Origin: a virus
DNA: 64,000 nucleotides
Reading direction: 5' to 3' (one strand)
IMG/VR virus record: IMGVR_UViG_3300008107_000029
Location: 1-64,000 of that record
The position numbers and the translations under genes are program-made. This document shows positions 1 through 64,000 of this stretch, one piece after another. A model generated the notes under the pieces. That model was not told where the DNA came from. It saw nothing but the letters and a program-made list of their open reading frames with translations, and made no database searches. Each line of letters starts with the position of its first letter. Position 1 is the first letter of the stretch.

Positions 1-62
1 CCTGAACTTGTGTAAACATCTGCTGTCATATTGTATCTAGAACCTGTGACGCAGTTAAACAT
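1..62 (-). CDS. 5' fragment of a probable head-completion/virion gene (runs off the window)
   Basis: ATG at 62 directly after the stop of the upstream ORF; reads MFNCVTGSRYNMTADVYTSSG to the window edge. Confidence 0.45.
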   Translation of the reverse strand, partial: MFNCVTGSRYNMTADVYTSS

Positions 63-63
63 G

Positions 64-987
64 TTAAACCACCATCAGTGTAATGTCTTTGTATTTACTA
101 AGAATAGTGTCAACTACAGCATTACCTGTACCAAAGAATGCGTTTTGGTTGTATTTAATTGTATAGGCTTCATTCTGGTTTGACTCAATGTACTTGTTTC
201 TTACGCCTGCGTCCGAGCAGCGATAATCTTCTACTAGAAGAGAAGTAGCCATGTTAATGTCATTTGGAACATAACTTGCTCCAAAGATTCCTTCTACAAT
301 GTACATGCTGTTCTTGATCCAAACTCCAGAAGATGGGATAGCATAAGTATGGTTTTGAGTCCATTCGTCTATGTTGTCTCCTGATGAAACAATCTTAATT
401 CCAAAGCCTGTGTTGTTAATTTCAATTGGGTAATCAAACAATGATGCTGCTGTATTTGTAGAATCGTAGTACAGTTCATCATCTTTCCAGATCTTTCTGA
501 TTTCAAGTAGGTGTCTGTTTAAAGGCAAGACATCTGAGTCATTCCCAAGAACTCCAACCTTAACATGTCTCTTTGTAAACTCTGAATTGATCTCTGAATT
601 GATAACTTCTCTTGCTAGCCTTTCATATCTGTTAAGGGCTGCAGTTGTTACTTGGGTAGAAGTAGTTGGGGTATCTGTAATTGTTAAATCTAGAAATGCT
701 GCAATCTCTGAAGCACTTGCATATTGTTTAACTAATTTGATAAAGAAAGATTCTTGTGTTGTGCCTCCCAGGGTAAGGTCTAGTCTTAAAACACGGTCAT
801 ACGAGGCTATAGAGGCTGGAAGGGTTATTGTCCAGGTGTGCCCTACGGTTGAGTGTGTTCCTGATCCTGTTGCAACTACTGTATTTAAATCTAAGTCAAA
901 TGCTGACCAGGCTAAAGTGGCTACGTGTGTTCCTTCTGTATACGTTACACCTATTGCTAGCCCTTCGGAAATATAATATTCTTTCAT
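64..987 (-). CDS. Probable head-tail connector/neck protein
   Basis: 307 aa, two genes downstream of the capsid; connector-like segments (YASASEIAAFL...ERLAREVIN; VPNDINMATSLLV; VDTILSKY). Confidence 0.6.
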   Translation of the reverse strand: MKEYYISEGLAIGVTYTEGTHVATLAWSAFDLDLNTVVATGSGTHSTVGHTWTITLPASIASYDRVLRLDLTLGGTTQESFFIKLVKQYASASEIAAFLDLTITDTPTTSTQVTTAALNRYERLAREVINSEINSEFTKRHVKVGVLGNDSDVLPLNRHLLEIRKIWKDDELYYDSTNTAASLFDYPIEINNTGFGIKIVSSGDNIDEWTQNHTYAIPSSGVWIKNSMYIVEGIFGASYVPNDINMATSLLVEDYRCSDAGVRNKYIESNQNEAYTIKYNQNAFFGTGNAVVDTILSKYKDITLMVV

Positions 988-1418
988 TTCATGATGCCGT
1001 AATAGTCGGCAACCTCCTTTGGTGAAGCCTCTCTAAGATTACCTCTAGAATTAGCAATAATTGAAATAGCCTCATCTTTGTCTATTAACAAAAATGGCTT
1101 TTCCAATTCAAAGTAGTAGTGCTTAACTTTATAAACACCTCTCATGATTGCCATAGTAACAAGCATCTTTTCATTAGACTTTGGGGATACAACATCTGAT
1201 TTAGTCTCATCAAGAATTGATACTGGCTTTGCTGGCTTCTTTACTGCATCCTCTGAAGATCCAGTTTCAGCCAAGGCCTTTTCATAATCTTCATAGGTAA
1301 TACCATAACTGTCAAACTTGTTAAGAATTTCTTCTTTACTCTTGCAGTTTGTAATATCTACAGCCATAATCCTTGCAGCCTTCTGCAAAGAAAAGTACTT
1401 TAGTGTGTTAAAAGACAT
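984..1418 (-). CDS. Hypothetical protein in the head module
   Basis: 144-aa ORF with SD AAGGAGG; overlaps the next gene by 4 nt. Confidence 0.7.
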   Translation of the reverse strand: MSFNTLKYFSLQKAARIMAVDITNCKSKEEILNKFDSYGITYEDYEKALAETGSSEDAVKKPAKPVSILDETKSDVVSPKSNEKMLVTMAIMRGVYKVKHYYFELEKPFLLIDKDEAISIIANSRGNLREASPKEVADYYGIMK

Positions 1419-1450
1419 TGTTCCTCCTTATAGAATTTTACCATAATAAC

Positions 1451-1484
1451 AGTAATGGGGTTGACATAAGCCAACCCCATTACT
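1451..1484 (-). terminator. Hairpin terminator after the major capsid gene
   Basis: AGTAATGGGGTTG/CAACCCCATTACT inverted repeat just past the capsid stop. Confidence 0.7.
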
Positions 1485-1498
1485 ATTAATTTTTAGAA

Positions 1499-2536
1499 TT
1501 AAAGTTGTGCAGCGTATGAAACTGCTGACTTCTCTTCCAAGAGTACGCCAAAACGTACGTATACTGTGTATTCTACAGTATCCTTCTTTGGCTTGAACTC
1601 ACGGTGAACTGTTACGTCTCTTTGGAATCCCCAAATGCGGTTTCCTGGGATTGTCAATTCAAGGTGGTTGTCTGGGAGTTGTGGTACTTCAAGTACTGGA
1701 ACACCGAAAATACGGTATTGTGCACCTGATGGACCTCCAAGACGAGGTACTTGACCGTCGATTACTCGTACGGCTACCTCTTCTGGGACTGTTCCCAACT
1801 TACGTAGATCAGCAATCATGTCTGTGATTCCCTTAGAGTTCGTGTAGAACTTAAGATCTCCACGACGTGCCTTGAACTTACGAGGAATAGCATTGTATAC
1901 TTCCTCGAACGCTCTGATAGTTAGTGGTGTGGTCGCTGCTGATGCATTGTCCCAAATACCTGTCATATCTGCAAGGCTTGCTGCTCCATCGTGTCCTGTT
2001 GCATCGGTATCTTTAACCTGTGCATAGAAACCCTTTAGAGTGTTGTTGTATGTACCTGCACCTGTTGTGCCTGCACGTCCGTTGATAGCAATGTCTTCCA
2101 AATCGTTTCCGAATTGTGCTGCCATCAAACGTACAATGTGATCCTCAAGACCATCACCTTCAAGGTTGTCCTCTAGGGACTCTGTTGAAAGTTCATAATC
2201 TAGACGGAACTTAGTTGTTGTAAGTTCAATCTTTGAGAATGTTGCTGCACTGTTTGTACCAGTGTCATCAGCCTGTGTTGCCTTCTTAGCAAGACGTGTA
2301 CCGACCTTAACCTTGTCAAGTTCCTGTGTGTTACCACGCATTGTAATACGACGTCCATCATTGGCAAGAACCATCTCATCGAACATATAGTCGATGAACT
2401 GACGTGACTGCTCTGGTAGTAGTACACCACCTGAGTTTGTCTCAGGACCATTGACAGTTGTCATGTCTCCTGGAGAGTTCAGTGGTGAGATAAATGTACC
2501 AGATGCTGCTGCTTTTTCTAGAATATTGTCGCTCAT
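1499..2536 (-). CDS. Major capsid protein, HK97 fold
   Basis: 345 aa; GGVLLPEQSRQFID, ELSTESLEDN, FGNDLEDIAING, IFGVPV motifs; follows protease/scaffold; strong SD. Confidence 0.93.
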   Translation of the reverse strand: MSDNILEKAAASGTFISPLNSPGDMTTVNGPETNSGGVLLPEQSRQFIDYMFDEMVLANDGRRITMRGNTQELDKVKVGTRLAKKATQADDTGTNSAATFSKIELTTTKFRLDYELSTESLEDNLEGDGLEDHIVRLMAAQFGNDLEDIAINGRAGTTGAGTYNNTLKGFYAQVKDTDATGHDGAASLADMTGIWDNASAATTPLTIRAFEEVYNAIPRKFKARRGDLKFYTNSKGITDMIADLRKLGTVPEEVAVRVIDGQVPRLGGPSGAQYRIFGVPVLEVPQLPDNHLELTIPGNRIWGFQRDVTVHREFKPKKDTVEYTVYVRFGVLLEEKSAVSYAAQL

Positions 2537-2595
2537 TATTTTTTTTCACCTCCTGTTAGTTTATAGATTTTGTAATGAGTATTGGTCAATTTGCA

Positions 2596-3210
2596 TTAAC
2601 CAAGCATATCGGCGGTTGCGAGGAAGCGTCCACCCCATACACTTTTTCTTATTGGTTCTTCAACCTCTGATGAATCGCCTAATTCACCAGACTTCTTAAC
2701 GGCAGTTGTATCTTCTACTGCTTCGACTCTACCATTCATGGCATCGACGATTGCAGTAACGCCTGCCAAAGTTTTAGAGAAATCTTCTTGCTGAGTCTTA
2801 ACTTCAGCGAGTTTGTCATTGAGGGTCTTAGCCAGATCAGAAACAACATTAACGACCTCAGAAAGACGGCTAATGCTAGCCTCTTCTGACTTCGCAACAG
2901 TGTCAGCAATAAATTCCTTGACTTGAGCAAGGCTCTTTGCTAGATCATCTTCTGCTGCTGCTTCGGATTCTGTCTGGTCCTCAGATGCTGCTGCTTCTGC
3001 TACAGGCTCTTCTGCATCTACTGCAGGTGTTTCTGTAACTTCATCAGACTTTGCGATTTCTTCTGTTGCTGCATCTTCTGCTGGTGCTTCAGTTGCTTCT
3101 GCTTCTGTAGCCTCATCTTCGAATGCCTCAACAACTTCGGCGGTGTCCTCAGTAACTGCCACTGCTTCTTCTACAACAATATCAATTGTTGCTTCTGTTT
3201 CTTGTGACAT
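2596..3210 (-). CDS. Nested in-frame scaffolding protein (internal start)
   Basis: Strong SD AAGGAGGT 6 nt upstream of the in-frame ATG at 3210 (MSQETEAT...); the 204-aa product is acidic with a coiled coil. Confidence 0.65.
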   Translation of the reverse strand: MSQETEATIDIVVEEAVAVTEDTAEVVEAFEDEATEAEATEAPAEDAATEEIAKSDEVTETPAVDAEEPVAEAAASEDQTESEAAAEDDLAKSLAQVKEFIADTVAKSEEASISRLSEVVNVVSDLAKTLNDKLAEVKTQQEDFSKTLAGVTAIVDAMNGRVEAVEDTTAVKKSGELGDSSEVEEPIRKSVWGGRFLATADMLG

Positions 3211-4368
3211 ACTTGCACCTCCTTCATTATTTTGTGCATCTTCGGACTTCTTCATCTTGGTTTTGATGTATTCACTTTTTGTAAGTGGAGTGATCTGACG
3301 AAGAGTGTCCATTTTGTGTCCTACAAGGATATCGGTTGGCGACCATCCCTTATCGGACTTCTTATACACCCTGACTAGTATTGCTGGATTGTCAGGGGAA
3401 CCTATTGTGATGGAAGATCCTGTGATCTTTCCATTCTTAATTACTCGTGTTACCTTTCCACGAGCAACACCTTCAGAGGAATCCCAACTTACAAAAGACC
3501 CTACGGATAAATCCTTTTTCATCTTTTTCTTATGGTTTTCATTCTCTTCTTTTTCATCTTTAAACTTTCCTTGACGAGGCTTCTTCTTAGTTGCGTCATC
3601 ATTAGTAATTGTATTTTCTGCTGCTTTAATAAGATTTAGTTTATCATGATATTTGTCAATGAGAGCCTTAACCTCTACACCAACATCTTTACCAACGTTG
3701 TCTACCCATCCGATAGTTGTTAGTTCTTCAGAGCAGAATGAGCAAGATGCACTTTCTTCTTTAGACATGGTTGCCTTTTGATCTGTTTCACACCAAAATA
3801 CATTTTCAATATCTGACTTATTAAACATACCGTCTGCAAATGACTTCTCATCTACCTTTTGAATAGAAAAAATATTAGCAAACTGATTTGCTGGATTGTC
3901 TACAAGAGACAACTCAATAAGGTCATAATCCTTAATTACACGGACACTCTTATCGGCATCCTTATCAAAAACATTATCTGTTTCTTTTACTGCTCCACCG
4001 ATTGAAAATCCAGTGAGCGTTCCATCTAGAACCATTTCCCAAACGTCTTGGGCACCCTTTGAGACGTAGGCGTCTACAAAAACGCCATTATAAAATTTAT
4101 TTGTTTCCTGATCAAAGTACTTGTCTTGCTTAAAAGAGACTACTTTGCCTGCAGGGATTGGTTGGTGCATTAGTCTAACATTTCCACGGAATCTCTCAAA
4201 CGCTTTTGCGGAGGCCGTTGCTAAAACGATATCATTTTGCTTGTCAACATTGTCGAGTGTAGCCCAACCACTAACAATGCGTCGTTCTTTATCGACTTTG
4301 GCAATAGGAACTGTGAAGGTGATACTTTCGCCTTCTGCAACAATGGATGCTTTTATAAATGTTTCCAT
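2596..4368 (-). CDS. Prohead (capsid maturation) protease fused to a Tudor-like domain and an acidic scaffold
   Basis: N-terminal RIVSGWAT..VDKQND, MHQ, GFSIGG, ELSLVDNPAN protease motifs; lies between portal and capsid; acidic/coiled-coil C-terminus. Confidence 0.88.
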   Translation of the reverse strand: METFIKASIVAEGESITFTVPIAKVDKERRIVSGWATLDNVDKQNDIVLATASAKAFERFRGNVRLMHQPIPAGKVVSFKQDKYFDQETNKFYNGVFVDAYVSKGAQDVWEMVLDGTLTGFSIGGAVKETDNVFDKDADKSVRVIKDYDLIELSLVDNPANQFANIFSIQKVDEKSFADGMFNKSDIENVFWCETDQKATMSKEESASCSFCSEELTTIGWVDNVGKDVGVEVKALIDKYHDKLNLIKAAENTITNDDATKKKPRQGKFKDEKEENENHKKKMKKDLSVGSFVSWDSSEGVARGKVTRVIKNGKITGSSITIGSPDNPAILVRVYKKSDKGWSPTDILVGHKMDTLRQITPLTKSEYIKTKMKKSEDAQNNEGGASMSQETEATIDIVVEEAVAVTEDTAEVVEAFEDEATEAEATEAPAEDAATEEIAKSDEVTETPAVDAEEPVAEAAASEDQTESEAAAEDDLAKSLAQVKEFIADTVAKSEEASISRLSEVVNVVSDLAKTLNDKLAEVKTQQEDFSKTLAGVTAIVDAMNGRVEAVEDTTAVKKSGELGDSSEVEEPIRKSVWGGRFLATADMLG

Positions 4369-4407
4369 ATCAGTATAATTATACTTCTATATTGTTTCAT
4401 AAAGCAC

Positions 4408-5976
4408 TTATTGTTGTTGGCGTCCTTCTCCTTGTGGATTTCTTCCAGTTCCAGCACCATCTGCAGAGTTTCCTTGACGCTGTTGATCACGTTCTCTGTT
4501 ACCAGTTGCTTGGGCAGTTGCTTCTGCTTTTGCCTGAGCATTCAACTGAATAACCTCATCTCCATCTGGGAGGCTGGACATTCCCATTCTAGTTCTAACT
4601 TCGTTTGGAGTAATTACCTGCATCCGAAGATATCTTTCATCAATCTTTGACTGAGTATCTTCATCGGTTAGAGTTAATTCATTAAACTTAAACCTAAAAG
4701 CATCTGTCTTTTCATTAATAATCTTGTTAATCTTCTTTTCCAAAGCCTGCTGTGCAGGTCTTGTAACTTGCTCTTTAAACGTACGATCAGACTCACGGGC
4801 GTTAGCCAAGGAGATTCCTTCTCCTGAGCCAATCTTAGAAATAGGAACACGGTGAGCCATAAGGATCTCATCACGATTACCCTTTCTGTAGTTGTTGAAT
4901 GAGGAATCTTGAATGCCTGCTTCAATAGGCTCCATCTTCATTTCAACCTTGTTGTCTGGTGTATCTCCTGGCAGAGGGATTACAACAGTTCTATGGTTTT
5001 GGCCTCTCAAGTTTCCTTGAAAGAATTCAAATAGTTTATCCTGTGCCTCACGAGACATCTTGGCACCTTTAAGCCAAAAGATATAACGAGGAACAGCCTT
5101 ATTTTCAAAATATTCTAAGTTAAAGCGTGAGGCAAATTCAGAGCCTGCCATTGCGTTCTTTGATGGAACAATGTCTGGAATTCCATAATAAGTATTTGTT
5201 GGTGTGTACTTCTTTATGTGAATCAATTCATTTGGACGACCATCGTTTGTGATTGGGTTAGGGGCAGAGTCCTGAAAGTTTCTAAAGAATGTATACTTTC
5301 CACCAACAGACTGAACAAATCCATCACGTAATCTACGTACACGAATTGTTGATGCAGGGATATGTCCAACATACCCAATCTCGCCAGTTGTCTTTCTTCC
5401 AATTTCGATAAAACCATTTCCAGTAGACTCTACGTCAGTCCATACCTTCATTAAAACATTTGTAAATGTTTCTTCATCGTTTCTTGATTCAATCCAATCA
5501 AGTGTGCGGTTCTTTGCCTTTTGCATATTTCTTCTAAGGCGTAGCAATTCGTCTTGTGAGTCTGTTGCTTCAATCATTTCCATTAACTTAGGAGATGGAT
5601 CTAAATCGTACCCCAAGCCAACAGTATTAGCAACCTTTGCATTGATAGATGCATAGTTGGCAGATGAAACTTCGTAGATTTTTGCTAAGGCATAAAGGTT
5701 GTATGGAGGTTCAATAACATCGAACAACCCGTATCCCATTTTATCTGGAATAAGTTGCTTTGAAGAAGATTTGTCTCCAGATAATTCATTGTTATCTGCC
5801 TTTGTAAGACCTCTTGTAATCTTACGTCTAAAGTTAGGTGAAAGACCTTCTGACTTTAAAATGGCTTCAGCACTAATATTAAACTCGTCTTTTTCAACAG
5901 TCAAACTCTTTGAAGAGTTTTGTGCTCTGTCTAAATAGACGCTACCAACTTGATTAAAGTCCTCGTTTTCTTGCAT
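4408..5976 (-). CDS. Portal protein
   Basis: DVESTGNGFIE, ELIHIK..TPTNTYYGIPD, YFENKAVP, ITPNEVRTRMG portal motifs; start placed at MQENE. Confidence 0.92.
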   Translation of the reverse strand: MQENEDFNQVGSVYLDRAQNSSKSLTVEKDEFNISAEAILKSEGLSPNFRRKITRGLTKADNNELSGDKSSSKQLIPDKMGYGLFDVIEPPYNLYALAKIYEVSSANYASINAKVANTVGLGYDLDPSPKLMEMIEATDSQDELLRLRRNMQKAKNRTLDWIESRNDEETFTNVLMKVWTDVESTGNGFIEIGRKTTGEIGYVGHIPASTIRVRRLRDGFVQSVGGKYTFFRNFQDSAPNPITNDGRPNELIHIKKYTPTNTYYGIPDIVPSKNAMAGSEFASRFNLEYFENKAVPRYIFWLKGAKMSREAQDKLFEFFQGNLRGQNHRTVVIPLPGDTPDNKVEMKMEPIEAGIQDSSFNNYRKGNRDEILMAHRVPISKIGSGEGISLANARESDRTFKEQVTRPAQQALEKKINKIINEKTDAFRFKFNELTLTDEDTQSKIDERYLRMQVITPNEVRTRMGMSSLPDGDEVIQLNAQAKAEATAQATGNRERDQQRQGNSADGAGTGRNPQGEGRQQQ

Positions 5977-6310
5977 TTGCTTCATCCCTCCATGCTCCAA
6001 CATCTCCGTATGGAGTTAACCCTGCATTCATTCTTTCTAGATCTTCTGCATACTCTGCATCTGAAACCTTTCCTGCACCTGCAAGAAATACTGCTTTGCC
6101 TTCTGGTTGTCCATAGTGCCTTGCAGCGTCTGTAATATTCTTAATCTTATTAAGGTCGTACTCACGGGAGGCAATGCTTAAAAAGTTTCCATCTCCGTCA
6201 GAAAAATACGATCCACCTGGAAGTTCCCAAACATACACTCCAATATCAGTGTTCTCACGAACCTGACGTACTTTTAAGTTCCTTGGGCCTTTGCCTTCAA
6301 TTCTAGTCAT
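5954..6310 (-). CDS. Hypothetical protein upstream of the portal
   Basis: 118-aa ORF; TATACT-6nt-ATG leaderless-type start. Confidence 0.7.
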   Translation of the reverse strand: MTRIEGKGPRNLKVRQVRENTDIGVYVWELPGGSYFSDGDGNFLSIASREYDLNKIKNITDAARHYGQPEGKAVFLAGAGKVSDAEYAEDLERMNAGLTPYGDVGAWRDEANARKRGL

Positions 6311-6359
6311 GCAATCAGTATACCATCTATATCAACATAAAACGTTTTTTATGCCACTG

Positions 6360-8879
6360 CTATGCAGTAATCCAGTTGTATTGAAGAATTGTCACGCCAG
6401 AGACTGGCTCAGACAGAGTTACTCTCTCGCCAACCGTGCCACTAATAATATTATTGCCAACAAAAGACTTGTATGTTTGATTAATTAAACTTGAACTGAT
6501 ATCTTGAGAGTATGTGGCAAGGTGCTGGATTAAGCAGTTGCTTCCACCAGAAGAATCACCAAAGGTTAATACTGGACCATCAAAGGCACCTGCTGTATTG
6601 ACGACGGTCATTGGAGAATTAAAGACTAGAGTAATATGCTTCCAAACGTACTTTTCTAATGTTAGTTGTGACTTAGTTAGATACTTGTTTGCCCCAAAAG
6701 TAATAGTACTTGAAAATACCCCATCAACATATAGGTCTACGGAAGTAGGGGCTGTAGTCCCTGCCACGGTGGTCCAAGAAATGATCTTTTCGTTATCATC
6801 TGAATCCGTTCTAGCAAAAAATGAGATTGTTTTTAGGCCGTTGTTGACTAATGGATCTGAGTTGGCAGGAATACTTCTGTAGGTTGTTGACACACCAGTT
6901 CCCCTAACGTTAATTCCAGAGAATGTTCCAAGAAGGATTGGAGAGTATACCTTTTCGGCAATAAAAGATAATCCATCATTTGAAGTAAGTTCAATTGTCT
7001 TATCAAATCCAGCAAACCTAGTTTCTAGGACTCCATCTTCATTCTTATCAAAGCCTCTTGACTCAACCGATATGTACTTTAAAACTGGTGGAAACTTTGA
7101 GGAATCCTGAGAGTCAATTACCAAGTCTATGTTTAAAAGGTACCCTGTTAAGTCATCAATACCTGACACATCAATCGTTGATAGTTCTTCTACATGGCTT
7201 GTCTCTATAATTGCAGATGAAGAAATTAAAGATGATTTAATGACAACTTCTGGGTTGGTTACTTTTGGATAACTATGACCAATAACAAGTTGAGATGCTC
7301 TTTTTTTATTAACCGTTGAAAATACGTTCTTGCCAAAGGTCTCTAAAGGAATGTTAATTGATGCATAGCCCTTCTTTTTAACCTTTACGTATTTATCAAA
7401 ATAAATCATTCCAGTTTTATAATAAGAATCAAACTCGTCAGCAAACACACCGAAGGCGTCTACAACATACTTGATCTCTTGTGAGTTTTGGATTATATTG
7501 ACAAAATGAACCTTTGCTGCCTCTAGTTGATTTTCATAATTGTCTAAAACGCTAATTCCTGTATATTGAGCACCAACCAAGGCTATAACACTATCAGTTA
7601 ATATGTTTGCTGCTTCTAGGCTAGAGGTATCAACAATAACATTATCAATGCTTGCATAATACAATCCGTCTACAACACCAAACAAAATTCTATAAGTTGT
7701 TCCTACGGAAACTCCTGTTTTTAATGTTACCTGAGCATACTTAGTTGGGCTATTGGCAAGTTTTTGCTGGTACTGTCTAATATAAAAATTAGTTCCTGAG
7801 TATACAACCTGAATCTTTTTATTTTGTTCGTTGAGGTCTAGAATGACTTGATCTGTTGAGGGGGTAGCAGTAGTAGTTAATTTTATTCCTAACAATCCAG
7901 ACCCATCTGTAAGTCTTCCAAAGTTTACTAAATCTAAATAGTTGTTTTTTTCATGGCTAAAGTAAAATGCATCTTGAGTTGCTGCGTTAGATGGGTGGGT
8001 ATAGTTGACAAAGACACCATCGTCTAATTGAAGTCCTTTTTCGGTTTTAATAATTCCATCAAACTTTAGATTTGTAATTGAGGCTGTACTTGGGATATTA
8101 ATAGCATTGATAGGTGTTTCATAAGTTCCTTCAAACTGTTGGTAAGATGCTCCATAGTTAGCAAATAGGTTGTGTGGAACCTTGTATGCTAGGCCATAAG
8201 CAAAATGTCTTTTTGCTACAACAGAAGAATATTCTTGCAAGTATATAGCAGGGGCATCAATAGCAACATAGCCTAGTTCGTCGTGTCCATAAAAGTTAAA
8301 GTTACCAGAAGAAAGCCCTGCAGTGATCAATGCATCTTTTTCAATATAAAAACTTGCAACTTCACCATTTACATAAAGATAGAAAGCATCATTCTTGTAC
8401 GTAACAGCAATATGCTTTTGATAAGCCCAAGAGTCTACCTTAATTCCAGTAAAATATGAATCGGTAGCCTTTAAAAGAATGTAGTTTTTATAAACATAAA
8501 CTCCAAAAGTAGAAGACTCGCTTACACCCATAACCTTATACTCTGAGTTTGTTGAGTTGTTGATTGAAAGCCAAAACTCAATTGTTGAAGGAAGGACGGT
8601 GGACTTTTGATTAAAGGCATTTCCTCTTGGTAAAACCAAAGAAGGGCTAGTCCCATTGTCTTTAAGGTAAGAGGCATGCATTCCACCTAAAACGAGAGGT
8701 AGTCCTTTGTTTTCTACTTTTAGTCCAGAGTTATATTTATATTGACCATCAAAAGAGGTGCTTGTTCCATAAGACACTGACGACTTAGCAACTACATCTC
8801 CAGTTGCACCAGACAAATTTTCATCCAATGACCAGACAGCCAATGGACCATCTTTTTGAATTAGGTCAGTGTATCTCAT
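6360..8879 (-). CDS. Virion structural/minor tail protein with an N-terminal LamG/concanavalin-A-like domain
   Basis: 839 aa; DGPLAVWSLDE, TIEFW, HIAVTY...LYVNG, IDAPAIY LamG-like pattern. Confidence 0.7.
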   Translation of the reverse strand: MRYTDLIQKDGPLAVWSLDENLSGATGDVVAKSSVSYGTSTSFDGQYKYNSGLKVENKGLPLVLGGMHASYLKDNGTSPSLVLPRGNAFNQKSTVLPSTIEFWLSINNSTNSEYKVMGVSESSTFGVYVYKNYILLKATDSYFTGIKVDSWAYQKHIAVTYKNDAFYLYVNGEVASFYIEKDALITAGLSSGNFNFYGHDELGYVAIDAPAIYLQEYSSVVAKRHFAYGLAYKVPHNLFANYGASYQQFEGTYETPINAINIPSTASITNLKFDGIIKTEKGLQLDDGVFVNYTHPSNAATQDAFYFSHEKNNYLDLVNFGRLTDGSGLLGIKLTTTATPSTDQVILDLNEQNKKIQVVYSGTNFYIRQYQQKLANSPTKYAQVTLKTGVSVGTTYRILFGVVDGLYYASIDNVIVDTSSLEAANILTDSVIALVGAQYTGISVLDNYENQLEAAKVHFVNIIQNSQEIKYVVDAFGVFADEFDSYYKTGMIYFDKYVKVKKKGYASINIPLETFGKNVFSTVNKKRASQLVIGHSYPKVTNPEVVIKSSLISSSAIIETSHVEELSTIDVSGIDDLTGYLLNIDLVIDSQDSSKFPPVLKYISVESRGFDKNEDGVLETRFAGFDKTIELTSNDGLSFIAEKVYSPILLGTFSGINVRGTGVSTTYRSIPANSDPLVNNGLKTISFFARTDSDDNEKIISWTTVAGTTAPTSVDLYVDGVFSSTITFGANKYLTKSQLTLEKYVWKHITLVFNSPMTVVNTAGAFDGPVLTFGDSSGGSNCLIQHLATYSQDISSSLINQTYKSFVGNNIISGTVGERVTLSEPVSGVTILQYNWITA

Positions 8880-8893
8880 ATCTTTTAATTATA

Positions 8894-10822
8894 TCACTTT
8901 ATGTCAGAAATATCACAGGCACCTGCTACGCATGCAAGTTCTTGGGAACCTGTTGTCATATCTGATGTCTCATACATCTTTAACCAATTCCAGTCAAGGG
9001 TGTGTGGTGTATTAGCAACTAATGCCTCATACTGCTCTTCTGTAATTGTTGTGTATGGTGCTTGCTGGTATGTGTGTTCTGAATAAGGCAAGAAAGATAC
9101 ACCAGACATTTCATCAATGTGCTCATATACCCAAGCACCTACAGCCATCCATTCACTTTCTTTTACTGATACGGTGATAGATGGTTTGTGCTCTGCCCAG
9201 TGTCTTTGATAAGCCAACCAAAGTTCCAAATGCTTAATTGCAGTTAGATCTTCTCTAACAAGAGATCCTTCTGGTGCCTTAATTGGAAAAGTAAAGACTG
9301 TTGTGTCGTTTGGCTTCATAACGTCTGGCTCTGCTTTTACACCCATGTCTTTTAGCATAGATGTAATTGGATCTTTGTTGTCTCCACGAATTGTACGAGC
9401 ATAGAACTGGCTATGCCAAGGGTGCATTCCTGAAGCACAGTTAACCAACTGAGAAACTGTTCCAGAAGGCTTAACGCAAGTAATTGCTGCTGACTGTGGA
9501 ATACCAATCTTTGCTGCCCATTCCTTATTTACTTCAACTGAATACTCACGAAGTTCTGTAAGCCACTTTTCAAGTTCTGCCATTCCATTTGTACCGTTAA
9601 GTGTTGGATGGCTAAACTGTCCAGTTAAAGAAACTCCGAGAAGTCTTTCTTCATTGCAGTTATCAGACCAAATCTTTCTTAGGTACTTAAATCTTGTAAA
9701 GGTAGACTGTACAGTTCCAAGAATTGTTGCAAGTCTAATTTTTTCTTTTAGTTCTTCTAGTGTATCGTTTTCACGAACAACAACTTCTGTTAGGTTACAG
9801 AACTCGTATGGACGAAGAATAATTTCTGAACATGGGTTTGTTCCAAAGTCAACTTCTGATTCTCTTCTTCCATTTTTTGCTGCAACTCTTTGTGCTGCTT
9901 CACGAGAAAAGATTCCTCGCTCTCCTGACTTTGAATCATACAGAGATTTCCACTCTGCAATAAAAACATCCATAGTTGGTTTTGTTGAATACACTGCTGA
10001 GTTATTTGCAAGAGCACGTTGTGCACTGTACTCCCACCAAGAACCTGACTTTGCACCTGCCATAGTTCTATCATTTAAATCAGAAAGAGAAATCATTGCT
10101 GAACGACGAACTCCACCGACAACTACAACTTCTGCAATCTTACACATAATGTCATGTGCTTCAATTGGAGTTAACTTTCTTCCCTTTGCATTGCTAATTG
10201 TTTCAACTGAAAAAGTAAATAGACGATGAAGTGGATCTGGACCAGATGCACGTCCACCAAAAGTTTTTAAACGAGAACCAACTGGTCTAACCTTTGACAT
10301 ATCCCAAGTTGGAATTTGTCCCTGATACAACAAAGCAATAAGTTCCTTAAGTGCCTTTGCCCAACCACTTTTAGAGTCTTCTACAACAATTGTTGTATTT
10401 GTTTTTTCAAAGTGTTCGTTAATAACTGGTAGTTGATTTACGTATTGTGATTCAACGGAATATCCAACACCTGTTCCACACATTAAAATATACATTGCTT
10501 CGTCAAAAGAACGAAGTGAGTCAACTGGTAAGTAAGCACAGTTGTAAAGGCAAACGTTATCTCTTTCTAATGCTGCTCCAGCAGTCATAAAGCCACGCAT
10601 TGACGGCATTACCTTTGTATCAAGAATTGCACTACGGATCTCTTCAATTACTGAAGAGTCGGTTTCAAATTCATTATGACGCTTCAAGGCATCAAACATA
10701 TAGTCTACGTATCTGTCGACTGTCTCATGCCAATCTTCTCGTCTGCCTTCCTCCTCATTCCATCTCGCATAGCGAGTCTTGTGAATTACTTGTTGGTATG
10801 CGGTTGGCAAACTAATTGACAT
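8894..10822 (-). CDS. nrdJ: Class II (adenosylcobalamin-dependent) ribonucleotide reductase
   Basis: VMPSMR, YNCAY, GGVRRSA, TNPCSEI, CNLTEV, TCVKPSGTVSQL, C-terminal CxxxxC; no beta subunit gene nearby. Confidence 0.93.
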   Translation of the reverse strand: MSISLPTAYQQVIHKTRYARWNEEEGRREDWHETVDRYVDYMFDALKRHNEFETDSSVIEEIRSAILDTKVMPSMRGFMTAGAALERDNVCLYNCAYLPVDSLRSFDEAMYILMCGTGVGYSVESQYVNQLPVINEHFEKTNTTIVVEDSKSGWAKALKELIALLYQGQIPTWDMSKVRPVGSRLKTFGGRASGPDPLHRLFTFSVETISNAKGRKLTPIEAHDIMCKIAEVVVVGGVRRSAMISLSDLNDRTMAGAKSGSWWEYSAQRALANNSAVYSTKPTMDVFIAEWKSLYDSKSGERGIFSREAAQRVAAKNGRRESEVDFGTNPCSEIILRPYEFCNLTEVVVRENDTLEELKEKIRLATILGTVQSTFTRFKYLRKIWSDNCNEERLLGVSLTGQFSHPTLNGTNGMAELEKWLTELREYSVEVNKEWAAKIGIPQSAAITCVKPSGTVSQLVNCASGMHPWHSQFYARTIRGDNKDPITSMLKDMGVKAEPDVMKPNDTTVFTFPIKAPEGSLVREDLTAIKHLELWLAYQRHWAEHKPSITVSVKESEWMAVGAWVYEHIDEMSGVSFLPYSEHTYQQAPYTTITEEQYEALVANTPHTLDWNWLKMYETSDMTTGSQELACVAGACDISDIK

Positions 10823-10884
10823 ATGACTGTCTCCTTTTCGTATTTGTAGTTAAAAATACCTCCTTGAAATTTGGAGGTAAGCCT

Positions 10885-10913
10885 AGTATACTACATGTAT
10901 GGTTCGTGGGCAA
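10885..10913 (-). promoter_or_regulatory. Sigma-A-type promoter for nrdJ
   Basis: TTGCCC-17nt-TATACT on the minus strand. Confidence 0.5.
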
Positions 10914-10931
10914 ATTAACTCAGGAGGTAAG

Positions 10932-11168
10932 ATGAATAGAGATTTAACAATTCAAGAAGTGCACAAATATTTAAAACTAGTTGAACTAGGAGTGACTAAG
11001 CCTATATTATGTCCTCTAGATCAAGATCACATGCCAATGGTAAGTCAGTATGATGAAAAGTCACAAATGTCCTATTTTTACTGTCTAGCATGTGAGACAA
11101 AGTTACGCTTAGGTCAGAATTTAACTAAGTTTATATTTTCTCAACTTGACATATTTAAAACCCTCTGA
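10932..11168 (+). CDS. Small zinc-ribbon-like protein
   Basis: SD AGGAGGT; CPLD..H and CLAC motifs. Confidence 0.65.
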   Translation: MNRDLTIQEVHKYLKLVELGVTKPILCPLDQDHMPMVSQYDEKSQMSYFYCLACETKLRLGQNLTKFIFSQLDIFKTL

Positions 11169-11183
11169 TAGACTTTAATTATT

Positions 11184-11723
11184 ATGATTTATAAATATCA
11201 AAGAATATTTATAATTGTTGGATATATTTTTCTTATATTAGCAATTGTAAATATCACAGAGAGAGGTTATATATCGTCAAGAGCAGTAGCAGCGACTACT
11301 GTCCAAACTGATATCGCAAGATCTGAAAAGCAACTACGTGATCAGGTCATCAATTCTAAACAACTCACACCTGCCCAATTATTGTCAGTATTAAAGGATG
11401 CTGGATTTAAGGGAAACAACTTGCGTGAGGCTTGGGCCATTGCAATGAGAGAGTCTAATGGACGACCAAATGCATTCAATGGGGACCTTAGTACTGGTGA
11501 TCAGTCTTATGGAATTTTTCAGATAAATATGATTGGAGATCTAGGTCCTGATCGTCGTGATCGTTATGACTTAGAGAAAAACTCTGATTTGTTCAACCCT
11601 TACCTTAATGCTGAAATTGCATACAAGATGAGTCGTGGTGGTGAAGACTGGTCCTCATGGAAAGGTCTTACCCCTAGAGCAATGGAGTTCTACAAAGATT
11701 ATCCTAATTACTTTGATAAGTGA
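11184..11723 (+). CDS. Membrane-anchored lysozyme-like/lytic transglycosylase
   Basis: N-terminal TM helix; AIAMRESNG..AFN, SYGIFQIN, LFNP..NA, WSSW SLT-like motifs. Confidence 0.8.
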   Translation: MIYKYQRIFIIVGYIFLILAIVNITERGYISSRAVAATTVQTDIARSEKQLRDQVINSKQLTPAQLLSVLKDAGFKGNNLREAWAIAMRESNGRPNAFNGDLSTGDQSYGIFQINMIGDLGPDRRDRYDLEKNSDLFNPYLNAEIAYKMSRGGEDWSSWKGLTPRAMEFYKDYPNYFDK

Positions 11724-12688
11724 TTTCGTTCGGTAAATTCTGTAAAGAACTTATCGACCTTTGTAGACCAAGACCAGTCTCTATGAATCTCATGAGATTT
11801 AATTTCAAACTCACTTAAATACTGTTGTGGATTGTTGTATACCATCATGATCTTTTCTTTGAAGTCTGTCATGTCTGGTTTAAACATCATACCTGGATGA
11901 GTCTCTTGCCAAGGATGCATAGACAGTTCTGATTTAATAGCCAAGTCATCTGCAAGGTATTGATAGTCTGCCCAACCAGATGTAAAGATTGCTGGCATTC
12001 CTGTAGCCATTGCCTGAAGTGGCATTAAACCAAATCCTTCACCCCAAGATGGATAAAGCATTACGTGGCAAGAAGCATATAAGTCTGCCATCTCTGTATA
12101 GTTAAGATTACTTAAAATTACTTTAATATTTGGCTCTGTGTAGCAAGCCTCTGGAAGAGGATAATGCTTGTCTGAATTCTTGTAGCCCTTAATTACTAAC
12201 TCTACGTCATTGTTGCCTGCAAATAGGTCTAGAAAGGCTTCTACGGTCTCTGTAAGGCCTTTTCGTAGGGCAGGGTGGCCTACATGTAAAAACCTGAGTT
12301 TATAGTTTAGAGATCTTCCTCTTGGCGAGAAAGTATCATCAATTCCGTGATGAAAAACCTTTACGTCTTTAATTCCGTGATCTTCAAAAACATTTTTGGT
12401 AAATTGATTAGGTGCCCAGATTTCATCGCAGCCAAGCATTGGCTCAATCCAGTCTCCTTCGTTGGTGGGAAGCATTGTAGACTCCCAAGGGGTGTATCCA
12501 ATCTTAAGTGACTTGTCGTCAAAGAATTGATAGTGGTGTGGTTGAATAAAGTTGATTTCTACATTGGCAGGAATCTTATTTGTCATTACAGAGTAACCTA
12601 ATTTAGTAAGGTTGGTCATTAGTTTAAAATTTGCATAGCCGTAGCCAGTAGGCAAAAGTCCAGTGCCATTGTTAAATGAAATTTTCAT
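11708..12688 (-). CDS. GT-B glycosyltransferase (family 4-like)
   Basis: TGYG, RKG, PSWGEGFGLMPLQAMATGMP motif. Confidence 0.88.
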   Translation of the reverse strand: MKISFNNGTGLLPTGYGYANFKLMTNLTKLGYSVMTNKIPANVEINFIQPHHYQFFDDKSLKIGYTPWESTMLPTNEGDWIEPMLGCDEIWAPNQFTKNVFEDHGIKDVKVFHHGIDDTFSPRGRSLNYKLRFLHVGHPALRKGLTETVEAFLDLFAGNNDVELVIKGYKNSDKHYPLPEACYTEPNIKVILSNLNYTEMADLYASCHVMLYPSWGEGFGLMPLQAMATGMPAIFTSGWADYQYLADDLAIKSELSMHPWQETHPGMMFKPDMTDFKEKIMMVYNNPQQYLSEFEIKSHEIHRDWSWSTKVDKFFTEFTERNHLSK

Positions 12689-12702
12689 AAACGGATTGTA
12701 TC

Positions 12703-12990
12703 CTATTTCCAGTTCTTAGTCGCTATATCGGAAAGGATCTTTAGTTGACCCTTTATTTCTTGAACATCAGCCTTTGTGTCATTTAACACGTCAGCCATCG
12801 AGTCTCCACCATTTGGATAGAGTTGATGCTCAATCTTATCAAGTCTTTCTCCAAGTGTACGACCCTTGCTATCCTTCTTAAAGATAACTTCAAATTTTCT
12901 AGCCATTCCGTAGCCAAAAAACCATACGCCTGCTATGACTGTGATCAGTTCCCAATATTGTAAAAACAGTTTGATGGGTTCTTCCCACAT
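12703..12990 (-). CDS. Small membrane protein (possible lysis accessory)
   Basis: N-terminal TM helix followed by PNGG and a coiled coil; next to the holin-like gene. Confidence 0.55.
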   Translation of the reverse strand: MWEEPIKLFLQYWELITVIAGVWFFGYGMARKFEVIFKKDSKGRTLGERLDKIEHQLYPNGGDSMADVLNDTKADVQEIKGQLKILSDIATKNWK

Positions 12991-13017
12991 TCTGCATATT
13001 CCTCTTTTCTATATTAA

Positions 13018-13041
13018 AGGGGCTGGACTTACCAGCCCCCT
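13018..13041 (-). terminator. Hairpin after the holin-like gene
   Basis: GGGGCTGG/CCAGCCCC inverted repeat. Confidence 0.55.
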
Positions 13042-13054
13042 CAACATAATGTTA

Positions 13055-13318
13055 TTACTTGACTGTAGTCTTCTTCTTTGCTGGTGCCTTCTTAGGCTTT
13101 GCTGCAACTGCAGCAGCCTTAATGTCTTCTGCGGATGGTGTTCTACCAAAAGCAGGGTCATTAGGATTTGCATATCGAAGTGCTACGGGTGCTAGTGCTG
13201 CTACCAATGACCAAACTAGGTCCTTTGGATCAGTAACACCTGCCATGTAAAGAGTACCTACACCTGCAAGGACAGAACGTCCATAAGATGACAGTAGTTC
13301 TTTTAGTGATTTAGACAT
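13055..13318 (-). CDS. Putative holin
   Basis: 87 aa, two hydrophobic segments, NPNDPAFG motif, basic C-terminal tail. Confidence 0.6.
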   Translation of the reverse strand: MSKSLKELLSSYGRSVLAGVGTLYMAGVTDPKDLVWSLVAALAPVALRYANPNDPAFGRTPSAEDIKAAAVAAKPKKAPAKKKTTVK

Positions 13319-13421
13319 TTATGTCTCCTTTTTTTGTACAGCCTAAAAAGACTGGTAATATCTATTGTACACTATGATTGTTTTATGGTATTATTAGATT
13401 CTACGAGAAAGAGAAATAATA

Positions 13422-13649
13422 ATGGCAGAACTACACGAATCCCCAGAAAATGACATGAATGCCAATTCTGGGATTGTTAACTTTATCATGCTTGGAAGAA
13501 TTTACGATTTGTTAATGTTAATTGCAGATGCACAAGGCAAGGGAGCCGAAGCACTGGATCTATACAGCAAGCATCAGCAAGGACTATTAATGTCCCCACT
13601 TCCAGCCTTAGCACCACAGGTAGAAGAGGAAAATGTCCAAGAGAATTAA
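13422..13649 (+). CDS. Hypothetical protein
   Basis: 75-aa ORF with an upstream purine-rich SD. Confidence 0.6.
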   Translation: MAELHESPENDMNANSGIVNFIMLGRIYDLLMLIADAQGKGAEALDLYSKHQQGLLMSPLPALAPQVEEENVQEN

Positions 13650-13769
13650 AACTGTTTTGGCTTTAACAGCATTTTTTATATTCCCACTACTTGCAGTTTT
13701 GTTTGTTGGAAAACTTATCTTTGAACAAATGGAAAAAATTAATTTTGACTTTGACCTTAATGAGGACTA

Positions 13770-14564
13770 ATGGAATACAAAGACAGATCACACCTAGAGG
13801 ATATTGCTAAAAGAGGAGTCTCCTCTAGAGATGTTGATGGAACCACATTTTATAAAATGATGGATACGTTTGAAATTTGTGTTGATCAAGATGACCACGG
13901 ATTTGCACCACACGCAGAAGATGGATATTGGGAATCTTGGATTACGCTTTGGATGTCGAAAAATATAGCACCTGGTTCTTTTGTAGCAGACATTGGTGCT
14001 AACCACGGATACTACTCGTTATTTCTTGCTGCACAAGACTGCCCCGTACACGCATACGAACCACAAGAAAAATTATGTGCCTTAATAGCAAAATCTGTTG
14101 AGGCAAACAACTTCGAAAATTTAAGGGTCTTTCAAGAGGCTGTAAGCGATGAGGCTGGATGGGCAGAGTTTATTGTTCCTATTCACCACGGTATGAATGC
14201 AACATTAACAGAACCAGGATATATGCCTGATGGATTTGAAACTATCTCAGTTCCTACTTCAAAATTAGATGACGTCCAATGGGACTACGATTTTATTAAG
14301 ATTGATGCTGAGGGTGCAGAAAACAAAATTTGGGATGGTATGCAGGAGTGGCTAGAACGTAATCCAGAAGTAACAATCCTAATGGAGTGGAGATATGATA
14401 GATATCCAGATCCAGAGACATTCGCTCAAAGTATATTCGAAAAAATGAGTGTGAAGGCAGTTAACTTCGATGGAAATGAAGAAGATATAGATCTTGAACG
14501 CTTGTATACTCGAAAAAATGCTGACTGGATGCTTGTTCTGCGAAAGGATACCAATAGGCCCTGA
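13770..14564 (+). CDS. FkbM-family SAM-dependent methyltransferase
   Basis: DIGANHGYYS, AYEP, DFIKIDAEGAE. Confidence 0.88.
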   Translation: MEYKDRSHLEDIAKRGVSSRDVDGTTFYKMMDTFEICVDQDDHGFAPHAEDGYWESWITLWMSKNIAPGSFVADIGANHGYYSLFLAAQDCPVHAYEPQEKLCALIAKSVEANNFENLRVFQEAVSDEAGWAEFIVPIHHGMNATLTEPGYMPDGFETISVPTSKLDDVQWDYDFIKIDAEGAENKIWDGMQEWLERNPEVTILMEWRYDRYPDPETFAQSIFEKMSVKAVNFDGNEEDIDLERLYTRKNADWMLVLRKDTNRP

Positions 14565-15348
14565 AGCAGGGCACTTTATCCATATGAACTTTAACGGACC
14601 TACAAATAAGACTGAAGGGGACTACTCCCTTATATTAGATACTTTCTGGCTATTTACAAAGTACCCACATGATATTGCCATAACTAGAGAGTTAGGCTTA
14701 AATGCTGGATGGGACCCAGAATCCTGTGATGCCATTTTGCATAATGTAAAGCCAGGGGATGTATGTGTAAATGTTGGAATTGACTTTGGCTACTTTACTG
14801 AAATTATGGCAAGGCTTGCTGGTAAAAATGGAAAAGTAATCTCCGTAAGCCCAGTTTCTGAAATTATTGAAAATTACAAAAAGTCGACGGCTAAAAACGA
14901 CTATACCAATACTGCCCCTATAGAGTTATACATAGAGGCCCTAGGCAATAGAGAATTAGATGTAAGGTTTATATACCTAGAGGAAAACCCTGGAGCCTCA
15001 TATATTAAGAAACTAGGAATATCTCACGATGTTATGGGCCATGGGCAGTTTGAGGTTATAAATATGAAAACCAAGCCTTTTAAAGAGATATATCAAGGGG
15101 ATGTAGACTTTGCTATAGTAAAGGCTTCAGGATACGAATTAGAGGCCTTACAGGGCTTTCTAAGGCTACCTAAGACCCTAGTCATAGAATATGTTACACC
15201 TTGGGCAAGTAATGAGTATGTTGATTTTATTTTTGATAACTACGAAGTCAGAACCAATAAAGAAGTTCCTGTATTCCGTAATGATGATTTACTTAGATCA
15301 CATCTGAATACTGTGCTTGTATGTAGATTAAAGGACTCTATCATATAA
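14518..15348 (+). CDS. Divergent FkbM-family methyltransferase paralog
   Basis: NVGIDFGYFT and DFAIVKASGYELEAL are degenerate versions of the motifs in the upstream gene; start uncertain. Confidence 0.7.
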   Translation: MLTGCLFCERIPIGPEAGHFIHMNFNGPTNKTEGDYSLILDTFWLFTKYPHDIAITRELGLNAGWDPESCDAILHNVKPGDVCVNVGIDFGYFTEIMARLAGKNGKVISVSPVSEIIENYKKSTAKNDYTNTAPIELYIEALGNRELDVRFIYLEENPGASYIKKLGISHDVMGHGQFEVINMKTKPFKEIYQGDVDFAIVKASGYELEALQGFLRLPKTLVIEYVTPWASNEYVDFIFDNYEVRTNKEVPVFRNDDLLRSHLNTVLVCRLKDSII

Positions 15349-15531
15349 AAGGTCAGAAGTCCTGACTAGCCACCGATTTTTTATAGAAAAAATACTATCT
15401 TTTATTAATATAAGTATTTTCTATTATATATTTTTTTACCTATATTTATTTTACTTATAGGTATTTTCTTCTTATATTTAGATTATACACAAAACTTTAT
15501 TATCAAGAGTAAAATGTCCTATTTTGTACCT

Positions 15532-16035
15532 TTATGGTTGCCATAGTTTAAATTGTCTATAGGGAGAATCAAAACTAGGCTGATTCTTCATTTTACCTAT
15601 CTTTACTTGCATATAAACTTTATCAGAACCGTCTAGGTTCCAGCATAGAGAGCCATACCAGATCTTAGGAGTGTTTTTACCTAGTACCCATGTGTTTGTA
15701 GCAGTAGAGTCCCTCACACCCCCTGATTTTAGTCTTACAAATCTTACTTTGATATATTTAGGATTCTTATCCCTAAAGTTTAACTTTAGACCTCCACAGT
15801 ATATTGATCTACTACTTACAGGATCTAAATAGTCTTCTCCTGTAAAGTCTAAAGTATGCCATTTACCATCAGCCTTGATCTTTTGTGTAAATTCATCTTT
15901 CTTTAATTGTCTTGCGTACTCTCCAGGATATATCTCATCAAAGAACATCTTGGAGTATTCTGGATTAGCCTTTACCCCCACCGAGCCAAAAAACAATAGG
16001 GATAGGGTAAATATAAATATTTGAATTTTCCTCAT
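15532..16035 (-). CDS. Hypothetical secreted protein
   Basis: Sec-like signal peptide MRKIQIFIFTLSLLFFGSVGVKA. Confidence 0.6.
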   Translation of the reverse strand: MRKIQIFIFTLSLLFFGSVGVKANPEYSKMFFDEIYPGEYARQLKKDEFTQKIKADGKWHTLDFTGEDYLDPVSSRSIYCGGLKLNFRDKNPKYIKVRFVRLKSGGVRDSTATNTWVLGKNTPKIWYGSLCWNLDGSDKVYMQVKIGKMKNQPSFDSPYRQFKLWQP

Positions 16036-16145
16036 ATTTTAATATAACACAGATAGGCCTTTGATTTTGGAAAAATGTGAATGTCTGTAAAACATGTATG
16101 ATACGAGTTTTTTATATGCGATCTAGAAATATATAGTGAGCACAT

Positions 16146-16170
16146 AGGGGGAGTGCCATAGCACCCCCCC
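16146..16170 (-). terminator. Hairpin ending the leftward small-ORF transcript
   Basis: GGGGGGTGC-TATG-GCACTCCCCC immediately after the stop at 16177. Confidence 0.6.
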
Positions 16171-16176
16171 GTCTGC

Positions 16177-16347
16177 TTAGTTATCCATAACGGCTTGATA
16201 AAATTTATCAGCGTTGAAGTTTGGGTTATCTGATAGAAAATAATCTGAGAAATCTTCTACCAAATCACTCATAGTTTCGATACCTAATTCATCTAGGTAA
16301 TCTTTTAGAATGTTAGCCGTAGCCACATAATCTTTTCTAGTCATCAT
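16177..16347 (-). CDS. Small hypothetical protein (not in ORF track)
   Basis: MMTRKDYVATANILKDY...KFYQAVMDN; ATGA coupling with the upstream gene. Confidence 0.6.
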   Translation of the reverse strand: MMTRKDYVATANILKDYLDELGIETMSDLVEDFSDYFLSDNPNFNADKFYQAVMDN

Positions 16348-16565
16348 TTTTCTACCACCCTTCTACCTTCACGATAGAATATCTTAGTGTAACACTTGCC
16401 TAGTGGCGTGTAGAGATTTACTGTCGAATACTCGTTAGCAAATCCCCAATCAGTAAATGCAAGAAAGTTCTTGAACGCTTGCAACTCATCTGAGTATTGG
16501 AATGTATTGTTAGGCTGTTTAGCCTCATCATATGTAACAGTTATCTTATACAAATTAGTTACCAT
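16344..16565 (-). CDS. Small hypothetical protein
   Basis: MVTNLYKITVTYD...; overlaps its neighbours. Confidence 0.55.
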   Translation of the reverse strand: MVTNLYKITVTYDEAKQPNNTFQYSDELQAFKNFLAFTDWGFANEYSTVNLYTPLGKCYTKIFYREGRRVVEK

Positions 16566-16764
16566 TCTTTCTGTAATCAAATACCCAACGACTTTCGTTA
16601 GGTGATAGGTATTTGTGAGAGATGTGTCCCTCACTTGCTACCATATGGACAAATGCCATACGGCTTATATAGTTACCATTCGCAAGGCGAAAGATATTCT
16701 TATTCTTAGTATTGCTACTAGCCATAGGATGACTAGGCTCTACTACTACTGTTAGTGAGTTCAT
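16555..16764 (-). CDS. Small hypothetical protein
   Basis: SD GAAAGGGG, downstream of the promoter at 16883-16904. Confidence 0.6.
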   Translation of the reverse strand: MNSLTVVVEPSHPMASSNTKNKNIFRLANGNYISRMAFVHMVASEGHISHKYLSPNESRWVFDYRKNGN

Positions 16765-16938
16765 ATTGAACCCCTTTCTTTTTATTCGATTAGACTTTCT
16801 AATCTTTTTGCTGACCTAGGTTATTTGCTTATCTTATTTGATAAGGCTCACTAGGATTTCTTATTTAGTTGTTATAGTAGATATTGTAGCACCTACCACT
16901 GACATTTTGACCCTTTTTAGGGGGTGTGTCGATGTGAT

Positions 16939-17109
16939 TTACACCACACTAGGGGACTTATCGTAGGTATATCCTACGCCTGCCTCATAGTATGCGAACA
17001 TCTGTTCGGTTTTGTGAGATTTGTCTGACTTGCAGAACCTATCCCAACTATCACCTGTCCAATTACAGGAGAGGCACTTACTTACTTGATGTGATAATAC
17101 TTTAGTCAT
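16939..17109 (-). CDS. Small Cys-containing hypothetical protein
   Basis: MTKVLSHQVSKCLSC...FC...H; SD GAAAGGG. Confidence 0.55.
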   Translation of the reverse strand: MTKVLSHQVSKCLSCNWTGDSWDRFCKSDKSHKTEQMFAYYEAGVGYTYDKSPSVV

Positions 17110-17403
17110 TTTGACCCTTTCTAGTTTGAGAACCTTTCTCAACTTTCTATATACCATAGTATAACAGACCCCACTGACATTTTGACCTGTTTTTCGGGCG
17201 TGTCGCAGAACTATTTTTGTGATTTACACCACATTTTGCCGCCCTAGATCTACCGCCCCCGTGTGGCCTACATCACATATGACCTACGTCACAATGTCCG
17301 ATTTACCCCATTTATACCCCTCAAAATGTCAGACCCCTATGTTATACTTCTAGGTATAGAAGGTTGAAAAAGAAGTAAACCTAACTAAAGAAAGGAAGTC
17401 AAA

Positions 17404-17580
17404 ATGACTTCACTAAATACAATGTGCAAAACGCACAATCCTTTTGTCCCTGCTATCTCTATGGTAGGTGATGACCAATTTACTTTCTGTCAAGATTGTG
17501 AACAAAACATTGAGCGTTGGTATAACGATACTGACCCTGAGCGTCTACCTATGTGGACAGATTGGAAGGTGTCTAAATAA
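17404..17580 (+). CDS. Small zinc-finger-like protein (not in ORF track)
   Basis: MTSLNTMCKTH...FCQDCEQNI; SD GAAAGGA; TAATG coupling to the next ORF. Confidence 0.6.
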   Translation: MTSLNTMCKTHNPFVPAISMVGDDQFTFCQDCEQNIERWYNDTDPERLPMWTDWKVSK

Positions 17581-17744
17581 TGAGCACCCTTTATCCTCTA
17601 GTTTCCGTATGTGGAAACTCAACATCTTATGTAGATGCATTTGATGTAAACTATAATCCTCACGGCTCTATCTGCTGTGATAATTGCGAAAGCATTTTGA
17701 TTTGCCGTAAGGCGTGGGACTTTCTATACAAAGGAGTAAAATAA
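17580..17744 (+). CDS. Small Cys-rich protein (not in ORF track)
   Basis: MSTLYPLVSVCG...CCDNC...ICRK; TAATG coupling on both sides. Confidence 0.6.
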   Translation: MSTLYPLVSVCGNSTSYVDAFDVNYNPHGSICCDNCESILICRKAWDFLYKGVK

Positions 17745-17959
17745 TGAGAGCCTATTCTATTGTAGATTTGCTAGTAGACCAATACTATGCACCAACATCA
17801 TTGCGTCGTAGATACAATGGTGGAATTATAAACTTTGCTGAAAAGCGTGAAGATGTTTATCCACCAGAAGGCTATGAGGCTTTCGCTGTTCGTTATCGTC
17901 CAACAGGTTCACTCAATGACGAGTGGGCAACAGTTGCTGTTAGAATTGAGAATTACTAA
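17744..17959 (+). CDS. Small hypothetical protein, paralog of 19357-19560
   Basis: SD AAGGAG; YSIVDLLV...GII..AEK...TVAV. Confidence 0.65.
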   Translation: MRAYSIVDLLVDQYYAPTSLRRRYNGGIINFAEKREDVYPPEGYEAFAVRYRPTGSLNDEWATVAVRIENY

Positions 17960-18210
17960 TGAATAATTTTTATCAAACTTTTTTTGTAAGTGGTAATGCA
18001 CTGCTTTGGTTTTCTATGATCTGTTTAGGTTATGGATTTTATTTATTCGTGAAAAGCGAATAAATTTGCCGCCAAAATGTGATGCATCTCACACCGTTTG
18101 AGCGTCTCAATATATGAAATTACTGGCTAGTAAGTTGAAAATGTCAGCCCCGTATGCTAGACTTACGGAGTAAGAAAGTGAGAAACTCTCACTACGAAAG
18201 GTGGTTCAAT

Positions 18211-18438
18211 ATGAACTTCACACTAAATACGCTCCCTGCGTCATACGCTAATAAAATCGTATGCTGTTTCTGCTCACAATATGCAAATGACTTTTGCAAA
18301 TCTTGTAATGACTACAAGGGTCTAATGACTCTTGCAGAATTTATGTCCTACTATGAAATTTCAGAGTGGGTTGCTGATGAGGCAGATGTAATGTCTGCTA
18401 AATTAGATGAACTTATTTCGAAAGGAGTGTATGCGTAA
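18211..18438 (+). CDS. Small zinc-finger-like protein
   Basis: CCFC...FCKSC; SD GAAAGGTGG. Confidence 0.6.
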   Translation: MNFTLNTLPASYANKIVCCFCSQYANDFCKSCNDYKGLMTLAEFMSYYEISEWVADEADVMSAKLDELISKGVYA

Positions 18439-18692
18439 TGGGATACATTGAAATTTTTAGATTAGATGAAAATGGTGCAGGTTGGGTAGATTTATCTGAC
18501 GCTACACCAGATGAAATGTTCAATATCGAATTAGGGCTACTAAATGAAGGTGCCCTCTTTACTACTAAGGAGAATGACTAATGAACATAGATGAATTCAA
18601 AGCCCACGTTATTGCACAGCGTGAGGCAAGCAAGGCTCAAGCCCTCGCTGCCCTAACTAACAACCTACCTACTAAAGAAAGCAAGTGATACA

Positions 18693-18923
18693 ATGATAAC
18701 TATGAGCACAGATAGAGAAATCTACTTTCAGGCGTTTGCCTATGAGTTAGAACCTGAAGACAACATTGCCTATGGTAATGAAACCTATATTGTAAATGAT
18801 ATTGAAGATGTCCCTAATGGATACATCTTGCACGTAACCGAAACTCAATGGAGTGAAGATACAGAATTATTTATTTCTGATTCTGAAATCCTTGATGTAA
18901 TTGCTCCAGAGGTGGAATACTAA
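18693..18923 (+). CDS. Small acidic hypothetical protein
   Basis: 76-aa ORF within a coupled run. Confidence 0.55.
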   Translation: MITMSTDREIYFQAFAYELEPEDNIAYGNETYIVNDIEDVPNGYILHVTETQWSEDTELFISDSEILDVIAPEVEY

Positions 18924-19356
18924 TGATACTAGATAACGGAACACTAATTGCAATTGTAATTGCACTAACAGCATCTACAACAATGAACGTAATTTTATTT
19001 CGCCAATTGTTTTTGCGTGATCGTCTAATTGTATTTTTGCGAAAGCGTAACAAGGAACTCCAGCCACCTTTTTAGGTGGTTGAAGTTTCAACTAAATTTA
19101 CCGCCGTGGTCGGGCGTGTCGGATCTATTAAAAAGATGTGAGATTTCTCACAGGAAAAATGTCCGATTTGCACCCTTTACGATTTGATTATCCCTCCAGA
19201 TTTTGCTATAATACTCTCATACAACAAAATACAGATTACAAGAGTGTGAAGTAAATCACAGAAAAAGTTTTACGACACACCCCCGTAAGTCCCCAAAATG
19301 TCAGACCCCTCTGCTATAATTGCAGGTATCAACAGAAAGAAAGAAGGTGGCATACA

Positions 19357-19560
19357 ATGTCAGCCAATGTCTATACAATCCAAGACCTACTCGTAGGAAC
19401 ACACTATCGTTCCCGTTCTCTCGAAGGTGAAATCATAAGTGCAGAAAAGCACCCTCACGCCGTATGGTATGAAGGTTGCGACTCTTACCTTGTAGAAGTG
19501 AAGCCTACTATTGGCTACGGATACAAGTATCGCACAGTAGCCGTAAAGGTAGATGAGTGA
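19357..19560 (+). CDS. Small hypothetical protein, paralog of 17744-17959
   Basis: SD GAAGGTGG; YTIQDLLV...GEIISAEK...TVAV. Confidence 0.65.
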   Translation: MSANVYTIQDLLVGTHYRSRSLEGEIISAEKHPHAVWYEGCDSYLVEVKPTIGYGYKYRTVAVKVDE

Positions 19561-19740
19561 TAAATTCAGTTATGATTATTGAGTGCCAATCTTGTGATGG
19601 TCGTGGGCTTGTCTTTCTAGGAGATAACAACGACTACGCAATCGAACCTTGTGAGTGTGTCTTACAAGATAATGAAACAGAATTGTTGTCAGACCCCTCT
19701 GATACAATACAATAACCAACCAAACAGAAAAGAGAAAAAA

Positions 19741-19899
19741 ATGACAAACGCAACATACAATGTGGGAGATACTTTCACAACACAGAAGTCAGGTATCACA
19801 GGAACAATTACAGAAATTGTATCCCAAGATAATGGCAACACAAGAGTCAAACTAGATGTCAATGGCTCAGAGCGTTGGACTACTTTCTCAGTAAAGTAA
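19741..19899 (+). CDS. Small SH3/KOW-like beta-barrel protein, paralog of 20167-20337
   Basis: TYNVGDTFTTQKSGITGTI...TRVKL..NGSERW. Confidence 0.65.
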   Translation: MTNATYNVGDTFTTQKSGITGTITEIVSQDNGNTRVKLDVNGSERWTTFSVK

Positions 19900-19922
19900 A
19901 TTTAGCACTACGCTAAAGCAAC

Positions 19923-19950
19923 TATCCTGAGTAAGATACAAAACTGCTCA
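19923..19950 (+). ncRNA. Compact H-type pseudoknot motif, copy 1
   Basis: UAUC-CUGAGUAA-GAUA-CAAAAC-UGCUCA. Confidence 0.65.
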
Positions 19951-20107
19951 CCAGGAACTTACAAACGCAATCCGTATTCTCAAAATGACAGATGAGGAAG
20001 TTGTAAGCACAAGCACTTACAATGCTATTGCTCGTTATCTGTAATTAGATAATCGAAACAGGGACAGTTTCTAGAGTGTTCTAGTCCAATGTCGTAAGTA
20101 AGAACTC

Positions 20108-20137
20108 TACAACCTGAGCAAGTTGTGAAAAGGCTCA
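20108..20137 (+). ncRNA. Compact H-type pseudoknot motif, copy 2
   Basis: UACAAC-CUGAGCAA-GUUGUG-AAAAG-GCUCA. Confidence 0.65.
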
Positions 20138-20166
20138 ACCCCAAACTACTACCAAAGGAAAAACAA

Positions 20167-20337
20167 ATGACACTATCAGGATACACTTACCAAGTTGGAG
20201 ATTTATTTACAACAAGTAAGACAGGCGTTACAGGCAGAATTTATTCTTTTGCACCTGTAAGCAAAACAGTTACTCGTGTTGGATTACAATTAGCAAACGG
20301 ATCAAAACGATTTGCAATGGTAAAAACATCTAAGTAA
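20167..20337 (+). CDS. Small SH3/KOW-like beta-barrel protein, paralog of 19741-19899
   Basis: SD AAAGGA; TYQVGDLFTTSKTGVTGRI...TRVGL..NGSKRF. Confidence 0.65.
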   Translation: MTLSGYTYQVGDLFTTSKTGVTGRIYSFAPVSKTVTRVGLQLANGSKRFAMVKTSK

Positions 20338-20459
20338 AATTATTTGGGAGTGGGTTTCAAACTAACCTAGGTGCCTCCTCCCAAATATTTCGCCAGGCTG
20401 ATTAGGGCGATTATAAAAATACTATAGAGCACAGTTCACACCAACTGCAAGAGGTGTAA

Positions 20460-20487
20460 ATTCCTGAGCAAGAATCAAAAAGGCTCA
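20460..20487 (+). ncRNA. Compact H-type pseudoknot motif, copy 3
   Basis: AUUC-CUGAGCAA-GAAU-CAAAAAG-GCUCA. Confidence 0.65.
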
Positions 20488-20907
20488 CTTTGCAATTGTC
20501 GACAATTTGCCGCCCCCACGCAGTCGGGCGTGTCGTAATTACGAGGATGTGAGATTTATCACAGGAATTTGAGTTGACACGGCTGAGTTATTTTGCTATA
20601 ATTGCAAGTATGAATCACAAGACTAAAAAGGATAAAGAAGCCTTACGTAGGCTTATGGAGTTGCGTAGGTGCAATGCCTCATCCCCTATAAAGTCTAAGA
20701 AAGTTTATTCTAGAAAGAATAAGCATAAATGTCAGTCCCCCCTGATATAATCTAAACCTACCAAGTTAGAAAGAAGGCCCCTATGGAATACAACGATGAG
20801 TTCTATGATAAACTCTATGAGCAAGGCTATGAGGTTATGAATGATATAAACTCTTGCTATTGCACTAACTACTCTATCTGCACTGAATGCACTAAGGGGT
20901 ATAACTA

Positions 20908-21346
20908 ATGACTAAACTACTACGCTCTAAAGATAGGAAAGTAACTAATGCCGTCTCCCCTAATGGAAAAACAGCAACAATTGCCAACACTTTCGGTCTA
21001 CCTGCTGGAAAGGCTTGTTCAATTTTGGGTCTATACTCGTGTAAAGTCTGCAGCCCTCATCCTAAAAGATATTCCTAATCTATCTCTCTACTATTCTACT
21101 GATAGTGAGAATGTTGAGATTGGAAAAGATTTATCTAATGAGCACAATATCAAGTTAGCCTACCTTGCTAAGACATTTGACATAGGCAAGGCAGATATGC
21201 TAGAATTGGTCAACAAGACAGCCGTCCGTTGTCCTGAAAACAATAAGAAAATTCCACTAATATCTACGAATGGTAGTGCGTGTGTCTCGTGTGGGCAATG
21301 CGTATTCCAACGCAATGATATTTTATTTAGTGCAACTAAGAAATAG
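20908..21346 (+). pseudogene. Gp88-like (radical-SAM-related) phage gene broken by an internal deletion/frameshift
   Basis: N-half MTKLLRSKDRK...NTFGLPAGKA (20908, stops at 21078) and C-half QFWVYTR...NLSLYYSTD...CPE...CVSCGQC (to 21346) are in different frames; junction near 21015. Confidence 0.55.
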
Positions 21347-21732
21347 GAGCAACGTGTATCAACTAACAATTGGCACTTTAATTTTATTTATGATTTGTTT
21401 TTGGCTAGCAGAAAAGTTATTCTAATGATAAATCAAAAATGTTTAAACTGTCCTCAGCCTATGTATCTTGAAGGTTACATTGAAGATGATATTCCGTTAT
21501 GTCATTCTTGCTATAGTGATCACACTCTAGTTAAATATGGATACACGGATGAAGATTTTTTAATGGGCACCTGCTAGATCGGGCCAGCCGCCCCTATCCA
21601 CAGGTTATCCACAGGTTTACGAGGATGTGATTTTTCTCACAGGAATAAATCGGACATTTCAAGGATTGGATTTGATAATGTCAGCCCGTTCTGTTATACT
21701 TGGGGTAACAACAACAGAAAGGCAATAAATAT

Positions 21733-22734
21733 ATGGCTCATTTACTAGAAGAAGGTTCAAACGGCGAAGTTGCATTTGCATCATTGCGTGAACCTGCTTG
21801 GCACAATCTTGGAACAGTGTTTCAAGATGAGGTTACAACATCAGAAATGTTAGACCTTGCACATTTGTCAAATTGGAATGTGCGTCTTGAAGATGTAATT
21901 CTACCAGACACTTACACATCTGTCAAAAACAATTTTATGGTTGTTCGCAACAATCCATTTGAAGATAACCAAAATGATGTTTTGGGAATTGTTGGAGATA
22001 GATACAATGTAGTTCAGAATGAAGATTTATTTTCATTCGGTGATTCAATTCTTGATGGTGGAGGCGTGTGGGAAACTGCTGGCTCAATCAAAAAGGGAAC
22101 AGTTGTATTTGGTGCTCTTGCATTGGATAAGACAATCACTCTTGATGCACAAGGGGCAAACGACCAGACAAAAACTTATTTGCTATTGCACACATCACAC
22201 GATGGTTCTGTGTCAATTCAAGCAAGCATCACACCTGTTCGTGTTGTCTGCCAAAATACACTAAACCTTGCATTGCGTAGTGTAAAGCAATCATTCAAAA
22301 TTCGTCATACACAATCTGCTGACGGAAAAGTTGCTGCTGCTCGTGAGGCTCTTGGAATGTCATTTGCCTATATGGACACATTTGAAAAGGAAGCACAGGC
22401 ATTGTATCAAAAGTCAATGACCGAAGCAGAATTTATCAAAATCGTAAACACCATTTACCCTAAGCCTGAAAAAGATGCAAAAGGCTCTTTCAAGAAATGG
22501 GAAAACAAAATGGTTTCATTGCAAGAAATTCTTGCATCACCTACTAATGCAAACATTCAAGGCACAGCGTGGGCAGGACTCAATGCACTCACTGAGCGTT
22601 TAGATTGGTATCGCACATCTCGTGGTGGCAACAGCGAAAACACATTTGCATCTGCATCTGGTTTTGACCCTGTTATCAACGCAGAGAAAAATAAAATTTA
22701 CCAAACTGTAAAAGCATTTGCAGCGAGTAAATAA
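21733..22734 (+). CDS. DUF932-family phage/plasmid protein
   Basis: PAWHNLG, LGIVGDRY.VVQN, WETAGSI, YLLLHTSHDGS, TPVRVVCQNTL, IRHT, GTAWAGLNALTE. Confidence 0.85.
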   Translation: MAHLLEEGSNGEVAFASLREPAWHNLGTVFQDEVTTSEMLDLAHLSNWNVRLEDVILPDTYTSVKNNFMVVRNNPFEDNQNDVLGIVGDRYNVVQNEDLFSFGDSILDGGGVWETAGSIKKGTVVFGALALDKTITLDAQGANDQTKTYLLLHTSHDGSVSIQASITPVRVVCQNTLNLALRSVKQSFKIRHTQSADGKVAAAREALGMSFAYMDTFEKEAQALYQKSMTEAEFIKIVNTIYPKPEKDAKGSFKKWENKMVSLQEILASPTNANIQGTAWAGLNALTERLDWYRTSRGGNSENTFASASGFDPVINAEKNKIYQTVKAFAASK

Positions 22735-22739
22735 AAATA

Positions 22740-22768
22740 AATTCCTGAGCAAGAATTGAAACTGCTCA
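22740..22768 (+). ncRNA. Compact H-type pseudoknot motif, copy 4
   Basis: AAUUC-CUGAGCAA-GAAUU-GAAAC-UGCUCA, 5 nt after the DUF932 stop. Confidence 0.65.
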
Positions 22769-22772
22769 CTCT

Positions 22773-22804
22773 AAATATTTATGCGTGATCGTGCATAAAT
22801 ATTT
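22773..22804 (+). terminator. Perfect hairpin after DUF932 and the pseudoknot
   Basis: AAATATTTATGC...GCATAAATATTT. Confidence 0.5.
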
Positions 22805-22913
22805 GGGGGCGGTAAAATGTGACCAACATCACACGGTTACTATTAAGTAGGATTTGAAAATGTCGCAGGAATTTGCTATAATTGCACCATAACCTAACAG
22901 AAAGAGGCCCCCT

Positions 22914-23330
22914 ATGGACCAGACGCCAGACCAGCACTATATGACACGAGAGTTTCTTGAAGGACAGATTGTTCAGTTTCAAGAAATAATCAAAAGCAAA
23001 GATGAGCACATTCAGCGTGTAACACAACGTGATTATGCAACTGCTGCAAACCTACAGACTATGCGTGATAAGATGCACGAATGGACTATGAAGGAATTAG
23101 AAGACAATGGTATCACAGAATCACAGGCAGAGGAAATTGCTGAGATTTGTGGATTCGAATTGTCTAAGGAAGTTGAAGTTGAAGTAACTGTTACTTACAA
23201 TATGACTTTGCAACTTGCTCACAATGAAGAAGCAGAAGATGTAGTAAATGACATTGACTTTGAAGCAATTTCATACGACACTGACAAAGTAAGTTGGATA
23301 TCAGCCTCAATAGATAGAATAGATATTTAG
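22914..23330 (+). CDS. Acidic hypothetical protein
   Basis: 138 aa; SD GAAAGAGG; follows the promoter at 22861. Confidence 0.7.
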   Translation: MDQTPDQHYMTREFLEGQIVQFQEIIKSKDEHIQRVTQRDYATAANLQTMRDKMHEWTMKELEDNGITESQAEEIAEICGFELSKEVEVEVTVTYNMTLQLAHNEEAEDVVNDIDFEAISYDTDKVSWISASIDRIDI

Positions 23331-23346
23331 TAGGGGGCTACTAATA

Positions 23347-23373
23347 AATCCTGAGCACGATTCAAAACTGCTC
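23347..23373 (+). ncRNA. Compact H-type pseudoknot motif, copy 5
   Basis: AAUC-CUGAGCAC-GAUU-CAAAAC-UGCUC, 4 nt before tRNA-Arg. Confidence 0.65.
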
Positions 23374-23377
23374 TTTG

Positions 23378-23449
23378 CCCCTTATAACTCAGAGGAAGAG
23401 TCAACGGTTTCTACCCGTTTGGTCGGAGGTTCGAATCCTTCTAAGGGGA
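23378..23449 (+). tRNA. tRNA-Arg(UCU)
   Basis: Acceptor CCCCTTA/TAAGGGG, D stem ACTC/GAGT, anticodon stem AACGG/CCGTT with loop TTTCTAC, T arm GGAGG-TTCGAAT-CCTTC; CCA not encoded. Confidence 0.85.
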
Positions 23450-23550
23450 CTTTACCGCCCGATGTGATATTGATCACATTGATTAAGGACGAGTTGAAAA
23501 TGTCGCAGGATTTTGGTATAATTGGATTCCACTACTACCAAAGGAATAAT

Positions 23551-23832
23551 ATGGGATATAACACTGCAGTTGACTTATCTGAAAACCTGGACCTAGAGAC
23601 GTCCCTACGTATGCACTTGCGAGGTAATCATTACCCACCCGTGCCCGTTGAAATGGTCCCTATCTGTATTGAGGCCATTGAACTGGCTAAAGAAGAACTA
23701 TGGGATGAAGAGATCCAAATGCCATTAATTAACGACTTTCAAGTTATGTATAAGAATAGACAGACTGCCCCTGTATGGGCTATAATTGAGCAACACCACT
23801 TACACGCTTGGCTAGAAGGAGAGGATGAATAA
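23551..23832 (+). CDS. Hypothetical protein
   Basis: SD AAAGGA; HLRGNHYPPVP...HHLHAWL. Confidence 0.7.
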   Translation: MGYNTAVDLSENLDLETSLRMHLRGNHYPPVPVEMVPICIEAIELAKEELWDEEIQMPLINDFQVMYKNRQTAPVWAIIEQHHLHAWLEGEDE

Positions 23833-24017
23833 TGAAACTGAGAATGACCTATACAGTTGATTACGACGTAGACAAATTACTCCCTGAAATAAAGGATTAC
23901 GTAGGTGATTACGAACTCACGTTCGAAGTCATTAAAGAATTTGTAACTGATAGATTTATCAGCCCTGACCTACTTGACAAGAGTGGTCCCCATAGTGTAA
24001 AATATACTATCCTCTAA
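23832..24017 (+). CDS. Small hypothetical protein
   Basis: TAATG coupling; SD GGAGG. Confidence 0.6.
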   Translation: MKLRMTYTVDYDVDKLLPEIKDYVGDYELTFEVIKEFVTDRFISPDLLDKSGPHSVKYTIL

Positions 24018-24033
24018 CAGAACGGAACTACCT

Positions 24034-24309
24034 ATGAATAAAGTATATGGGGTAAACGATAAAGCCCTAGCAGACCTGTCAATACCTATCCACGACTTAT
24101 TGCACGGCTATCTTAAAAATGCTATGTATGAGACAGAAACAGAACTAATTCCCTTGCTAGCCAATAGCGAAGAGATTGGGTCAGATGAAGAGTATGAAGA
24201 TACAATTCAAAGACTAGAACTCACAGGGCGTATGGACGCATATGTCCAAATCTATTCCACATTAACTAGTTTAATCTTTGAGAGAGAGGACATTATAAAT
24301 GGAAAATAA
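24034..24309 (+). CDS. Hypothetical protein
   Basis: 91-aa acidic ORF in a coupled run. Confidence 0.6.
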   Translation: MNKVYGVNDKALADLSIPIHDLLHGYLKNAMYETETELIPLLANSEEIGSDEEYEDTIQRLELTGRMDAYVQIYSTLTSLIFEREDIINGK

Positions 24310-24541
24310 TGCAGACTACCTAGAAAACCCTGAAATGTATGCAGACTACTATTCTTGCGACCTTGCTATCTCTATTACAAATATCAAGGCTAAGAATGCA
24401 CACCACGCAGAAGCCGTTATGCAAACCTTCATAGATGAGATTGCTAAGGTAATGGACGATGAAGTTAGTTGGGACGATGCCCAATGGGGTATTATCACTA
24501 ACAAGTTTGTGCCTGAGTTACAGTGTTGGGTAGAAGAATGA
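24299..24541 (+). CDS. Hypothetical protein
   Basis: 80-aa acidic ORF; SD GAGGA. Confidence 0.6.
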   Translation: MENNADYLENPEMYADYYSCDLAISITNIKAKNAHHAEAVMQTFIDEIAKVMDDEVSWDDAQWGIITNKFVPELQCWVEE

Positions 24542-24695
24542 GCACTACCTATAAGCCCTACACAATTAATGAACTCGTAAATGAAATCTACGAGGATAAC
24601 TACTCACACTTTGAGTTTATGGAAAATATGAACGGTGGAGACTGTGATTGTTCCCTTCATACTACTATGAATACTATTGTCAAGTATTGGGGTGA

Positions 24696-24935
24696 ATGAT
24701 GGAATCAGCATACATTGATCGCACCACCCAACTTGTAGAGTATATGAAGTTACATCTACTTAGTCTAGAGCAAGACTCTGCCTACCTTGAAAAGCAGATG
24801 GATTCTTATTCTAACTATGAGGATGATGACTACAGAACTCTAGAGATAGAGGATATCTCTACCAACGGTCAGATTATTGCTACTGCCCATTTATTGTCAG
24901 TGGCTGCTGATATACTAGGCGTCCCTACCAAATAA
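24696..24935 (+). CDS. Hypothetical protein
   Basis: 79-aa ORF; SD GGGGTG. Confidence 0.55.
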   Translation: MMESAYIDRTTQLVEYMKLHLLSLEQDSAYLEKQMDSYSNYEDDDYRTLEIEDISTNGQIIATAHLLSVAADILGVPTK

Positions 24936-25090
24936 AAGGAGTAATATGAAAATCCCTAAGCACATAATGGAAGAACTAGAGGACCAAGCAAGCCAAATCA
25001 TTTACTTTGAGGCAGCAATGTCAAGTGAAGATAAGGCCACCAAGGCTGTCTTAAAGCGTCTTGTTGAAATCTATAAGGCAGGTGCAGAAA

Positions 25091-25540
25091 GTGTCAAGTA
25101 AGTTTATCGAAATGGAATTCGATGAGTGGTGTGACACTTACAAGCCTATTACTAATCATCTAGATTCAAATGCCTCCTTTGATGGAGCAATGTTTGAGAC
25201 CTATGGTGATGAAGTAGAGTTCGTCAAACAACAGCCTGAGAATCATATCTGGATGTATGGGGATGGAGACGACGGTGGTTCCTATGTATGGAATGGTTGG
25301 CATTTCATTAATAGGATAGGATACTTTATAACTGAAGTGCCGTGCCCACCTGATACAGATATCCAAATCAGAGTTAGCCACAATTGGTTCTACTGTGAGA
25401 ACTGTAGTGCTGAGTTTGAGGACCCTGATAATCTAATCAGAGATGCATTTGATGAACACGATTTGGAGAAATGCACACAATGTGCTACCATTGAAGAACT
25501 AACCCTAGTAGGATTGGAGCCTGCCAATGCCAATGTATAA
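25091..25540 (+). CDS. Hypothetical protein with a C-terminal zinc ribbon
   Basis: FETYG, GWHFINRIGYFITEVP, CENC...CTQC; GTG start inferred. Confidence 0.65.
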   Translation: MSSKFIEMEFDEWCDTYKPITNHLDSNASFDGAMFETYGDEVEFVKQQPENHIWMYGDGDDGGSYVWNGWHFINRIGYFITEVPCPPDTDIQIRVSHNWFYCENCSAEFEDPDNLIRDAFDEHDLEKCTQCATIEELTLVGLEPANANV

Positions 25541-25709
25541 AATAACTGCCACACGAGAAGTCAATTATGATTTTGAGATTGAGGCAGACACTGAAGATGA
25601 AGCCATCGCAGAGATTGAAAGAATCGAACGTGATGAGGATGTTGAAATATATGCCATTGATTGGTATCCGTTAGAAATTACTACTATCGACGAGGAAGAA
25701 GAAGAATAA
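25527..25709 (+). CDS. Small acidic hypothetical protein
   Basis: FEIEADTEDEAI motif common in phage microproteins. Confidence 0.6.
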   Translation: MPMYKITATREVNYDFEIEADTEDEAIAEIERIERDEDVEIYAIDWYPLEITTIDEEEEE

Positions 25710-26077
25710 TGGGAGCACGTATTAACTTTGTATTTAAAGACTCAGAGAAGGGTCCATTGGTTGTCTTATACAGCCATTGGGGCCAGACTGAATGGCAGAC
25801 GGATATTGCAGCAGCCCTGCAGCATTCTAAGCCACGCTGGCAAGATTCTTCATATGGGACACGTATGATGATTAGTTATTTGATCAAGGATTCTATTATG
25901 GACGAGACTGGTTTTGGTATCTATGCAATTGACCAAGACGGTTACGACCTAGGAGAGCAAACAGTCATCATTGATTTCATTACCAAGACTGTAACTGACA
26001 ATGTATCTGTGTCCTGGGATGCATTTATTAACGCTTATGCGATAGGGGAAGAGCCAGACCTTTTGGTAGGGGTCTAG
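25709..26077 (+). CDS. Hypothetical protein
   Basis: MGARINF...LYSHWG...RWQDSSYGTRMMI; TAATG coupling. Confidence 0.7.
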   Translation: MGARINFVFKDSEKGPLVVLYSHWGQTEWQTDIAAALQHSKPRWQDSSYGTRMMISYLIKDSIMDETGFGIYAIDQDGYDLGEQTVIIDFITKTVTDNVSVSWDAFINAYAIGEEPDLLVGV

Positions 26078-26151
26078 GCCACCAGTGGGGGGTGGCTGTG
26101 TTACATTGACAGCCACTCTCCCATTTGGTATAATGGAGAAAAGGAGAGTAT

Positions 26152-26361
26152 ATGAAGGAGAAAAGACTAGCACAAAAGTTAGCAGACATCTTCGCTGACA
26201 CCCGTGTCAATGAGATAGAACTGGCTCATCAAACTGCTATCCTTTTTAGTGATACAATAGAAGATAAAGCAACATCTTGGCTGGCGTGGCATAATGCTAC
26301 AAAGAATTTCCAACCAAGTCCCTACGAGCAACCTGCAATCAACTTAGAGGAGTATGAATAA
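26152..26361 (+). CDS. Hypothetical protein
   Basis: Preceded by a TTGACA...TATAAT promoter and SD AAGGAG. Confidence 0.6.
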   Translation: MKEKRLAQKLADIFADTRVNEIELAHQTAILFSDTIEDKATSWLAWHNATKNFQPSPYEQPAINLEEYE

Positions 26362-26681
26362 TGGCAACAGAAGAAGTAACAGCAAAACAAAAAGAGTGGA
26401 TGGCTACAAAGCGAAAGACTGCAATCATTGCATCTGCATTTGCAATCATCAATGAAGTAGAAGCACACTCTTGGGAAGATTGGATCTTAGAAAACAATCT
26501 AGGAATTCCATACGCACTTGGTATCGAAACAAAAGATATCAAAGAAGAAGGTTTGACTGAATCAGGTTGGGAAACAATCGATACAACTTACAAATCTTTA
26601 TGTGCTGCACTTGGTGTAGATAAAATCGAATCAGTAAATGATTTGATGGAAACAATTTTTGAAGATGAGGATGACGCCTAA
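26361..26681 (+). CDS. Hypothetical protein
   Basis: 106 aa; SD GAGGAG; TAATG coupling. Confidence 0.65.
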   Translation: MATEEVTAKQKEWMATKRKTAIIASAFAIINEVEAHSWEDWILENNLGIPYALGIETKDIKEEGLTESGWETIDTTYKSLCAALGVDKIESVNDLMETIFEDEDDA

Positions 26682-26714
26682 GAGGGGGCGGTCAGAGAAG
26701 TTATTTAATAACTC

Positions 26715-27213
26715 ATTACGATCATATGAAAAATATCACTGGAATTTTGGAGGCTTCTCATTAATACTCCTATACTCTTGACAATCGCTATTGTATATGT
26801 TATACTAGGGTTTTTGCTATATTGGTCTTATAAGGAAGATATGAAGAGAGTTAAGAAATCTTTATCTCAGGGTAAACAGCCATATAGTATAGATGCCTTT
26901 AATCATAGACATCCTGGACGTAATCCTAATAACAAAGTATCCTTTAGTAATACTCTATATAGTAATAGAGGATCATATTCAGTTAGCCGCCCTCAGAATG
27001 ACAAATAAGATAGATTACGATCTGCCGAAAAATATCACTGGAATTTGTCCGTGGTGCTACGAGCAGGCGGCGGTGGTAGAAGATTACCTTGATCCTCAAT
27101 ATAAGATATATACATGTAATACACACCCAAGAGTATTCTATGATACTCTCTCTGGATATCTAAGATATTTATAATATAACATTACGATAATATACACATA
27201 ATCACTGAAATGT
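26715..27213 (+). repeat. Three 33-bp direct repeats ATTACGAT-N12-ATCACTG
   Basis: 26715-26747 and 27014-27046 share 29/33 nt; 27181-27213 keeps both end blocks at the same spacing. Confidence 0.7.
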
Positions 27214-27268
27214 CAAGTGTTTATGTGTATTTTTTTATATATTTTTATATAGAAATATAGGGATAATA

Positions 27269-27404
27269 TGTGGATAACTTGCATATATATGTGGATAACT
27301 TATAATAATATGTGGATAAATAGGTATAAAATGTGGATAAATAGGATATAAGTGTGGATAAGTATAGGGGGAACTGTGGAAAAGTATTACGATTATGTGG
27401 ATAA
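27269..27404 (-). repeat. Array of 7 DnaA boxes (TTATCCACA) at 21-bp periodicity
   Basis: TGTGGATAA at 27269, 27290, 27311, 27332, 27353, 27396 and TGTGGAAAA at 27375; AT-rich tract on the left. Confidence 0.85.
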
Positions 27405-27615
27405 CTCTCATTAATACCCATATATAGTATTAGACTTCCATACTAGTACTACATATAGACATAACAATAAGTATTTATTTACTTAAATATCCACTATACT
27501 CCACTTTACTCCACATCATCAGCAACCGTGGGCAGACATACTTCCTTTTCCCATATCTTCTTTCCATCTTTCCATATAGGCCAATACCCCAGTGCTCTCC
27601 AGTCCATATCATATA

Positions 27616-27810
27616 TCATTCTCTTGCCCATTGATCTTCCCATAAGCCCATAATGGATTCATTCCCTATATCGTCAAAGTAGTATCTCTTCTTATCAGGG
27701 TTATAAGTCCATCCTCTCCATAAGCCGTCGTCATCTAGCCAAGTTAGGTTAGTAGGTCCTTCTTCTTTATATGCTGCTATCCTACGTAGTAATTCCTTGT
27801 CAGTTATCAT
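27616..27810 (-). CDS. Small Trp-rich hypothetical protein
   Basis: ATGA coupling with the upstream gene. Confidence 0.55.
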   Translation of the reverse strand: MITDKELLRRIAAYKEEGPTNLTWLDDDGLWRGWTYNPDKKRYYFDDIGNESIMGLWEDQWARE

Positions 27811-28097
27811 AACTCTGTCAATACCTCATACTTGTCCATATTGAATACTTTATCCTTCTGTAGTCTCTTAATAGATCTAGAGAGTCTATCTTCCCTACGC
27901 CACCCAAAGTATGACTTTATATATACAATACCATAGGCAATAGCCATAGCCATAAATCCATACTGATCAGTAATAAGTGCATATGCTATCCATAGGCATT
28001 CATTGAGTAGTAGTACTAGCCATCCCCAGATAGTCTTCCTGCCGACCAAAAATATACCTGTTACTCCTACTATGCCTAAAGCCCAATCCCACGTCAT
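27807..28097 (-). CDS. Small PnuC-like/PQ-loop-like membrane protein
   Basis: Three TM helices with GRKTIWGW, W..YA...QYGF pattern. Confidence 0.55.
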   Translation of the reverse strand: MTWDWALGIVGVTGIFLVGRKTIWGWLVLLLNECLWIAYALITDQYGFMAMAIAYGIVYIKSYFGWRREDRLSRSIKRLQKDKVFNMDKYEVLTEL

Positions 28098-28294
28098 TGT
28101 CTATGCCTCTTTCTATTCCCGTACTTCGCTCTTACCTCTGATTTATATCTATTCACAATCATCCTTGTCATCTCTTCTACCTTCTTATTCACACACCATA
28201 GCCTAGTAGGCAATTGCTGATGAACCTCCCAGAACTCTTCTTCTGTATCCATCATATTGCATTCAATACAACTAATAGCCACCCAAGCACTCAT
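28094..28294 (-). CDS. Small hypothetical protein
   Basis: 66-aa ORF overlapping its neighbours; start uncertain. Confidence 0.45.
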   Translation of the reverse strand: MSAWVAISCIECNMMDTEEEFWEVHQQLPTRLWCVNKKVEEMTRMIVNRYKSEVRAKYGNRKRHRQ

Positions 28295-28475
28295 TTCTAG
28301 TATGATATAACCTGATCTTATTCATGATCTTCTTGTTAGGGGCATATAGTTCTTCCCCACAGCAAGCAGTCTTGAGATACCATTCTTTAGCAAAAAAGTC
28401 ATATCTCATACCTTTAAAGTTGGCATACTTATTAGCCACAAAGGTCTCAAATGGATCTGGTATATCGTATATCAT
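28272..28475 (-). CDS. Small hypothetical protein
   Basis: CCGEELYAP...HTR..CLGGY. Confidence 0.6.
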   Translation of the reverse strand: MIYDIPDPFETFVANKYANFKGMRYDFFAKEWYLKTACCGEELYAPNKKIMNKIRLYHTRNECLGGY

Positions 28476-28858
28476 TTATGTTCTTTTTTTATATGGTTAT
28501 ATAGGGTAAAGTGGGCAAACCCAGACCTTACCTCTATCTCTCGTTTACAGTCTGGACATATCACTAGCCTAGCCATATATACCTTTTCTCTAGTTAAGGT
28601 ACAATTATAGCAGATAGCCTAAGCCCCGTCAAGTGTGAGAAGATTGCCCTGTTTCAGGGCTTATTGGTATCTCGACGCCCCAAAATTTTTCGAACTGCTT
28701 CGCAGCCTTAGCCTTTACTTAGCCTGGTTAGCCTTTACTCTATTGTAGCCAGTCTTCTTCTTATTCATCGATCCAGGCTTCTTGTAGCCAGGCTTGTTAG
28801 GCACATTAGACTGCCTAATTTCAAGTGATTTTGCGATCTTATTGTGATGCTTTCCCAT

Positions 28859-29299
28859 TTAGTGCTCCCTTATGTAAGTTCCACTAATGTGGAAGTCGTC
28901 TTCTACTGCCAGTGCAAATGGCGTGTTATGTGTAAATGCTGTATCTCTACCTTGTGAGTCAGTAAAGTTTAATAACATTTGTATACTACCTGCAGTTACG
29001 TGACCTCCAATAGAGTAGTTTCTTTGTGTGGAAGCATCATAAACTCCACCACTTCTAAACTGGTAATCATAGGCTGCTGCAAAAGGTAGGTTGAGGTAAT
29101 ACTGTCCAGTACCAAAGGTAAGGATATTATCAAAGTCTACGTTAATTCTAAAATGGATTAAGTCTCCTAGGCTAATGTAAGATCCAGTAAATAGTGGTGC
29201 TCCAGTGAATGTTGGCTGTGTCTCAGTGGTACCACCCTGGACTCCAAGAGGAAATGCTAACTCTGCTGAGACGTCTGATACGTCAGTAATGTGAATCAA
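28859..29299 (-). CDS. Tail-fibre-like beta domain protein
   Basis: GSYISLGDLIHFRI, FGTGQYYLNLPF, ISGTY resemble fibre C-terminal domains. Confidence 0.55.
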   Translation of the reverse strand: MIHITDVSDVSAELAFPLGVQGGTTETQPTFTGAPLFTGSYISLGDLIHFRINVDFDNILTFGTGQYYLNLPFAAAYDYQFRSGGVYDASTQRNYSIGGHVTAGSIQMLLNFTDSQGRDTAFTHNTPFALAVEDDFHISGTYIREH

Positions 29300-29583
29300 A
29301 TCTGCTCCTGAATAAAGACTGCTACTGTAGCCCCAGTCTCACCAACTGCATACATCCTGTCCAAAGGATTAAGATCAATTGAGAATGATTGCTTAGGGAA
29401 TAGTTTGTGTCCAAAGTTAGTAGAACTGACGCTTGAAGTGCCAATGTAAACCATAGCAGTGGGATGTGTATTCTGTACAGAAAGTGAGTTCTTTCTATTT
29501 GCTTCAGAGTCGTATACAGTTAACTCCTGTGGAGTACTGTTTAATGATAAGTTTCTTGTTCTGATTTCTGATACAAAGGCCAT
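29296..29583 (-). CDS. Small virion-like beta protein
   Basis: LSVQN...VYIG...G..L.P; TATAAT-6nt-ATG leaderless start at 29583. Confidence 0.6.
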   Translation of the reverse strand: MAFVSEIRTRNLSLNSTPQELTVYDSEANRKNSLSVQNTHPTAMVYIGTSSVSSTNFGHKLFPKQSFSIDLNPLDRMYAVGETGATVAVFIQEQI

Positions 29584-30112
29584 AATAGTATTATACACCA
29601 CCCCAGTCATTACAAGAGTAGCACACTCCACGTCCATTTAACTCTTCTACCATTGTAGAACATTTCATACAAATCTCTGTCTTATTCATCTGCCCACTGC
29701 CTTGGGTGATCATACTTAGGATCTCCTGTGATCTCTCTTAATAATTCTTCTAACATTAAACACTCATCGTGCTTCCACCATACTAAACAAAACAGTAAAC
29801 CATTATGCTCTGATACGTTTTCACATCTTAAATACCTATTGATGAGTCTCTCAAGTATTTGTTCTTTATCCATACTTATTCTCCCTGGTCTACGCCGTAT
29901 GTCATTTGAATATAACATACTGTCCAGCCTGCAATAAATGCAGGGATCAGCCATAGTGCGTGTAACATTACTTACTCCCTTCTGTCTTATAGATACGTAA
30001 TCTTGTCCAACATCTTGTACAATCTTCGTATGTGTTACCAGTATAAGGGCAATGTGCTTCGTAAGGGTGATGACCTATCTTACTACATACCGTCCATTTT
30101 ACGTAAAAGTTT

Positions 30113-31252
30113 CTAATTCTTTGCTTCATCTTTGTTCTCCTTCTTCTTAAAAACAGGGTTTACTATTGGCAGGTGCTTTGCCTTCTTTGTCTTTCTTTGT
30201 TCAAGATCTATGCCTGCATACTTTAAATATCCTTTAAATGTTCTTGGAAGGTATCCAAATTCGTCATTACTTGCAGTAATCAATGAGTTTATTCTTTCTG
30301 ACTCCATTGCTAATCTTTCTTTATATGAGTACCAACGCTTATAAGGGTATTTTTTGGTCTCTGTAAAGTAATCTCTACCACCAGCATCATTGATAATAGA
30401 AGGATCTTCAGTCCTAAAAGACAAGTCTCCTAAGTCTTTTTCTTCTACAAACGTAACAGTTCCAGCGTATCTATGATATACATATGGGGTTGAACTATGA
30501 CAAAACTCATACCCCCTCATATACGCAAGGGCTGATTGATATAGTTCTTCTCCCCAAAATATTAAGTCTTCATTTAAGCATGTACGATAACTGTTTACCC
30601 AGATAGGCCCATCAGTAAACATATTGTGTGCACAAATTTTAATTGCTGGAAGCCACCTGTTTTCTATCCAGCCATGAGAATGGTGTCTTTGTTCACCTGG
30701 ATATATTGTATGATCCCATCCTACTGGAAAGTGTGGGCTTCTTCTATCGTCATAAAGCCAAAAAGCATATTTGTTTTCATTCCTTGTAGTAAAGACTTCA
30801 TCGCCATCTTCTCCTGTTTCAACATCAAATCCAGGAGCATAGTTTCCTAGCAAGACACGCTCTCCAAAATATGTCTTACAGTCTTCAAACTCATTGATTA
30901 TATCTACATCCCAATCTTTTCTAAATCTCATGTGGGAATCAATTTGAAAGAAGTAATCCTCGTTGTTGTAATATTGTAATGCGTTTAGCCTACCTCTTCC
31001 TACACCAAAGAAGTCTGCGTGTTTAAAAAATCCTGATTTGTAATTTCCCTCTGGTGGATCAAAATCTAAAACCCAAAACTTTTTATATTCTGGGTCTGTT
31101 AACTGATCTAAGTCAGAAAGATATATAGGGCTACCAACGTAAACCCTTTCTGGATACTTTGCATTTTTAAATAAATGTTTTATTGTTGCAGCATAATCGT
31201 AGTCTTCCATTGTAGGAACCGAAACAAAGATAGTTTTTAAATTACGATCCAT
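30113..31252 (-). CDS. GT60-type glycosyltransferase (Skp1 hydroxyproline alpha-GlcNAc transferase-like, Pfam GlcNAc)
   Basis: TIFVSV, LF..AKYPERVYVG, GVGRGR...YNNEDYFFQIDSHMRF..DWD, FWGEE...A...GY, YHRY; TAATG-coupled to the upstream gene. Confidence 0.8.
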   Translation of the reverse strand: MDRNLKTIFVSVPTMEDYDYAATIKHLFKNAKYPERVYVGSPIYLSDLDQLTDPEYKKFWVLDFDPPEGNYKSGFFKHADFFGVGRGRLNALQYYNNEDYFFQIDSHMRFRKDWDVDIINEFEDCKTYFGERVLLGNYAPGFDVETGEDGDEVFTTRNENKYAFWLYDDRRSPHFPVGWDHTIYPGEQRHHSHGWIENRWLPAIKICAHNMFTDGPIWVNSYRTCLNEDLIFWGEELYQSALAYMRGYEFCHSSTPYVYHRYAGTVTFVEEKDLGDLSFRTEDPSIINDAGGRDYFTETKKYPYKRWYSYKERLAMESERINSLITASNDEFGYLPRTFKGYLKYAGIDLEQRKTKKAKHLPIVNPVFKKKENKDEAKN

Positions 31253-31989
31253 TACATGTATTCTTTTTTCTGCCACATTTCTTTTTTATAGCCACTGGAA
31301 AGATGTCTTCTTACCTTCATGTTTAGTAGTTCGTATTCATCTTTTCCCATAGCCCTTGGCTCTGTAGCCATCCAAGATTCACGCTTAAAAGGAATGATTT
31401 GCATCATTGGTGTTCCCATTGGAATAACCCCCTCAAATCCCTTTTTAATAAAAAATGGGTGGTTCCCTGTCGCATACCAGTGATCAGTATCCATCACGCC
31501 AGAAACTGTATGAATTGGAAGGTCATCTCTGTTTAGTGGGTGTGTGTACAAAGTACTGTAGCCAGGTGGAGTCTTTGCTTCCCAGTGTGTAAGCCAAGTA
31601 AACTCACAGTCATAGTACTCATCTGGAATAGGCATAGATGTTTTATTTGATGGACCTCTAGTATTAACTATGTTAAAAGATGGGTGTGAACTAATCTTTA
31701 CACTTGCTCCATTAAAAGAACTCTCTACATAAATATCACAAGGGGTTGTCATAATATATCCCATAGTAAACGCATCAAAGAACGGCATACACTGTTTTAG
31801 TGTTGAGTTAGCACTGCCAAATCTATCATCCCACTCTGCTGTTTTTGAGTGATGAGAAGGTATATTTTTATACCAATCTGGAATTAAAGTTCTTGCTGGC
31901 TTAGGGGCCTCACAAGATTGTAAGATTATCTCATCCCTAGCAACAAAAGTAATGTCCTGATAGGGCCTAAACTTTTTCTTCTTAAACAT
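31252..31989 (-). CDS. Conserved phage protein (DUF6065-like/dUTPase-like fold), paralog 1
   Basis: PKPA...IPDWYK, TLKQCMPFFD...GY, TPPGYSTL..HP, GVMDTD, GTPMMQIIPFKR. Confidence 0.6.
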   Translation of the reverse strand: MFKKKKFRPYQDITFVARDEIILQSCEAPKPARTLIPDWYKNIPSHHSKTAEWDDRFGSANSTLKQCMPFFDAFTMGYIMTTPCDIYVESSFNGASVKISSHPSFNIVNTRGPSNKTSMPIPDEYYDCEFTWLTHWEAKTPPGYSTLYTHPLNRDDLPIHTVSGVMDTDHWYATGNHPFFIKKGFEGVIPMGTPMMQIIPFKRESWMATEPRAMGKDEYELLNMKVRRHLSSGYKKEMWQKKEYM

Positions 31990-32001
31990 TGTCTACCTTT
32001 T

Positions 32002-32196
32002 CTATTTGTTTTTTGCTGAATCTGTTTTGTAAAATCCTGAGCCTTTAAATTGTATTGCAAATGATGAATAAGATCTAATCATATCTGCTTCACATTCAAC
32101 ACAAGTATATCCTGGATCTTCATCTTTAATTGATCTATGCACTGACATTATAGCGTGTGCATCATCTTCAGAGCATTTGTATTCATATACGGGCAT
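32002..32196 (-). CDS. FmdB-family zinc-ribbon protein
   Basis: MPVYEYKC...CVEC...FKGSGFYKTD. Confidence 0.8.
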   Translation of the reverse strand: MPVYEYKCSEDDAHAIMSVHRSIKDEDPGYTCVECEADMIRSYSSFAIQFKGSGFYKTDSAKNK

Positions 32197-32825
32197 TACT
32201 TTTCCACCGTGCCAGTCCCAACACCCTTACGATACATCTTAACCTCCCCTGAAGGAAATGACTTGTAGGCCATTACTGGTGCTCCACAATAGGTGTCGTG
32301 TTTAATTGCAGCCTCAACTGCCCATGCTGCATGCTGGTCATGCTTCTTTACCCAATCTGGATCTTTCCAGCCGTGTGCTAGATATCCCATTGCCAACTCT
32401 GTTCCAGAACCAATTACAGAATAATCTCTGTTGACTGAAACTCCAAGTGTCTCACTGACAGTGAAAGACTTTCCGTGTGTTACTAAAGTAAAGTATGAGT
32501 CGTCTGGTATTCCAGCCACTCCATTTTCTGTTTTTAATGATTGCTCATCTGACATTGCATCTCTGATTAATGGTACAACCTTTGTAACCATAAATTTCAT
32601 TGCCTCGTTGTAGTCATCAAGGTTTACTGTCTTGGGTACAACTGGATACTTAATTCCAAACTGTACTACATCGCAAACTCTATCTGCTCCTGCAGCACCA
32701 ATAAGCCAAGTGCCTTGTTGAACAATTTTATTTGTAGGTGTGGCTTTAATGTTATCCCAAGTAATACCAGAATCAGATGCCAATACTGCATACTGTGAAC
32801 TAACGGTTGAGACTATACAGGTCAT
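32196..32825 (-). CDS. Ntn-hydrolase, proteasome-beta/HslV-like peptidase
   Basis: N-terminal MTCIV, ASDS, NKI, GAAG, IGSG..AMG, AAIKHD..CG. Confidence 0.75.
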   Translation of the reverse strand: MTCIVSTVSSQYAVLASDSGITWDNIKATPTNKIVQQGTWLIGAAGADRVCDVVQFGIKYPVVPKTVNLDDYNEAMKFMVTKVVPLIRDAMSDEQSLKTENGVAGIPDDSYFTLVTHGKSFTVSETLGVSVNRDYSVIGSGTELAMGYLAHGWKDPDWVKKHDQHAAWAVEAAIKHDTYCGAPVMAYKSFPSGEVKMYRKGVGTGTVEK

Positions 32826-33856
32826 GCTGATCCCCTTGCGTGTGGTTTGGATTCGTTTAAACTTGCTATAGATACTGTATCATATTCGGAGTCTTCTTGC
32901 AAATCTGACAGGCTGTGAGATCCAGAATAAGAACACCCTGAGCCTAGGCCTAATCTAAATTTATTTAGACTATCTTCAACTGCCCCCTTGTATGGTACCT
33001 TAGTAGATATACCCTCAGAACCTGCAGAATAGCCTCTCCAGGCCTCCTGAGCCTCACTTGAAGCCATCCCACGGAAAGACTTAAAGCCATCAATAATGTC
33101 TCCTGGAGCCTCGTCGTGTCCTGCCAAAGCAGATCCTAGCATAACTGCAGATGCCCCTGCTGCAAAAGACTTAACCATATCTCCTGAGTTCCTAATTCCA
33201 CCATCTGCAATGATTCCCAGATTAGATACTGATTCATCATTAAAGCAATCTAAGATGGACTGTAGGGTTGGCCTTCCGTGCCCAGTTACAATCCTAGTAG
33301 TGCAGGCTGCACCACCACCAATTCCAACACGAACAGAGTCTGCACCCATCTGCAATAGCATCTTGTATCCTTCTGCTGTTGAAACATTGCCAGCCATAAT
33401 GTGTGTAGCAGGATTTAAAACTGCTCTCAATTTCTTTACGGCTTCTAGTGCATAATCACTGTGACCATTTGCTGTATCAACACATATTACTTTTGCTCCA
33501 GCCTCTTCTAATTCTAAGGCGTGTGACTCATAGTATCCAGTAGCAGCAACTGCTGCACCAACTACAAATCCCATTTCGGAAACAAGTTTAACTTGTCTTA
33601 CCTGCTCTACCTCATCCATATACCTATGGATTATACCTAGACCACCAAGCCTAGACATATGAGAAGCCATCTCCCATTCAGTAACAGTGTCCATAGGTGC
33701 AGAGATAATTGGAGTAGACAATGTGATCTGTGCTTCTGGCCTAACTCCAATAGTCATAGATAGGTCTACGTCTGATCTACTTTTAACACCTGACTGTTGT
33801 GGCACCAAAAGAATATCATCAAAGCATAGTGCCTTAACGTTGTTATACTTTCTCAT
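32822..33856 (-). CDS. IMP dehydrogenase/GMP reductase family protein (no CBS subdomain)
   Basis: FDDILLVP, SAPMDTVT, GNV, VGIGGGAACTTR, IIADGGIR, FRGMAS. Confidence 0.9.
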   Translation of the reverse strand: MRKYNNVKALCFDDILLVPQQSGVKSRSDVDLSMTIGVRPEAQITLSTPIISAPMDTVTEWEMASHMSRLGGLGIIHRYMDEVEQVRQVKLVSEMGFVVGAAVAATGYYESHALELEEAGAKVICVDTANGHSDYALEAVKKLRAVLNPATHIMAGNVSTAEGYKMLLQMGADSVRVGIGGGAACTTRIVTGHGRPTLQSILDCFNDESVSNLGIIADGGIRNSGDMVKSFAAGASAVMLGSALAGHDEAPGDIIDGFKSFRGMASSEAQEAWRGYSAGSEGISTKVPYKGAVEDSLNKFRLGLGSGCSYSGSHSLSDLQEDSEYDTVSIASLNESKPHARGSA

Positions 33857-34051
33857 TTACTCGCCGTCTACTTCGTAAGGGAATCCTAAGTCTTCCAGTT
33901 CATTATATTCTTCAATAATTAACATCTCTTTATAATAGATGCCATCTTTAATCCATTCAATGGTTGAAGCGTGAACGCCCTCACTAATTAGATTACCAAC
34001 AACTTCTTCGTCTATGATCCAAACTGGTCTAGATAGTTCAATGTCTTTCAT
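33857..34051 (-). CDS. Small acidic hypothetical protein
   Basis: ATGA coupling. Confidence 0.6.
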   Translation of the reverse strand: MKDIELSRPVWIIDEEVVGNLISEGVHASTIEWIKDGIYYKEMLIIEEYNELEDLGFPYEVDGE

Positions 34052-34305
34052 TTTTTACCCCTTGGTGGATCTCCTGCTTTGCCGTCAAAATGACACTTGA
34101 CACCAAAACTTTCAATGATCTTTCTAAGCATCTGCATATACTCCATGAGGCCTACTTGTCGTTGTTCACTCATAGCCATAACCTGATTTTCATAAGTTCT
34201 AAGTCCTATGTAGTCTGGGTATTCAACAAAATCTATCACCACGCCATAAGGTGGTTTTAAATCTCGAACAGCCTTTCGCATCTCTGGAGTGAACTTCGTA
34301 GCCAT
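34048..34305 (-). CDS. Hypothetical protein downstream of WhiB
   Basis: 85-aa ORF in a coupled run. Confidence 0.65.
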   Translation of the reverse strand: MATKFTPEMRKAVRDLKPPYGVVIDFVEYPDYIGLRTYENQVMAMSEQRQVGLMEYMQMLRKIIESFGVKCHFDGKAGDPPRGKK

Positions 34306-34308
34306 TTC

Positions 34309-34593
34309 TTATCCTATCTTCTCGATTATCTTATTCCATGTCTCTGAAGTTTTATGGGCATTCTTCATATTATCTGGCTTTCCATCTGCCAAATAAACTC
34401 CACCCCAAACTCCCCAGGACATAGTGTTAGTTCCATATTCAAAGCACTGCTTTATAACAGGGCAGTTAATACAAATCTTATCTGTAGAGGCAGCAACTTC
34501 TTTGTCTTCCTCATATTTATCAAAGAATTCATTTACTTCAAGGTCCTGACAAATTCCTCGAACTTGCCAATTAGTCTCTTCGAATAGATTCAT
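34309..34593 (-). CDS. whiB: WhiB-family Fe-S transcription factor
   Basis: W...C...FF...CINCPV...C...GVWGG signature; start placed at MNLFEE. Confidence 0.9.
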   Translation of the reverse strand: MNLFEETNWQVRGICQDLEVNEFFDKYEEDKEVAASTDKICINCPVIKQCFEYGTNTMSWGVWGGVYLADGKPDNMKNAHKTSETWNKIIEKIG

Positions 34594-34804
34594 TAGGAAG
34601 GTTCCATCCGTCCTTTGTGGGGACATATCTATTCGCAAAGCCCCATACGCCCTTGTAACGCATTCCATCTTTGCTAAACTCTGCAGCCTTGCTTCTCTTA
34701 AACTTTACAATTGTCCAGCCGTCCCAATGTAGGTCCTTAGACTTTGCAACGATTGCTTCTGCTTGTTCTAACTTGTTAATCTTCATTTCTCTCCTTGTGA
34801 TCAT
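34571..34804 (-). CDS. Hypothetical protein
   Basis: LHWDGWTIV...WGF...GW; probable start at MKINKL. Confidence 0.6.
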   Translation of the reverse strand: MITRREMKINKLEQAEAIVAKSKDLHWDGWTIVKFKRSKAAEFSKDGMRYKGVWGFANRYVPTKDGWNLPNESIRRD

Positions 34805-35163
34805 TTATAGATCCTTGTAGGTATTTCCATATTTTCAGCCTTACTCATAATAGGGTCAAAATACGGATTGTACTCTTTAGCACTAAAATATAATACCATT
34901 TCTACAGGACCTTTGTCAAGTTCATCTAGGAAGAGTTGTTTGGGCACACGATGATACTTTATTTTGATTTTCTTTTGCTTAAAGTAAGCCGAAGTCCTAT
35001 TGCAATACTCTGCAGTAAAATCATTTAACATGTGAGGGCCACCACACCAGATGTCGATCCTGTTGTCCTCAGAATTCTTATACGTTTCAATGGCAACTGT
35101 CAGCCCACGCATAAAGTCTGCGTAACTGTTAAAGTCGTCGTGTGCGTATGCATAAATAATCAT
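34801..35163 (-). CDS. Hypothetical protein
   Basis: 120 aa; TATACT-6nt-ATG leaderless start. Confidence 0.65.
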   Translation of the reverse strand: MIIYAYAHDDFNSYADFMRGLTVAIETYKNSEDNRIDIWCGGPHMLNDFTAEYCNRTSAYFKQKKIKIKYHRVPKQLFLDELDKGPVEMVLYFSAKEYNPYFDPIMSKAENMEIPTRIYK

Positions 35164-35177
35164 TGTCGTAGTATACC

Positions 35178-35879
35178 CTATCTATATTCTTTTCTATTCC
35201 ACCATAGATTTTTATATCTATTGACGAAAGATGTGTTGTGCTTATTAAGCATTGTTTGTTGATAACCTCTGCTTTCATCTACTGAGTACTCAGCAGTAAA
35301 CGAATCTCTTTTAAATGGCACAACGTGACATATTGGAGTTCCGTAAGGGATTACACCAGCGAAATCTTTTCTGATGTGAAAAGGAAAGTTAATGACTAAA
35401 GGAAATCTGTCAGTGTCTACAAACCCTGGAATGATCTTAAATGGAAGATCTTCACGATGTGGTGGTTGAAAAAACATTGTACTGTAACCATCTGGGGTAG
35501 TAATTCTCCAAGGATTAATAAACTTTAAAACAGTATCTTCATAACCATACGGCACTGGATATCCAATTACCTGATCGTCTGTATGTCCCTCTACTGCTTT
35601 AGTGTCGTAATCCATAGACCAGGAAACATCTACGTTACCATGCCCATCTCTTTTAACCAAGATGTCCGTCCATGTTTTTATTACATAGCCAGTAGACAAT
35701 GAATCCAAAATAGGAACACATTTTTTCATAGTAGCGTTCATTCCATCAAACTTACCACCGATGTAAGTATCCATAGACTTATACCAATCTGGAAGGTTCT
35801 TATTGGCAGGCTCTGGTTTTGGTGCAGCCTCAGACAACAGTGGATCAATTAAAGAAAATTGTATTTTTTTACTTGACAT
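35178..35879 (-). CDS. Conserved phage protein (DUF6065-like), paralog 2
   Basis: PEPA..LPDWYK, TMKKCVPILD...GY, PWRITTPDGYS, GFVDTD, GTP...VPFKR. Confidence 0.6.
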   Translation of the reverse strand: MSSKKIQFSLIDPLLSEAAPKPEPANKNLPDWYKSMDTYIGGKFDGMNATMKKCVPILDSLSTGYVIKTWTDILVKRDGHGNVDVSWSMDYDTKAVEGHTDDQVIGYPVPYGYEDTVLKFINPWRITTPDGYSTMFFQPPHREDLPFKIIPGFVDTDRFPLVINFPFHIRKDFAGVIPYGTPICHVVPFKRDSFTAEYSVDESRGYQQTMLNKHNTSFVNRYKNLWWNRKEYR

Positions 35880-37140
35880 ACCTTTTATTCCAATGCAAAG
35901 AGTTTTCTTGTGTAGAAAATGAGTACATTGAAATCATCGAGTTAATTAAATTAACAAGACTATTTTTTGACCTATGTGTCTTTGTCTTAAAGACTAGACC
36001 TTCCCAATCTATACCAAAGAAAGTATTAAAATCAAAGATTAATTTTTCATCTTTTGAATCAATAAAAGAATCTACAATCTCTTTAATTTCTTTATAAGAT
36101 TCGGTATCTTTAAAGTTTGAATCTTCATATACCTTTGTTTCTTCCCAGTCAATGCCCGTCCTTGTAAGGAACAGCCTTGATCCATAGTGCTTATAGATGG
36201 GTGTCCATCTCATACTGTAGAAAGAAAAACCTTCTTTAAAAAACTTTAAAGTAGTTTTAAAGTTGTCTTCATGAATTGATAAAGTCTTTTCCGATGCTTT
36301 ATTAATTCTATTAATATCTTTGGCTTTGCCAAACAAAAAGTATAAAGATAAAGCATTTGTTTTTGCTATAACTTCATTCTCTTTAAACTTAAGTCCATAG
36401 TACAATGGGAATCCATTATCAAATAAAAAGTCTTTGTGCATTTGTAATTCATCATAGAATTCATCTAACTCTTCATCTTTTTGGATTCCTTCTGTGCTGT
36501 CTAGAAATCTAACCATAGTAGAGTTTTCCATAATGCCAGAACTTGGATACCTTGCACCGTCATACTCTTCTCTTTGTAGAGTAGTCATTTCTTTATGATT
36601 CATGTAAAACTTAAAACCTTCTGTTTCGTTGTCATGTGGCAGATAGGCTCTTGGAAATGCAGTAAGCAAAACCTTTGAATCAAACTCAGCAAGTGACTGA
36701 TATTGTTTAAGTAGAACAATGTCCCAGTCTGGATCAAAACGCATATCAGATCCTATAGTCATGAAGTATGTTTCATTATTGTATTTAGAGTCTGTAAACA
36801 TTCTTAGTTTGCCATAGGTATCATAGATATAGTTTTTTTCTTTGCCGTCCAAAGCAACATAAGAAGTAGGAACGTATGAAATTCTTAAATTTGGATGATT
36901 GATTGGTGGCTCTAGACCTATATAGTTTTGAAATCCATGACCAACTATTCCTATAGTACAACTAACAAATAGGTTTCCTGGATCTCTTGCATTGTTATAT
37001 AAACTTTCAATAGTGTCATAAACACCTTCGTTTTCTCCAATAATGCTTACAAAGATAGAAGAAGTTTTTCTTTCGTCAACTAAGTATTCAGGGTCAAAGT
37101 TTGTTCCCTCAAATGAGTTTGTTCTGGTTGCTATGTTCAT
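35869..37140 (-). CDS. Divergent GT60-like glycosyltransferase paralog
   Basis: SIFVSI, LYNNARDPGNLFV, YNNETYFMTIGSDMRFDPDWD align with 30113-31252, but DSH is replaced by GSD. Confidence 0.7.
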   Translation of the reverse strand: MNIATRTNSFEGTNFDPEYLVDERKTSSIFVSIIGENEGVYDTIESLYNNARDPGNLFVSCTIGIVGHGFQNYIGLEPPINHPNLRISYVPTSYVALDGKEKNYIYDTYGKLRMFTDSKYNNETYFMTIGSDMRFDPDWDIVLLKQYQSLAEFDSKVLLTAFPRAYLPHDNETEGFKFYMNHKEMTTLQREEYDGARYPSSGIMENSTMVRFLDSTEGIQKDEELDEFYDELQMHKDFLFDNGFPLYYGLKFKENEVIAKTNALSLYFLFGKAKDINRINKASEKTLSIHEDNFKTTLKFFKEGFSFYSMRWTPIYKHYGSRLFLTRTGIDWEETKVYEDSNFKDTESYKEIKEIVDSFIDSKDEKLIFDFNTFFGIDWEGLVFKTKTHRSKNSLVNLINSMISMYSFSTQENSLHWNKRYVK

Positions 37141-37661
37141 TATCTAGTCTTTTCTTTGTAGTTAAAATACCAATGGTCTGGCTCTGCATAATGTAAGAAG
37201 AGCATTAATACTTTATTTCCTGGTGTAAAAGGTGGTCTGCCATGAAATTGATCTTCACCGTACATTGCAATAGCCTGATTGGCTTTAAGAACATAGTCTT
37301 TACCTTCAATAGTAACAGGCCAAGGTTCTTTTGAATACAGGCAAACGTCGTAACTATAGGTGCATGCATTGCTATCATAGTGAAATGGCAAAGACGATTT
37401 GTCGTTTTCGTATAGAGCAACGGTAGCATAAGTTGGTAGCAATGTCTCACTCCCAAAATCTTTTCTTGCTTTGTCAATGTTAGTTATGAGTATATTGGTT
37501 ATATAAGGAGAATTATGAAACCATCTATTCATATTATCATTTGACCAAAGCCACTCTTGGTTAAAATTAAATGTATTAATCTTGTTTATAATAGAAGTAT
37601 AATCTGATTGCTTGAAAAAATTATCAACAATCCAAGGATCTTTAACCTTACTGTTGACCAC
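37140..37661 (-). CDS. 2OG-Fe(II) oxygenase
   Basis: LLPTY, LPFHYD (HxD), WP, YG...HGR, FLHY. Confidence 0.8.
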   Translation of the reverse strand: MVNSKVKDPWIVDNFFKQSDYTSIINKINTFNFNQEWLWSNDNMNRWFHNSPYITNILITNIDKARKDFGSETLLPTYATVALYENDKSSLPFHYDSNACTYSYDVCLYSKEPWPVTIEGKDYVLKANQAIAMYGEDQFHGRPPFTPGNKVLMLFLHYAEPDHWYFNYKEKTR

Positions 37662-38313
37662 TGAACCTGTTTCCTTCCAATAAAAATTCAGTTCCAGGCT
37701 CTCCTAACCACGTTACAACAGCATATTTAGTTCCAGAAATTACTGGCTTTGCTTGATGTAGGTATGCATAGTCTGAAGGGAACAAAGCAATAGAAGGTGT
37801 TTGTGGATGAATATTTACATCGTGATGTACAAAATAGGTAGAACCGCCTTCATACTCACTTGGATTTAAATACATTACTGCTGAAAGAGTTCTGTATTCA
37901 TGTCCTGGTCCTCTATCGCAATGTGCTTTGTATTGTTTTCCTGGACCGTACTTTAAAAGTTGTAGGCCTTCGTCAAATGCAATATGTAAATCAAATGAGT
38001 CACAATAGTCTCTAACGCTTGCTCCAAGTCTGTCTCTAATTAATTCTGTTGCCGTTTGCATATCTTTTGCAGTCTTAGAAACAATGTCACAAGAGTCAAT
38101 TGCCATCACTTGGTTTGACCTTACAGTACCACCGTCGTGTCCCTGACCTACTTTTGCACCCTGAAAAGATACTTGACTTGTTACGTCTTGATCTATTGCT
38201 TCGTATGCTGCAATAATTTCTGCAGCCTGCTCTTTAGTAAAGATGTCATTGTATATTGCAATGGCTCCACCAAAAATATCCTTGGTTACTTCCTTTGGCA
38301 TATCTTTAATCAT
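37648..38313 (-). CDS. Prolyl 4-hydroxylase-like 2OG-Fe(II) oxygenase
   Basis: VRSN, EGLQLLKY..G..YKAHCD, RTLSAVMYLN..YEGGSTYF, LFPS...HQAKPVISGTKY..VTW. Confidence 0.88.
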   Translation of the reverse strand: MIKDMPKEVTKDIFGGAIAIYNDIFTKEQAAEIIAAYEAIDQDVTSQVSFQGAKVGQGHDGGTVRSNQVMAIDSCDIVSKTAKDMQTATELIRDRLGASVRDYCDSFDLHIAFDEGLQLLKYGPGKQYKAHCDRGPGHEYRTLSAVMYLNPSEYEGGSTYFVHHDVNIHPQTPSIALFPSDYAYLHQAKPVISGTKYAVVTWLGEPGTEFLLEGNRFSGQQ

Positions 38314-38322
38314 TTTATTCCC

Positions 38323-38934
38323 TTATCTCATATAGGATAGGGAGATTGTCCCTATGCCTTTTTCTTTCTCGTACAACTCTGAATCAATATCTTTACCACC
38401 GTGAAAAGCAGTAAAGAGACTTAATCTATAATGACTCAGGACTGGGTTGACTGAGTGCGTATACATAAAGTCTGCTGGTAATAATAATATTGTACCACCT
38501 TTAGGTTTGTATATCAAGTCTTCAAACTGATCAAATTTAATACTTCCACCCTCGTAATCGTCATTAAGAAAAACATAGCATGCTATCTTTCTTGTAAATG
38601 GAAGATAATCTATTTTATCATTGATAGAAGAAGATGCATTTAGGTTAATATTTTGAATTCCAGATCCTGGATTCATTACAAAAAATTGATACTTTTCTTG
38701 CCATTGTAGGGTATGAATAGACTCTTTGTATAAATCACAATAAGAAACCAAGCACTCTAGCACAGTCTTTTGAAGTTTTTCTAATTTGTAATTAATTTTT
38801 TTATCGGAGGATATGATTCTATTAGACTTTAATTCAAGTGGAGCCAGTCCATCTTCACCAATAATTAAATCTTCAACGGGAAATTCTACAATTCCTGGGG
38901 CAAGAATGTTATACTTCAAATCTTGGTGCCTCAA
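38323..38934 (-). CDS. P4H-like 2OG-Fe(II) oxygenase paralog lacking HxD
   Basis: RKIACYVFLNDDYEGG..F, PKGG..LLP...THSVNPV..R present; no HxD at the expected position. Confidence 0.7.
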   Translation of the reverse strand: MRHQDLKYNILAPGIVEFPVEDLIIGEDGLAPLELKSNRIISSDKKINYKLEKLQKTVLECLVSYCDLYKESIHTLQWQEKYQFFVMNPGSGIQNINLNASSSINDKIDYLPFTRKIACYVFLNDDYEGGSIKFDQFEDLIYKPKGGTILLLPADFMYTHSVNPVLSHYRLSLFTAFHGGKDIDSELYEKEKGIGTISLSYMR

Positions 38935-39418
38935 TTTCTGTGTCTTTGTTTTCTACAACAGTCTCTTTATAAACAATTAAAGATTTGTTATACAAGAATC
39001 CATTGCTATCATAAAGTTTAATGTAATATTCTCCAAAGGTTTTTGGAGTAAAACGAACTACAAACCTAATGTCTCCTTCTTTTTCTAAAGGATACTCCTC
39101 TACTATTTGAATATTTTTTGGATCATCCATATCTACTAAATGAAGTTCAATTCTTAAATCTTCCATTTTTTCATAAATTAACCATTCATTTAAATAATAA
39201 AGTTCAATTTCTTCTCCTAAAGGAAATGTTTCTTTTTCTAAAAACACAGTGTTTGTTTCTGGAATGTATACAATTTGAGGCTCTGATGGGTCTTGAAGAT
39301 ATAAATCAATTAAATCAGATTTACCTATAACAACTTGTGAGCATTCTGATTGCTGTGCTTTAAATAGAATATCCTCGTCAAGGGTTCGTCCTTCTGGAAC
39401 GTAATAGATTAATTCCAT
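38909..39418 (-). CDS. Acidic hypothetical protein (possible fibre chaperone)
   Basis: 169 aa between the fibre genes and the oxygenases. Confidence 0.55.
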   Translation of the reverse strand: MELIYYVPEGRTLDEDILFKAQQSECSQVVIGKSDLIDLYLQDPSEPQIVYIPETNTVFLEKETFPLGEEIELYYLNEWLIYEKMEDLRIELHLVDMDDPKNIQIVEEYPLEKEGDIRFVVRFTPKTFGEYYIKLYDSNGFLYNKSLIVYKETVVENKDTEIEAPRFEV

Positions 39419-39420
39419 TA

Positions 39421-40491
39421 TTACACCAATAGTTCTTTGATAGTTCCTGCTTCATGCCCAGTAACATCAAGTGCTACGGATGAAGGTCTTACAAATTGAG
39501 AGACTAGGAGGATTACTCCACCACCTGTTTGGTATGCCATTGCAGATGAGTTGTAGTATCCAGTTGCATAAACTGTTCCAAATCCAACCATCTTTCTTGC
39601 AGAAACTACAACAACTCCACCACCTGGTTGAGTTCCGTTTCCTGCACCACCACGTAATGGCAGTGGGACTGTTAAAGATCCACCAAAAGCATATCCATTA
39701 ATAGCATTCATTGGTAAGTTATAGTACTCAGGACCACCGTTAGCAACCACTGGAAGGCTACTAGCATAGCCAAGACCATCTCCTCCTAGACTATTTGATA
39801 CACTAACCTCAGACCCTCCTAGAAGTGATCCAACACCACTAAAACCATTCTTAAGTCCAATACTTGTTGTGGCTTGGTTGGCAATTGCCGAACTAAAGGT
39901 AAGGATATTTCTTACAAACACCCTATACCCATTAGTGTTTACGTGTACGCCTGGGGCAATAGTAAGATTACTATAATACATATCTCTAGTAAGATCTGTG
40001 TTTGCTGAGATTGTAACTGTTCCGTCTTTTCCAGATCCGTAAATTGAATCTGGAATGATATTAAAGTCGTATGTTGCTTGTGTCAGCCTGGTGATTGTTC
40101 TAATCTGATTGCCCTTTGCAGCATTAAGGCCGTCAAAGTAATAGTAGTTTACTGGTGTAGATGAGTTTGGCTGTATAGTTATTTTTCTAGCAGTTGCTGC
40201 GTTAAATCCAGAAGCATATGCTGCATAGTTTGCAACCAAAGTATTGTTTAAGAAATACTTAATTCCATATGCAGAACTCAAGGCACTTCCAGTGCTGTCT
40301 GCTACTGTTCCAATACATATTGGATGGCTTGCGTTGCTAGCATTGTCTTGGTTAATTGTATATGTATCTCCAACTGCCAATGTTAATACTGGGGCTGTAA
40401 CTGAATTTAAAACATAGTTTGTTGAATAAGTAGTTGTCTGTGTAAAAGCAGATGATTCTTGACTAACTGATCCAAATTGCGTAATAGGCAT
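39421..40491 (-). CDS. Glycine-rich virion/fibre protein
   Basis: IYGSGKDGTVTI...RDMYYSNLTI...TNGYRVFV and GGGVVVVSARK domain shared with the next gene. Confidence 0.65.
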   Translation of the reverse strand: MPITQFGSVSQESSAFTQTTTYSTNYVLNSVTAPVLTLAVGDTYTINQDNASNASHPICIGTVADSTGSALSSAYGIKYFLNNTLVANYAAYASGFNAATARKITIQPNSSTPVNYYYFDGLNAAKGNQIRTITRLTQATYDFNIIPDSIYGSGKDGTVTISANTDLTRDMYYSNLTIAPGVHVNTNGYRVFVRNILTFSSAIANQATTSIGLKNGFSGVGSLLGGSEVSVSNSLGGDGLGYASSLPVVANGGPEYYNLPMNAINGYAFGGSLTVPLPLRGGAGNGTQPGGGVVVVSARKMVGFGTVYATGYYNSSAMAYQTGGGVILLVSQFVRPSSVALDVTGHEAGTIKELLV

Positions 40492-42164
40492 TATTTAACA
40501 TCCTCCTCATTCTTAATAATTATAACACTTCCTGCTGTAGCGTATCCACCATCACCTGTACCTGCAGCAGATCTAACTTCAATAGTAGAAGGAATATTGT
40601 CTTCAGTTACTAGTAAAACAACTCCACCACCACCTGCATATCCAATAGTTCCTGGAGTTCCTGGAAGTCCAGCAGTAATAGATCCTCCTGCACCACCTGC
40701 TCCTCCTGCTCCACCAGGACCACCCTCAGCATATACTGAAGGAATAAATGATGTTGACTCTGGCTGATATGCTACAAAGAAAAATGAATATTGAGTTGGT
40801 CCTTGTCCTACTTGACGAGACTCTGTGTTGCTTCCAAAGTTTGTATAAGATGCAGCAACTTGTCTTTGTGTAGTAAATGGAAATGGGTTAAAAGATCCAG
40901 GGTTTCCTGGGGTTGGGGAGTTTCTTCCAGTTTGTACATACGACCATGGCTGTCCAGGCTGAAAAAATGAAAATGGGTTGCCTGGTTGAAAGAATGAAAA
41001 TGGGTTTCCAGGCTGAAAGAATCCACCACCTCTTGGAAATCTAACAAATCTTCCTGGGTTTGTTCCAAAAACTGTTCTTCCAGGGTTTGTTCCAGAAACA
41101 GTTCTTCCTGGAAAGACTCCAAAGATTCCTCTAGACCAAGCGTTGCCTGGAGTTGGAGCGTTTACATAAGAATATCCTGGTGTAACTGCTGGAGTTACTT
41201 GAGTATAGGTATAGTTAAATGTAACAGAAAATGGTTGTTGATAAAATTGTGTAACTACTGTTGGTGCATTGTATCCATATGCCAATACATTGTAGTTATA
41301 TCCTGCTGCATTTACTTGAGTTCTTGAGAATTGAAAAAAGTCTGGGGCCTTTGCTCCTGTATTTCCTGGTGCACCTGGATTACCAACACTTCCTGCGGTT
41401 CCTTCACCTGGTAAAGGTAATGGTCCTGGAGACTTTCCGTCAGCACGAATAATTCCAGATCCTATAATTTTTCTTGCAGAAATAACAACTACTCCACCAC
41501 CTGGACCTCCGTCTCCTCCAAGTCCTGCAGCACCTCCAAGCCCTCCAGTTCCTAAGTTTCCTGGAGCACCTGTGTTTCCTGGGGATCCTTTTCCACCTGG
41601 GGCACCCACTGTGTTTGTTCTAGATGTAGGACTTAAATTTCCTGGTGCACCTGGAGAACCTGCAGGGGCAGGCTGTGCAACTCCGTCTGCACCTTTGTTA
41701 CCTGGTGTACCTGGTTTTCCACCAGATCCACCTTGAAGTGTTCTAAGTCTATTTAATGCTGCATCAAATTTATATGCAACAATTGCTTGTGAAAAATTAT
41801 AAAACTCTGCTTCTCCAAAGAAGTTCTCACCGTTATTAAGACCACCAGATCCACCAAGAGTATCAGATGCTTTGACTCCCGAAGCCCCACCACCAAAGAT
41901 AGTTCCTGCAGTTACAGTGTCAGCGAGTCTTCCGATAACAGAAGTGGCGTCTGCCATTGTTAATGTGTCTTTAACAAAAACTCTAAATCCGTTTGTATCT
42001 AATTGTACGTTTGCTAAAATTGTAAGATTGTTATAGTACATGTCTCTATTCAAAGATATGTTTGAAATAACAGTGACATCGCCATCTGTTCCTGGTCCAT
42101 AAATCTCAAGGCCACCCTTACGGGAAGCCAAGACAACAGGCTCTGGAACTCTTACATCAGACAT
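40491..42164 (-). CDS. Glycine/proline-rich, collagen-like virion fibre protein
   Basis: Same Gly-rich domain as 39421-40491, plus G-X-P runs (GKPGTPGNKG, GSPGAPGNL, GAPGGKGSPGNTGAPGNLG, GNPGAPGNTG, GLPGTPG) and a central aromatic insert. Confidence 0.7.
   Translation of the reverse strand: MSDVRVPEPVVLASRKGGLEIYGPGTDGDVTVISNISLNRDMYYNNLTILANVQLDTNGFRVFVKDTLTMADATSVIGRLADTVTAGTIFGGGASGVKASDTLGGSGGLNNGENFFGEAEFYNFSQAIVAYKFDAALNRLRTLQGGSGGKPGTPGNKGADGVAQPAPAGSPGAPGNLSPTSRTNTVGAPGGKGSPGNTGAPGNLGTGGLGGAAGLGGDGGPGGGVVVISARKIIGSGIIRADGKSPGPLPLPGEGTAGSVGNPGAPGNTGAKAPDFFQFSRTQVNAAGYNYNVLAYGYNAPTVVTQFYQQPFSVTFNYTYTQVTPAVTPGYSYVNAPTPGNAWSRGIFGVFPGRTVSGTNPGRTVFGTNPGRFVRFPRGGGFFQPGNPFSFFQPGNPFSFFQPGQPWSYVQTGRNSPTPGNPGSFNPFPFTTQRQVAASYTNFGSNTESRQVGQGPTQYSFFFVAYQPESTSFIPSVYAEGGPGGAGGAGGAGGSITAGLPGTPGTIGYAGGGGVVLLVTEDNIPSTIEVRSAAGTGDGGYATAGSVIIIKNEEDVK
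40953..41112 (-). repeat. 27-bp (9-aa) coding repeats
   Basis: PGRTVSGTN PGRTVFGTN PGRFVRFPR ... PGNPFSFFQ PGNPFSFFQ PGQPWSYVQ. Confidence 0.75.
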
Positions 42165-42166
42165 TT

Positions 42167-42502
42167 TTAGGCTATCTCCACTCCACTAATATGTAGGCTG
42201 ATTGCGTCTGCAACGTTTGCTAGACACTGTATTGTAGCACCTGTTGGAACTACGATACTTCCATCTACTAGTTGAGTAGTATTTGCAGGCACTAGGATTT
42301 CTCCAAAGGCCTTGTTTGTTGCTAATGCAGTTCCCCCACTTGGCACAATGTGAATCGTTGCTCTAGCGTCTATACCACTGGTATTCGCTATAAGTATTTG
42401 CTTCACAAGTGTAGTTGTGCTTGCTGGAACTGTATACAATGTTGCAGCCGTAGTAGTTAATCGTGTTACTGCTGCTAGTTGTTTTGGTGTATATGCTGGC
42501 AT
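42167..42502 (-). CDS. Small virion protein (beta-sandwich), paralog family with the next two genes
   Basis: LYTVPA..TT..KQILIAN...IHIVP...ISGVEI. Confidence 0.7.
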   Translation of the reverse strand: MPAYTPKQLAAVTRLTTTAATLYTVPASTTTLVKQILIANTSGIDARATIHIVPSGGTALATNKAFGEILVPANTTQLVDGSIVVPTGATIQCLANVADAISLHISGVEIA

Positions 42503-42518
42503 TTCTTCACCTCTTCTC

Positions 42519-43379
42519 TTATACCTGCATCCAGATCAATGCTAGATCTGTTGTATTACCTGACAATACAATCTTATTGTTTGCATCGTCATAGGTTGCT
42601 GTAATATTATTATGGGTAGTGTGGTCAAACAGTACGGCAGCAGAGTCTTGGATTAATTCTACATCTCCACCCGTTGCATTTGTACCAGTAAGAACAATTT
42701 TATTTGCTAGGTCATCGTAAGTAACAGTAATGTTTACGTGATCGTTATGTGTTAGGGCTGCTGCTGCAGCATCTTGTGCACGTTCTGAAACATAGTATTG
42801 GTTTGTAGTTCCTTCTGGAAGGTTGTCAGTTGTCTTAGCACCAAAAAGGTTTTCCCATTCAGCATCTGTTACGTACTGTGGGTGTGGGTTTGCTAAGGCC
42901 TCGTGAGCGTCAATACTGTTATCAATTGTAGTCTGGTTAGCAGAGGCAATCCATGCGTTACCTGCCCAAAAATACATTAAGTTAGTAGTAGAGTTAAACC
43001 AAATGTCTCCAATTTGTGGAGTTGGTGGCTCTGTTGGCTGCTGAATAACAAACTGAGATCCAATTGACTCGTAAATACCATTCATAGAGAATGAAGTAAC
43101 TCCTTGGTCAGAGCGAATGTAAACCTTATCTCCTACACCAATTGTAAATCTGTAAGTCTCAATGGAGTTTCCACGAGACAAATCTGTGTTATATGTAAGC
43201 CAAGCCCATTTAGATTGATTTTGGTCTTCATCTTTAGGTACTAGATAGATGCTAATTCTGTCATCTACGCTTCCAATGTTTGTAGCAATCACAGAAATCA
43301 AAGCGGATCTTGGAGATGCAAACATAACAGTTGTTGTATCTGCTAATGGTACATTTGTTGCTAGTCTACTAATTGCCAT
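42519..43379 (-). CDS. Virion/tail fibre protein
   Basis: N-terminal domain like 43397-44047; PQIGDIWFN; TVTYDD..NKIVL repeats shared with 50897-53854. Confidence 0.7.
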   Translation of the reverse strand: MAISRLATNVPLADTTTVMFASPRSALISVIATNIGSVDDRISIYLVPKDEDQNQSKWAWLTYNTDLSRGNSIETYRFTIGVGDKVYIRSDQGVTSFSMNGIYESIGSQFVIQQPTEPPTPQIGDIWFNSTTNLMYFWAGNAWIASANQTTIDNSIDAHEALANPHPQYVTDAEWENLFGAKTTDNLPEGTTNQYYVSERAQDAAAAALTHNDHVNITVTYDDLANKIVLTGTNATGGDVELIQDSAAVLFDHTTHNNITATYDDANNKIVLSGNTTDLALIWMQV

Positions 43380-43396
43380 GTGTCTCCCCTAACCTA

Positions 43397-44047
43397 TTAT
43401 ATCCTATTTAACTCACCAAACAAAAGGTATTCGTTTGGATTTGTTTTAAGAAGTTCTATTACGCTGTGAGCACCTTCGCTAACATTTGTACACCCTGCAT
43501 TCTTATTTAACGTTACACCAGAGGCTGCTACAACTTGCACTGCTGCCTGTGTGCTAGTAACGTAAAACCTTGAACCAAGTGGTGCAGGGTTTACAGTCTC
43601 ATTTGGAACTGTAAGTGTTACAGTGCTACCGTTGGTAAGTTTTAGCATTCTATCTATATCTTCAAATACTAATGTATGCGATGAAGCAGCATCAGTACGA
43701 GTAAGTAGTTGCTTTGGGGAGTATGCGAGTAGGTCTGTTTGTTGAATTCCCTCTGCCAGGAATGAGAATCCTTCTCTACTTCCACTAACGTATAGTTTAT
43801 CACCCTCCACCAAAGCAAATCTGTGTACTTCTACTGAGTTTCCTGACTCAATTAGAAGATTTTTTGTTATGTAAACAAAGTTTGCATCGATTCCAGCACC
43901 TTCTGGGTCAATGTATATTGTTGTAGATCCAATGTTTTCATTTCCATTAGTAACCAATACAGAGGCAAGGTACTCGCCATCCGAAGTAAATATTAGGACT
44001 GGTGTATTTGGATCTGGGTTAGCAATTCCTAGTCGTCTCAGAGCCAT
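43397..44047 (-). CDS. Virion/tail protein
   Basis: MALRRLG...GNSVEVHRF..GDKLYV; C-terminal LTVP...G..F...GVTL...LFGEL. Confidence 0.7.
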   Translation of the reverse strand: MALRRLGIANPDPNTPVLIFTSDGEYLASVLVTNGNENIGSTTIYIDPEGAGIDANFVYITKNLLIESGNSVEVHRFALVEGDKLYVSGSREGFSFLAEGIQQTDLLAYSPKQLLTRTDAASSHTLVFEDIDRMLKLTNGSTVTLTVPNETVNPAPLGSRFYVTSTQAAVQVVAASGVTLNKNAGCTNVSEGAHSVIELLKTNPNEYLLFGELNRI

Positions 44048-44050
44048 CTG

Positions 44051-47000
44051 TTACGCCTGCGATTCTGTCCATGAGACACGAGCAGAGATTTTAAGAGGTA
44101 TTGCTTCAGTTACTGAGGCAGGCTCTACGACAACTGCTGCTACTGTAAGAACATCTGGTCCGTCTGGGAACACACCGTCTCCACCAAGGATTGAGTTACC
44201 TAAAGTTGCAAGTTCTGCAAGAGATAATGTAGTATCTTGTGAGTTTACGGTTCCAGTACCTGCTGCACGGAAGTTGTAGAGAACAATTCCACCAGTGTAC
44301 AAATCTCCCTTAGAGTGTTTAATCAACTGGCTGAGTGAAGGCTTGTTCACGAATGTCCAGTTAGTGTTATCTAAAGTTGAGTTAAGAATCAAGTAGATTT
44401 CGCAGTCGTAGTTTGTAAGAATACCAACAGAGTTAAGAATTGTCTGCATTCTATTTACTACTTCTTTTGAACCTAAGTTACCAGTGTTAGCATTATCTAC
44501 TGAAGGAGCAAGACGTGCTGATACTAGAGGGATTACTGATGGAACAATGTCTGTTCCTGATCCAATATTGTATGTTTGTGATGTTGGATATGTAAAGGTT
44601 GCTCCATCGTTAGTATAAATAATTACTTGAGCACCTGAACCAGTTGAGCCACCAGTGTACCAACGTGCATTGTTAGTAAGAGTTGCAGTTCTTGGGAATG
44701 TTCCAGAGCCTGGTGCTACTGTTGAAGCAATAAACTGTGTAGATGATCCTAGGTAAGGTGTAATATAAACAACTGAACCATTAGAGATTGTTGATCCAGT
44801 ATAAGATCTACCACCTGATCCACCATAGAAGAATGTTGATGGTACAGATGAATCTGCTTCCCATCTAACTCTATGGACAGTTCCTGCAGTCATTCCGTGT
44901 CCACTTGCTACGGTAAAGACAGTAAAGTTATTTGTTGCATCAAATAATTGCTGTTGAGAAGTTACGGTTCTAAATGTGGCACCATCTGTTGCAGAAGGAG
45001 CCTGGTCAACATAAACCCAACCAGTGTTATTGTATCCACGAACTGGCACTCCAATTGTTTTTGTTCCTACTGGAAGTTTTTCATTAAGTGCAGTTGAGTT
45101 AGCCACTGCTGTATTATTTTTAATTGCAGCAACTACTGCGTTGGTGTATGAATCAAATGTAATTCTGTAAGCAGCAACAGTTGTTGCTGTGTCAGGGTCA
45201 GTGATGGTATATGACTTAGTTGTTTCAATTTGACCAGGAGCAGTCTTTTGAGTTGAGTTGTTTGTAAACTGAATTGAATCTCCTGCTGCTGTAAACAAAT
45301 AAGCCTTGTCATCTTGGAACTCTCCATCCATAATAATAGATGTACCCCAGTGAGAAAGTGATGGTACGTATGAAGGAATTCCTGTTGAAGTAATTTCATA
45401 ACGGGCTGGAAGGTTTCCTGCTCTCATGTATGCTTCAGTAAATATATTGTTGTGGATAAATTCATGGAAGTACTTTACGTGCCCCTTTTGATCTTTAAAT
45501 CCAAATCTAACTTTACCTGCACCATACCAAGAGTAGTCAATGTAAGCCATTTGAATCTTTGTAAGATCTAGGTTAAATCCTGATGGGCCAGTTCCATCTG
45601 CTGGATCAAGGTTCCAGTTTGCTTGTTCTACTTTAGTATCTACAACCTTTGAAATGATAACTCCACTCTTAGAGATACCACGATATGCTGGTTGGATATA
45701 CATAATGTCATTTGAGTCAACCTTTACAACCTTGTAAGTTTGTCCCTTAATAACAACGCTTTGTCCCTTTGCTACCTGAGAAGAGAATGAAGTGCTAGAA
45801 CCAACAATTCTTGTAGAGTTAAACGCTACTGTTGCAGTTCCAGACATCTGTTGTGTAGATGATCGTCTTACACAGTACAACTTGCTACCGTCAAACTCAA
45901 AGAAGATTCCATTTTGATCATCAAACAATCCTGATCTTAGTACACAGTTTACCCAAGAAACTGGATTAAATTGTGGGAATCCTCCTGGACGATCTGTTTG
46001 TGGAGTTCCTAAAAGTGTAATGGTGAATGTTCTTTCATCAATAATTTGATTAATTTCAAAGTTTCCATTCCAGTAATTAGGACCAAGATCGCCAATTCCA
46101 TTTACAGCATCTACAATTCTAACTGTAACAACATCTGTACAGCGATGTGGGTTTCTTGTTGTAATTGTTGCAGTAGTTCCTACTCTTGTATATGTATCAA
46201 TCTGAGTTGGAGCGTTAAAGTTAATTGCCTTAGATACCTGAATACCCTTACCTGACTGGTAACGGAAGTACTTACGGGTCTGACGAATCATAGATGCGTC
46301 TGGGTTAGTAGAAGGAGTAAGTTCAACACCACCGTCGTAAGGTCTGTGAACTGCGAATCCATCACCCTTAACATACAATGATGTAGAGGTTGCATATGAT
46401 AAATCGGTTCTAGCAACACCAGAGGCAGTTGAGATTGGAGTTTGTGCTTCATCTGATCCTGTAACTGGAATAGTATCTTCTACAGTCAAGGCAGTTGCTG
46501 ATCTAATTCCAGTAATCTTGGAAGCAAACACTGTTCCTGGAAGTACTGGAGAGATTGTCATGTTACCAGTTCCAAGGCCAGTAATATCAATTCTGTTTGA
46601 ATCTGCATTAGCATCTGCTGGATTTGGATAGAATGCTAAAGTTGAAGTTGTAAGTGCTCTTACATAGTAAATTCTTGATGCTGAAAGCCCAGTTGGCAAA
46701 GTAGTACTAGATGAAACTCTTACAGCAAGACCAGTTGTATATGTATGTGTATCTTGAGTTGTAACAATGTTTGTTGTTAAGTTAATACCACTGGACTGAG
46801 TTACAAATTCAAGATTGCTTAATCTAGTATCTGGTACATATACTTTAAATACATCTCCAATCTTATAAAGATTTGGGAAGTTTGTTCCAAGTCCATTGAT
46901 TGTTTTTGTTCCTGGAACTAGGCTAACAGTTCCGCTTGCAGGAAATTCTGCAGCAACGTTAGAACTTGTAATTGAGTGAGTTACACCAGATCCAAATGAT

Positions 47001-50000
47001 GTTAAAACAATTTCTCTTCCAATTTCAGCATCATCTCTGGTTGCTGCAAGTTGGAACCAATCTTGGCTAATTCTAATTGCATAATATGTAGTTCCAGCAA
47101 CAAGTCCACCGATTTGTGTTCCTGATGTGTTATATACTACTGGAGCACCTGTGTAATACTGGTGATTTGTTTGGTTAATAATACTATAGTTAAGGTCAAG
47201 TGTGTTCAAAGGATCGAAGGTATAAGTTCTTGGGCTAAGAATTGCACTTGTTGGGTTAAGGGTAAAGTGTGTATCTGTTGGAATGGTTTGAATTTCATAG
47301 ATTCCGTCAATAGCATTTGTACCAGTGATTGAAAGTTCGTGTGTTCCAGTTCCAACAGCACTAAAGTTAATAAGCCCTGGGATCTTTTTAAATGTTCCAG
47401 TTCCTCCAAGATTTGTGTCTAGAAGAGGTACACGATCATCTACTGGGGCTTCTCCTGCTGCGTTAACAACTAGGGAGGCTGCACTTTCAGGTGAATAGAA
47501 TAGTGCTAATCTGTTTGCATCCAATCCTCTAACAAAGTAAACTGTTCCACTCTTTAAACCACCAATTGGGGTAGTTGAGTTATAGATTGCAGGCTCTGCA
47601 GATGCAGTTGAATATCCGTGACCTGCAGATGTTATGTAAAATGCAACCGTGTCTACAGTGGACAATCCTTGTACTGGGATGTTAAGTGAAGAAAAAGTAG
47701 CCGTTGTAGATAGTCTAAAGTAGTTTTCTGTTGGTGTAAAGACATAGTACTGGTTAGCATTTACAAGTCCAGTAATTGCTGGATTAACACCAGATGAGTA
47801 TGTAAGAATCTGTCCTTCAGACAAAGCATTCTGTGGAAGATAGATTCCATCAGCAAAGTCTGTTGCTGTTCTACGTGTAAAGGTCATTGTTCCTGAAGAA
47901 TATGGAGATGGCAAGAATGCTTGATAAGCACTTGCCTTTGTTGGCTTAAGTCTAATTCTGTTTTCATTTACCTTTTCAACAAAGTAGTTAATTCTTTGTC
48001 CAATTGAAATTGGTCCGAATCCACCAGTAAATCTAACGTTTGCGTTTGTTGTACTTGCTGTAAAGTTAATAGATCCTGTGTTGTCAATTGCCTTTTCAGG
48101 AGTTGTGTGCAGTGTAAATGTTGTTGATGATAATGGTCTAATGTAGTAATTACGGCCTGGAACAACTTGAGGAGTGCTTGTAAAGGGAGTGGTTGTAGTC
48201 CCGTCGTCCATTGTAAACAATACTGCTTGTCCAGTTCTAAAGGTTGTAGCGTCTCCATTTACCATTGTTAAAATTTCTGTTGCAGTATCAATTGCTGATA
48301 GGTTGCTTACAGTAGGAGCCACAATAGCCAACTGAACTTTTGCTGTTCCAACTGTTGTAATGTCTACAATTGAAGTGTTAGCAATTGCATTTGCTAAAGT
48401 AGGATGAAGAGTTAATGTATTGGTTCCTGTCTTTCTTACAAAATATTTAGTATTGTTTGTCAACCCACCTGCAAGAGTTGGGCTGCTTTGTGTAATAGTA
48501 GCAGTTCCAGATCCTGAAGCAGTGATGTTAACTAAATTGTTATTTGCAATAGCGTCTGCTGAAGAAGCGTGAAGAGTAAATGTTGTACCACTTGCTACTC
48601 TTACATAATAAGTTCCGTTATCAGTTAAACCACCTGGTTGTGCATTTACTGGTTTCAATGCTCCAACTCCAGAGCCACGAGCAACTAAGTCTACAGTGTT
48701 ATTGTTTCCTTGTGCTCCAGCCTTGCTTCCGTGCAAACTAATTGTTGTTGAGTTAATAACTCTTACAAAGTATGTTGAGCCACTTGTTAATCCGTTAGGT
48801 ACAACGTCTCCACCATTGTAGTAAACTACTTCTTGTCCACTTACATAGTTTTCTGTTGATGGTACAGTAATTTGATCAGTTACTGGATCGATTCCGTTTG
48901 CCTGCTCAAATGAGAGTGGACGGGCACGATGCTTTACTGTTACTGCATCTCCAGTTGTAAATCCTGTTGTGCTTGCAACTGTAATAACATCGGTTGCTAG
49001 GTTAACACCAGCGTTAGCATTAAATGTTGTTTCTGCACTTTGTGCAGTTAAAAATACTGGAGTTCCTGTGTTAACCCTTGATCCATCATCAACTGTAATA
49101 ACGTTTGATGTTGTATTAATTCCAGTTGTTGCAAGAGCAGTAATTTTTCCATAGTTTTCATCTACTGGTCCACCTTCTCCAGAAGCAGTTTCTACTAGAA
49201 CAACATCGTCACTAGAAAATCCATGATTTGGAACATATACGCTGTCGTAGTTTTCTTCCATAATTCCAACTACAATCCATGTAGTTCCATTAATGGTAGT
49301 TCCGTTAATATCTAGAATTCCAGTACCTGCTGGAGCAGTACCTAATCTTAATGTTCTGTTTTGCTTAATAACTGTACTTGTTCCAGTACCAGTTGATGTT
49401 ACGTCAACCTGTAATGTGTCGCTAGAGGCACCTGCTGCAGATGTGTGTAGAGACATTGTTGTGGAAGAACGAACACGAATGTAGTATGTGTTACCACTAG
49501 TAAGTCCAGTTGGAATTGTTCCAGAGTTTGAGTAATATGTTACGGCATCACCAGTTGTAAAACCAGATGTGCTTGGCACTGTAAATACATTTGTAACAAC
49601 GTCTAAAGATGTTCCACTGTTAGTCCATGTTTCTCTTGCTTCAGTCTTATTAGCCTGGTTGACATAAAGTTTTACATAGTTAGTTACAGTGTGGTTGTTA
49701 GTTGACTTGTGTGGAGAAGCAGCAGTTAGACCAGTTCCAGTTGAAAAAACAAACACTGGATCGTCTTCTTCTACCCCTTTAAGGTTATTTGTTGTTGTAA
49801 TAACGTCAGCAACTGTTGCAGAAGCAACTTTGTTTGCAAAAAATAGTGCATGCTGTCCAAAATTACTTGTTCCATTTCTTGTAAATTGAACTAAAGTTGC
49901 TGTATTATATTCGTCAATTTCAGTTGATGAGAGAGCAACAGTATTGTTATCAATCTTTACTGCATAGTACAAAGAATAGTTTGTAAGTCCACCGACTAGT

Positions 50001-50872
50001 GTGTCTTCATATGGACCAACATACATAACTGGATCTCCAGTTGTAAATCCATGAGATGTAATTGTAATTGTAGAAGCATTGTAATCTACATTAGATGCTT
50101 GGAAGAATCCTGAGACCTTTCCTCTCCAGTCATAAGGAACGAATGCAAACTTTGAATAACCTTCAAGGGAAGTTGTTGCATTTGTTTCAACTGTAGCAGT
50201 TAGAGTATCTACGTTTGTAGGTATAATACTTGCTGCATTAAATCTTAAAGTCTTTCCACCAACAGTGTTTGACAAAATAAACTTTGTTCCTACGCTAAAT
50301 CCGTGTGGATAGATTGTGTCAACGGTAAGGATTGAAGGCACTGCACCGTCTGTTCTAATTGAACCTAGTGTATCTAGTTTGTATTGGGTAGCCTGATATA
50401 AACGACCACCAAAAATTTGAGTTGTATCATCTTTAATTTCAACTGTACCACCTGGAGTAACTCCAGCAAAATTCATTGTCTTCTTTGCTTTGTATTCAAT
50501 AATGAATGCTGAAACAAGACGGCTAACTACGAACGCACCTTCTGCAATGTTGGTAGTAAGTCCAGATACGATAATAGGAGAACCAACAGATAGGTTGTGC
50601 TCAGTGCTGCATACTACCTGAACAATGTCTGAGCCTTGTGTGGCAAGGACACTTGTGTGAGAAAGGGCAGTTTGTCCAGGTCTAGAAAAGAAGGTAGGAA
50701 TGTTGTTAACAAGTTCGATTGTCTCCCAACGTGTTTCCTGTAGACCATATTCAAAGTCTGTATCAATAAGGTTAGATGGTGTAGAAACACGAATTTTCGA
50801 TACTGGATCGACATACGTTTCAATTGGCTCAAAGAGGGTTTCCTCTGTTTGGGGTCTTAAATATCCTGACAT
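44051..50872 (-). CDS. Giant (2273 aa) virion structural/tail fibre protein with internal ~70-aa repeats
   Basis: About ten copies of HGFTTGD.V.Y...GL..G..YYV...T..L...A....DIT..G.G; C-terminal RQTRKYFRYQSGKG, YSWYGAG, NLPARYEI, HWGTS blocks. Confidence 0.8.
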   Translation of the reverse strand: MSGYLRPQTEETLFEPIETYVDPVSKIRVSTPSNLIDTDFEYGLQETRWETIELVNNIPTFFSRPGQTALSHTSVLATQGSDIVQVVCSTEHNLSVGSPIIVSGLTTNIAEGAFVVSRLVSAFIIEYKAKKTMNFAGVTPGGTVEIKDDTTQIFGGRLYQATQYKLDTLGSIRTDGAVPSILTVDTIYPHGFSVGTKFILSNTVGGKTLRFNAASIIPTNVDTLTATVETNATTSLEGYSKFAFVPYDWRGKVSGFFQASNVDYNASTITITSHGFTTGDPVMYVGPYEDTLVGGLTNYSLYYAVKIDNNTVALSSTEIDEYNTATLVQFTRNGTSNFGQHALFFANKVASATVADVITTTNNLKGVEEDDPVFVFSTGTGLTAASPHKSTNNHTVTNYVKLYVNQANKTEARETWTNSGTSLDVVTNVFTVPSTSGFTTGDAVTYYSNSGTIPTGLTSGNTYYIRVRSSTTMSLHTSAAGASSDTLQVDVTSTGTGTSTVIKQNRTLRLGTAPAGTGILDINGTTINGTTWIVVGIMEENYDSVYVPNHGFSSDDVVLVETASGEGGPVDENYGKITALATTGINTTSNVITVDDGSRVNTGTPVFLTAQSAETTFNANAGVNLATDVITVASTTGFTTGDAVTVKHRARPLSFEQANGIDPVTDQITVPSTENYVSGQEVVYYNGGDVVPNGLTSGSTYFVRVINSTTISLHGSKAGAQGNNNTVDLVARGSGVGALKPVNAQPGGLTDNGTYYVRVASGTTFTLHASSADAIANNNLVNITASGSGTATITQSSPTLAGGLTNNTKYFVRKTGTNTLTLHPTLANAIANTSIVDITTVGTAKVQLAIVAPTVSNLSAIDTATEILTMVNGDATTFRTGQAVLFTMDDGTTTTPFTSTPQVVPGRNYYIRPLSSTTFTLHTTPEKAIDNTGSINFTASTTNANVRFTGGFGPISIGQRINYFVEKVNENRIRLKPTKASAYQAFLPSPYSSGTMTFTRRTATDFADGIYLPQNALSEGQILTYSSGVNPAITGLVNANQYYVFTPTENYFRLSTTATFSSLNIPVQGLSTVDTVAFYITSAGHGYSTASAEPAIYNSTTPIGGLKSGTVYFVRGLDANRLALFYSPESAASLVVNAAGEAPVDDRVPLLDTNLGGTGTFKKIPGLINFSAVGTGTHELSITGTNAIDGIYEIQTIPTDTHFTLNPTSAILSPRTYTFDPLNTLDLNYSIINQTNHQYYTGAPVVYNTSGTQIGGLVAGTTYYAIRISQDWFQLAATRDDAEIGREIVLTSFGSGVTHSITSSNVAAEFPASGTVSLVPGTKTINGLGTNFPNLYKIGDVFKVYVPDTRLSNLEFVTQSSGINLTTNIVTTQDTHTYTTGLAVRVSSSTTLPTGLSASRIYYVRALTTSTLAFYPNPADANADSNRIDITGLGTGNMTISPVLPGTVFASKITGIRSATALTVEDTIPVTGSDEAQTPISTASGVARTDLSYATSTSLYVKGDGFAVHRPYDGGVELTPSTNPDASMIRQTRKYFRYQSGKGIQVSKAINFNAPTQIDTYTRVGTTATITTRNPHRCTDVVTVRIVDAVNGIGDLGPNYWNGNFEINQIIDERTFTITLLGTPQTDRPGGFPQFNPVSWVNCVLRSGLFDDQNGIFFEFDGSKLYCVRRSSTQQMSGTATVAFNSTRIVGSSTSFSSQVAKGQSVVIKGQTYKVVKVDSNDIMYIQPAYRGISKSGVIISKVVDTKVEQANWNLDPADGTGPSGFNLDLTKIQMAYIDYSWYGAGKVRFGFKDQKGHVKYFHEFIHNNIFTEAYMRAGNLPARYEITSTGIPSYVPSLSHWGTSIIMDGEFQDDKAYLFTAAGDSIQFTNNSTQKTAPGQIETTKSYTITDPDTATTVAAYRITFDSYTNAVVAAIKNNTAVANSTALNEKLPVGTKTIGVPVRGYNNTGWVYVDQAPSATDGATFRTVTSQQQLFDATNNFTVFTVASGHGMTAGTVHRVRWEADSSVPSTFFYGGSGGRSYTGSTISNGSVVYITPYLGSSTQFIASTVAPGSGTFPRTATLTNNARWYTGGSTGSGAQVIIYTNDGATFTYPTSQTYNIGSGTDIVPSVIPLVSARLAPSVDNANTGNLGSKEVVNRMQTILNSVGILTNYDCEIYLILNSTLDNTNWTFVNKPSLSQLIKHSKGDLYTGGIVLYNFRAAGTGTVNSQDTTLSLAELATLGNSILGGDGVFPDGPDVLTVAAVVVEPASVTEAIPLKISARVSWTESQA

Positions 50873-50896
50873 GTTTCTATTATACCTCTTTCGTTA

Positions 50897-53854
50897 TTAT
50901 GCACCCAACCACCATGAGTTGGTTAGTGATCCTACTGATGCTGCACCTGCTGTTTGAACTTCAAAGACAATTCTATCACTGTCGTCATCATAAACTGCCA
51001 CAAGGTTTACGTGATTATCGTGTACTAAAGAAGGTGCTACAAGGTCTGTAACCACTTCTGTTTGGGTATTTCCAATTGGAGTGTATCCAAGAGCAGATGT
51101 TATATCTAATAATCCTACAGTTACGTTACCATTGACTGCTGGTCTAGTTCCAAACTGAATTAAGTCTACTGAATCTGGAACACTAAGAAGAAGTTGGTTT
51201 GGACCATCATCATATGTGACTGTAACGTTTGTATGGTTAGTATGATTTAGTAATGGTTCAACCCAATCTTGAATTTCTTCTTGTGTTTTTGGTGTTGGAA
51301 TCTTAATTTGTATCTGTGGTAATCCAGTAATTGGATCCTCTGCTACATAATCTACTACAACGTTTTCATGATTAACGTGGTCCAGTGTGTCATAAATGAA
51401 TGCTGATGTTTGTAATCCATTAAATGCAACTGGGATTGTAAGTTCAATATCTCCGTGTGCTGATTGAGTGATTGTTGCTGTACCTTCAACATCTCCATCA
51501 ATGGTAAATGTAACTTCGGCATCTCTTACGGCAAGAGTTCCAGTGTTGGTAAGGTCATCGTATACAAAGTTTAATCCAAATAGATTTAATTGTCCATCTA
51601 AGAAGTTAAAGATTTCATCATCTACTGCTTCTTGAAAATCTGTAATGTCAGTTGATACGTGGTCGTGTCCTAAGTATGTTAAAGCCTTCCATACAGTTCC
51701 ACTCTTTATATACAAGTCTCCAGAGTCTGCTACATATCCAAAAGCACCAGAGTCTGCACCAGTTGGTAATGCTGCTTGATTTGCATACCCTTGAGTAACA
51801 ATATTTTCTATAGCAAACAAAACTGGGTCTGAAGATATGTTGGTTGGTCCACCTAGATAAAAATAATTTTCTTGTAAACTTGGAGCAATTTCTACCTGCC
51901 CAGGTCCATACAAATATATGGCTCCATCAAATGTTGCTATAGCACTTGATAGTTTAACAAGAATTCCCATTCTCTGTGTAACAAAGTTATATTGTTGTGG
52001 GCTTATTGACGGAACTCCGTTTAGCCCAACGTATAGTTCTGATCCTACAACTGCACCAGTAATTTCAAAGGTGGATGCTGCTATTAATCCTTGGCTTGTT
52101 ATGTATCCATTACTTGATGCTGGAATGGTTTCTTCTGCTATTCCTATTGATGGCATTGTTGATGGAGTTCCAGCACTTGCTAAAACAACATTTGGTACAG
52201 TCGATCCACTAGCATATCCACTAATACTAACAAAACTGCCTGCGTTAATATCGGTAGTGCCGTTATTTCTAACATAAATTTTTGTCTTTGGTGCAAAGTT
52301 AACCTCAGCCTGGTAGATTAATGGGTCTCCAGCAGTTGTTGGCAAAGCCATTGCTGAAGTTATAGATGGATGGGAGGGTGTTCCAAAATAAGAAGAAACT
52401 CTACTGTCAACTCTTGGGTTGGTATACCATAAATTTGTTGCTGTTCCAGTTTCTGATACATCGTCTGTGTCAAGAACTACTGTACCAATAAAACCATTTA
52501 CTGAGTCTACTTGGCTAAGAACTTTATATGTATCTCCACCGTCTAAACTCCAAGCAAATTGCTGGTTTGCTTCGCTCCAAGCAAGGATTGCATTAGTAAG
52601 ATCTCCTCTTGCAACTTCAATACCTGACTTTAAAGTACTTGCTGGAGTGCCAGTTTGTGCTGAGTTAATAAGAATAGTTGTATCTTCTGTTGTAATAGTT
52701 CCTGCATTAAATATAGTTTCAGTACCAAGTACACTTAAGTTACCAGTTACTGTTAAATTATTTGGAATGGTTACATCTGTTGCCAAGCCTACAGTGGTAA
52801 TTCCATTTGTTGTAGTTGCTACTATTTGATTTGTAGTTCCATTGATTGCTAACACACCAGTGTTAGAAATTGTTAATCCGTTAGTTGCTGAATCGTATGT
52901 GGTTGATATACCAGTCTTTGTTGCTCCATTAATTAACGCCCCTGCAGAATCTTTTGCACGGTCATCTGTAAACCATAGGTTTGTTGTTGCTGGATCTCCG
53001 TCATTGCCTTCAGCAATATCTCCAGTTGTTATAGTTACAACTCCTGTTTCGCCATTAACGCTTAGAACATTACCAGCACCAGTCAAAACTATTCTGTTGT
53101 TTACGTCATCGTATGATGCTGTAACATTTGTATGTCCAGCATGGTTAAGAAGTGGTGCAGCAGAATCCTGTACTGCTTCAGTAAAGTCTGTTACTTGAGT
53201 AGAAGGAATTGCAATGTCGACATTTGATGCACTTGTAATACGACCATCAACATCTACTGCAAATTGTGATACTGAGTTAGCATCTCCGTATGTTGCTGGT
53301 GTAACTCCAGTGTCTGAAAGATCAATAGTAATTGTGGTATTACCAAGATTGGTCATTGTTGCTGATCCAGTTGCATCTCCTGCAATACTAATTACTGGAT
53401 CGTTAACATTAAATGTTAATGTATTTAAGATGTCGTCATATGATACTGTTAGACCAGAATGTGTGGCTGCTACAACCATAGCCTGTGCAGCATCCTGTAC
53501 AGCCTCTGTAAAGTCTGTTATGTTGGTAGATACGTGGTTGTGTGAGTTATCTGCAACTGTTGTTGTAATGGTTGCGTTAGCAAGGTTTGTTACTGTTCCA
53601 GTTCCACTTACATCACCATCTAGGGTTAATGTAAAGTCACCTACATTGAAGTTTAATTTTCCAGTTGTATCGTCATAAGTAACGTCAATACCAGATTCGG
53701 TATTTGTAGTTACCATAGCACCAACTAGGTCTTGAATATCTTCTGCAACGTTTGTAATATCTGTAACTGTGTGCGTGTGCGATGGATACGCTAACGCCAC
53801 ATCTACTTGAACGACATCATTTGTTCCTTCGTCTACTATTACATTAATTGCCAT
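50897..53854 (-). CDS. Long tail fibre/adhesin protein
   Basis: Repeats ITDF.EAVQD, VTYDD..N, VLSVNG.TG.V, SGIEVARGD; Thr/Asp-rich. Confidence 0.75.
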   Translation of the reverse strand: MAINVIVDEGTNDVVQVDVALAYPSHTHTVTDITNVAEDIQDLVGAMVTTNTESGIDVTYDDTTGKLNFNVGDFTLTLDGDVSGTGTVTNLANATITTTVADNSHNHVSTNITDFTEAVQDAAQAMVVAATHSGLTVSYDDILNTLTFNVNDPVISIAGDATGSATMTNLGNTTITIDLSDTGVTPATYGDANSVSQFAVDVDGRITSASNVDIAIPSTQVTDFTEAVQDSAAPLLNHAGHTNVTASYDDVNNRIVLTGAGNVLSVNGETGVVTITTGDIAEGNDGDPATTNLWFTDDRAKDSAGALINGATKTGISTTYDSATNGLTISNTGVLAINGTTNQIVATTTNGITTVGLATDVTIPNNLTVTGNLSVLGTETIFNAGTITTEDTTILINSAQTGTPASTLKSGIEVARGDLTNAILAWSEANQQFAWSLDGGDTYKVLSQVDSVNGFIGTVVLDTDDVSETGTATNLWYTNPRVDSRVSSYFGTPSHPSITSAMALPTTAGDPLIYQAEVNFAPKTKIYVRNNGTTDINAGSFVSISGYASGSTVPNVVLASAGTPSTMPSIGIAEETIPASSNGYITSQGLIAASTFEITGAVVGSELYVGLNGVPSISPQQYNFVTQRMGILVKLSSAIATFDGAIYLYGPGQVEIAPSLQENYFYLGGPTNISSDPVLFAIENIVTQGYANQAALPTGADSGAFGYVADSGDLYIKSGTVWKALTYLGHDHVSTDITDFQEAVDDEIFNFLDGQLNLFGLNFVYDDLTNTGTLAVRDAEVTFTIDGDVEGTATITQSAHGDIELTIPVAFNGLQTSAFIYDTLDHVNHENVVVDYVAEDPITGLPQIQIKIPTPKTQEEIQDWVEPLLNHTNHTNVTVTYDDGPNQLLLSVPDSVDLIQFGTRPAVNGNVTVGLLDITSALGYTPIGNTQTEVVTDLVAPSLVHDNHVNLVAVYDDDSDRIVFEVQTAGAASVGSLTNSWWLGA

Positions 53855-53855
53855 A

Positions 53856-54548
53856 TTATGTCAATTGCCCCCTAGTTGTATCTGTTGAAGCAGTTACGCT
53901 ATATGTAATGTCTTCAACAACATCAATTTCTCCCTTTAAAATAGTTTGAACAGTCCAGTGATCGTCAAATGCATTAAGTGCATCGTCACCAAAGTCTGTT
54001 AAGTTTGTCTTTCTTGCAATTTCAAGATCATATACTGCATTGTCTGGTAGTCTTTTGCTTACACCATCTGGCAGGAACATATGAATCTTTCCAGCAGTAA
54101 TTTCAGATGCTTTGTTTCCAATCTGGAACTCTGCCTTTACGCTAGAGGTTACTGTTCCAGTTGCATTTTCCTGAGTGACAACGCTACCAGTTGACTGATA
54201 TGTTATAGTGGTTGCAGTGACTGAAGTAATAACTCTAGTTCCATCCCATCCTACACCAACACCTGCTACAGTAATAGTCTGATTAGTATCAAAGTTATGG
54301 TTTTGGCTTAATGTTAGGGTTGCGTATGTTGTTCCACCAACTAATTCTCTTTGTTTTTGTGTGACTGTTGCAGTTGAAGTGAAGGTCAAAGGTTGTAGAT
54401 CTGGTCCGTAAATCTCTGCTTTAATGCTATAATTTGTTAAATTGATGGCTGTGCCACCATTATCTTTTACTGTTGCGATAGCGTAATAAGTATCACCACG
54501 GTAAAGCGTGATATTTAATGTTCCTGGAGTATTATTGACGCTTGCCAT
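53856..54548 (-). CDS. Baseplate/fibre-attachment protein (BppU-like N-domain with an insert)
   Basis: LNITLYRGDT...INLTNY..KAEI ... VYDLEI...ILKGEIDV. Confidence 0.6.
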   Translation of the reverse strand: MASVNNTPGTLNITLYRGDTYYAIATVKDNGGTAINLTNYSIKAEIYGPDLQPLTFTSTATVTQKQRELVGGTTYATLTLSQNHNFDTNQTITVAGVGVGWDGTRVITSVTATTITYQSTGSVVTQENATGTVTSSVKAEFQIGNKASEITAGKIHMFLPDGVSKRLPDNAVYDLEIARKTNLTDFGDDALNAFDDHWTVQTILKGEIDVVEDITYSVTASTDTTRGQLT

Positions 54549-54565
54549 GATTACATTATATCCTA

Positions 54566-55018
54566 CTAATGATTCTTAGAACTAGGAATAATCGCACCCT
54601 TCCACATTGATTGTTTGATCGGAACACAGTTTGGAACTTGGCGTCCGTTCTTTTCTTTCATACCTACTTGCTTATAACCAGACCAACATGCTTTTGTAAG
54701 ATTATCCCATTTATCTTCATCTTCATTGTCTGACTCGTATAATTCTTCTGACTTATCCATGCTGTGATCTGATTCAATTTTAACTGCATCTTTGTACATC
54801 ATTCCAATGCTAAAAGCAGTTGGCTTCCATGTGCCATCTTTTTCAATATAAATTCTAACTGACATTGCTGGATTGTCTGGAGGCATAGACTCAATAGCAA
54901 ACTCTGTTCCAGGTGTTCCTAGGGTTCCACCCTCAATCATAATGTGTTCAATCATGCCATGGACCATACCCTCTGTGGTTTTACCCATTACCATGTCGCC
55001 TTCTTTTAGTGTTAGCAT
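54566..55018 (-). CDS. Tudor-like domain protein, related to the insert in the prohead protease
   Basis: EGDMVM...EG..HG...PDNPAMSVRIY...WKPT; C-terminal CWSGYKQVGMK..GRQVPNCVP. Confidence 0.6.
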   Translation of the reverse strand: MLTLKEGDMVMGKTTEGMVHGMIEHIMIEGGTLGTPGTEFAIESMPPDNPAMSVRIYIEKDGTWKPTAFSIGMMYKDAVKIESDHSMDKSEELYESDNEDEDKWDNLTKACWSGYKQVGMKEKNGRQVPNCVPIKQSMWKGAIIPSSKNH

Positions 55019-55046
55019 ACTTTCCTCCTAGACCATTTTATCATAA

Positions 55047-55367
55047 TTAACCTAATGCTGAACGCATATTCTGTAGCAACTCACGCTCAAACGGATCTAG
55101 GTCATATAGGTCCATATTTAAACCTTTGTCCGTTAACCTAAAGATCCACTCTGCTGTATCTGACATAGAAACATCAACCATATCCTTGGTCCACAGTTCA
55201 AACATCATCATTGAAATGTCTTCAATATAAGAATGGTATAGTTCTGGTGCAATCTCAGCACACTTCTCAGTGATGCTAAACCTATACTCACCGTCATCGT
55301 TTAGAGCAACTATTTCAATTGCTCCAGCCTCAATGAGGTACTGGATGTAGAGATCCTCTTCTTCCAT
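55047..55367 (-). CDS. Hypothetical acidic protein
   Basis: 106-aa ORF. Confidence 0.65.
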   Translation of the reverse strand: MEEEDLYIQYLIEAGAIEIVALNDDGEYRFSITEKCAEIAPELYHSYIEDISMMMFELWTKDMVDVSMSDTAEWIFRLTDKGLNMDLYDLDPFERELLQNMRSALG

Positions 55368-55641
55368 TGCTACGCTTCACTACCTTTCTTCTATCTTTGA
55401 CCTGCCTAACAACCTTTCCATTTTTATCTGGAACTTGATCCGCTTTCCAGTTGTTACACTGTCTGTGGGTCAATCTCAAGTTGTCAATATCCCAAGTGCC
55501 ACCTTTTGATAATGGAATCCAGTGATCTATTGTGGCTGCATCTTTGTCAAAGGGAAGTTGACAAATAAAGCATAGATCTCCGTCTCTGCTTATTAGATAT
55601 TCCAACCGTTCTTTTTTAGTTGCAAATCCTGTATATTCCAT
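55330..55641 (-). CDS. HNH endonuclease
   Basis: RDG..CFIC...TIDHWIPLSKGG....NLRLTHRQCNNWK. Confidence 0.88.
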   Translation of the reverse strand: MEYTGFATKKERLEYLISRDGDLCFICQLPFDKDAATIDHWIPLSKGGTWDIDNLRLTHRQCNNWKADQVPDKNGKVVRQVKDRRKVVKRSNGRRGSLHPVPH

Positions 55642-55650
55642 ACAAGATAA

Positions 55651-55815
55651 TTATACATCTATAAGTTTAAGAACGAACATGCATGGGTCTCCACCATCTT
55701 CCCATTCTTGTTGCTCTTCCTCCGTCATATATGGATCTCCATCGTGTGTATTACAAAAGGCTTCAGACACCCATCCCTTTTCTTGCCCGTAGGCTACCCA
55801 CTCATGAATGTCCAT
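55651..55815 (-). CDS. Small acidic protein (not in ORF track)
   Basis: MDIHEWVAYGQEKGWVSEAFCNTHDG...GGDPC; TAATG coupling. Confidence 0.6.
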   Translation of the reverse strand: MDIHEWVAYGQEKGWVSEAFCNTHDGDPYMTEEEQQEWEDGGDPCMFVLKLIDV

Positions 55816-56075
55816 TACAGACCTAACTCTTTAATAAATCTTGGCTTTGGCATAGCACCAATAACAAACTTAACGATCTCGCCGTCTTCTTCAAGAATGT
55901 ATGTTGGTACTGACTTGATGTTGTATCTTTGAACCATCTCTGCATCAGCATCAATGTCAATCTTTACAATCTTTAAATCTGGGTACTCTTTTTCTAGTTC
56001 GTCAATTACTGGGTTCATCATCTTGCATGGTCCACACCACTCTGCCCAGAAGTCCAACAGGACTCTTTCTTTCAT
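55815..56075 (-). CDS. trxA: Thioredoxin
   Basis: DFWAEWCGPCK, KIDID, I.SVPT. Confidence 0.92.
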   Translation of the reverse strand: MKERVLLDFWAEWCGPCKMMNPVIDELEKEYPDLKIVKIDIDADAEMVQRYNIKSVPTYILEEDGEIVKFVIGAMPKPRFIKELGL

Positions 56076-56113
56076 AATAACCTCCTAAGTTATAGTTATA
56101 TTATACCTACTAG

Positions 56114-56187
56114 CGATACTAAGGGGACTTGAACCCCTGACCTCCACCGTGACAGGGTGGCGTTCTAACCAACTGAACTATAGTACC
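56114..56187 (-). tRNA. tRNA-Asp(GUC)
   Basis: GGTACTA/TAGTATC acceptor, GTTC/GAAC D stem, CCACC-CTGTCAC-GGTGG anticodon arm, AGGGG-TTCAAGT-CCCCT T arm. Confidence 0.92.
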
Positions 56188-56483
56188 TTGCTACGATTAT
56201 ATGTTCTCATCCTGTGACAGTTAGAACATACTATTTCGCACTTTGCTATTTCTTCTAACAACACTTCCATAGGAGTTGCTGTCTTAACCATCTCAGAAAT
56301 GTTAGCAACCTTATCTCTAAGATGATCAAAATCTAAAACTGGTGGTGGGTAGTCAACGTTGCAATCAACACACGTTGGGTGATCTAGTTTGTATTGCCAG
56401 ACAAACTTTCTTCTTTTATTTTTTCTTTGCTCATTTCGGTCAACATAAATATCTTTTGACTTAATGTATTTAAGTTCTGGCAT
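56178..56483 (-). CDS. HNH-type endonuclease
   Basis: CVDC...LDFDH...EIAKCEIVCSNCHRMRT. Confidence 0.8.
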   Translation of the reverse strand: MPELKYIKSKDIYVDRNEQRKNKRRKFVWQYKLDHPTCVDCNVDYPPPVLDFDHLRDKVANISEMVKTATPMEVLLEEIAKCEIVCSNCHRMRTYNRSKVL

Positions 56484-56505
56484 TTATTCCCTATCTAATT
56501 ATAAA

Positions 56506-56532
56506 GAGCAGTTTTGTGTCGTACTCAGGACA
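56506..56532 (-). ncRNA. Compact H-type pseudoknot motif, copy 6
   Basis: UGUC-CUGAGUAC-GACA-CAAAAC-UGCUC on the minus strand, upstream of HNH/tRNA-Asp. Confidence 0.6.
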
Positions 56533-56561
56533 ATTATAGACTATTAGGCAAGGCCTGTCAA
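56533..56561 (-). promoter_or_regulatory. Consensus sigma-A promoter
   Basis: TTGACA-17nt-TATAAT. Confidence 0.7.
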
Positions 56562-56565
56562 GTGT

Positions 56566-57144
56566 TTACTTCTTGGCTGCTGGCTTTGCTGCTTTTGGCT
56601 TTGGTGGTAGTTTAACTGCTAGTGCAGCACCCTCTTCACCAACATAGTTAGGACGACCCCAACCAACTACACCATTGATCAACTTCTTCTTGTTGTCTTT
56701 AACATATGCACGAGTCTTCTCTACGCACATGCCACCATTTCGCTGATCTCCTTTTGCAGTTCCTGAAGTGTTTCCTTCAACAACTTGGATTGTTCCGTCG
56801 CCATTATTTTTTACACAGATACCTACGTGAGATGTTCTGTTGACGCCATCTTCTGGAAAATCAAAATAGATGATATCTCCTGGAGTTGGATCGTCATTAC
56901 GTGCATCTGCCCAACGATTCATTTTCTTAAATGCAGCCTCTCCTGCAGGGGTGTATACGGTATTAGGTACCTTTACTCCTGCTTGGTTAGCACACCACAT
57001 AACAAATGAACCACACCATGGTTGAAAGTTTGCTTTTGTAAACTTACCATACTTTGTTTCATTATCTTTTGGACCCTCAATGGTTCCAACTTCAGCAAGT
57101 GCTACTTCTACAATTCTTGCTGCTGATCCTTGTACTGCTGCCAT
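56566..57144 (-). CDS. CHAP-domain peptidoglycan amidase/endolysin
   Basis: PWCGSFVMW, PGDIIYF, SHVGI, VEGNT. Confidence 0.88.
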   Translation of the reverse strand: MAAVQGSAARIVEVALAEVGTIEGPKDNETKYGKFTKANFQPWCGSFVMWCANQAGVKVPNTVYTPAGEAAFKKMNRWADARNDDPTPGDIIYFDFPEDGVNRTSHVGICVKNNGDGTIQVVEGNTSGTAKGDQRNGGMCVEKTRAYVKDNKKKLINGVVGWGRPNYVGEEGAALAVKLPPKPKAAKPAAKK

Positions 57145-57165
57145 TCTATCTCCTTTTATTTTATA

Positions 57166-57275
57166 GACTGGTGCGAGGTCCTTTTGACCTGCGTCGAATG
57201 GGGAAAGCGTTATGCTGTCTCACCTGCTCTATGGTATGGTAACTATTCATCCTAAGATAAAGCCTCACACCAGCC
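57166..57275 (-). ncRNA. Candidate ~110-nt structured RNA/leader
   Basis: 13-bp closing stem GGCUGGUGUGAGG/CCUCGCACCAGUC with two G-U pairs, starting 6 nt after TGATATAAT. Confidence 0.55.
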
Positions 57276-57287
57276 TTGATTATTATA

Positions 57288-58043
57288 TCACTTATAGGAT
57301 TTTGGAACACGGTAGTGTCTACCGTAAGAACTTACAATCTTTCTAAGCAATCTTTCTAGCCTTATTTGTTGTTCTACTTCAGGGATGTGAGTGATTTCCA
57401 TTTCCCACTCATCCCTTTTAAATGGTATTACTTGAACTATTGGAGTCCCTGCCTCAATAATTCCTTCAAAATCTTTTTGAATAATGAATGGTGGATTCAC
57501 ATCTGTTTCTAACTTATCAGTGTCAACAACACCTGCAATTGTTTTAAAAGGTAGGGAGTTGTAGCCAACTGGATGGATAAACAAAGTTGAGTATCCTGGT
57601 GGCGTCTTTATAATCCAATGCCCACTCCATTTGTATACTTGATCTGAATATCCTTCGGGAATGTCATACCCCTTAAATTGATCAGTGCTCCATCTGGTTA
57701 CTGGGTTGATTGAAGAGGCAAAGAATGCTTCTTGAGTAGTATTGTTTCTATTGGCACCATCTCTATATGCAAATTCTATATCGCAATGAGACTTAATAAT
57801 ATATCCAGCAGTTAATCCATCTAAGATTGGTAAGCATCTTTTTAATCCAACATTTGGAACTCCATTGCCAGAAGACTCACCATTCTTACCATCTCTTCTG
57901 TAAGCCTGCATGCTAAATTTATCTTCACCCCATAAATAATGTGGAAGATCTTTCCACCATTGTGGGATCATTTTAGAAGCAGGTTCTGGCTGTGGAAAAG
58001 CCTGAGTTACTGGAGTTCTAGATTCAAATATAATTTTTGGCAC
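57288..58043 (-). CDS. Conserved phage protein (DUF6065-like), paralog 3
   Basis: PEPASKMIPQWWK, LKRCLPILD...GY, KTPPGYSTLFIHP, GVVDTD, GTPIVQVIPFKR. Confidence 0.6.
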   Translation of the reverse strand: MPKIIFESRTPVTQAFPQPEPASKMIPQWWKDLPHYLWGEDKFSMQAYRRDGKNGESSGNGVPNVGLKRCLPILDGLTAGYIIKSHCDIEFAYRDGANRNNTTQEAFFASSINPVTRWSTDQFKGYDIPEGYSDQVYKWSGHWIIKTPPGYSTLFIHPVGYNSLPFKTIAGVVDTDKLETDVNPPFIIQKDFEGIIEAGTPIVQVIPFKRDEWEMEITHIPEVEQQIRLERLLRKIVSSYGRHYRVPKSYK

Positions 58044-58074
58044 TGCTTACCTTTCGACTTTCTAATTATAACAT

Positions 58075-58106
58075 AAAGGGGATGGGCTGTAAAGCCCACC
58101 CCCTCT
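58075..58106 (-). terminator. Intrinsic terminator after the secreted protein gene
   Basis: GAGGGGGTGGGCT-TTAC-AGCCCATCCCCTTT. Confidence 0.7.
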
Positions 58107-58118
58107 AATATTAAAGGA

Positions 58119-59141
58119 CTACTTAAGTAGTGCTACCTTTGCACGTGGATTCTTTGCGTTCCACTTCTTTGCAAGAGCATTGTACTTAGCCTTGTATGTA
58201 GCAAGTGCTAGATCAGCAGATGCCTTTGCAGTTGTTGCTGCAGTTGTTGCAGTTGCTGAATCGCTTGCACGACCAGCCTTTTCTGTAGCAAGTGCAGAGG
58301 TAAGTTCAAGTACCTTTGCATCTGATGCTGCACGAGCAGTACGCTCTGCTGCAAGTTGAGCAACTAGTGATGCGTTTGTTGTTGCAAGGTCTGCAACATC
58401 TACGAATCTAGTTACTGTCTTAACTGCTGCAGGAAGGCCTACAACATCAGTAGCAGTAATTGCAAACTGAAGTGCTGCACGAGAAGCAGTTGCTGGATAT
58501 GTAATGTTAACCTTAGAAACTCCAGTTGCTGTATCAGATGCAGATACTGTTCCTGCTGTTGCTCCAATTGCTGTAACTACTGGAGTTGTTGCAGATGGAA
58601 CGTTTCCAAAAACATCTGAGACCTTAACTTGTGCTTCTACGATTGAAGAGGTGCTTACTGAGTCAAGCGTTGTTACAACTAGGTTGTACGCTGGACCAGC
58701 AGTTCCCTTTACATAGTAAACGAAAGAATTTCCCTTTACATTGATTGTTACAGTTCCAACTGCTGTAGTTTTAGTATATACATAAAACTCTGCTGTAGAT
58801 CCAGTTCCTGTATTAACAGACCATGTTGATGATCCTGATGCAGAAGTTACTGGAGCAGCATCTGTATGGAGTGCTGTTACGATTGTAGCATTTGTTGCAA
58901 CTGCAGTGACTGCAGTTCCTGTCTCAATGCCACTGATGGCAAAACGAACTGCATCTGCAGCGTCTACCTTGTTATCTGATGGAACAGTAACTACTGCTGC
59001 ACCAGCCTGTGTGTTTGCGTCGTTATCGGCAACTGTTGCTACCGTAAGTACGACTGTTGGAACGTTTGCACTTGCAGATGTTGCAAGCAAAACTGATCCT
59101 AGAAGTGCAGTTACTACTGCACCGATTGTCATTTTCTTCAT
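58119..59141 (-). CDS. Secreted Ala/Thr/Val-rich surface protein with a C-terminal coiled coil
   Basis: Signal peptide MKKMTIGAVVTALLGSVLLATSASA; Ig-like beta segments; basic C-terminal helix; own promoter and terminator. Confidence 0.7.
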   Translation of the reverse strand: MKKMTIGAVVTALLGSVLLATSASANVPTVVLTVATVADNDANTQAGAAVVTVPSDNKVDAADAVRFAISGIETGTAVTAVATNATIVTALHTDAAPVTSASGSSTWSVNTGTGSTAEFYVYTKTTAVGTVTINVKGNSFVYYVKGTAGPAYNLVVTTLDSVSTSSIVEAQVKVSDVFGNVPSATTPVVTAIGATAGTVSASDTATGVSKVNITYPATASRAALQFAITATDVVGLPAAVKTVTRFVDVADLATTNASLVAQLAAERTARAASDAKVLELTSALATEKAGRASDSATATTAATTAKASADLALATYKAKYNALAKKWNAKNPRAKVALLK

Positions 59142-59234
59142 TATTACCTTTCGATTGGTTTTGTATTTGGCATGATTGCCAGATACTATTATAGCCTATT
59201 GACGTTTTACATGTCAAATAGGAATCTTATATTA

Positions 59235-59435
59235 CTAGATCGTGTCTCTTTCGTCTAGTATCTCAAGCATGAAACTCATCATTTTAGCATATCCAATTGG
59301 GTCATCAACTATGGCGTTATAGTGGTGTCCACAAAATAGCAGTTCACCAGTGATACCTTTGACCTTAACATAGGCCTGTGCCCCACAGGAGTCACATCTG
59401 TCTGTAGCATTAAGAACTTTGATTATTGTTTCCAT
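59235..59435 (-). CDS. Small zinc-binding protein
   Basis: DRCDSCGAQAYV...LLFCGHH. Confidence 0.7.
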   Translation of the reverse strand: METIIKVLNATDRCDSCGAQAYVKVKGITGELLFCGHHYNAIVDDPIGYAKMMSFMLEILDERDTI

Positions 59436-59471
59436 GGCTTAATTATCCCATCCTTTATTGGATATGTCAAG

Positions 59472-60110
59472 TCAGTGCCTATAGTAGTTTGAATACCAGA
59501 TGTCAGTGTATCCTTTAATTGATTCAAAGTCCATTGACCTAAGAGACTCTTCGTCTGGAAAATACTTTAATGTAAAGTTATCCCAGTTTTCTTTTGTTGC
59601 CTGATCAAAGTGGAAATCTAAACTTATTAAAAACATTAGTTCCATAGACCAAGACCAAAAAGTTTTATGAGGGATCTGGCTAGCAATTTCTTTCATGTTC
59701 TTTAAACAGTCTTCTGGATCTTCTAACTCATAGTGATCTAACAGAAGGGCATCAAATGTTTCCTGAGTTTTAAAGTTATTAATGTCTTCATTGATAATGG
59801 TAACATTACTTGGAAGGATGTTTGTATTAAGAAACATATCAATAACTTCTTTAGATGATTCTACTACGGTAACAGAGTTTACTCCTTTTTTTTGAGCCAC
59901 CCACAAAGCAAGAATTCCAAAACCAAGACCAGACATCAGTACGTTGCCAGTTGCTAGGTCGTATGAAGAATAAAGATCTTCAATTTCGTCCAAATTCTTT
60001 TTACCTAAAACCATCCATTGCCTATCATCATTAAACAAATAATAATTGATATCATCTTCGGTTATTCTAACCTTGTTAATTTTTGATGGAATTATATTAA
60101 ACTTTGGCAC
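59472..60110 (-). CDS. Class I SAM-dependent methyltransferase-like protein
   Basis: GNVLMSGLGFG, VTVVE, IINED, FDALLLDH. Confidence 0.75.
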   Translation of the reverse strand: MPKFNIIPSKINKVRITEDDINYYLFNDDRQWMVLGKKNLDEIEDLYSSYDLATGNVLMSGLGFGILALWVAQKKGVNSVTVVESSKEVIDMFLNTNILPSNVTIINEDINNFKTQETFDALLLDHYELEDPEDCLKNMKEIASQIPHKTFWSWSMELMFLISLDFHFDQATKENWDNFTLKYFPDEESLRSMDFESIKGYTDIWYSNYYRH

Positions 60111-60173
60111 TGTATTTAAATCAAAAATAATCTAGCCACCTTCCATAAATAATTGGTTAGTGGCTAAATTATA

Positions 60174-60488
60174 CTACTTATTTGCTTTCTTGTCAACTGC
60201 ACTGAATGCTTCGTTAATCTCAGAAGCACTTAACTTACCGTCATCTAGGAACGCTCTTGCTAGTTTTTCAACTACTGTAGCGACTCCAAGAGTTCCAGCC
60301 ATAATTACTGCTGTGATTGTATCGATTCCAACTAGGGAACCTGCACCTATGATTGATAGTCCTGACGCTGCAAAAACTGCAATGATTCTCATAAGAATAT
60401 TCCATAGGTTAGTTACGGCTGTTGAGCCAATAACTTCTTCTCCTGTAGTAGGATCAGTAATCGTTACGTCTACTTTCTTTCTTGCCAT
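60174..60488 (-). CDS. Membrane protein (holin-like)
   Basis: Two TM segments followed by DDGKLSASEIN. Confidence 0.65.
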   Translation of the reverse strand: MARKKVDVTITDPTTGEEVIGSTAVTNLWNILMRIIAVFAASGLSIIGAGSLVGIDTITAVIMAGTLGVATVVEKLARAFLDDGKLSASEINEAFSAVDKKANK

Positions 60489-60490
60489 AT

Positions 60491-60661
60491 TTACTCCTCC
60501 TCTCTATTACGAATTGGATAACTTAATATCCAAGTCGTCATGGTTATTAATATTCCGTAACCAACTACGGTCTTTGCAGACCCGTCTAAAACAACCCAGG
60601 CAATAAACATACCAAGGAGAGTCCATTGTTGATCTAGGATATCTTTTATTAGTTTTACCAT
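60491..60661 (-). CDS. Small membrane protein (not in ORF track)
   Basis: MVKLIKDILDQQWTLLGMFIAWVVLDGSAKTVVGYGILI..W; coupled to both neighbours. Confidence 0.65.
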   Translation of the reverse strand: MVKLIKDILDQQWTLLGMFIAWVVLDGSAKTVVGYGILITMTTWILSYPIRNREEE

Positions 60662-62916
60662 TTTCCATTCCTCCTTGTAGCACCTGAATTTGTTCCACCA
60701 CTAGGTCCACCACCTGATGATCCACCACCTGCTGGTGAAGAACCACCTGCTGCAAGGCCAACAGCATTCAATGCTGCTCCCGTTGCCACAACTGTTGCTA
60801 CAACCATATCTGTAGCCTCTTCTCTTTCTTCTGCAGTCATATCTGCACCAATACTTCCTAGTGCTGCTAATGCTGCTCCTGGATCTGTAAACGCTGCTTC
60901 TAATAATGCACCTGGATCTTGAACAAGTTCAACATTTGCAGCAACCTGGGCTGTAATAATTAATGCGTTTCCGTTTTCATCTGTACGAACTTCAACTGGT
61001 GTTGAAGGTGGTAGGTCTGAATAAGAAACTCCAGATGCTTTAATATCTGCAGCAGATAAAGATTCTCCAGGCTTGAGATCTTCAAGCAACGAAGCAACAA
61101 CAACTTCTTTTTGTTCTTCAGTTAATTCCTTACCTTCTTTTGCATCTTCAAGAATCTTATCTAGTTTTTCTTCTTCAGCCTTTGCTGCTTCCTCCTCAGC
61201 CTTAGCGTTTTCTAATTCTTTTTCTTTTGCTTCAGCCTCTGCTTTAGCATCTTCTGCTGCTTGTTTAGCAGCCTCTTCTTCTGCTTTCTTTGCTTCTGCT
61301 TCAGCCTTTGCATCTTCCTCTGCCTGTCGTGCTGCCTCTGCTTCTGCTTCTAATCTTTCTGCCTCTGCTTTTTCAGCATCAGCCTTTGCCTTTGCTGCTT
61401 CTTCTTCTGCAGCAATTCTGTCAGCCTCTGCTTTTGCTGCAGCCTCTTCTGCTGCTATACGATCAGCCTCTGCTTTGGCTGCTGCTTCCTCTGCTGCGAT
61501 TCTATCTGCTTCTGCTTTTGCTGCTGCTGCCTCTGCAGCAAGTCTTGCTTGTTCTGCTTGATATGCTTGCTCTGCAGCAATACGTGCATTCTCTGCTGCG
61601 ATTGCAGCAAGTCTTGCAGCCTCTGCTGCTGCAGCAGCCTGTCGTGCTGCTTCTTCTTCTGCTAGTTTGCTATCAACTGCTGCATCTGCTGCTGAAACTG
61701 CAGCATTCATATTTGAAATAGCAGGAGCAATTGCTGAGATTGCTTGAGTTGTTGCATTGGTAGCAGATGTTAAATTATTTATTGCTACTGTTGCAGACTC
61801 ATTTTTTTGTGTTGCAATATTTTGTGCACTAGTCTGTTGTCCAATATATGTATTTAAAACTTGAGTGTCTGTTACAAGAGTCTGCTTGGCAGTCTCCAGT
61901 GCTTGAACCAATGCTGGATCTTGAGTTGTTGTGATGGTTGAAAATGCTGATGCCTGTGGAAATGTAAAGTAACCAGTTCCGTTAGCACGAAAAATTAACC
62001 ATCCTAAATGAACTTCTGCCCCTCCACCATTTTCATAATACCAAAGAACAAAATCTTGCTTCTTGTCTGTAGAAACATCATATGTTTGGCTATAAGGACT
62101 ATAAGATGTTCCTTGATCTACCCAGTTGTTAATTGCTACCTGACCATCAATATAAAGTCTAGTTCCATCATCTGCATATGTGTTATATCTAACTAGGGCT
62201 GCTTCTTCTGGAAGTGTGATGGTTCCTTCAAACTTAACTATAACTCGGTCAACTTTTCCTGAGTTAAGAACCTGACCACCTTCCCAAACATGAGAAAGAG
62301 ATGCAACAGTTGTTGTTGAAAGTGGGGTTGTGCTTGCTGTAGGTAGTTGAGCGTTTGGATTTCCACTGTATTCGTAGGTAGTTGCCTTGACACCGTTTAC
62401 AACAGTTTCAACTACTGAAGCATTAACTGCAGCCTGAGCAGATGTTACAGTTGCACTGTCTGAGGCTACAATTTGAGTTTGAGTATTGACCCTAGCAGTG
62501 GCTGTCTCTACATTTGCAAGGGCTATATTCTTTTCTTGCACTGCTGCATTTGCTACAACGGTTGCAGATTCTTGATTAGCAATAGCCACAGTAGCACTAT
62601 CAACTACTGCCTTGGCCTGTTGTATTGAGTTCTGAGCCTCTGTGATAGTGGCTGTAACAGTCTCTGTAGGCTGTGTGATGGCTGTTGCTTGTGTTTGGAT
62701 CAACGCCGTTGCTGTTTCAGCCTGAGTTATAGCAACCTGGGCTGCCTCTATAGTGGCTGTTGGCGTTAAGATTATAGTTGTGGCAGTAGATGATTCTGAG
62801 GGGGTTATTTGGACAGTGGTAACTTCTTCAGCGTAGGCTTCTTTTTGTGATAATAGTAGTAGCCAAAACACCAACAATGTTGTTATAAATGCTGACCTTA
62901 GTACTAATCTCTTAAT
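60655..62916 (-). CDS. Secreted PA14-domain protein with a long Ala/Glu coiled-coil stalk
   Basis: ADDGTRLYIDG...NW.DQG, YYENGGGA...LGW (PA14); AEADRIAAEEAAAK repeats; ATT start inferred. Confidence 0.75.
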   Translation of the reverse strand: MKRLVLRSAFITTLLVFWLLLLSQKEAYAEEVTTVQITPSESSTATTIILTPTATIEAAQVAITQAETATALIQTQATAITQPTETVTATITEAQNSIQQAKAVVDSATVAIANQESATVVANAAVQEKNIALANVETATARVNTQTQIVASDSATVTSAQAAVNASVVETVVNGVKATTYEYSGNPNAQLPTASTTPLSTTTVASLSHVWEGGQVLNSGKVDRVIVKFEGTITLPEEAALVRYNTYADDGTRLYIDGQVAINNWVDQGTSYSPYSQTYDVSTDKKQDFVLWYYENGGGAEVHLGWLIFRANGTGYFTFPQASAFSTITTTQDPALVQALETAKQTLVTDTQVLNTYIGQQTSAQNIATQKNESATVAINNLTSATNATTQAISAIAPAISNMNAAVSAADAAVDSKLAEEEAARQAAAAAEAARLAAIAAENARIAAEQAYQAEQARLAAEAAAAKAEADRIAAEEAAAKAEADRIAAEEAAAKAEADRIAAEEEAAKAKADAEKAEAERLEAEAEAARQAEEDAKAEAEAKKAEEEAAKQAAEDAKAEAEAKEKELENAKAEEEAAKAEEEKLDKILEDAKEGKELTEEQKEVVVASLLEDLKPGESLSAADIKASGVSYSDLPPSTPVEVRTDENGNALIITAQVAANVELVQDPGALLEAAFTDPGAALAALGSIGADMTAEEREEATDMVVATVVATGAALNAVGLAAGGSSPAGGGSSGGGPSGGTNSGATRRNGKW
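61391..61530 (-). repeat. 42-bp (14-aa) coding tandem repeat
   Basis: (AAAK)AEADRIAAEE x3. Confidence 0.75.
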
Positions 62917-63014
62917 CCTTTTCTCCTAGATGCCATAAGAATGACATACAAGTTAATTATACAATAAATAGGATAGTGAGTTCAGAAAACCCACTACCCT
63001 ATTTTGTTAATTGA

Positions 63015-63413
63015 TTAAGATGCAAGAATTGCTGCAGGATCAATATCCTGTCCAGCACTCCATTTAATATTTGATCTCATTTCAAAGTGAAGATGAGGAC
63101 CAGAAGAATTTCCTGTATTCCCAGATTTTCCTATGACCTGTCCTTTCTTTACTGTAGCACCAGGCTTGACATCTGCTGCAGATAGATGAGCATAAATTAC
63201 CCAACCACCTGAAACTTTTTGTACTAATTGTGTACCATAACTGGCTCCCCAGTTAGCATTTTCAATCTTTCCATCTGCTACTGCAACAATTGGTGTTCCT
63301 CCTGGAACTGCAAAATCCACACCTGTGTGGTAGCCTTTGCTCCACATCTTACCAAGTTTCTTGTAAGGTGTAGTAATTTTGCCATTTGTAATTGGTAGAC
63401 CCAAAGTGAGCAC
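63015..63413 (-). CDS. M23-family peptidase
   Basis: HTGVDF, YAHLS, GNTGNSSGPHLHFE. Confidence 0.92.
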   Translation of the reverse strand: MLTLGLPITNGKITTPYKKLGKMWSKGYHTGVDFAVPGGTPIVAVADGKIENANWGASYGTQLVQKVSGGWVIYAHLSAADVKPGATVKKGQVIGKSGNTGNSSGPHLHFEMRSNIKWSAGQDIDPAAILAS

Positions 63414-63433
63414 CCCCTTTCATTAACATCCTA

Positions 63434-64000
63434 TCAGACAATGCGTAATGATCCTAGATAATCTTCAATGTCATTTGGCATTGGATATCTAGGTGTATGG
63501 GTAACTCCTTCTTTTTTCATTCTCTTCTCTTCTTCAAGACGATTATCTCTTTTATTATCTGCGTAAGTGTGGACTTCAATATCACCGAACTCTGTTCTGG
63601 TGCTTCTTGTAAGTGCATTGTAGATTGCCCCACAGGTGGCGTCTGCAAGGTCTTTAGAGCCTTTTCTTGGGTGATCCACCTTATCCTTAATGATTCGCAA
63701 TCTTAATAATTCATTAATTAACAATTCAATTCTTGGTCCCTTAACACGCTCTTCAGATATAACCATAGACATATCTTCATAGTGCTTCTTTGCCACAGAC
63801 AAATTCTCAGTATAAATACCGACTGCTTTAAGGTCCGTCATCATTTCAAATGAGTTCCAACGGTCAAACGTAACCATTCTTAATGGGAATCCCATTCTTC
63901 TAATGTTAATGATAAACTCTTTTACCTCAGTAAAACTGACTGCCTCGTTTGGCTTAGGTGTCCAGTATTTAACAAAGTCGACTTTAACAACTGGGACTTT
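63434..64000 (-). CDS. terL: Terminase large subunit, C-terminal nuclease domain (5' end outside the window)
   Basis: VTFDRWNS, LINELLRL, KVDHP..GSKDLADA. Confidence 0.85.
   Translation of the reverse strand, partial: KVPVVKVDFVKYWTPKPNEAVSFTEVKEFIINIRRMGFPLRMVTFDRWNSFEMMTDLKAVGIYTENLSVAKKHYEDMSMVISEERVKGPRIELLINELLRLRIIKDKVDHPRKGSKDLADATCGAIYNALTRSTRTEFGDIEVHTYADNKRDNRLEEEKRMKKEGVTHTPRYPMPNDIEDYLGSLRIV

Follow-up and report, generated by a model that had tools for sequence, protein, structure and literature searches.

The stretch of viral DNA analysed here, hereafter the window, spans positions 1 to 64,000 of the record IMGVR_UViG_3300008107_000029 and carries six copies of a short element. 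All six had been reported in a first-pass annotation, and both a pattern search and a covariance model recover them. The pattern CCTGAGYAMG-N8-16-GCTC matches exactly six times in the window (chance 0.01), at 19926, 20113, 20463, 22744 and 23350 on the plus strand and at 56506-56529 on the minus strand; none of 100 shuffles of the window reached six matches, and the whole 96.8-kb record holds no further copies. The covariance model likewise finds only these six, its next-best match (15.9 bits at 33393) being rejected as a chance partial match. The copies are separated by 185 to 2,280 nt, with one copy 33 kb off. As the annotation had claimed, all six lie outside plausible open reading frames and share the strand of their neighbouring genes, and all six pairs of stem-1 arms read as it described; its coordinates also hold, except for copy 2, whose 5-bp stem begins at 20109 rather than 20108.

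The surroundings of the copies differ. Copy 1 (19923-19949, plus strand; stem 1 UAUC/GAUA, loop CUGAGUAA, linker CAAAACU, stem-2 3' arm GCUC; 41.5 bits) lies 23 nt past the stop of the reading frame at 19651-19899, and a hairpin (UUUAGC-ACUAC-GCUAAA, 19901-19917, plus) ends 5 nt 5' of it. Copy 2 (20109-20136, plus; ACAAC/GUUGU, linker GAAAAG, GCUC; 40.2 bits) is followed after 30 nt by the ATG (20167) of a family-1 small-protein gene, an arrangement retained in relatives at 29-35 nt. Copy 3 (20460-20486, plus; AUUC/GAAU, linker CAAAAAG, GCUC; 42.2 bits) is followed about 85 nt downstream by a 12/12 promoter at 20574-20602. Copy 4 (22740-22767, plus; AAUUC/GAAUU, linker GAAACU, GCUC; 47.7 bits) follows a DUF932 gene (21733-22734, plus; Pfam PF06067, E 6.6e-55), its 4-bp stem core beginning 6 nt past the stop codon. 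The motif stands 6-9 nt after the DUF932 stop in about 22 of 25 related loci, with varying content downstream, and in the related Streptomyces phage Jay2Jay the corresponding site is occupied by an ordinary hairpin. Copy 5 (23347-23373, plus; AAUC/GAUU, loop CUGAGCAC, linker CAAAACU, GCUC; 38.9 bits) lies 3 nt past the end of a hairpin (UAGUAG-GGGG-CUACUA, 23328-23343, plus) that also precedes the pseudoknot in several relatives, and directly 5' of tRNA-Arg(UCU) (23378-23450, plus), leaving the 4-nt gap that had been noted between GCUC and the tRNA. Copies 3-5 are located at ends of transcription units without a canonical terminator.

Copy 6 (56506-56532, minus; UGUC/GACA, loop CUGAGUAC, linker CAAAACU, GCUC; 45.4 bits) heads an HNH/tRNA-Asp unit, as previously proposed: it is followed by a 101-aa HNH-like reading frame (56178-56483, minus; the D-H...C-x-x-C-H motif was seen in the translation only) and then by tRNA-Asp(GUC) (56113-56187, minus), with which the 3' end of the reading frame shares 10 nt. 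Relatives place the pseudoknot 4-26 nt 5' of tRNA-Asp(GUC). The copy adjoins a consensus sigma-70-type promoter with a perfect TTGACA-17-TATAAT (56533-56561, minus) and sits immediately 3' of the TATAAT (56538-56533); the predicted transcription start is the first G of the loop GAG. The overlap with an expected promoter start that the annotation had flagged holds for this copy, but such overlap occurs in 7 of 334 instances, which is background, and is not general to the family.

Sequence comparison supports the reading that the six sites are copies of a compact, unnamed, phage-borne H-type RNA pseudoknot of about 29 nt. Stem 1 (4-5 bp), free in sequence, is closed by a C-G pair, and CU forms loop 1. 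In stem 2, which is 4-6 bp long, (U)GAGC(A) usually pairs with (U)GCUC(A). An A and a second nucleotide, which may be U, A, C or G, make up the junction, and loop 3 reads NNAAAC(U) before a G-poor tail (7% G versus 22% elsewhere) whose first nucleotide is A in 69%. The unpaired CU, A and AAAC are invariant. Stem 2 ends in a G:C pair in 245 of 334 instances and in an A:U pair in 74, and the nucleotide 5' of this terminal pair is U throughout. Homologous copies retain stem-1 pairing: across 96 distinct instances the variable pairs are formed in 96, 95 and 81 cases with up to six pair types, giving a covariation score of 0.37 versus 0.11 in shuffles. Stem 2 had been inferred in the annotation from invariant sequence, and compensatory changes found in the entire IMG/VR collection now support it. 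When loci were scanned without requiring stem-2 pairing, all 113 candidates with the consensus loop paired 4 of 4, and 16 of 64 with a changed loop were fully compensated (~1 expected). The doubly compensated combination AGGC/GCCU has at least 124 matches in IMG/VR, 114 with stem 1 intact, whereas the uncompensated combinations have 27 (13 intact) and 46 (5 intact); GGAC/GUCC, likewise doubly compensated, has 121 matches, 104 with stem 1 intact, whereas none of 120 GGAC/GCUC matches has four or more stem-1 pairs. Changes are two-sided in 9 of 11 pairs. Both helices of the proposed pseudoknot covary, with uncompensated stem-2 combinations rare or absent. Predicted nearest-neighbour stability is modest (mean -1.1 kcal/mol for stem 1 and -6.2 kcal/mol for stem 2).

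The motif occurs in hundreds of IMG/VR contigs and, with a near-invariant loop, in phages of at least four bacterial phyla (host groups Actinobacteria, Cyanobacteria, Alphaproteobacteria and Firmicutes) and in a Microviridae genome. Cultured carriers, among them Labelle, Molivia, ParMal1, GR1 and S-RIM4, infect Mycobacterium, Arthrobacter, Paracoccus, Synechococcus, Nostoc, Microcystis, Bacillus and Geobacillus; carriers include T7-like, T4-like, siphovirus and Microviridae phages, with and without their own RNA polymerase, and some hold multiple copies. We regard the motif as phage-borne because matches to the same pattern in bacterial and archaeal genomes pair only at chance level. The heavily sampled gamma-proteobacterial phages contributed none of ~16 true BLAST hits, from few queries and one stem sequence, and E. 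coli genomes gave no motif matches, which is a weak test. The annotation had recognised no sequence match, and indeed no family in Rfam 15 matches even at E<=10, nor did we find a publication describing the motif.

Placement relative to genes is regular. In 221 of 237 cases the motif points the same way as the genes. Two copies lie 0-4 nt past the upstream stop, 29 lie at 5 nt and another 29 at 6 nt, with numbers declining beyond, and this spacing is tighter than that to the downstream start codon, which usually lies at least 19 nt away and clusters at 19-37 nt. Pseudoknots stand 2-26 nt 5' of tRNAs, 23 of them at 4-26 nt, and about 10% of copies precede a tRNA (the arrangement recurs in Arthrobacter phage Molivia and Nostoc phage NMeng1), while none of 123 tRNAs has the motif within 100 nt on its 3' side. 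A stable hairpin ends 0-5 nt 5' of the motif in ~40% of instances (mean z -1.14 versus -0.1 and -0.4 in controls). Genes downstream are mutually unrelated, some being tRNAs, and genes for small SH3/KOW-like proteins adjoin several copies. The distance to promoters is not fixed. In relatives, the isolated copy lies directly 5' of an extended -10 promoter for a leaderless gene and so cannot be a 5' UTR element there. A strand-independent DNA site can be ruled out from the co-orientation, the ribosome-footprint distances from stop codons and the G-U pairs, for which the opposite strand would carry A-C mismatches. The claim of an unnamed H-type RNA pseudoknot would have fallen if homologues had lost stem-1 pairing, if a known Rfam family had matched or if the motif had behaved as such a DNA site, and it survives all three.

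What the element does is far less certain. Our preferred interpretation, to which we give a probability of only about 0.3 in the absence of RNA-end data, is a cistron-boundary element that is compatible with read-through and that, once the transcript has been processed, sets or shields the 3' end of the RNA lying upstream. Transcribed within polycistronic phage mRNAs, the element would fold in the ribosome-free gap past the stop codon and act, we infer, post-transcriptionally. An endonuclease would cut downstream of the pseudoknot: RNase P where a tRNA follows, and elsewhere a single-strand-specific endonuclease in the G-poor tail. The folded pseudoknot, often with a hairpin just 5' of it, would then set and shield the 3' end of the upstream message, and RNA polymerase, unlike at a terminator hairpin, would continue into whatever gene or tRNA follows. 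The invariant loop nucleotides may hold a base-triple-stabilised fold, which would be needed because stem 1 alone is thermodynamically marginal. Read-through is suggested because the downstream tRNAs and Shine-Dalgarno-led reading frames are too close to the motif to have their own promoters, and a tie to the upstream RNA end is inferred from the placements by tRNAs, DUF932 stops, terminator-less unit ends and hairpins, from the isolated copy before a leaderless gene's promoter in relatives and from the ordinary hairpin that replaces the motif in Jay2Jay. The G-poor tail also fits the preference of mycobacterial RNase E for single-stranded, C-rich sites (PMC10641625). Against a boundary role, such modest helices are predicted to be weak as a passive exonuclease block without tertiary contacts or a partner, and a mere roadblock would not seem to need a loop conserved across phyla, which points instead to recognition by a universal factor, catalysis or a ligand. 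Moreover, RN-CNU sites directly 3' of the motif, though enriched, occur in only 11% of instances, and the regular 19-37 nt before the start codon in many copies equally fits a role for the downstream gene. Of the functions listed in the first-pass annotation, the best-fitting is still a processing signal or nuclease block, while an anti-toxin (ToxI) mimic and preQ1-I membership find no support.

A universal partner suited to such varied carriers, from Actinobacteria, Cyanobacteria, Alphaproteobacteria and Firmicutes to Microviridae, could be a tRNA-processing enzyme. Stems 2 and 1 may stack into a ~10-11-bp helix mimicking a tRNA acceptor arm, in the manner of the TYMV tRNA-like structure with its pseudoknotted acceptor arm, to be cut by RNase P in loop 1 between U and G or by RNase Z after the first A of the tail. 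If so, phage mRNAs would be punctuated as mitochondrial transcripts are by tRNAs. In bacterial pre-tRNAs U, G:C and A are the commonest identities at positions -1, +1:72 and 73, and the helix end of the motif resembles them (U always, G:C in 245 of 334, A in 69%); the motif is closely associated with real tRNA genes, and the upstream hairpins could shield the upstream product after the cut. We nevertheless consider this mimicry unlikely, as a CCA signature is missing (the motif is followed by ACC in 12.3%, versus 12.9% expected from column frequencies), nothing corresponds to a T-loop, neither the tRNA nor the Tymo_tRNA-like model of Rfam matches, and a cut within the pseudoknot would be redundant directly before a tRNA that RNase P processes anyway; in copy 6 the would-be cleavage site coincides with the predicted transcription start, but this is not general (7 of 334). 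Two further protein-based readings are both distinctly doubtful. In one, an analogue in bacteria of viral xrRNAs, a triplex pseudoknot would halt RNase J arriving from an upstream cut and insulate the downstream cistron or pre-tRNA from decay begun upstream. A compact pseudoknot whose A-rich loop 3 lies in the minor groove of stem 1 resists 5'-to-3' unwinding, as in frameshifting pseudoknots, the motif precedes reading frames (by 19-37 nt) and tRNAs, and we take the hosts of all cultured carriers found to possess RNase J, in line with the lack of true hits in gamma-proteobacterial phages and E. coli. That host pattern, however, comes from few BLAST queries with one stem sequence; a block would be most useful just 3' of a tRNA, at the new 5' end, where none of the 123 tRNAs has the motif within 100 nt; spacing is tighter to the upstream stop than to the downstream start; and copies before a promoter and leaderless gene shield little downstream. 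In the other, the motif would give ribosomal protein S1, the 30S subunit or some other universal RNA-binding factor a place to dock, serving the downstream cistron as standby site or enhancer, or else it would block post-termination ribosome sliding. S1-type binding sequences resemble the G-poor, pyrimidine- and A-rich tail of the motif, invariant unpaired nucleotides are typical of recognition surfaces, SH3/KOW-like genes adjoin several copies, and ribosome-footprint spacing holds on both sides (at least 5 nt past the stop, the 19-37 nt cluster before the start), yet the copies before tRNAs, or before promoters and leaderless genes, serve no translation start, and no obvious phage protein partner is shared among T7-like, T4-like, siphovirus and Microviridae carriers.

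Explanations that need no protein partner, or no RNA at all, are rated lower still. A very small self-cleaving ribozyme could process polycistronic phage transcripts without a host factor, cleavage being inferred only. The distribution across unrelated phages and hosts, intergenic, co-oriented with genes and sometimes multi-copy, is like that of small ribozymes; covarying helices with invariant junction and loop nucleotides also speak for one, and the pistol ribozyme has a P1-pseudoknot core resembling the layout of stem 1, stem 2 and A-rich linker. At ~29 nt, however, the motif is far smaller than every natural self-cleaving class known, has no counterpart to the substrate helices of pistol, matches no Rfam ribozyme family and has no identified conserved candidate cleavage dinucleotide outside the fold, making catalysis quite improbable. 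We think it very improbable that the element is a ligand-binding aptamer, whether a riboswitch-like sensor or an RNA sponge. Marginal helices with invariant unpaired nucleotides are typical of ligand-stabilised folds, and preQ1-I has the same layout (short P1, pyrimidine loop 1, short P2, A-rich loop 3 ending ACU). But the Rfam PreQ1 model finds nothing at E<=10, there is no expression platform (the Shine-Dalgarno sequence is 10-25 nt off), the downstream genes are unrelated and include tRNAs, the IMGVR_UViG_3300008107_000029 phage lacks TGT and QueC genes, and the junction nucleotide that would pair with the ligand varies. A DNA-level signal (phage promoter, repressor stoperator or single-strand initiation hairpin) is scarcely credible and largely ruled out by covariation. 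Cluster-A mycobacteriophage stoperators are dispersed, strand-specific and intergenic, as is the motif, the packaged Microviridae strand is the sense strand, and a promoter overlaps copy 6; two interleaved helices nevertheless covary, often through G-U pairs possible only in the transcribed sense strand, promoter distance is not fixed, ribosome footprints at stop and start codons are respected, and carriers both have and lack their own RNA polymerase.

Several known systems share features with the motif. The luteovirus-type (BWYV/PEMV) -1 frameshifting pseudoknots are also compact H-type folds of about 28 nt, in which stem 1 has 4-5 bp, loop 1 has 1-2 nt and starts with C, stem 2 is short and is joined through a junction nucleotide, and loop 3 is A-rich and 6-7 nt long; they too sit 5-8 nt 3' of the codon in the ribosomal A site. 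The motif, of unrelated sequence and in DNA phages, instead follows stop codons rather than slippery heptamers, and no extended alternative frame comes after it but often a tRNA or promoter. PreQ1-I (RF00522), like the motif among the smallest natural pseudoknots, shares the order and sizes of P1, L1, P2 and A-rich L3 and the AAAACU tail motif, but the motif has no nearby queuosine genes, is multi-copy and stands 5' of tRNAs. TYMV-type acceptor pseudoknots have the same topology, a hairpin loop paired with a 3'-proximal strand and stacked helices, and as in RNase P punctuation by tRNA or mascRNA the motif lies at transcript boundaries beside real tRNAs; it differs in loop lengths and in lacking CCA and any equivalent of the T or anticodon arm. 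ToxI-type III antitoxins are likewise small protein-free RNA pseudoknots tied to phage biology, but they form tandem 36-nt arrays beside toxN, whereas the motif is dispersed and dissimilar in sequence, and no toxN gene was found. The dispersed regulatory repeats of phage early regions (T4-type PeSL cassettes, mycobacteriophage SAS/ESAS and stoperators) are, like the motif, short repeats that stand where genes meet, run in the direction of transcription and cluster among small early reading frames; they are lineage-specific and mostly DNA-level or simple stem-loops, whereas the motif has pseudoknot covariation and crosses phage families. T7 RNase III sites and REP hairpins are also intercistronic structures in polycistronic mRNAs, which set ends and differential stability without stopping transcription, but those are long hairpins of one phage or host, while the motif is a tiny pseudoknot whose sequence is kept across unrelated phages and bacterial phyla.

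All six pseudoknot copies claimed by the first-pass annotation were present on direct reading of the sequence, five on the plus strand (copies 1-5, starting at 19923, 20109, 20460, 22740 and 23347) and one on the minus strand (copy 6, 56506-56532). The pattern CCTGAGYAMG-N8-16-GCTC matched six times in the window versus 0.01 times expected from dinucleotide-preserving shuffles, and no further copy of it occurred elsewhere in the 96.8-kb IMG/VR record. Since the heptamer CTGAGYA alone was not enriched (16 matches versus 19.6 expected), the signal belongs to the whole composite and to no single word. Copies 1-5 follow one another at spacings of 187, 350, 2,281 and 606 nt, with the sixth 33 kb away on the other strand. 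Copies 3, 4 and 5 lie at transcription-unit ends, ~85-120 nt ahead of the next strong promoter, and a terminator scan found no canonical terminator between these copies and that promoter.

The anatomy of the element is compact: a C-G-closed stem 1 of 4-5 bp, a loop 1 of C and U (the U able to pair with the A after stem 2), a stem 2 of four core pairs plus A-U (consensus GAGC/GCUC, 5' arm/3' arm), a single free junction nucleotide, and a loop 3 of NNAAAC(U). When loop 1 was left unconstrained, 334 of 387 candidates had CU there and the others did not rise above noise; position 7 of the loop is A and position 8 varies freely. The nucleotide before the stem-1 3' arm was U in 157 instances, A in 140, C in 51 and G in 9. 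Apart from a downstream A and a G-poor stretch, the flanks show no sequence conservation: the first tail nucleotide is A in 69%, followed by pyrimidine- and A-rich sequence with 7% G versus 22% elsewhere. The pairing of stem 1 despite its varying sequence, first noted among the six copies, was kept in homologous ones, where the variable pairs formed in 96, 95 and 81 of 96 distinct instances with up to six pair types. The stem-1 covariation score was 0.37 versus 0.11 for shuffles, and pairing was lost when the 3' partners were slid. Nearest-neighbour energies were low (means of -1.1 kcal/mol for stem 1 alone and -6.2 kcal/mol for stem 2); with stems this weak, the conserved fold must rely on tertiary contacts or a partner. 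By analogy with luteoviral and preQ1 pseudoknots, we infer that the loop-3 adenines, placed in the stem-1 groove, are the obvious candidate for such contacts.

Stem 2 was beyond the reach of our first scans, in which GAGY and GCUC were fixed, and three independent tests of it were added. Among candidates from the fetched loci for which only stem 1, CU, A and an AAAC-type linker were required, those with the consensus loop formed all four stem-2 pairs in 113 of 113 cases, and those with a changed loop were fully compensated in 16 of 64 (versus ~1 expected, and 1 of 59 in a reversed-sequence control). The compensated variant AGGC/GCCU gave at least 124 matches across IMG/VR, 114 with stem 1 intact (at least three pairs), and the listed matches with at least four stem-1 pairs carried 26 different stem-1 arms; two uncompensated combinations gave 27 matches (13 intact) and 46 matches (5 intact). 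Likewise, stem 1 was intact in 104 of 121 IMG/VR matches to GGAC/GUCC, whereas none of the 120 matches to GGAC/GCUC, which are dominated by one unrelated repeated sequence, had four or more stem-1 pairs. Changes on both sides were seen in 9 of 11 pairs of a 121-row alignment, and compensated variants share genomic positions with consensus copies, such as the one immediately ahead of tRNA-Asp. The control pattern CTGGACA-N6-8-AAACTGCTC matched one repeated sequence (CTGGACAACAGAGCAAACTGCTC) 68 times (loci L553-L672), mostly in isolate-derived prophage records; this repeat lacks stem 1, is unrelated to the motif and probably represents a conserved gene segment.

In IMG/VR, a stricter version of the pattern found at least 113 loci. 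At least three further stem-1 pairs beyond the fixed C-G, in many different sequences, were formed in 94 of the 116 viral-contig matches listed, versus only 11 of the 120 matches listed for the same pattern in bacterial and archaeal genomes (596 Gb), the latter being near the ~5% chance expectation. The motif is therefore real and phage-borne, and a chance repeat is ruled out by the shuffles and the bacterial-genome control. Complete relatives (~110 kb) carry 2-6 copies per genome, clustered in a small-ORF region with one isolated copy. A single genome can also mix stem-2 sequences (L018, which is IMGVR_UViG_3300042448_000816, and two further loci, L067 and L076); L018 contains GAGC/GCUC, GAGC/GCUU, GGGU/ACCC and GGAC/GUCC.

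The host of this phage is inferred to be probably an actinobacterium, because its portal and DUF932 proteins are most similar to those of Streptomyces BE-cluster phages (54% and 59% identity, respectively), and because leaderless starts and GlxR-like boxes occur in the genome. Consensus or extended -10 promoters followed by an ATG 7 nt on (window 20574-20620 and 22854-22900; also L244 and L245) imply leaderless mRNAs, and TGTGA-N6-TCACA boxes lie just upstream of these promoters. The phage G+C content is only ~38-41%. Comparing DNA of the window region with cultured phages, for both close and remote similarity, recovered only the conserved DUF932 gene. Streptomyces phage Jay2Jay, which by portal and DUF932 is one of the closest cultured relatives, does not carry the motif, and its DUF932 gene is followed by a plain hairpin.

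Cultured carriers, found by short BLAST queries and thus a small, BLAST-limited sample, have hosts among the Actinobacteria, Cyanobacteria, Alphaproteobacteria and Firmicutes, which refutes a link to actinobacterial hosts only. The motif lies 24-29 nt before the next ATG in Paracoccus phages ParMal1 and ParKuw1 (Autographiviridae), Mycobacterium phage Labelle (Patiencevirus) and Cyanophage S-RIM4 (Kyanoviridae). It stands after SSB and 3 nt before tRNA-Gly in Arthrobacter phage Molivia (Amigovirus), 5 nt before a tRNA in Nostoc phage NMeng1 (Autographiviridae), and, among Caudoviricetes, 172 nt past the terminase gene of Microcystis phage Mwe-JY13, 6 nt past the holin stop of Geobacillus phage GR1 (stem 2 AAGC/GCUU) and in an intergenic position in Bacillus phage Edson. 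A pig-gut Microviridae genome carries it with stem 2 GGAC/GUCC. In cultured carriers the motif was always on the sense strand and intergenic wherever neighbours were annotated, starting 6-11 nt past the upstream stop codon in 6 of 10. None of the ~16 true BLAST hits was to a gamma-proteobacterial phage, though such phages dominate the collection, and no motif was found in E. coli genomes, a weak test at that database size. Given the breadth of carriers, either the RNA acts alone or its reader must be universal, or close to universal. Since some carriers use their own RNA polymerase, its function is most likely post-transcriptional.

Among 237 unique instances, 221 are co-oriented with the surrounding ORFs. 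Measured back to the closest stop codon that ends a long open frame, the spacing drops off abruptly below 5 nt: two instances lie at 0-4 nt, compared with 29 at 5 nt, another 29 at 6 nt and a tail beyond. For a ribosome that has a stop codon in its A site, a spacer of 5 nt places the opening pair of stem 1 at about +12, where the mRNA enters the ribosomal channel; thus, a terminating ribosome need not unfold the element. Downstream, the next start codon clusters at 19-37 nt, approximately the upstream reach of an initiating 30S subunit. This ribosome-footprint spacing, together with two-helix covariation and common G-U pairs that are possible only on the sense strand, refutes a strand-independent DNA site, the outcome that would have undone the RNA interpretation, and in practice excludes a DNA-level role.

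Gene order adds a further asymmetry. The motif lies 4-26 nt upstream of a tRNA in 23 instances, 17 of which concern tRNA-Asp (27 such genes in the loci), and within 100 nt downstream of none of 123 tRNAs. In the window, the 4-nt gap between copy 5 and tRNA-Arg (23378-23450, plus strand) holds as described, and copy 6 does stand ahead of tRNA-Asp (56113-56187, minus strand), behind a short HNH-like ORF (56178-56483, minus strand) whose 3' end overlaps the tRNA by 10 nt. This ORF looks like an inserted free-standing homing endonuclease gene, and in relatives the pseudoknot directly precedes tRNA-Asp. The motif also follows the DUF932 stop codon by 6-9 nt in ~22 of 25 loci, regardless of what comes next; copy 4 stands behind the DUF932 gene (21733-22734, plus strand). 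The overlap with a promoter reported for copy 6 is correct for that copy and is a one-off, not a family trait. Of four isolated copies examined in relatives, two immediately precede an extended -10 promoter for a leaderless gene and cannot be 5'-UTR elements of that gene.

Stable hairpins end 0-5 nt upstream of ~40% of instances. Upstream of copy 5, the hairpin TAGTAG-GGGG-CTACTA (23328-23343, plus strand) begins at the stop codon of a 138-aa ORF, and its sequence is kept in several relatives (L031, L043, L069, L017 and L030), always just upstream of a pseudoknot copy. Long near-perfect hairpins at 22775-22806 (AAATATTTATGCG...GTGCATAAATATTT) and 20345-20390 (TTTGGGAGTGG...CCTCCTCCCAAA), both on the plus strand and without a U-tract, share intergenic regions with copies 4 and 3, respectively. 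Pseudoknot copies also flank two paralogous small-protein genes (~52-60 aa; 19741-19899 and 20167-20337, plus strand) with homologues in ~29 loci (e.g., L014:1621-1788) and the consensus M-T-x5-Y-x-V-G-D-L-F-T-T-x-K-S-x-V-T-G...R-W-T-T. AlphaFold (22-sequence alignment) predicted a confident all-beta, SH3/KOW/Tudor-like barrel (pLDDT 88) resembling the eS4 KOW domain, the eIF5A N-domain and the UvrD Tudor domain (TM 0.67-0.71, weak E of ~0.05). On this model the protein may bind nucleic acid or RNA polymerase. As the structural matches are weak and the protein is missing from most motif carriers, its tie to the motif is only a lead.

The motif occurs in three contexts (between ORFs, between an ORF and a tRNA, and between an ORF and a promoter), and their shared part is the upstream stop codon, which favors a cistron-boundary element serving the upstream RNA. 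We tentatively propose, with a probability of roughly 0.3 and with function not shown, that the element defines or shields the upstream 3' end while allowing read-through. RNA polymerase would read on past the motif, and the transcript would be cut downstream of it; RNase P would do this at tRNAs, and elsewhere an endonuclease would attack the G-poor single-stranded tail. The fold would then set and shield the new 3' end, with the upstream hairpin adding protection. Mycobacterial RNase E is reported to prefer C-rich single strands (PMC10641625), and the motif tail fits this preference. The 23:0 tRNA asymmetry, the tight stop-codon coupling, the DUF932 synteny and the copies at unit ends fit a boundary element, while a passive block fits poorly with helices of only modest stability and with a sequence kept so strictly across phyla.

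Several other explanations carry real weight. One is that RNase P cuts the element as a mimic of a tRNA end, consistent with a U before a G:C-closed helix followed by A; against this, there is no CCA. An acceptor-like NCCA end was rejected since ACC was not enriched (12.3% versus 12.9% expected from the columns), and tRNA and Tymo_tRNA-like covariance models had no match over the motif at E<=10. RNase J is common to the host groups of the cultured carriers, and a block to this enzyme is a serious rival; no Rfam xrRNA family matched. A very small ribozyme would need no partner, and hammerhead, twister, twister-sister, pistol, hatchet and HDV-like models had no match in the window or in 14 motif-rich loci. 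A docking site for the ribosome or a factor must be weighed as well, with a reader that would have to be nearly universal. It is doubtful, though conceivable, that the motif represents a new functional RNA class that works across bacterial phyla without phage-specific partners, whether as a self-cleaving ribozyme smaller than any other in nature, as the first counterpart of viral exoribonuclease-resistant RNAs (xrRNAs) in bacteria or phages, or as a minimal tRNA-end mimic, and provides portable punctuation of polycistronic RNA in many phage lineages.

Transcriptional signals were considered and rejected. A U-run follows within 14 nt in 23% of instances (TTTT in 32 of 141) versus 5% in controls, yet U-tracts remain a minority, the helices are weak and the terminator scan found none at the copies. 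What excludes an efficient intrinsic (Rho-independent) terminator is that tRNAs and Shine-Dalgarno-led ORFs follow so closely that no promoter would fit in between. Flanks without information and -10-like hexamers that are not enriched speak against a conserved upstream promoter. Copies 5 and 6 read UGCUCUUU, as a boxA/nut-like site might, but most copies read GCUCA, and GCUC itself covaries.

A ~29-nt RNA with invariant loops and two covarying helices is thus found in hundreds of phage sequences, crossing T7-like and T4-like phages, siphoviruses and Microviridae with hosts spanning four or more bacterial phyla. An RNA so small yet so widespread is usually a device that works by itself or a substrate for universal machinery. 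Once known, its function could reveal how phages define the ends of their RNAs and adjust expression between neighboring genes and tRNAs, and engineered operons might gain from the motif a tiny, portable part with which to control RNA processing or stability. It is carried by several host-phage pairs that are cultured and non-pathogenic, making these ideas directly testable at the bench.

That the motif matches no known family, as first suggested, was borne out by Rfam 15, which gave none at gathering thresholds or at E<=10, only tRNAs and chance hits. A literature search by sequence and topic found no description of it, and a 2023 catalogue of ~10,000 viral candidate RNAs (PMC10690425) could include it. 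The preQ1-I aptamer shares the H-type pseudoknot and A-rich 3' linker, but has a conserved junction cytidine that pairs with the ligand, whereas the junction nucleotide here is free. PreQ1-I also sits in the 5' UTR of queuosine synthesis or transport genes, while the motif precedes unrelated small ORFs, an SNase-like gene, tRNAs and promoters. PreQ1 (RF00522) had no match at gathering, nor at E<=10 over stretches with all six copies, and a queuosine link was rejected on the absence of TGT and QueC genes from this phage genome. A riboswitch is therefore unlikely, given also the lack of an expression platform. ToxI is a tandem array of ~36-nt repeats, whereas copies of the motif are dispersed; the ToxN family (PF13958) had no match in this genome, and control genomes gave none either. 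Pseudoknots for -1 frameshifting lie 5-8 nt past a slippery heptamer with a -1-frame ORF, while the motif instead follows stop codons; this role is rejected by copy 5 and 23 instances that precede tRNAs, and by another in-frame stop two codons on at copy 4. The nearest architectures are the luteoviral frameshifting pseudoknots and the preQ1-I aptamer, and the nearest contexts are intercistronic stabilizer structures and tRNA-type punctuation, yet the motif fails the defining features of each. It is a new RNA motif of a known structural kind, and its mechanism may possibly be new as well.

Follow-up and report, generated by a model that had tools for sequence, protein, structure and literature searches.

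What is the target of a set of oxygenase and glycosyltransferase homologues encoded directly behind a Gly/Pro-rich fibre gene? This question is raised by an uncultivated phage (IMG/VR IMGVR_UViG_3300008107_000029), probably infecting aquatic actinobacteria, of which positions 1-64,000 were analysed (the window, 64,000 nucleotides). A first-pass annotation of this DNA had proposed that prolines of the fibre are hydroxylated and subsequently glycosylated, in parallel to the Skp1 pathway.

Organization of the locus

Eight minus-strand ORFs follow one another without gaps at 35178-42164. In order of reading, they encode fibre A (40491-42164, 557 aa), fibre B (39421-40491, 356 aa), an acidic protein (38909-39418, 169 aa), the oxygenase homologues Oxy2 (38323-38934, 203 aa), P4H (37648-38313, 221 aa) and Oxy3 (37140-37661, 173 aa), the glycosyltransferase homologue GT60-B (35869-37140, 423 aa) and the DUF6065-like protein 'a' (35178-35879, 233 aa). 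A further pair on the same strand, DUF6065-like 'b' and GT60-A (30113-31989), lies outside this run. The stop/start overlap TAATG was read directly from the sequence at 40491 and 37140, and the remaining cassette junctions have 11-26 nt overlaps or 2-9 nt spacing, so the gap-free run with TAATG-coupled or overlapping junctions described in the first-pass annotation was confirmed. Promoter-like sites were not above chance (52 observed versus 50 expected from shuffled sequence), and terminator-like sites within the run were weak and all located inside coding sequence. Based on these features, the genes of the run are read as one operon. Upstream of the cassette, the late structural block begins with a 2273-aa repeat-rich virion structural/fibre-like protein (44051-50872, minus strand; phrog_5838, E 3.9e-138).

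The two cassette halves are separated by a minus-strand insert of ~3.2 kb (31990-35177), in which Pfam and PHROG matches identified minus-strand genes for a Zn-ribbon protein (32002-32196), an HslV-like protein (32196-32825), a GMP reductase/IMPDH-family protein (32822-33856) and a WhiB-like regulator (34309-34668), together with small ORFs. Of the minus-strand promoter-like sites in the region, the best (34919-34890) also lies inside this insert. The genes for DUF6065-like 'a' and 'b' abut in the related loci L004, L006, L007 and L084-L087 and are split in this phage only.

Conservation of the cassette

Synteny of the cassette with the fibre genes ahead of it extends to >40 viral contig loci. 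The order fibA-fibB-acid-Oxy2-P4H-(Oxy3)-GT60B-DUF-DUF-DUF-GT60A is kept in the seven loci named above at 30-50% protein identity, and ~30 more loci show fibA-fibB-...-P4H-P4H-Oxy3-...-DUF. Since these loci come mostly from one related phage group, the synteny represents few independent events. An independent arrangement, fibre-GT60-DUF-DUF-P4H, is present in the structural module of L018 and L141, and in L123 a giant phrog_5838 structural protein, homologous to the 44051-50872 product, is followed by DUF-GT60-DUF-P4H-DUF and then the portal. P4H-GT60 fusion proteins were also found elsewhere (P0040 and P0046). The physical and evolutionary association of the P4H and GT60 genes with Gly/Pro-rich fibre genes is supported. 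Co-occurrence of P4H, GT60 and fibre genes held in the syntenic loci but was not general: within 8 kb of 80 P4H-seeded loci, GT60-A type genes occurred in 23 and GT60-B type genes in 7. DUF6065-like genes were present in 53 of the 80, and the constant partner of the P4H is this family, not GT60. In a sister clade, the GT60 slot is occupied by an FkbM methyltransferase.

Fibre proteins and the acidic protein

Fibre A, the proposed substrate of hydroxylation and glycosylation, contains 19% Gly and 8.8% Pro. A conserved N-terminal domain is followed by short stretches of Gly-X-Y that carry Pro in position Y (X-Pro-Gly), and the protein also has an insert of aromatic xPGN repeats and Gly-rich motifs of the GGGGVV type. 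The abundance of X-Pro-Gly noted earlier proved to be a striking enrichment, with 26 Pro-Gly versus 5 Gly-Pro dipeptides, and in strict Gly-X-Y runs Pro occupies Y ten times and X never; the residue preceding Pro is mostly Ser or Thr. Likewise, in 32 fibre-A-like orthologues with 191 triplets, Y is Pro in 80 cases and X in three, with 328 PG versus 24 GP dipeptides. This bias is animal-like and atypical of bacterial collagen-like proteins, which usually favour X as the site of Pro and Y as that of Thr (PMC8968730). Fibre A had no match in Pfam or PHROG, Pfam Collagen was not detected in it, and no homologue was found among isolated phages; its orthologues in L004 and L007 are 49-52% identical. 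Pro-Gly is also the classic β-turn dipeptide, and the Gly-rich motifs could adopt polyglycine-II or β-helical structures instead of collagen helices. Collagen-like Y-Pro runs (8-15 per protein) are found only in the subclade with at least two GT60 genes. In the sister clade, no fibre A has more than one Y-Pro triplet, yet P4H, Oxy2 and Oxy3 are kept, and none of 50 P4H-bearing loci outside the main group has an ORF with at least three Y-Pro triplets within 8-10 kb.

A BLASTP match to fibre A (E 2e-18, 41% identity over 139 aa) marks fibre B as its paralogue; fibre B is Gly-rich but has none of the Pro-rich triplets, and no Gly-X-Y triplet was found in 35 fibre-B-like orthologues. Its N-terminus resembles baseplate wedge proteins (phrog_708, E 2e-11). 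The acidic protein (pI 4.26, D+E 22%) had no family match in Pfam or PHROG; it is syntenic with the fibre pair, and L004, L007 and many P4H-seeded loci have an orthologue at this position. The Gly-rich paralogue and the acidic ORF had both been recognized in the first-pass annotation.

Oxygenase homologues

P4H matches PF13640 with 57.9 bits and retains, as previously read, the complete H131-x-D133...H186...K196 pattern; R141 is conserved too. Its best PDB match is the B. anthracis P4H (E 5e-8 with the single sequence, 3e-12 with the clade profile), followed in the profile search by PBCV-1 vCPH (8e-10), and the profile ranks the B. anthracis, PBCV-1 and Chlamydomonas P4Hs above HIF-type PHDs. 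These matches identify the protein as a homologue of collagen-type Fe(II)/2-oxoglutarate prolyl 4-hydroxylases with, judged from conserved residues, an intact active site. In contrast, the hydroxylase of the Skp1 pathway is of the PhyA/EglN type, and on the profile ranking the earlier parallel to that pathway does not hold for the hydroxylase.

All three proteins initially called 2OG-Fe(II) oxygenases are 2OG-oxygenase homologues, but Oxy2 is without the iron ligands. It matches PF13640 with 27.9 bits, just over the cut-off of 27 bits, and no HxD motif was found in its alignment; the triad columns read I-L-H in this phage and F/Y-P/T-K/N/R in the seven closest orthologues, while H-D-H is retained in the copies of the sister clade. 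Oxy2 is probably a degenerate, non-catalytic P4H paralogue of the DSBH fold family. The sole family match of Oxy3 is phrog_2954, and in its family H94, H140 and R142 are retained and D96 is almost invariant. The AF2 model (pLDDT 92) has the 2OG oxygenase fold, and its structural neighbours are generic 2OG oxygenases, including HalB (Z 16.2), PHDs, vCPH and AlkB-like proteins. Oxy3 is therefore predicted to be a small 2OG-Fe(II) oxygenase with an intact H-x-D...H-x-R motif.

GT60 homologues

GT60-A (30113-31276, minus strand) matches PF11397 with 81.4 bits and has every family-invariant residue, including the intact QIDSH motif seen before, DWD and GEE; its nearest relative, on a ~98 kb contig, is 74% identical. 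It is likely the active transferase, being the sole catalytic-looking GT60 copy here. The copy read in the first pass as cotranscribed behind the fibre gene, GT60-B, is indeed a PF11397 homologue (42.2 bits), but it reads TIGSD where the family reads QIDSH. D-x-H is absent in all eight members of the GT60-B clade and present in the other 97 of 105 GT60 ORFs. With its metal/UDP-binding D-x-H motif lost, GT60-B is a probable pseudo-glycosyltransferase, and the likely catalytic copy is the distal one. PF11397 members of known activity use polypeptide substrates, and Ser/Thr glycosylation is also known for GT60 enzymes.

DUF6065-like proteins

The first-pass assignment of 'a' as DUF6065-like is upheld by phrog_7084 (E 1.4e-50); its match to PF19541 was below threshold, and DUF6065 matches were obtained for 16 of 27 family members. 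Paralogue 'b' (31252-31989, minus strand) matches both phrog_7084 (E 7.5e-45) and PF19541 (E 1.1e-4). The top Foldseek and VIA-align matches of the AF2 model of 'a' (pLDDT 89) were exclusively dUTPase-superfamily chains (dUTPase and dCTP deaminase, Z 10.0 to 5.2), with unrelated folds at Z ≤4.5. The family is accordingly predicted to have a dUTPase/dCTP-deaminase-like fold.

A third paralogue, 'c' (57288-58043, minus strand; phrog_7084, E 3.9e-46), was absent from the first-pass annotation. Its neighbours encode a signal-peptide Ig-like, Ala/Thr-rich protein (58119-59141), a methyltransferase (59472-60110) and a PA14/tail-fibre-like protein (60655-62877), and it may be part of a second mini-cassette downstream of the PA14 fibre-like gene.

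Proposed function and alternatives

The reading put forward here, at a probability of roughly 0.45, is a late-expressed cassette for post-translational modification of virion fibre proteins. P4H would hydroxylate X-Pro-Gly prolines of fibre A, encoded immediately upstream, and Oxy3 could carry out a second hydroxylation at an unspecified residue. Then, GT60-A may transfer HexNAc, most likely GlcNAc, from a UDP-sugar to the new hydroxyproline or, with about equal odds, to the Ser/Thr that usually precedes it. Oxy2 and GT60-B could be retained as non-catalytic partners, for example in substrate holding or presentation, and the three DUF6065-like proteins may serve as accessory subunits, perhaps binding the uridine nucleotide of the donor sugar or of the product; theirs is the least certain role in the scheme. 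The earlier proposal of hydroxylation followed by glycosylation is partly supported: the collagen-type P4H, the X-Pro-Gly motifs and the synteny speak for it, but a Hyp-O-GlcNAc linkage is one possibility rather than a deduction, because GT60 also uses Ser/Thr and these residues mostly precede the fibre prolines.

Modification of the fibre is supported by the family assignments of P4H and GT60-A, the operon and its synteny, the independent arrangements in structural modules, the X-Pro-Gly bias with Y-Pro runs restricted to the subclade having at least two GT60 genes, the P4H-GT60 fusions and the Mimivirus/PBCV-1 precedent. Against it stand the P4H loci without Y-Pro ORFs, the Y-Pro-poor fibre A of the sister clade with its oxygenases kept, the β-turn alternative for Pro-Gly, the undetected Pfam Collagen, the lack of GT60 in most P4H loci and the degeneracy of GT60-B and Oxy2; moreover, the fold of the DUF6065-like proteins and their haloarchaeal-virus context suit a nucleotide role at least equally.

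It is unlikely that the enzymes instead modify other proteins and lie next to the fibre genes only because that site attracts accessory genes. Bacterial PPHD acts on EF-Tu and Tpa1/OGFOD1 on uS12, and Oxy3 has P. putida P4H/EF-Tu and OGFOD1 among its structural neighbours. Candidate targets would be host translation factors or ribosomal proteins during takeover, or other phage proteins such as the secreted Ig-like protein (58119-59141); at six loci, a relative of this protein is found 5-10 kb away from P4H or GT60. In addition, ~50 more distant loci carry P4H-like genes without a recognisable fibre-A/B gene or Y-Pro-rich ORF, homologous 2OG oxygenases are frequent accessory genes in cyanophages and pelagiphages, and the moron-like insert indicates that the site accepts accessory DNA. 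However, the P4H clade is nearer to collagen-type P4Hs than to PPHD, 4iw3 being matched only at E 0.036 with the single sequence and not at all at E ≤0.01 with the profile. The tight translational coupling to fibre genes, conserved at 30-50% identity, and the animal-like Y-Pro bias also favour a fibre target, and host takeover is poorly matched by late structural-operon expression.

The dUTPase-like fold keeps in play a distinctly improbable reading in which the cassette acts on nucleotides or DNA bases: the DUF6065-like proteins would bind or process pyrimidine nucleotides, the 2OG oxygenases would hydroxylate a base or a sugar, and GT60 or FkbM-type enzymes would glycosylate or methylate it, resembling TET/JBP-plus-glycosyltransferase DNA hypermodification. 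A DUF6065-like G-V-V-D-T-D motif resembles dUTPase motif III and G-T-P-x-x-Q-V-I-P-F aligns with motif IV of E. coli Dut, but the hhalign comparison with Dut was not significant (E 0.06, probability <1%), and alignment inspection and the C-terminal helix of the model indicate that the phosphate-binding Arg of motifs II and IV and the entire motif V are apparently missing. In haloarchaeal viruses, homologues (32-36% identity) adjoin the genes for thymidylate synthase and DNA polymerase, this phage record yielded no canonical dUTPase, and a DNA methylase follows the cassette in L123; on the other hand, the cassette is located in the late structural operon, not in a replication module. The only PDB sequence matches of the Oxy3 profile are to Naegleria Tet-like dioxygenase (E 0.06), but TET/AlkB do not rank above protein hydroxylases by fold, the principal oxygenase clearly belongs to the P4H type, and the enzymes of PF11397 transfer GlcNAc to polypeptides. 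At least three paralogues per genome, and the array DUF-P4H-DUF-P4Hx5-DUF in L169, are also unlike known base-modification pathways.

Finally, an auxiliary pathway decorating host cell-envelope glycans or making a small secreted metabolite, for example in superinfection exclusion, would follow the proposal made for cyanophage clusters that combine 2OG oxygenases with cupins and O-methyltransferases; in a published comparative-genomics study, similar phage clusters are read as decorating the capsule or serving secondary metabolism (PMC7824862). This is quite doubtful: the modular, shuffled enzymes (oxygenases, GT60, FkbM and SAM methyltransferases) do resemble biosynthetic clusters, and the best Oxy3 structural neighbours include the amino-acid/natural-product oxygenases HalB, SnoK, AviO1 and PolD, but no enzyme that builds a scaffold (NRPS, PKS, sugar-nucleotide synthase, flippase or polymerase) turned up among the searched ORFs of the cassette and its relatives, and the cassette is translationally coupled to fibre genes. 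The polypeptide substrates of characterized PF11397 members likewise argue against it.

As a system for modifying virion fibre proteins, the cassette can be likened to those with which viruses modify their own collagen-like or Pro-rich proteins. Both Mimivirus (PMC9546862) and PBCV-1, whose collagen P4H is PDB 5c5t, encode hydroxylases and glycosyltransferases for this purpose. By this analogy, the phage cassette would belong among the known virus-encoded collagen-modifying systems as a variant, one that includes the hitherto unexplained DUF6065-like family, now with a predicted dUTPase fold.

Organization and setting of the cassette

Hydroxylation and glycosylation of the phage's own fibre by a dedicated gene cassette is the leading reading of this region, with a probability of about 45%, and the catalytic core of such a cassette would consist of the prolyl 4-hydroxylase (P4H) homologue at 37648-38313 and the GT60 homologue at 30113-31276 (GT60-A). 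All of the ORFs named in the first-pass annotation were found in place on the minus strand, and the run is gap-free from fibre A (40491-42164) through fibre B (39421-40491), an acidic ORF (38909-39418, pI 4.26), the oxygenase homologues Oxy2 (38323-38934), P4H, and Oxy3 (37140-37661), and the in-operon GT60 copy GT60-B (35869-37140) to a DUF6065-like gene (35178-35879). The TAATG coupling described there was likewise seen, as stop/start overlaps at 40491 and 37140. Pfam and PHROG searches returned the expected families, namely two PF13640 oxygenase homologues, one phrog_2954 oxygenase, two PF11397 (GT60) genes, and phrog_7084/DUF6065-like genes. The cassette is part of a long structural block on the minus strand, which holds a 2273-aa phrog_5838 virion protein, three small tail-like ORFs, the two fibre genes, and the enzymes. 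Terminator-like sites within the cassette are weak, and a promoter scan found no excess of promoter-like sites in the region over shuffled sequence.

The source record in IMG/VR is 96.8 kb and ~85% complete, and the window is its first 64 kb. The portal protein (4408-6003) shows 54% identity to the portals of ~130 kb Streptomyces phages (Mildred21, Starbow, and others), a WhiB-family regulator is encoded at 34309-34668 (PF02467, E 8e-11), and the GC content of the window is ~39%; together, these features suggest a tailed phage of an uncultivated low-GC aquatic actinobacterium. Among 50,697 isolated phages, no match was found to the whole stretch by megablast, or to GT60-A or fibre A by tblastn, and the gene context was therefore taken from uncultivated viral contigs.

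The WhiB gene belongs to a moron-like minus-strand insert of ~3.2 kb (31990-35177), which also carries a GMP reductase/IMPDH-family gene (32822-33856, PF00478, E 6e-97), an HslV/proteasome-like gene (32196-32825), a Zn-ribbon gene, and, at 34919-34890, the best promoter-like site on the minus strand of this region. In the homologous loci L004, L006, L007, and L084-L087 on other contigs, the order fibre A-fibre B-acidic ORF-Oxy2-P4H-(Oxy3)-GT60-B-three DUF6065-like genes-GT60-A is uninterrupted. Because of this contiguity, the two GT60 regions of the window are best read as one cassette that has been split in this phage by the insert. A possible second mini-cassette was observed at 56566-62877, comprising a CHAP endolysin (56566-57144), a third DUF6065-like gene (57288-58043) that is missing from the first-pass list, a signal-peptide-bearing Ig-like Ala/Thr-rich protein of 340 aa (58119-59141) whose family was met only in viruses, a SAM methyltransferase (59472-60110), and a PA14/tail-fibre-like protein of 740 aa (60655-62877).

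Intact and degenerate oxygenase homologues

The ORF at 37648-38313 encodes a collagen-type P4H homologue with an intact active site. It scores 57.9 bits on PF13640 (cut-off 27), and its Fe(II) triad (H131, D133, and H186) is invariant in an eight-member clade; H-D-H is found at the triad columns in 97 of ~108 P4H-family ORFs. In P4Hs, a Lys residue ~10 residues after the distal His binds the C5 carboxylate of 2-oxoglutarate, and here the basic residue is K196 in G-T-K-Y-A-V-V-T-W, which aligns with the corresponding Lys of the Bacillus anthracis P4H. The full HxD...H...K pattern proposed for this gene is thus borne out residue by residue. When the clade profile was compared with PDB, the best matches were the P4H of B. 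anthracis (3e-12), vCPH of PBCV-1 (8e-10), and the Chlamydomonas P4H (1e-5), and HIF/EglN-type PHDs followed behind these collagen-type P4Hs at only 1e-4 to 5e-3.

The first-pass count of three 2OG-Fe(II) oxygenases is correct as to homology, but one of them lacks the Fe(II) facial triad. Oxy2 scores 27.9 bits on PF13640, its HxD motif is gone, and its triad columns read I-L-H; in the seven closest orthologues, HxD is likewise gone (F/Y-P/T-K/N/R), while the sister-clade copies are intact. Oxy2 is therefore probably an inactive P4H homologue. Oxy3 retains H94, D96, H140, and R142, and its structural model (pLDDT 92) is a confident 2OG oxygenase fold, with a mixture of amino-acid, prolyl, and nucleic-acid oxygenases as structural neighbours. 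Assignment of Oxy3 as a TET/JBP-type enzyme was considered and rejected, with a match to NgTet of E 0.06 and no backing from generic fold rankings. A screen of longer proteins for domain fusions with P4H or DUF6065-like domains found none, which is weak evidence.

Two GT60 copies with different motifs

GT60 enzymes are expected to have a GT-A fold akin to that of the GT27 polypeptide GalNAc-transferases. The assignment of both glycosyltransferase genes to this family held in the HMM search against PF11397, where GT60-A and GT60-B scored 81.4 and 42.2 bits, respectively, above the curated threshold of 21, and a scan of the whole record found the same two genes. The suggestion that a GT60 gene is cotranscribed behind the fibre gene stands insofar as a PF11397 gene lies in the operon; however, that copy lacks the D-x-H motif, and the intact copy is the distal GT60-A. 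In GT60-A, QIDSH is present, W122-D123 is invariant, E243-E244 and H268 are nearly invariant, and the DWD and GEE motifs and the family His are kept. GT60-B reads TIGSD at the QIDSH position, and its seven orthologues read QISPS, SISSA, SVSSC, SISSR (three), and SVSSR. D-x-H is kept in 97 of 105 unique GT60-family ORFs on viral contigs, and the eight exceptions are exactly the GT60-B orthologue clade. Since the members without D-x-H form one clade, are all full-length (8/8), and where aligned are ~33% identical to the window copy, GT60-B appears to be a conserved pseudo-enzyme rather than a decaying gene.

A PDB sequence search with GT60-A alone gave no match, and the family profile gave a single weak one, to the ppGalNAc-T 6s22_A (E 0.005). 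Likewise, an IMG/VR scan with GT60-A as a single protein found nothing, and an alignment-based scan found PF11397 relatives on >530 IMG/VR contigs. The public metagenome proteins P0040 and P0046 each join, in one polypeptide, a 2OG-Fe(II) oxygenase domain (PF13640/PF13661) and a PF11397 GT60 domain that retains QIDSH. Giant-virus (GVMAG) contigs frequently carry GT60 homologues as well (L035, L036, L011, L021, L056, and L066); at L035/L036:6875-11772, a 413-aa P4H-like ORF is immediately followed by a 915-aa ORF containing GT60 and by a second GT60.

A viral family with a predicted dUTPase fold

The DUF6065-like proteins (35178-35879, 31252-31989, and 57288-58043) are predicted to have the jelly-roll fold of dUTPases. 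The AlphaFold2 model (pLDDT 89) was matched by VIA-align to dUTPases and dCTP deaminases in all of the top 22 rows (Z 10.0-5.2; next fold 4.5), with 3t60_A as the best match (Z 10.0, rmsd 2.8 Å over 123 residues), and Foldseek searches of PDB and BFVD returned the same superfamily. The family is overwhelmingly viral and single-domain, amounts to 4,297 clusters at 50% identity, and ranges over ~215-267 aa among the best 150 members. Its invariant residues include K52, C54, G64-Y65, D157 of VDTD (D155 is nearly invariant), and G180-T181-P182, with no conserved His, and the proteins are therefore not oxygenases; a cupin or 2OG oxygenase identity was ruled out by this absence together with the dUTPase-like fold. 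No mention of DUF6065 was found in the searchable literature.

Two stretches conserved in the family recall motifs of trimeric dUTPases and dCTP deaminases: VDTD resembles motif III, and GTPxxQxIPF resembles motif IV (G..I.Q.I). An hhalign comparison with E. coli Dut covered the motif IV-like stretch only and was not significant (E 0.06), and PF00692 matched one of 27 members (E 0.063). The DUF6065-like model has a C-terminal helix where dUTPases have the Gly-rich arm of motif V, and the arginines that bind phosphate in dUTPases seem to have been substituted; also unlike dUTPases, three paralogues occur per genome, always beside protein-type hydroxylase or GT60 genes. The preferred interpretation is that these proteins may be uridine-nucleotide-binding accessories to modification enzymes, and a role in nucleotide metabolism is the main alternative. 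DUF6065-like homologues of 32-36% identity were also seen in haloviruses of the HF1, HF2, and HSTV-2 type (HSTV-2 and ~45 other haloarchaeal tailed viruses), and in Halovirus HSTV-2 (KC117376.1, 28132-29001), the DUF6065-like gp40 gene adjoins thymidylate synthase and DNA polymerase genes. Searches of isolated phages with the window P4H and GT60-A gave no halovirus match.

Co-occurrence across viral contigs

Relatives of the P4H clade were found on ~400 IMG/VR contigs, and the ORFs of 80 GT60-seeded and 80 P4H-seeded loci were scanned with the window proteins. Within 10 kb of the GT60 seeds, DUF6065-like genes were present in 18 of the 80 loci and P4H-like genes in 10; within 8 kb of the P4H seeds, DUF6065-like genes were present in 53 of 80, GT60-A-type genes in 23, and GT60-B-type genes in seven. 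The gene order is often shuffled: L018 and L141 read fibre-GT60-DUF-DUF-P4H, and L123, L130, and L017 read DUF-GT60-DUF-P4H-DUF, flanked in L123 by the gene of a phrog_5838 structural protein on one side and the portal gene on the other; P4H-DUF, P4H-DUF-Oxy3, or DUF-GT60 pairs occur in many loci. A scan of genome contigs for DUF6065-like genes gave 12 loci, nearly all on short, phage-looking MAG contigs, again with adjacent P4H-like genes. An extreme expansion of this pairing was observed on a contig binned with an actinobacterial (Acidimicrobiaceae) MAG (L169:1-6651), where six P4H-like and three DUF6065-like genes are arranged as DUF-P4H-DUF-P4Hx5-DUF. On the strength of the locus counts, the shuffled orders, and the MAG contigs, the constant partnership is that of the hydroxylase with the DUF6065-like protein, and GT60 is a frequent but optional module. 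The expected co-occurrence of P4H, GT60, and fibre genes is thus seen in the syntenic cassettes, but the pairing of P4H with GT60 is not constant.

In a sister clade of ~30 further loci, the order is fibre A-fibre B-(acidic ORF)-P4H-P4H-Oxy3-X-DUF-Y-Oxy3-DUF. In the one such locus examined (L095:9221-9934), slot X, which elsewhere holds GT60-B, is filled by an FkbM-type methyltransferase (PF05050, E 6e-7), and the same is possibly the case in the sister-clade loci L088-L122. With an FkbM gene in the GT60-B slot, hydroxylation might be followed by O-methylation instead.

The fibre as a candidate substrate

Fibre A contains 19% Gly and 8.8% Pro, and the abundance of X-Pro-Gly triplets noted at first pass is real, with 26 Pro-Gly versus five Gly-Pro dipeptides in fibre A and 328 versus 24 in 32 fibre-A-like orthologues. 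Its five strict Gly-X-Y runs, each of 3-6 triplets, hold Pro at Y 10 times and never at X; across 191 triplets of the orthologues, Pro occupies Y in 80 and X in three, and Ser and Thr dominate X. The Gly periodicity of three is conserved in the orthologues, whose runs extend to as many as 13 triplets when Gly is accepted in the X or Y position, and no Pfam Collagen domain was found in fibre A at E <=0.01. Fibre B has a 139-aa domain and a GGGVVV..SARK motif in common with fibre A (E 2e-18) but no Pro-rich triplets. Bacterial collagen-like proteins usually carry Pro in the X and Thr in the Y position, and Pro or hydroxyproline (Hyp) at Y is the animal pattern (PMC8968730). The Y-Pro bias of fibre A, contrary to the bacterial norm, fits X-Pro-Gly hydroxylation.

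Several observations qualify this fit. Only the subclade with at least two GT60 genes has the collagen-like Y-Pro runs; the sister clade, though retaining P4H, Oxy2, and Oxy3, has scattered xPGN motifs only. Outside the fibre-A clade, a Y-Pro-rich collagen-like ORF was found near P4H in 0 of 50 loci. Pro-Gly dipeptides are typical of beta turns too, and the Gly-rich stretches of fibre A might adopt polyglycine-II-type structures. Characterized GT60 enzymes of Dictyostelium and Trypanosoma glycosylate Ser/Thr directly; by analogy, because Ser or Thr usually precedes the fibre Pro, GT60 could glycosylate these residues without recourse to Hyp. Within the fibre-directed reading, a Hyp-O-GlcNAc linkage specifically is given about even odds.

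Comparison with known systems and alternative readings

The first-pass annotation modeled the cassette on the Skp1 pathway of Dictyostelium and Toxoplasma, in which PhyA is followed by the GT60 enzyme Gnt1. The phage likewise encodes both a homologue of 2OG prolyl hydroxylases and one of PF11397/GT60, and the fused P0040 and P0046 proteins echo this pairing. In contrast to the Skp1 pathway, however, the phage P4H is of the collagen type, nearest to those of B. anthracis and PBCV-1, and not of the PhyA/EglN type; GT60 is not an obligate partner in the phage loci; the phage has no Skp1, and in place of one Pro, its candidate substrate offers tens of X-Pro-Gly sites along a repetitive fibre; and pseudo-enzymes, a second oxygenase, and dUTPase-fold proteins are present in addition. 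The Skp1-type pathway as such is therefore not upheld, given the type of the hydroxylase and the inconstancy of GT60.

Giant viruses offer another parallel in that PBCV-1 (vCPH, PDB 5c5t, which ranks second among the solved relatives of the phage P4H clade) and mimivirus (L230) encode hydroxylases and glycosyltransferases together with Gly-X-Y- or Pro-rich particle-surface proteins. In mimivirus, collagen is modified by the lysyl hydroxylase/glucosyltransferase L230 and a collagen glucosyltransferase (PMC9546862). Unlike these eukaryote-infecting viruses, the present virus is a tailed phage, probably of actinobacteria, its transferase belongs to GT60 and not to the family that makes the hydroxylysine-glucose of mimivirus, and its enzyme genes share an operon with those of the fibres. 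The B. anthracis P4H is the closest solved homologue and shares the prokaryotic setting; its activity has been shown on synthetic peptides only, and BclA of that organism is a glycosylated, collagen-like surface filament of the exosporium (PMC8968730). Unlike the phage cassette, that system has neither GT60 nor a DUF6065-like partner, and BclA is glycosylated on Thr with rhamnose/anthrose oligosaccharides by unrelated enzymes. In mycobacteriophages, capsid and tail-tube proteins are O-glycosylated by phage-encoded glycosyltransferases, and a similar use of phage-encoded enzymes on structural proteins is predicted here; those phages, however, employ other glycosyltransferase families and no hydroxylase, and their targets are the capsid and tail tube instead of a Gly/Pro-rich fibre. 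Phage virion glycosylation is touched on in PMC11256854. The combination of host type, collagen-type P4H with GT60, conserved pseudo-enzymes, and a dUTPase-fold partner sets the cassette apart from the Skp1, giant-virus, and B. anthracis systems, and no description of a phage P4H with GT60 or of hydroxylated phage fibres was found in the searchable literature.

That the cassette targets proteins other than the fibre is considered unlikely. Decoration of small molecules or of the envelope, as suggested for cyanophage clusters (PMC7824862), is less likely still, and modification of nucleotides or DNA is equally doubtful. In a further-reaching and improbable extension of the fibre-directed reading, the DUF6065-like proteins would be a novel class of partners or enzymes that depend on uridine nucleotides and work obligatorily with P4H-type hydroxylases; together with GT60, they would build Hyp-linked glycans, or some other adduct derived from nucleotides, on the fibres of phages. 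Tailed phages would in that case have either invented a eukaryote-like Hyp glycosylation or borrowed one, and would have equipped it with pseudo-enzyme subunits of its own.

Implications

With its pairs of probably active and degenerate enzyme copies, the cassette is a compact, naturally occurring case of pseudo-enzyme partners. The host range of phages is decided by receptor-binding fibres, and fibre-directed modification, if true, would constitute an unrecognized chemical layer on the fibres, on which adsorption, stability, and recognition by host defences depend. Collagen-style post-translational chemistry, shown to date for animals, some protists, and giant viruses, and for Bacillus on peptides only, would then reach bacteriophages as well. 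Furthermore, fibre-directed modification would provide the first functional context for the numerous 2OG-Fe(II) oxygenase genes that aquatic phages carry, for the viral GT60 genes, and for the thousands of clusters of the DUF6065/phrog_7084 family.
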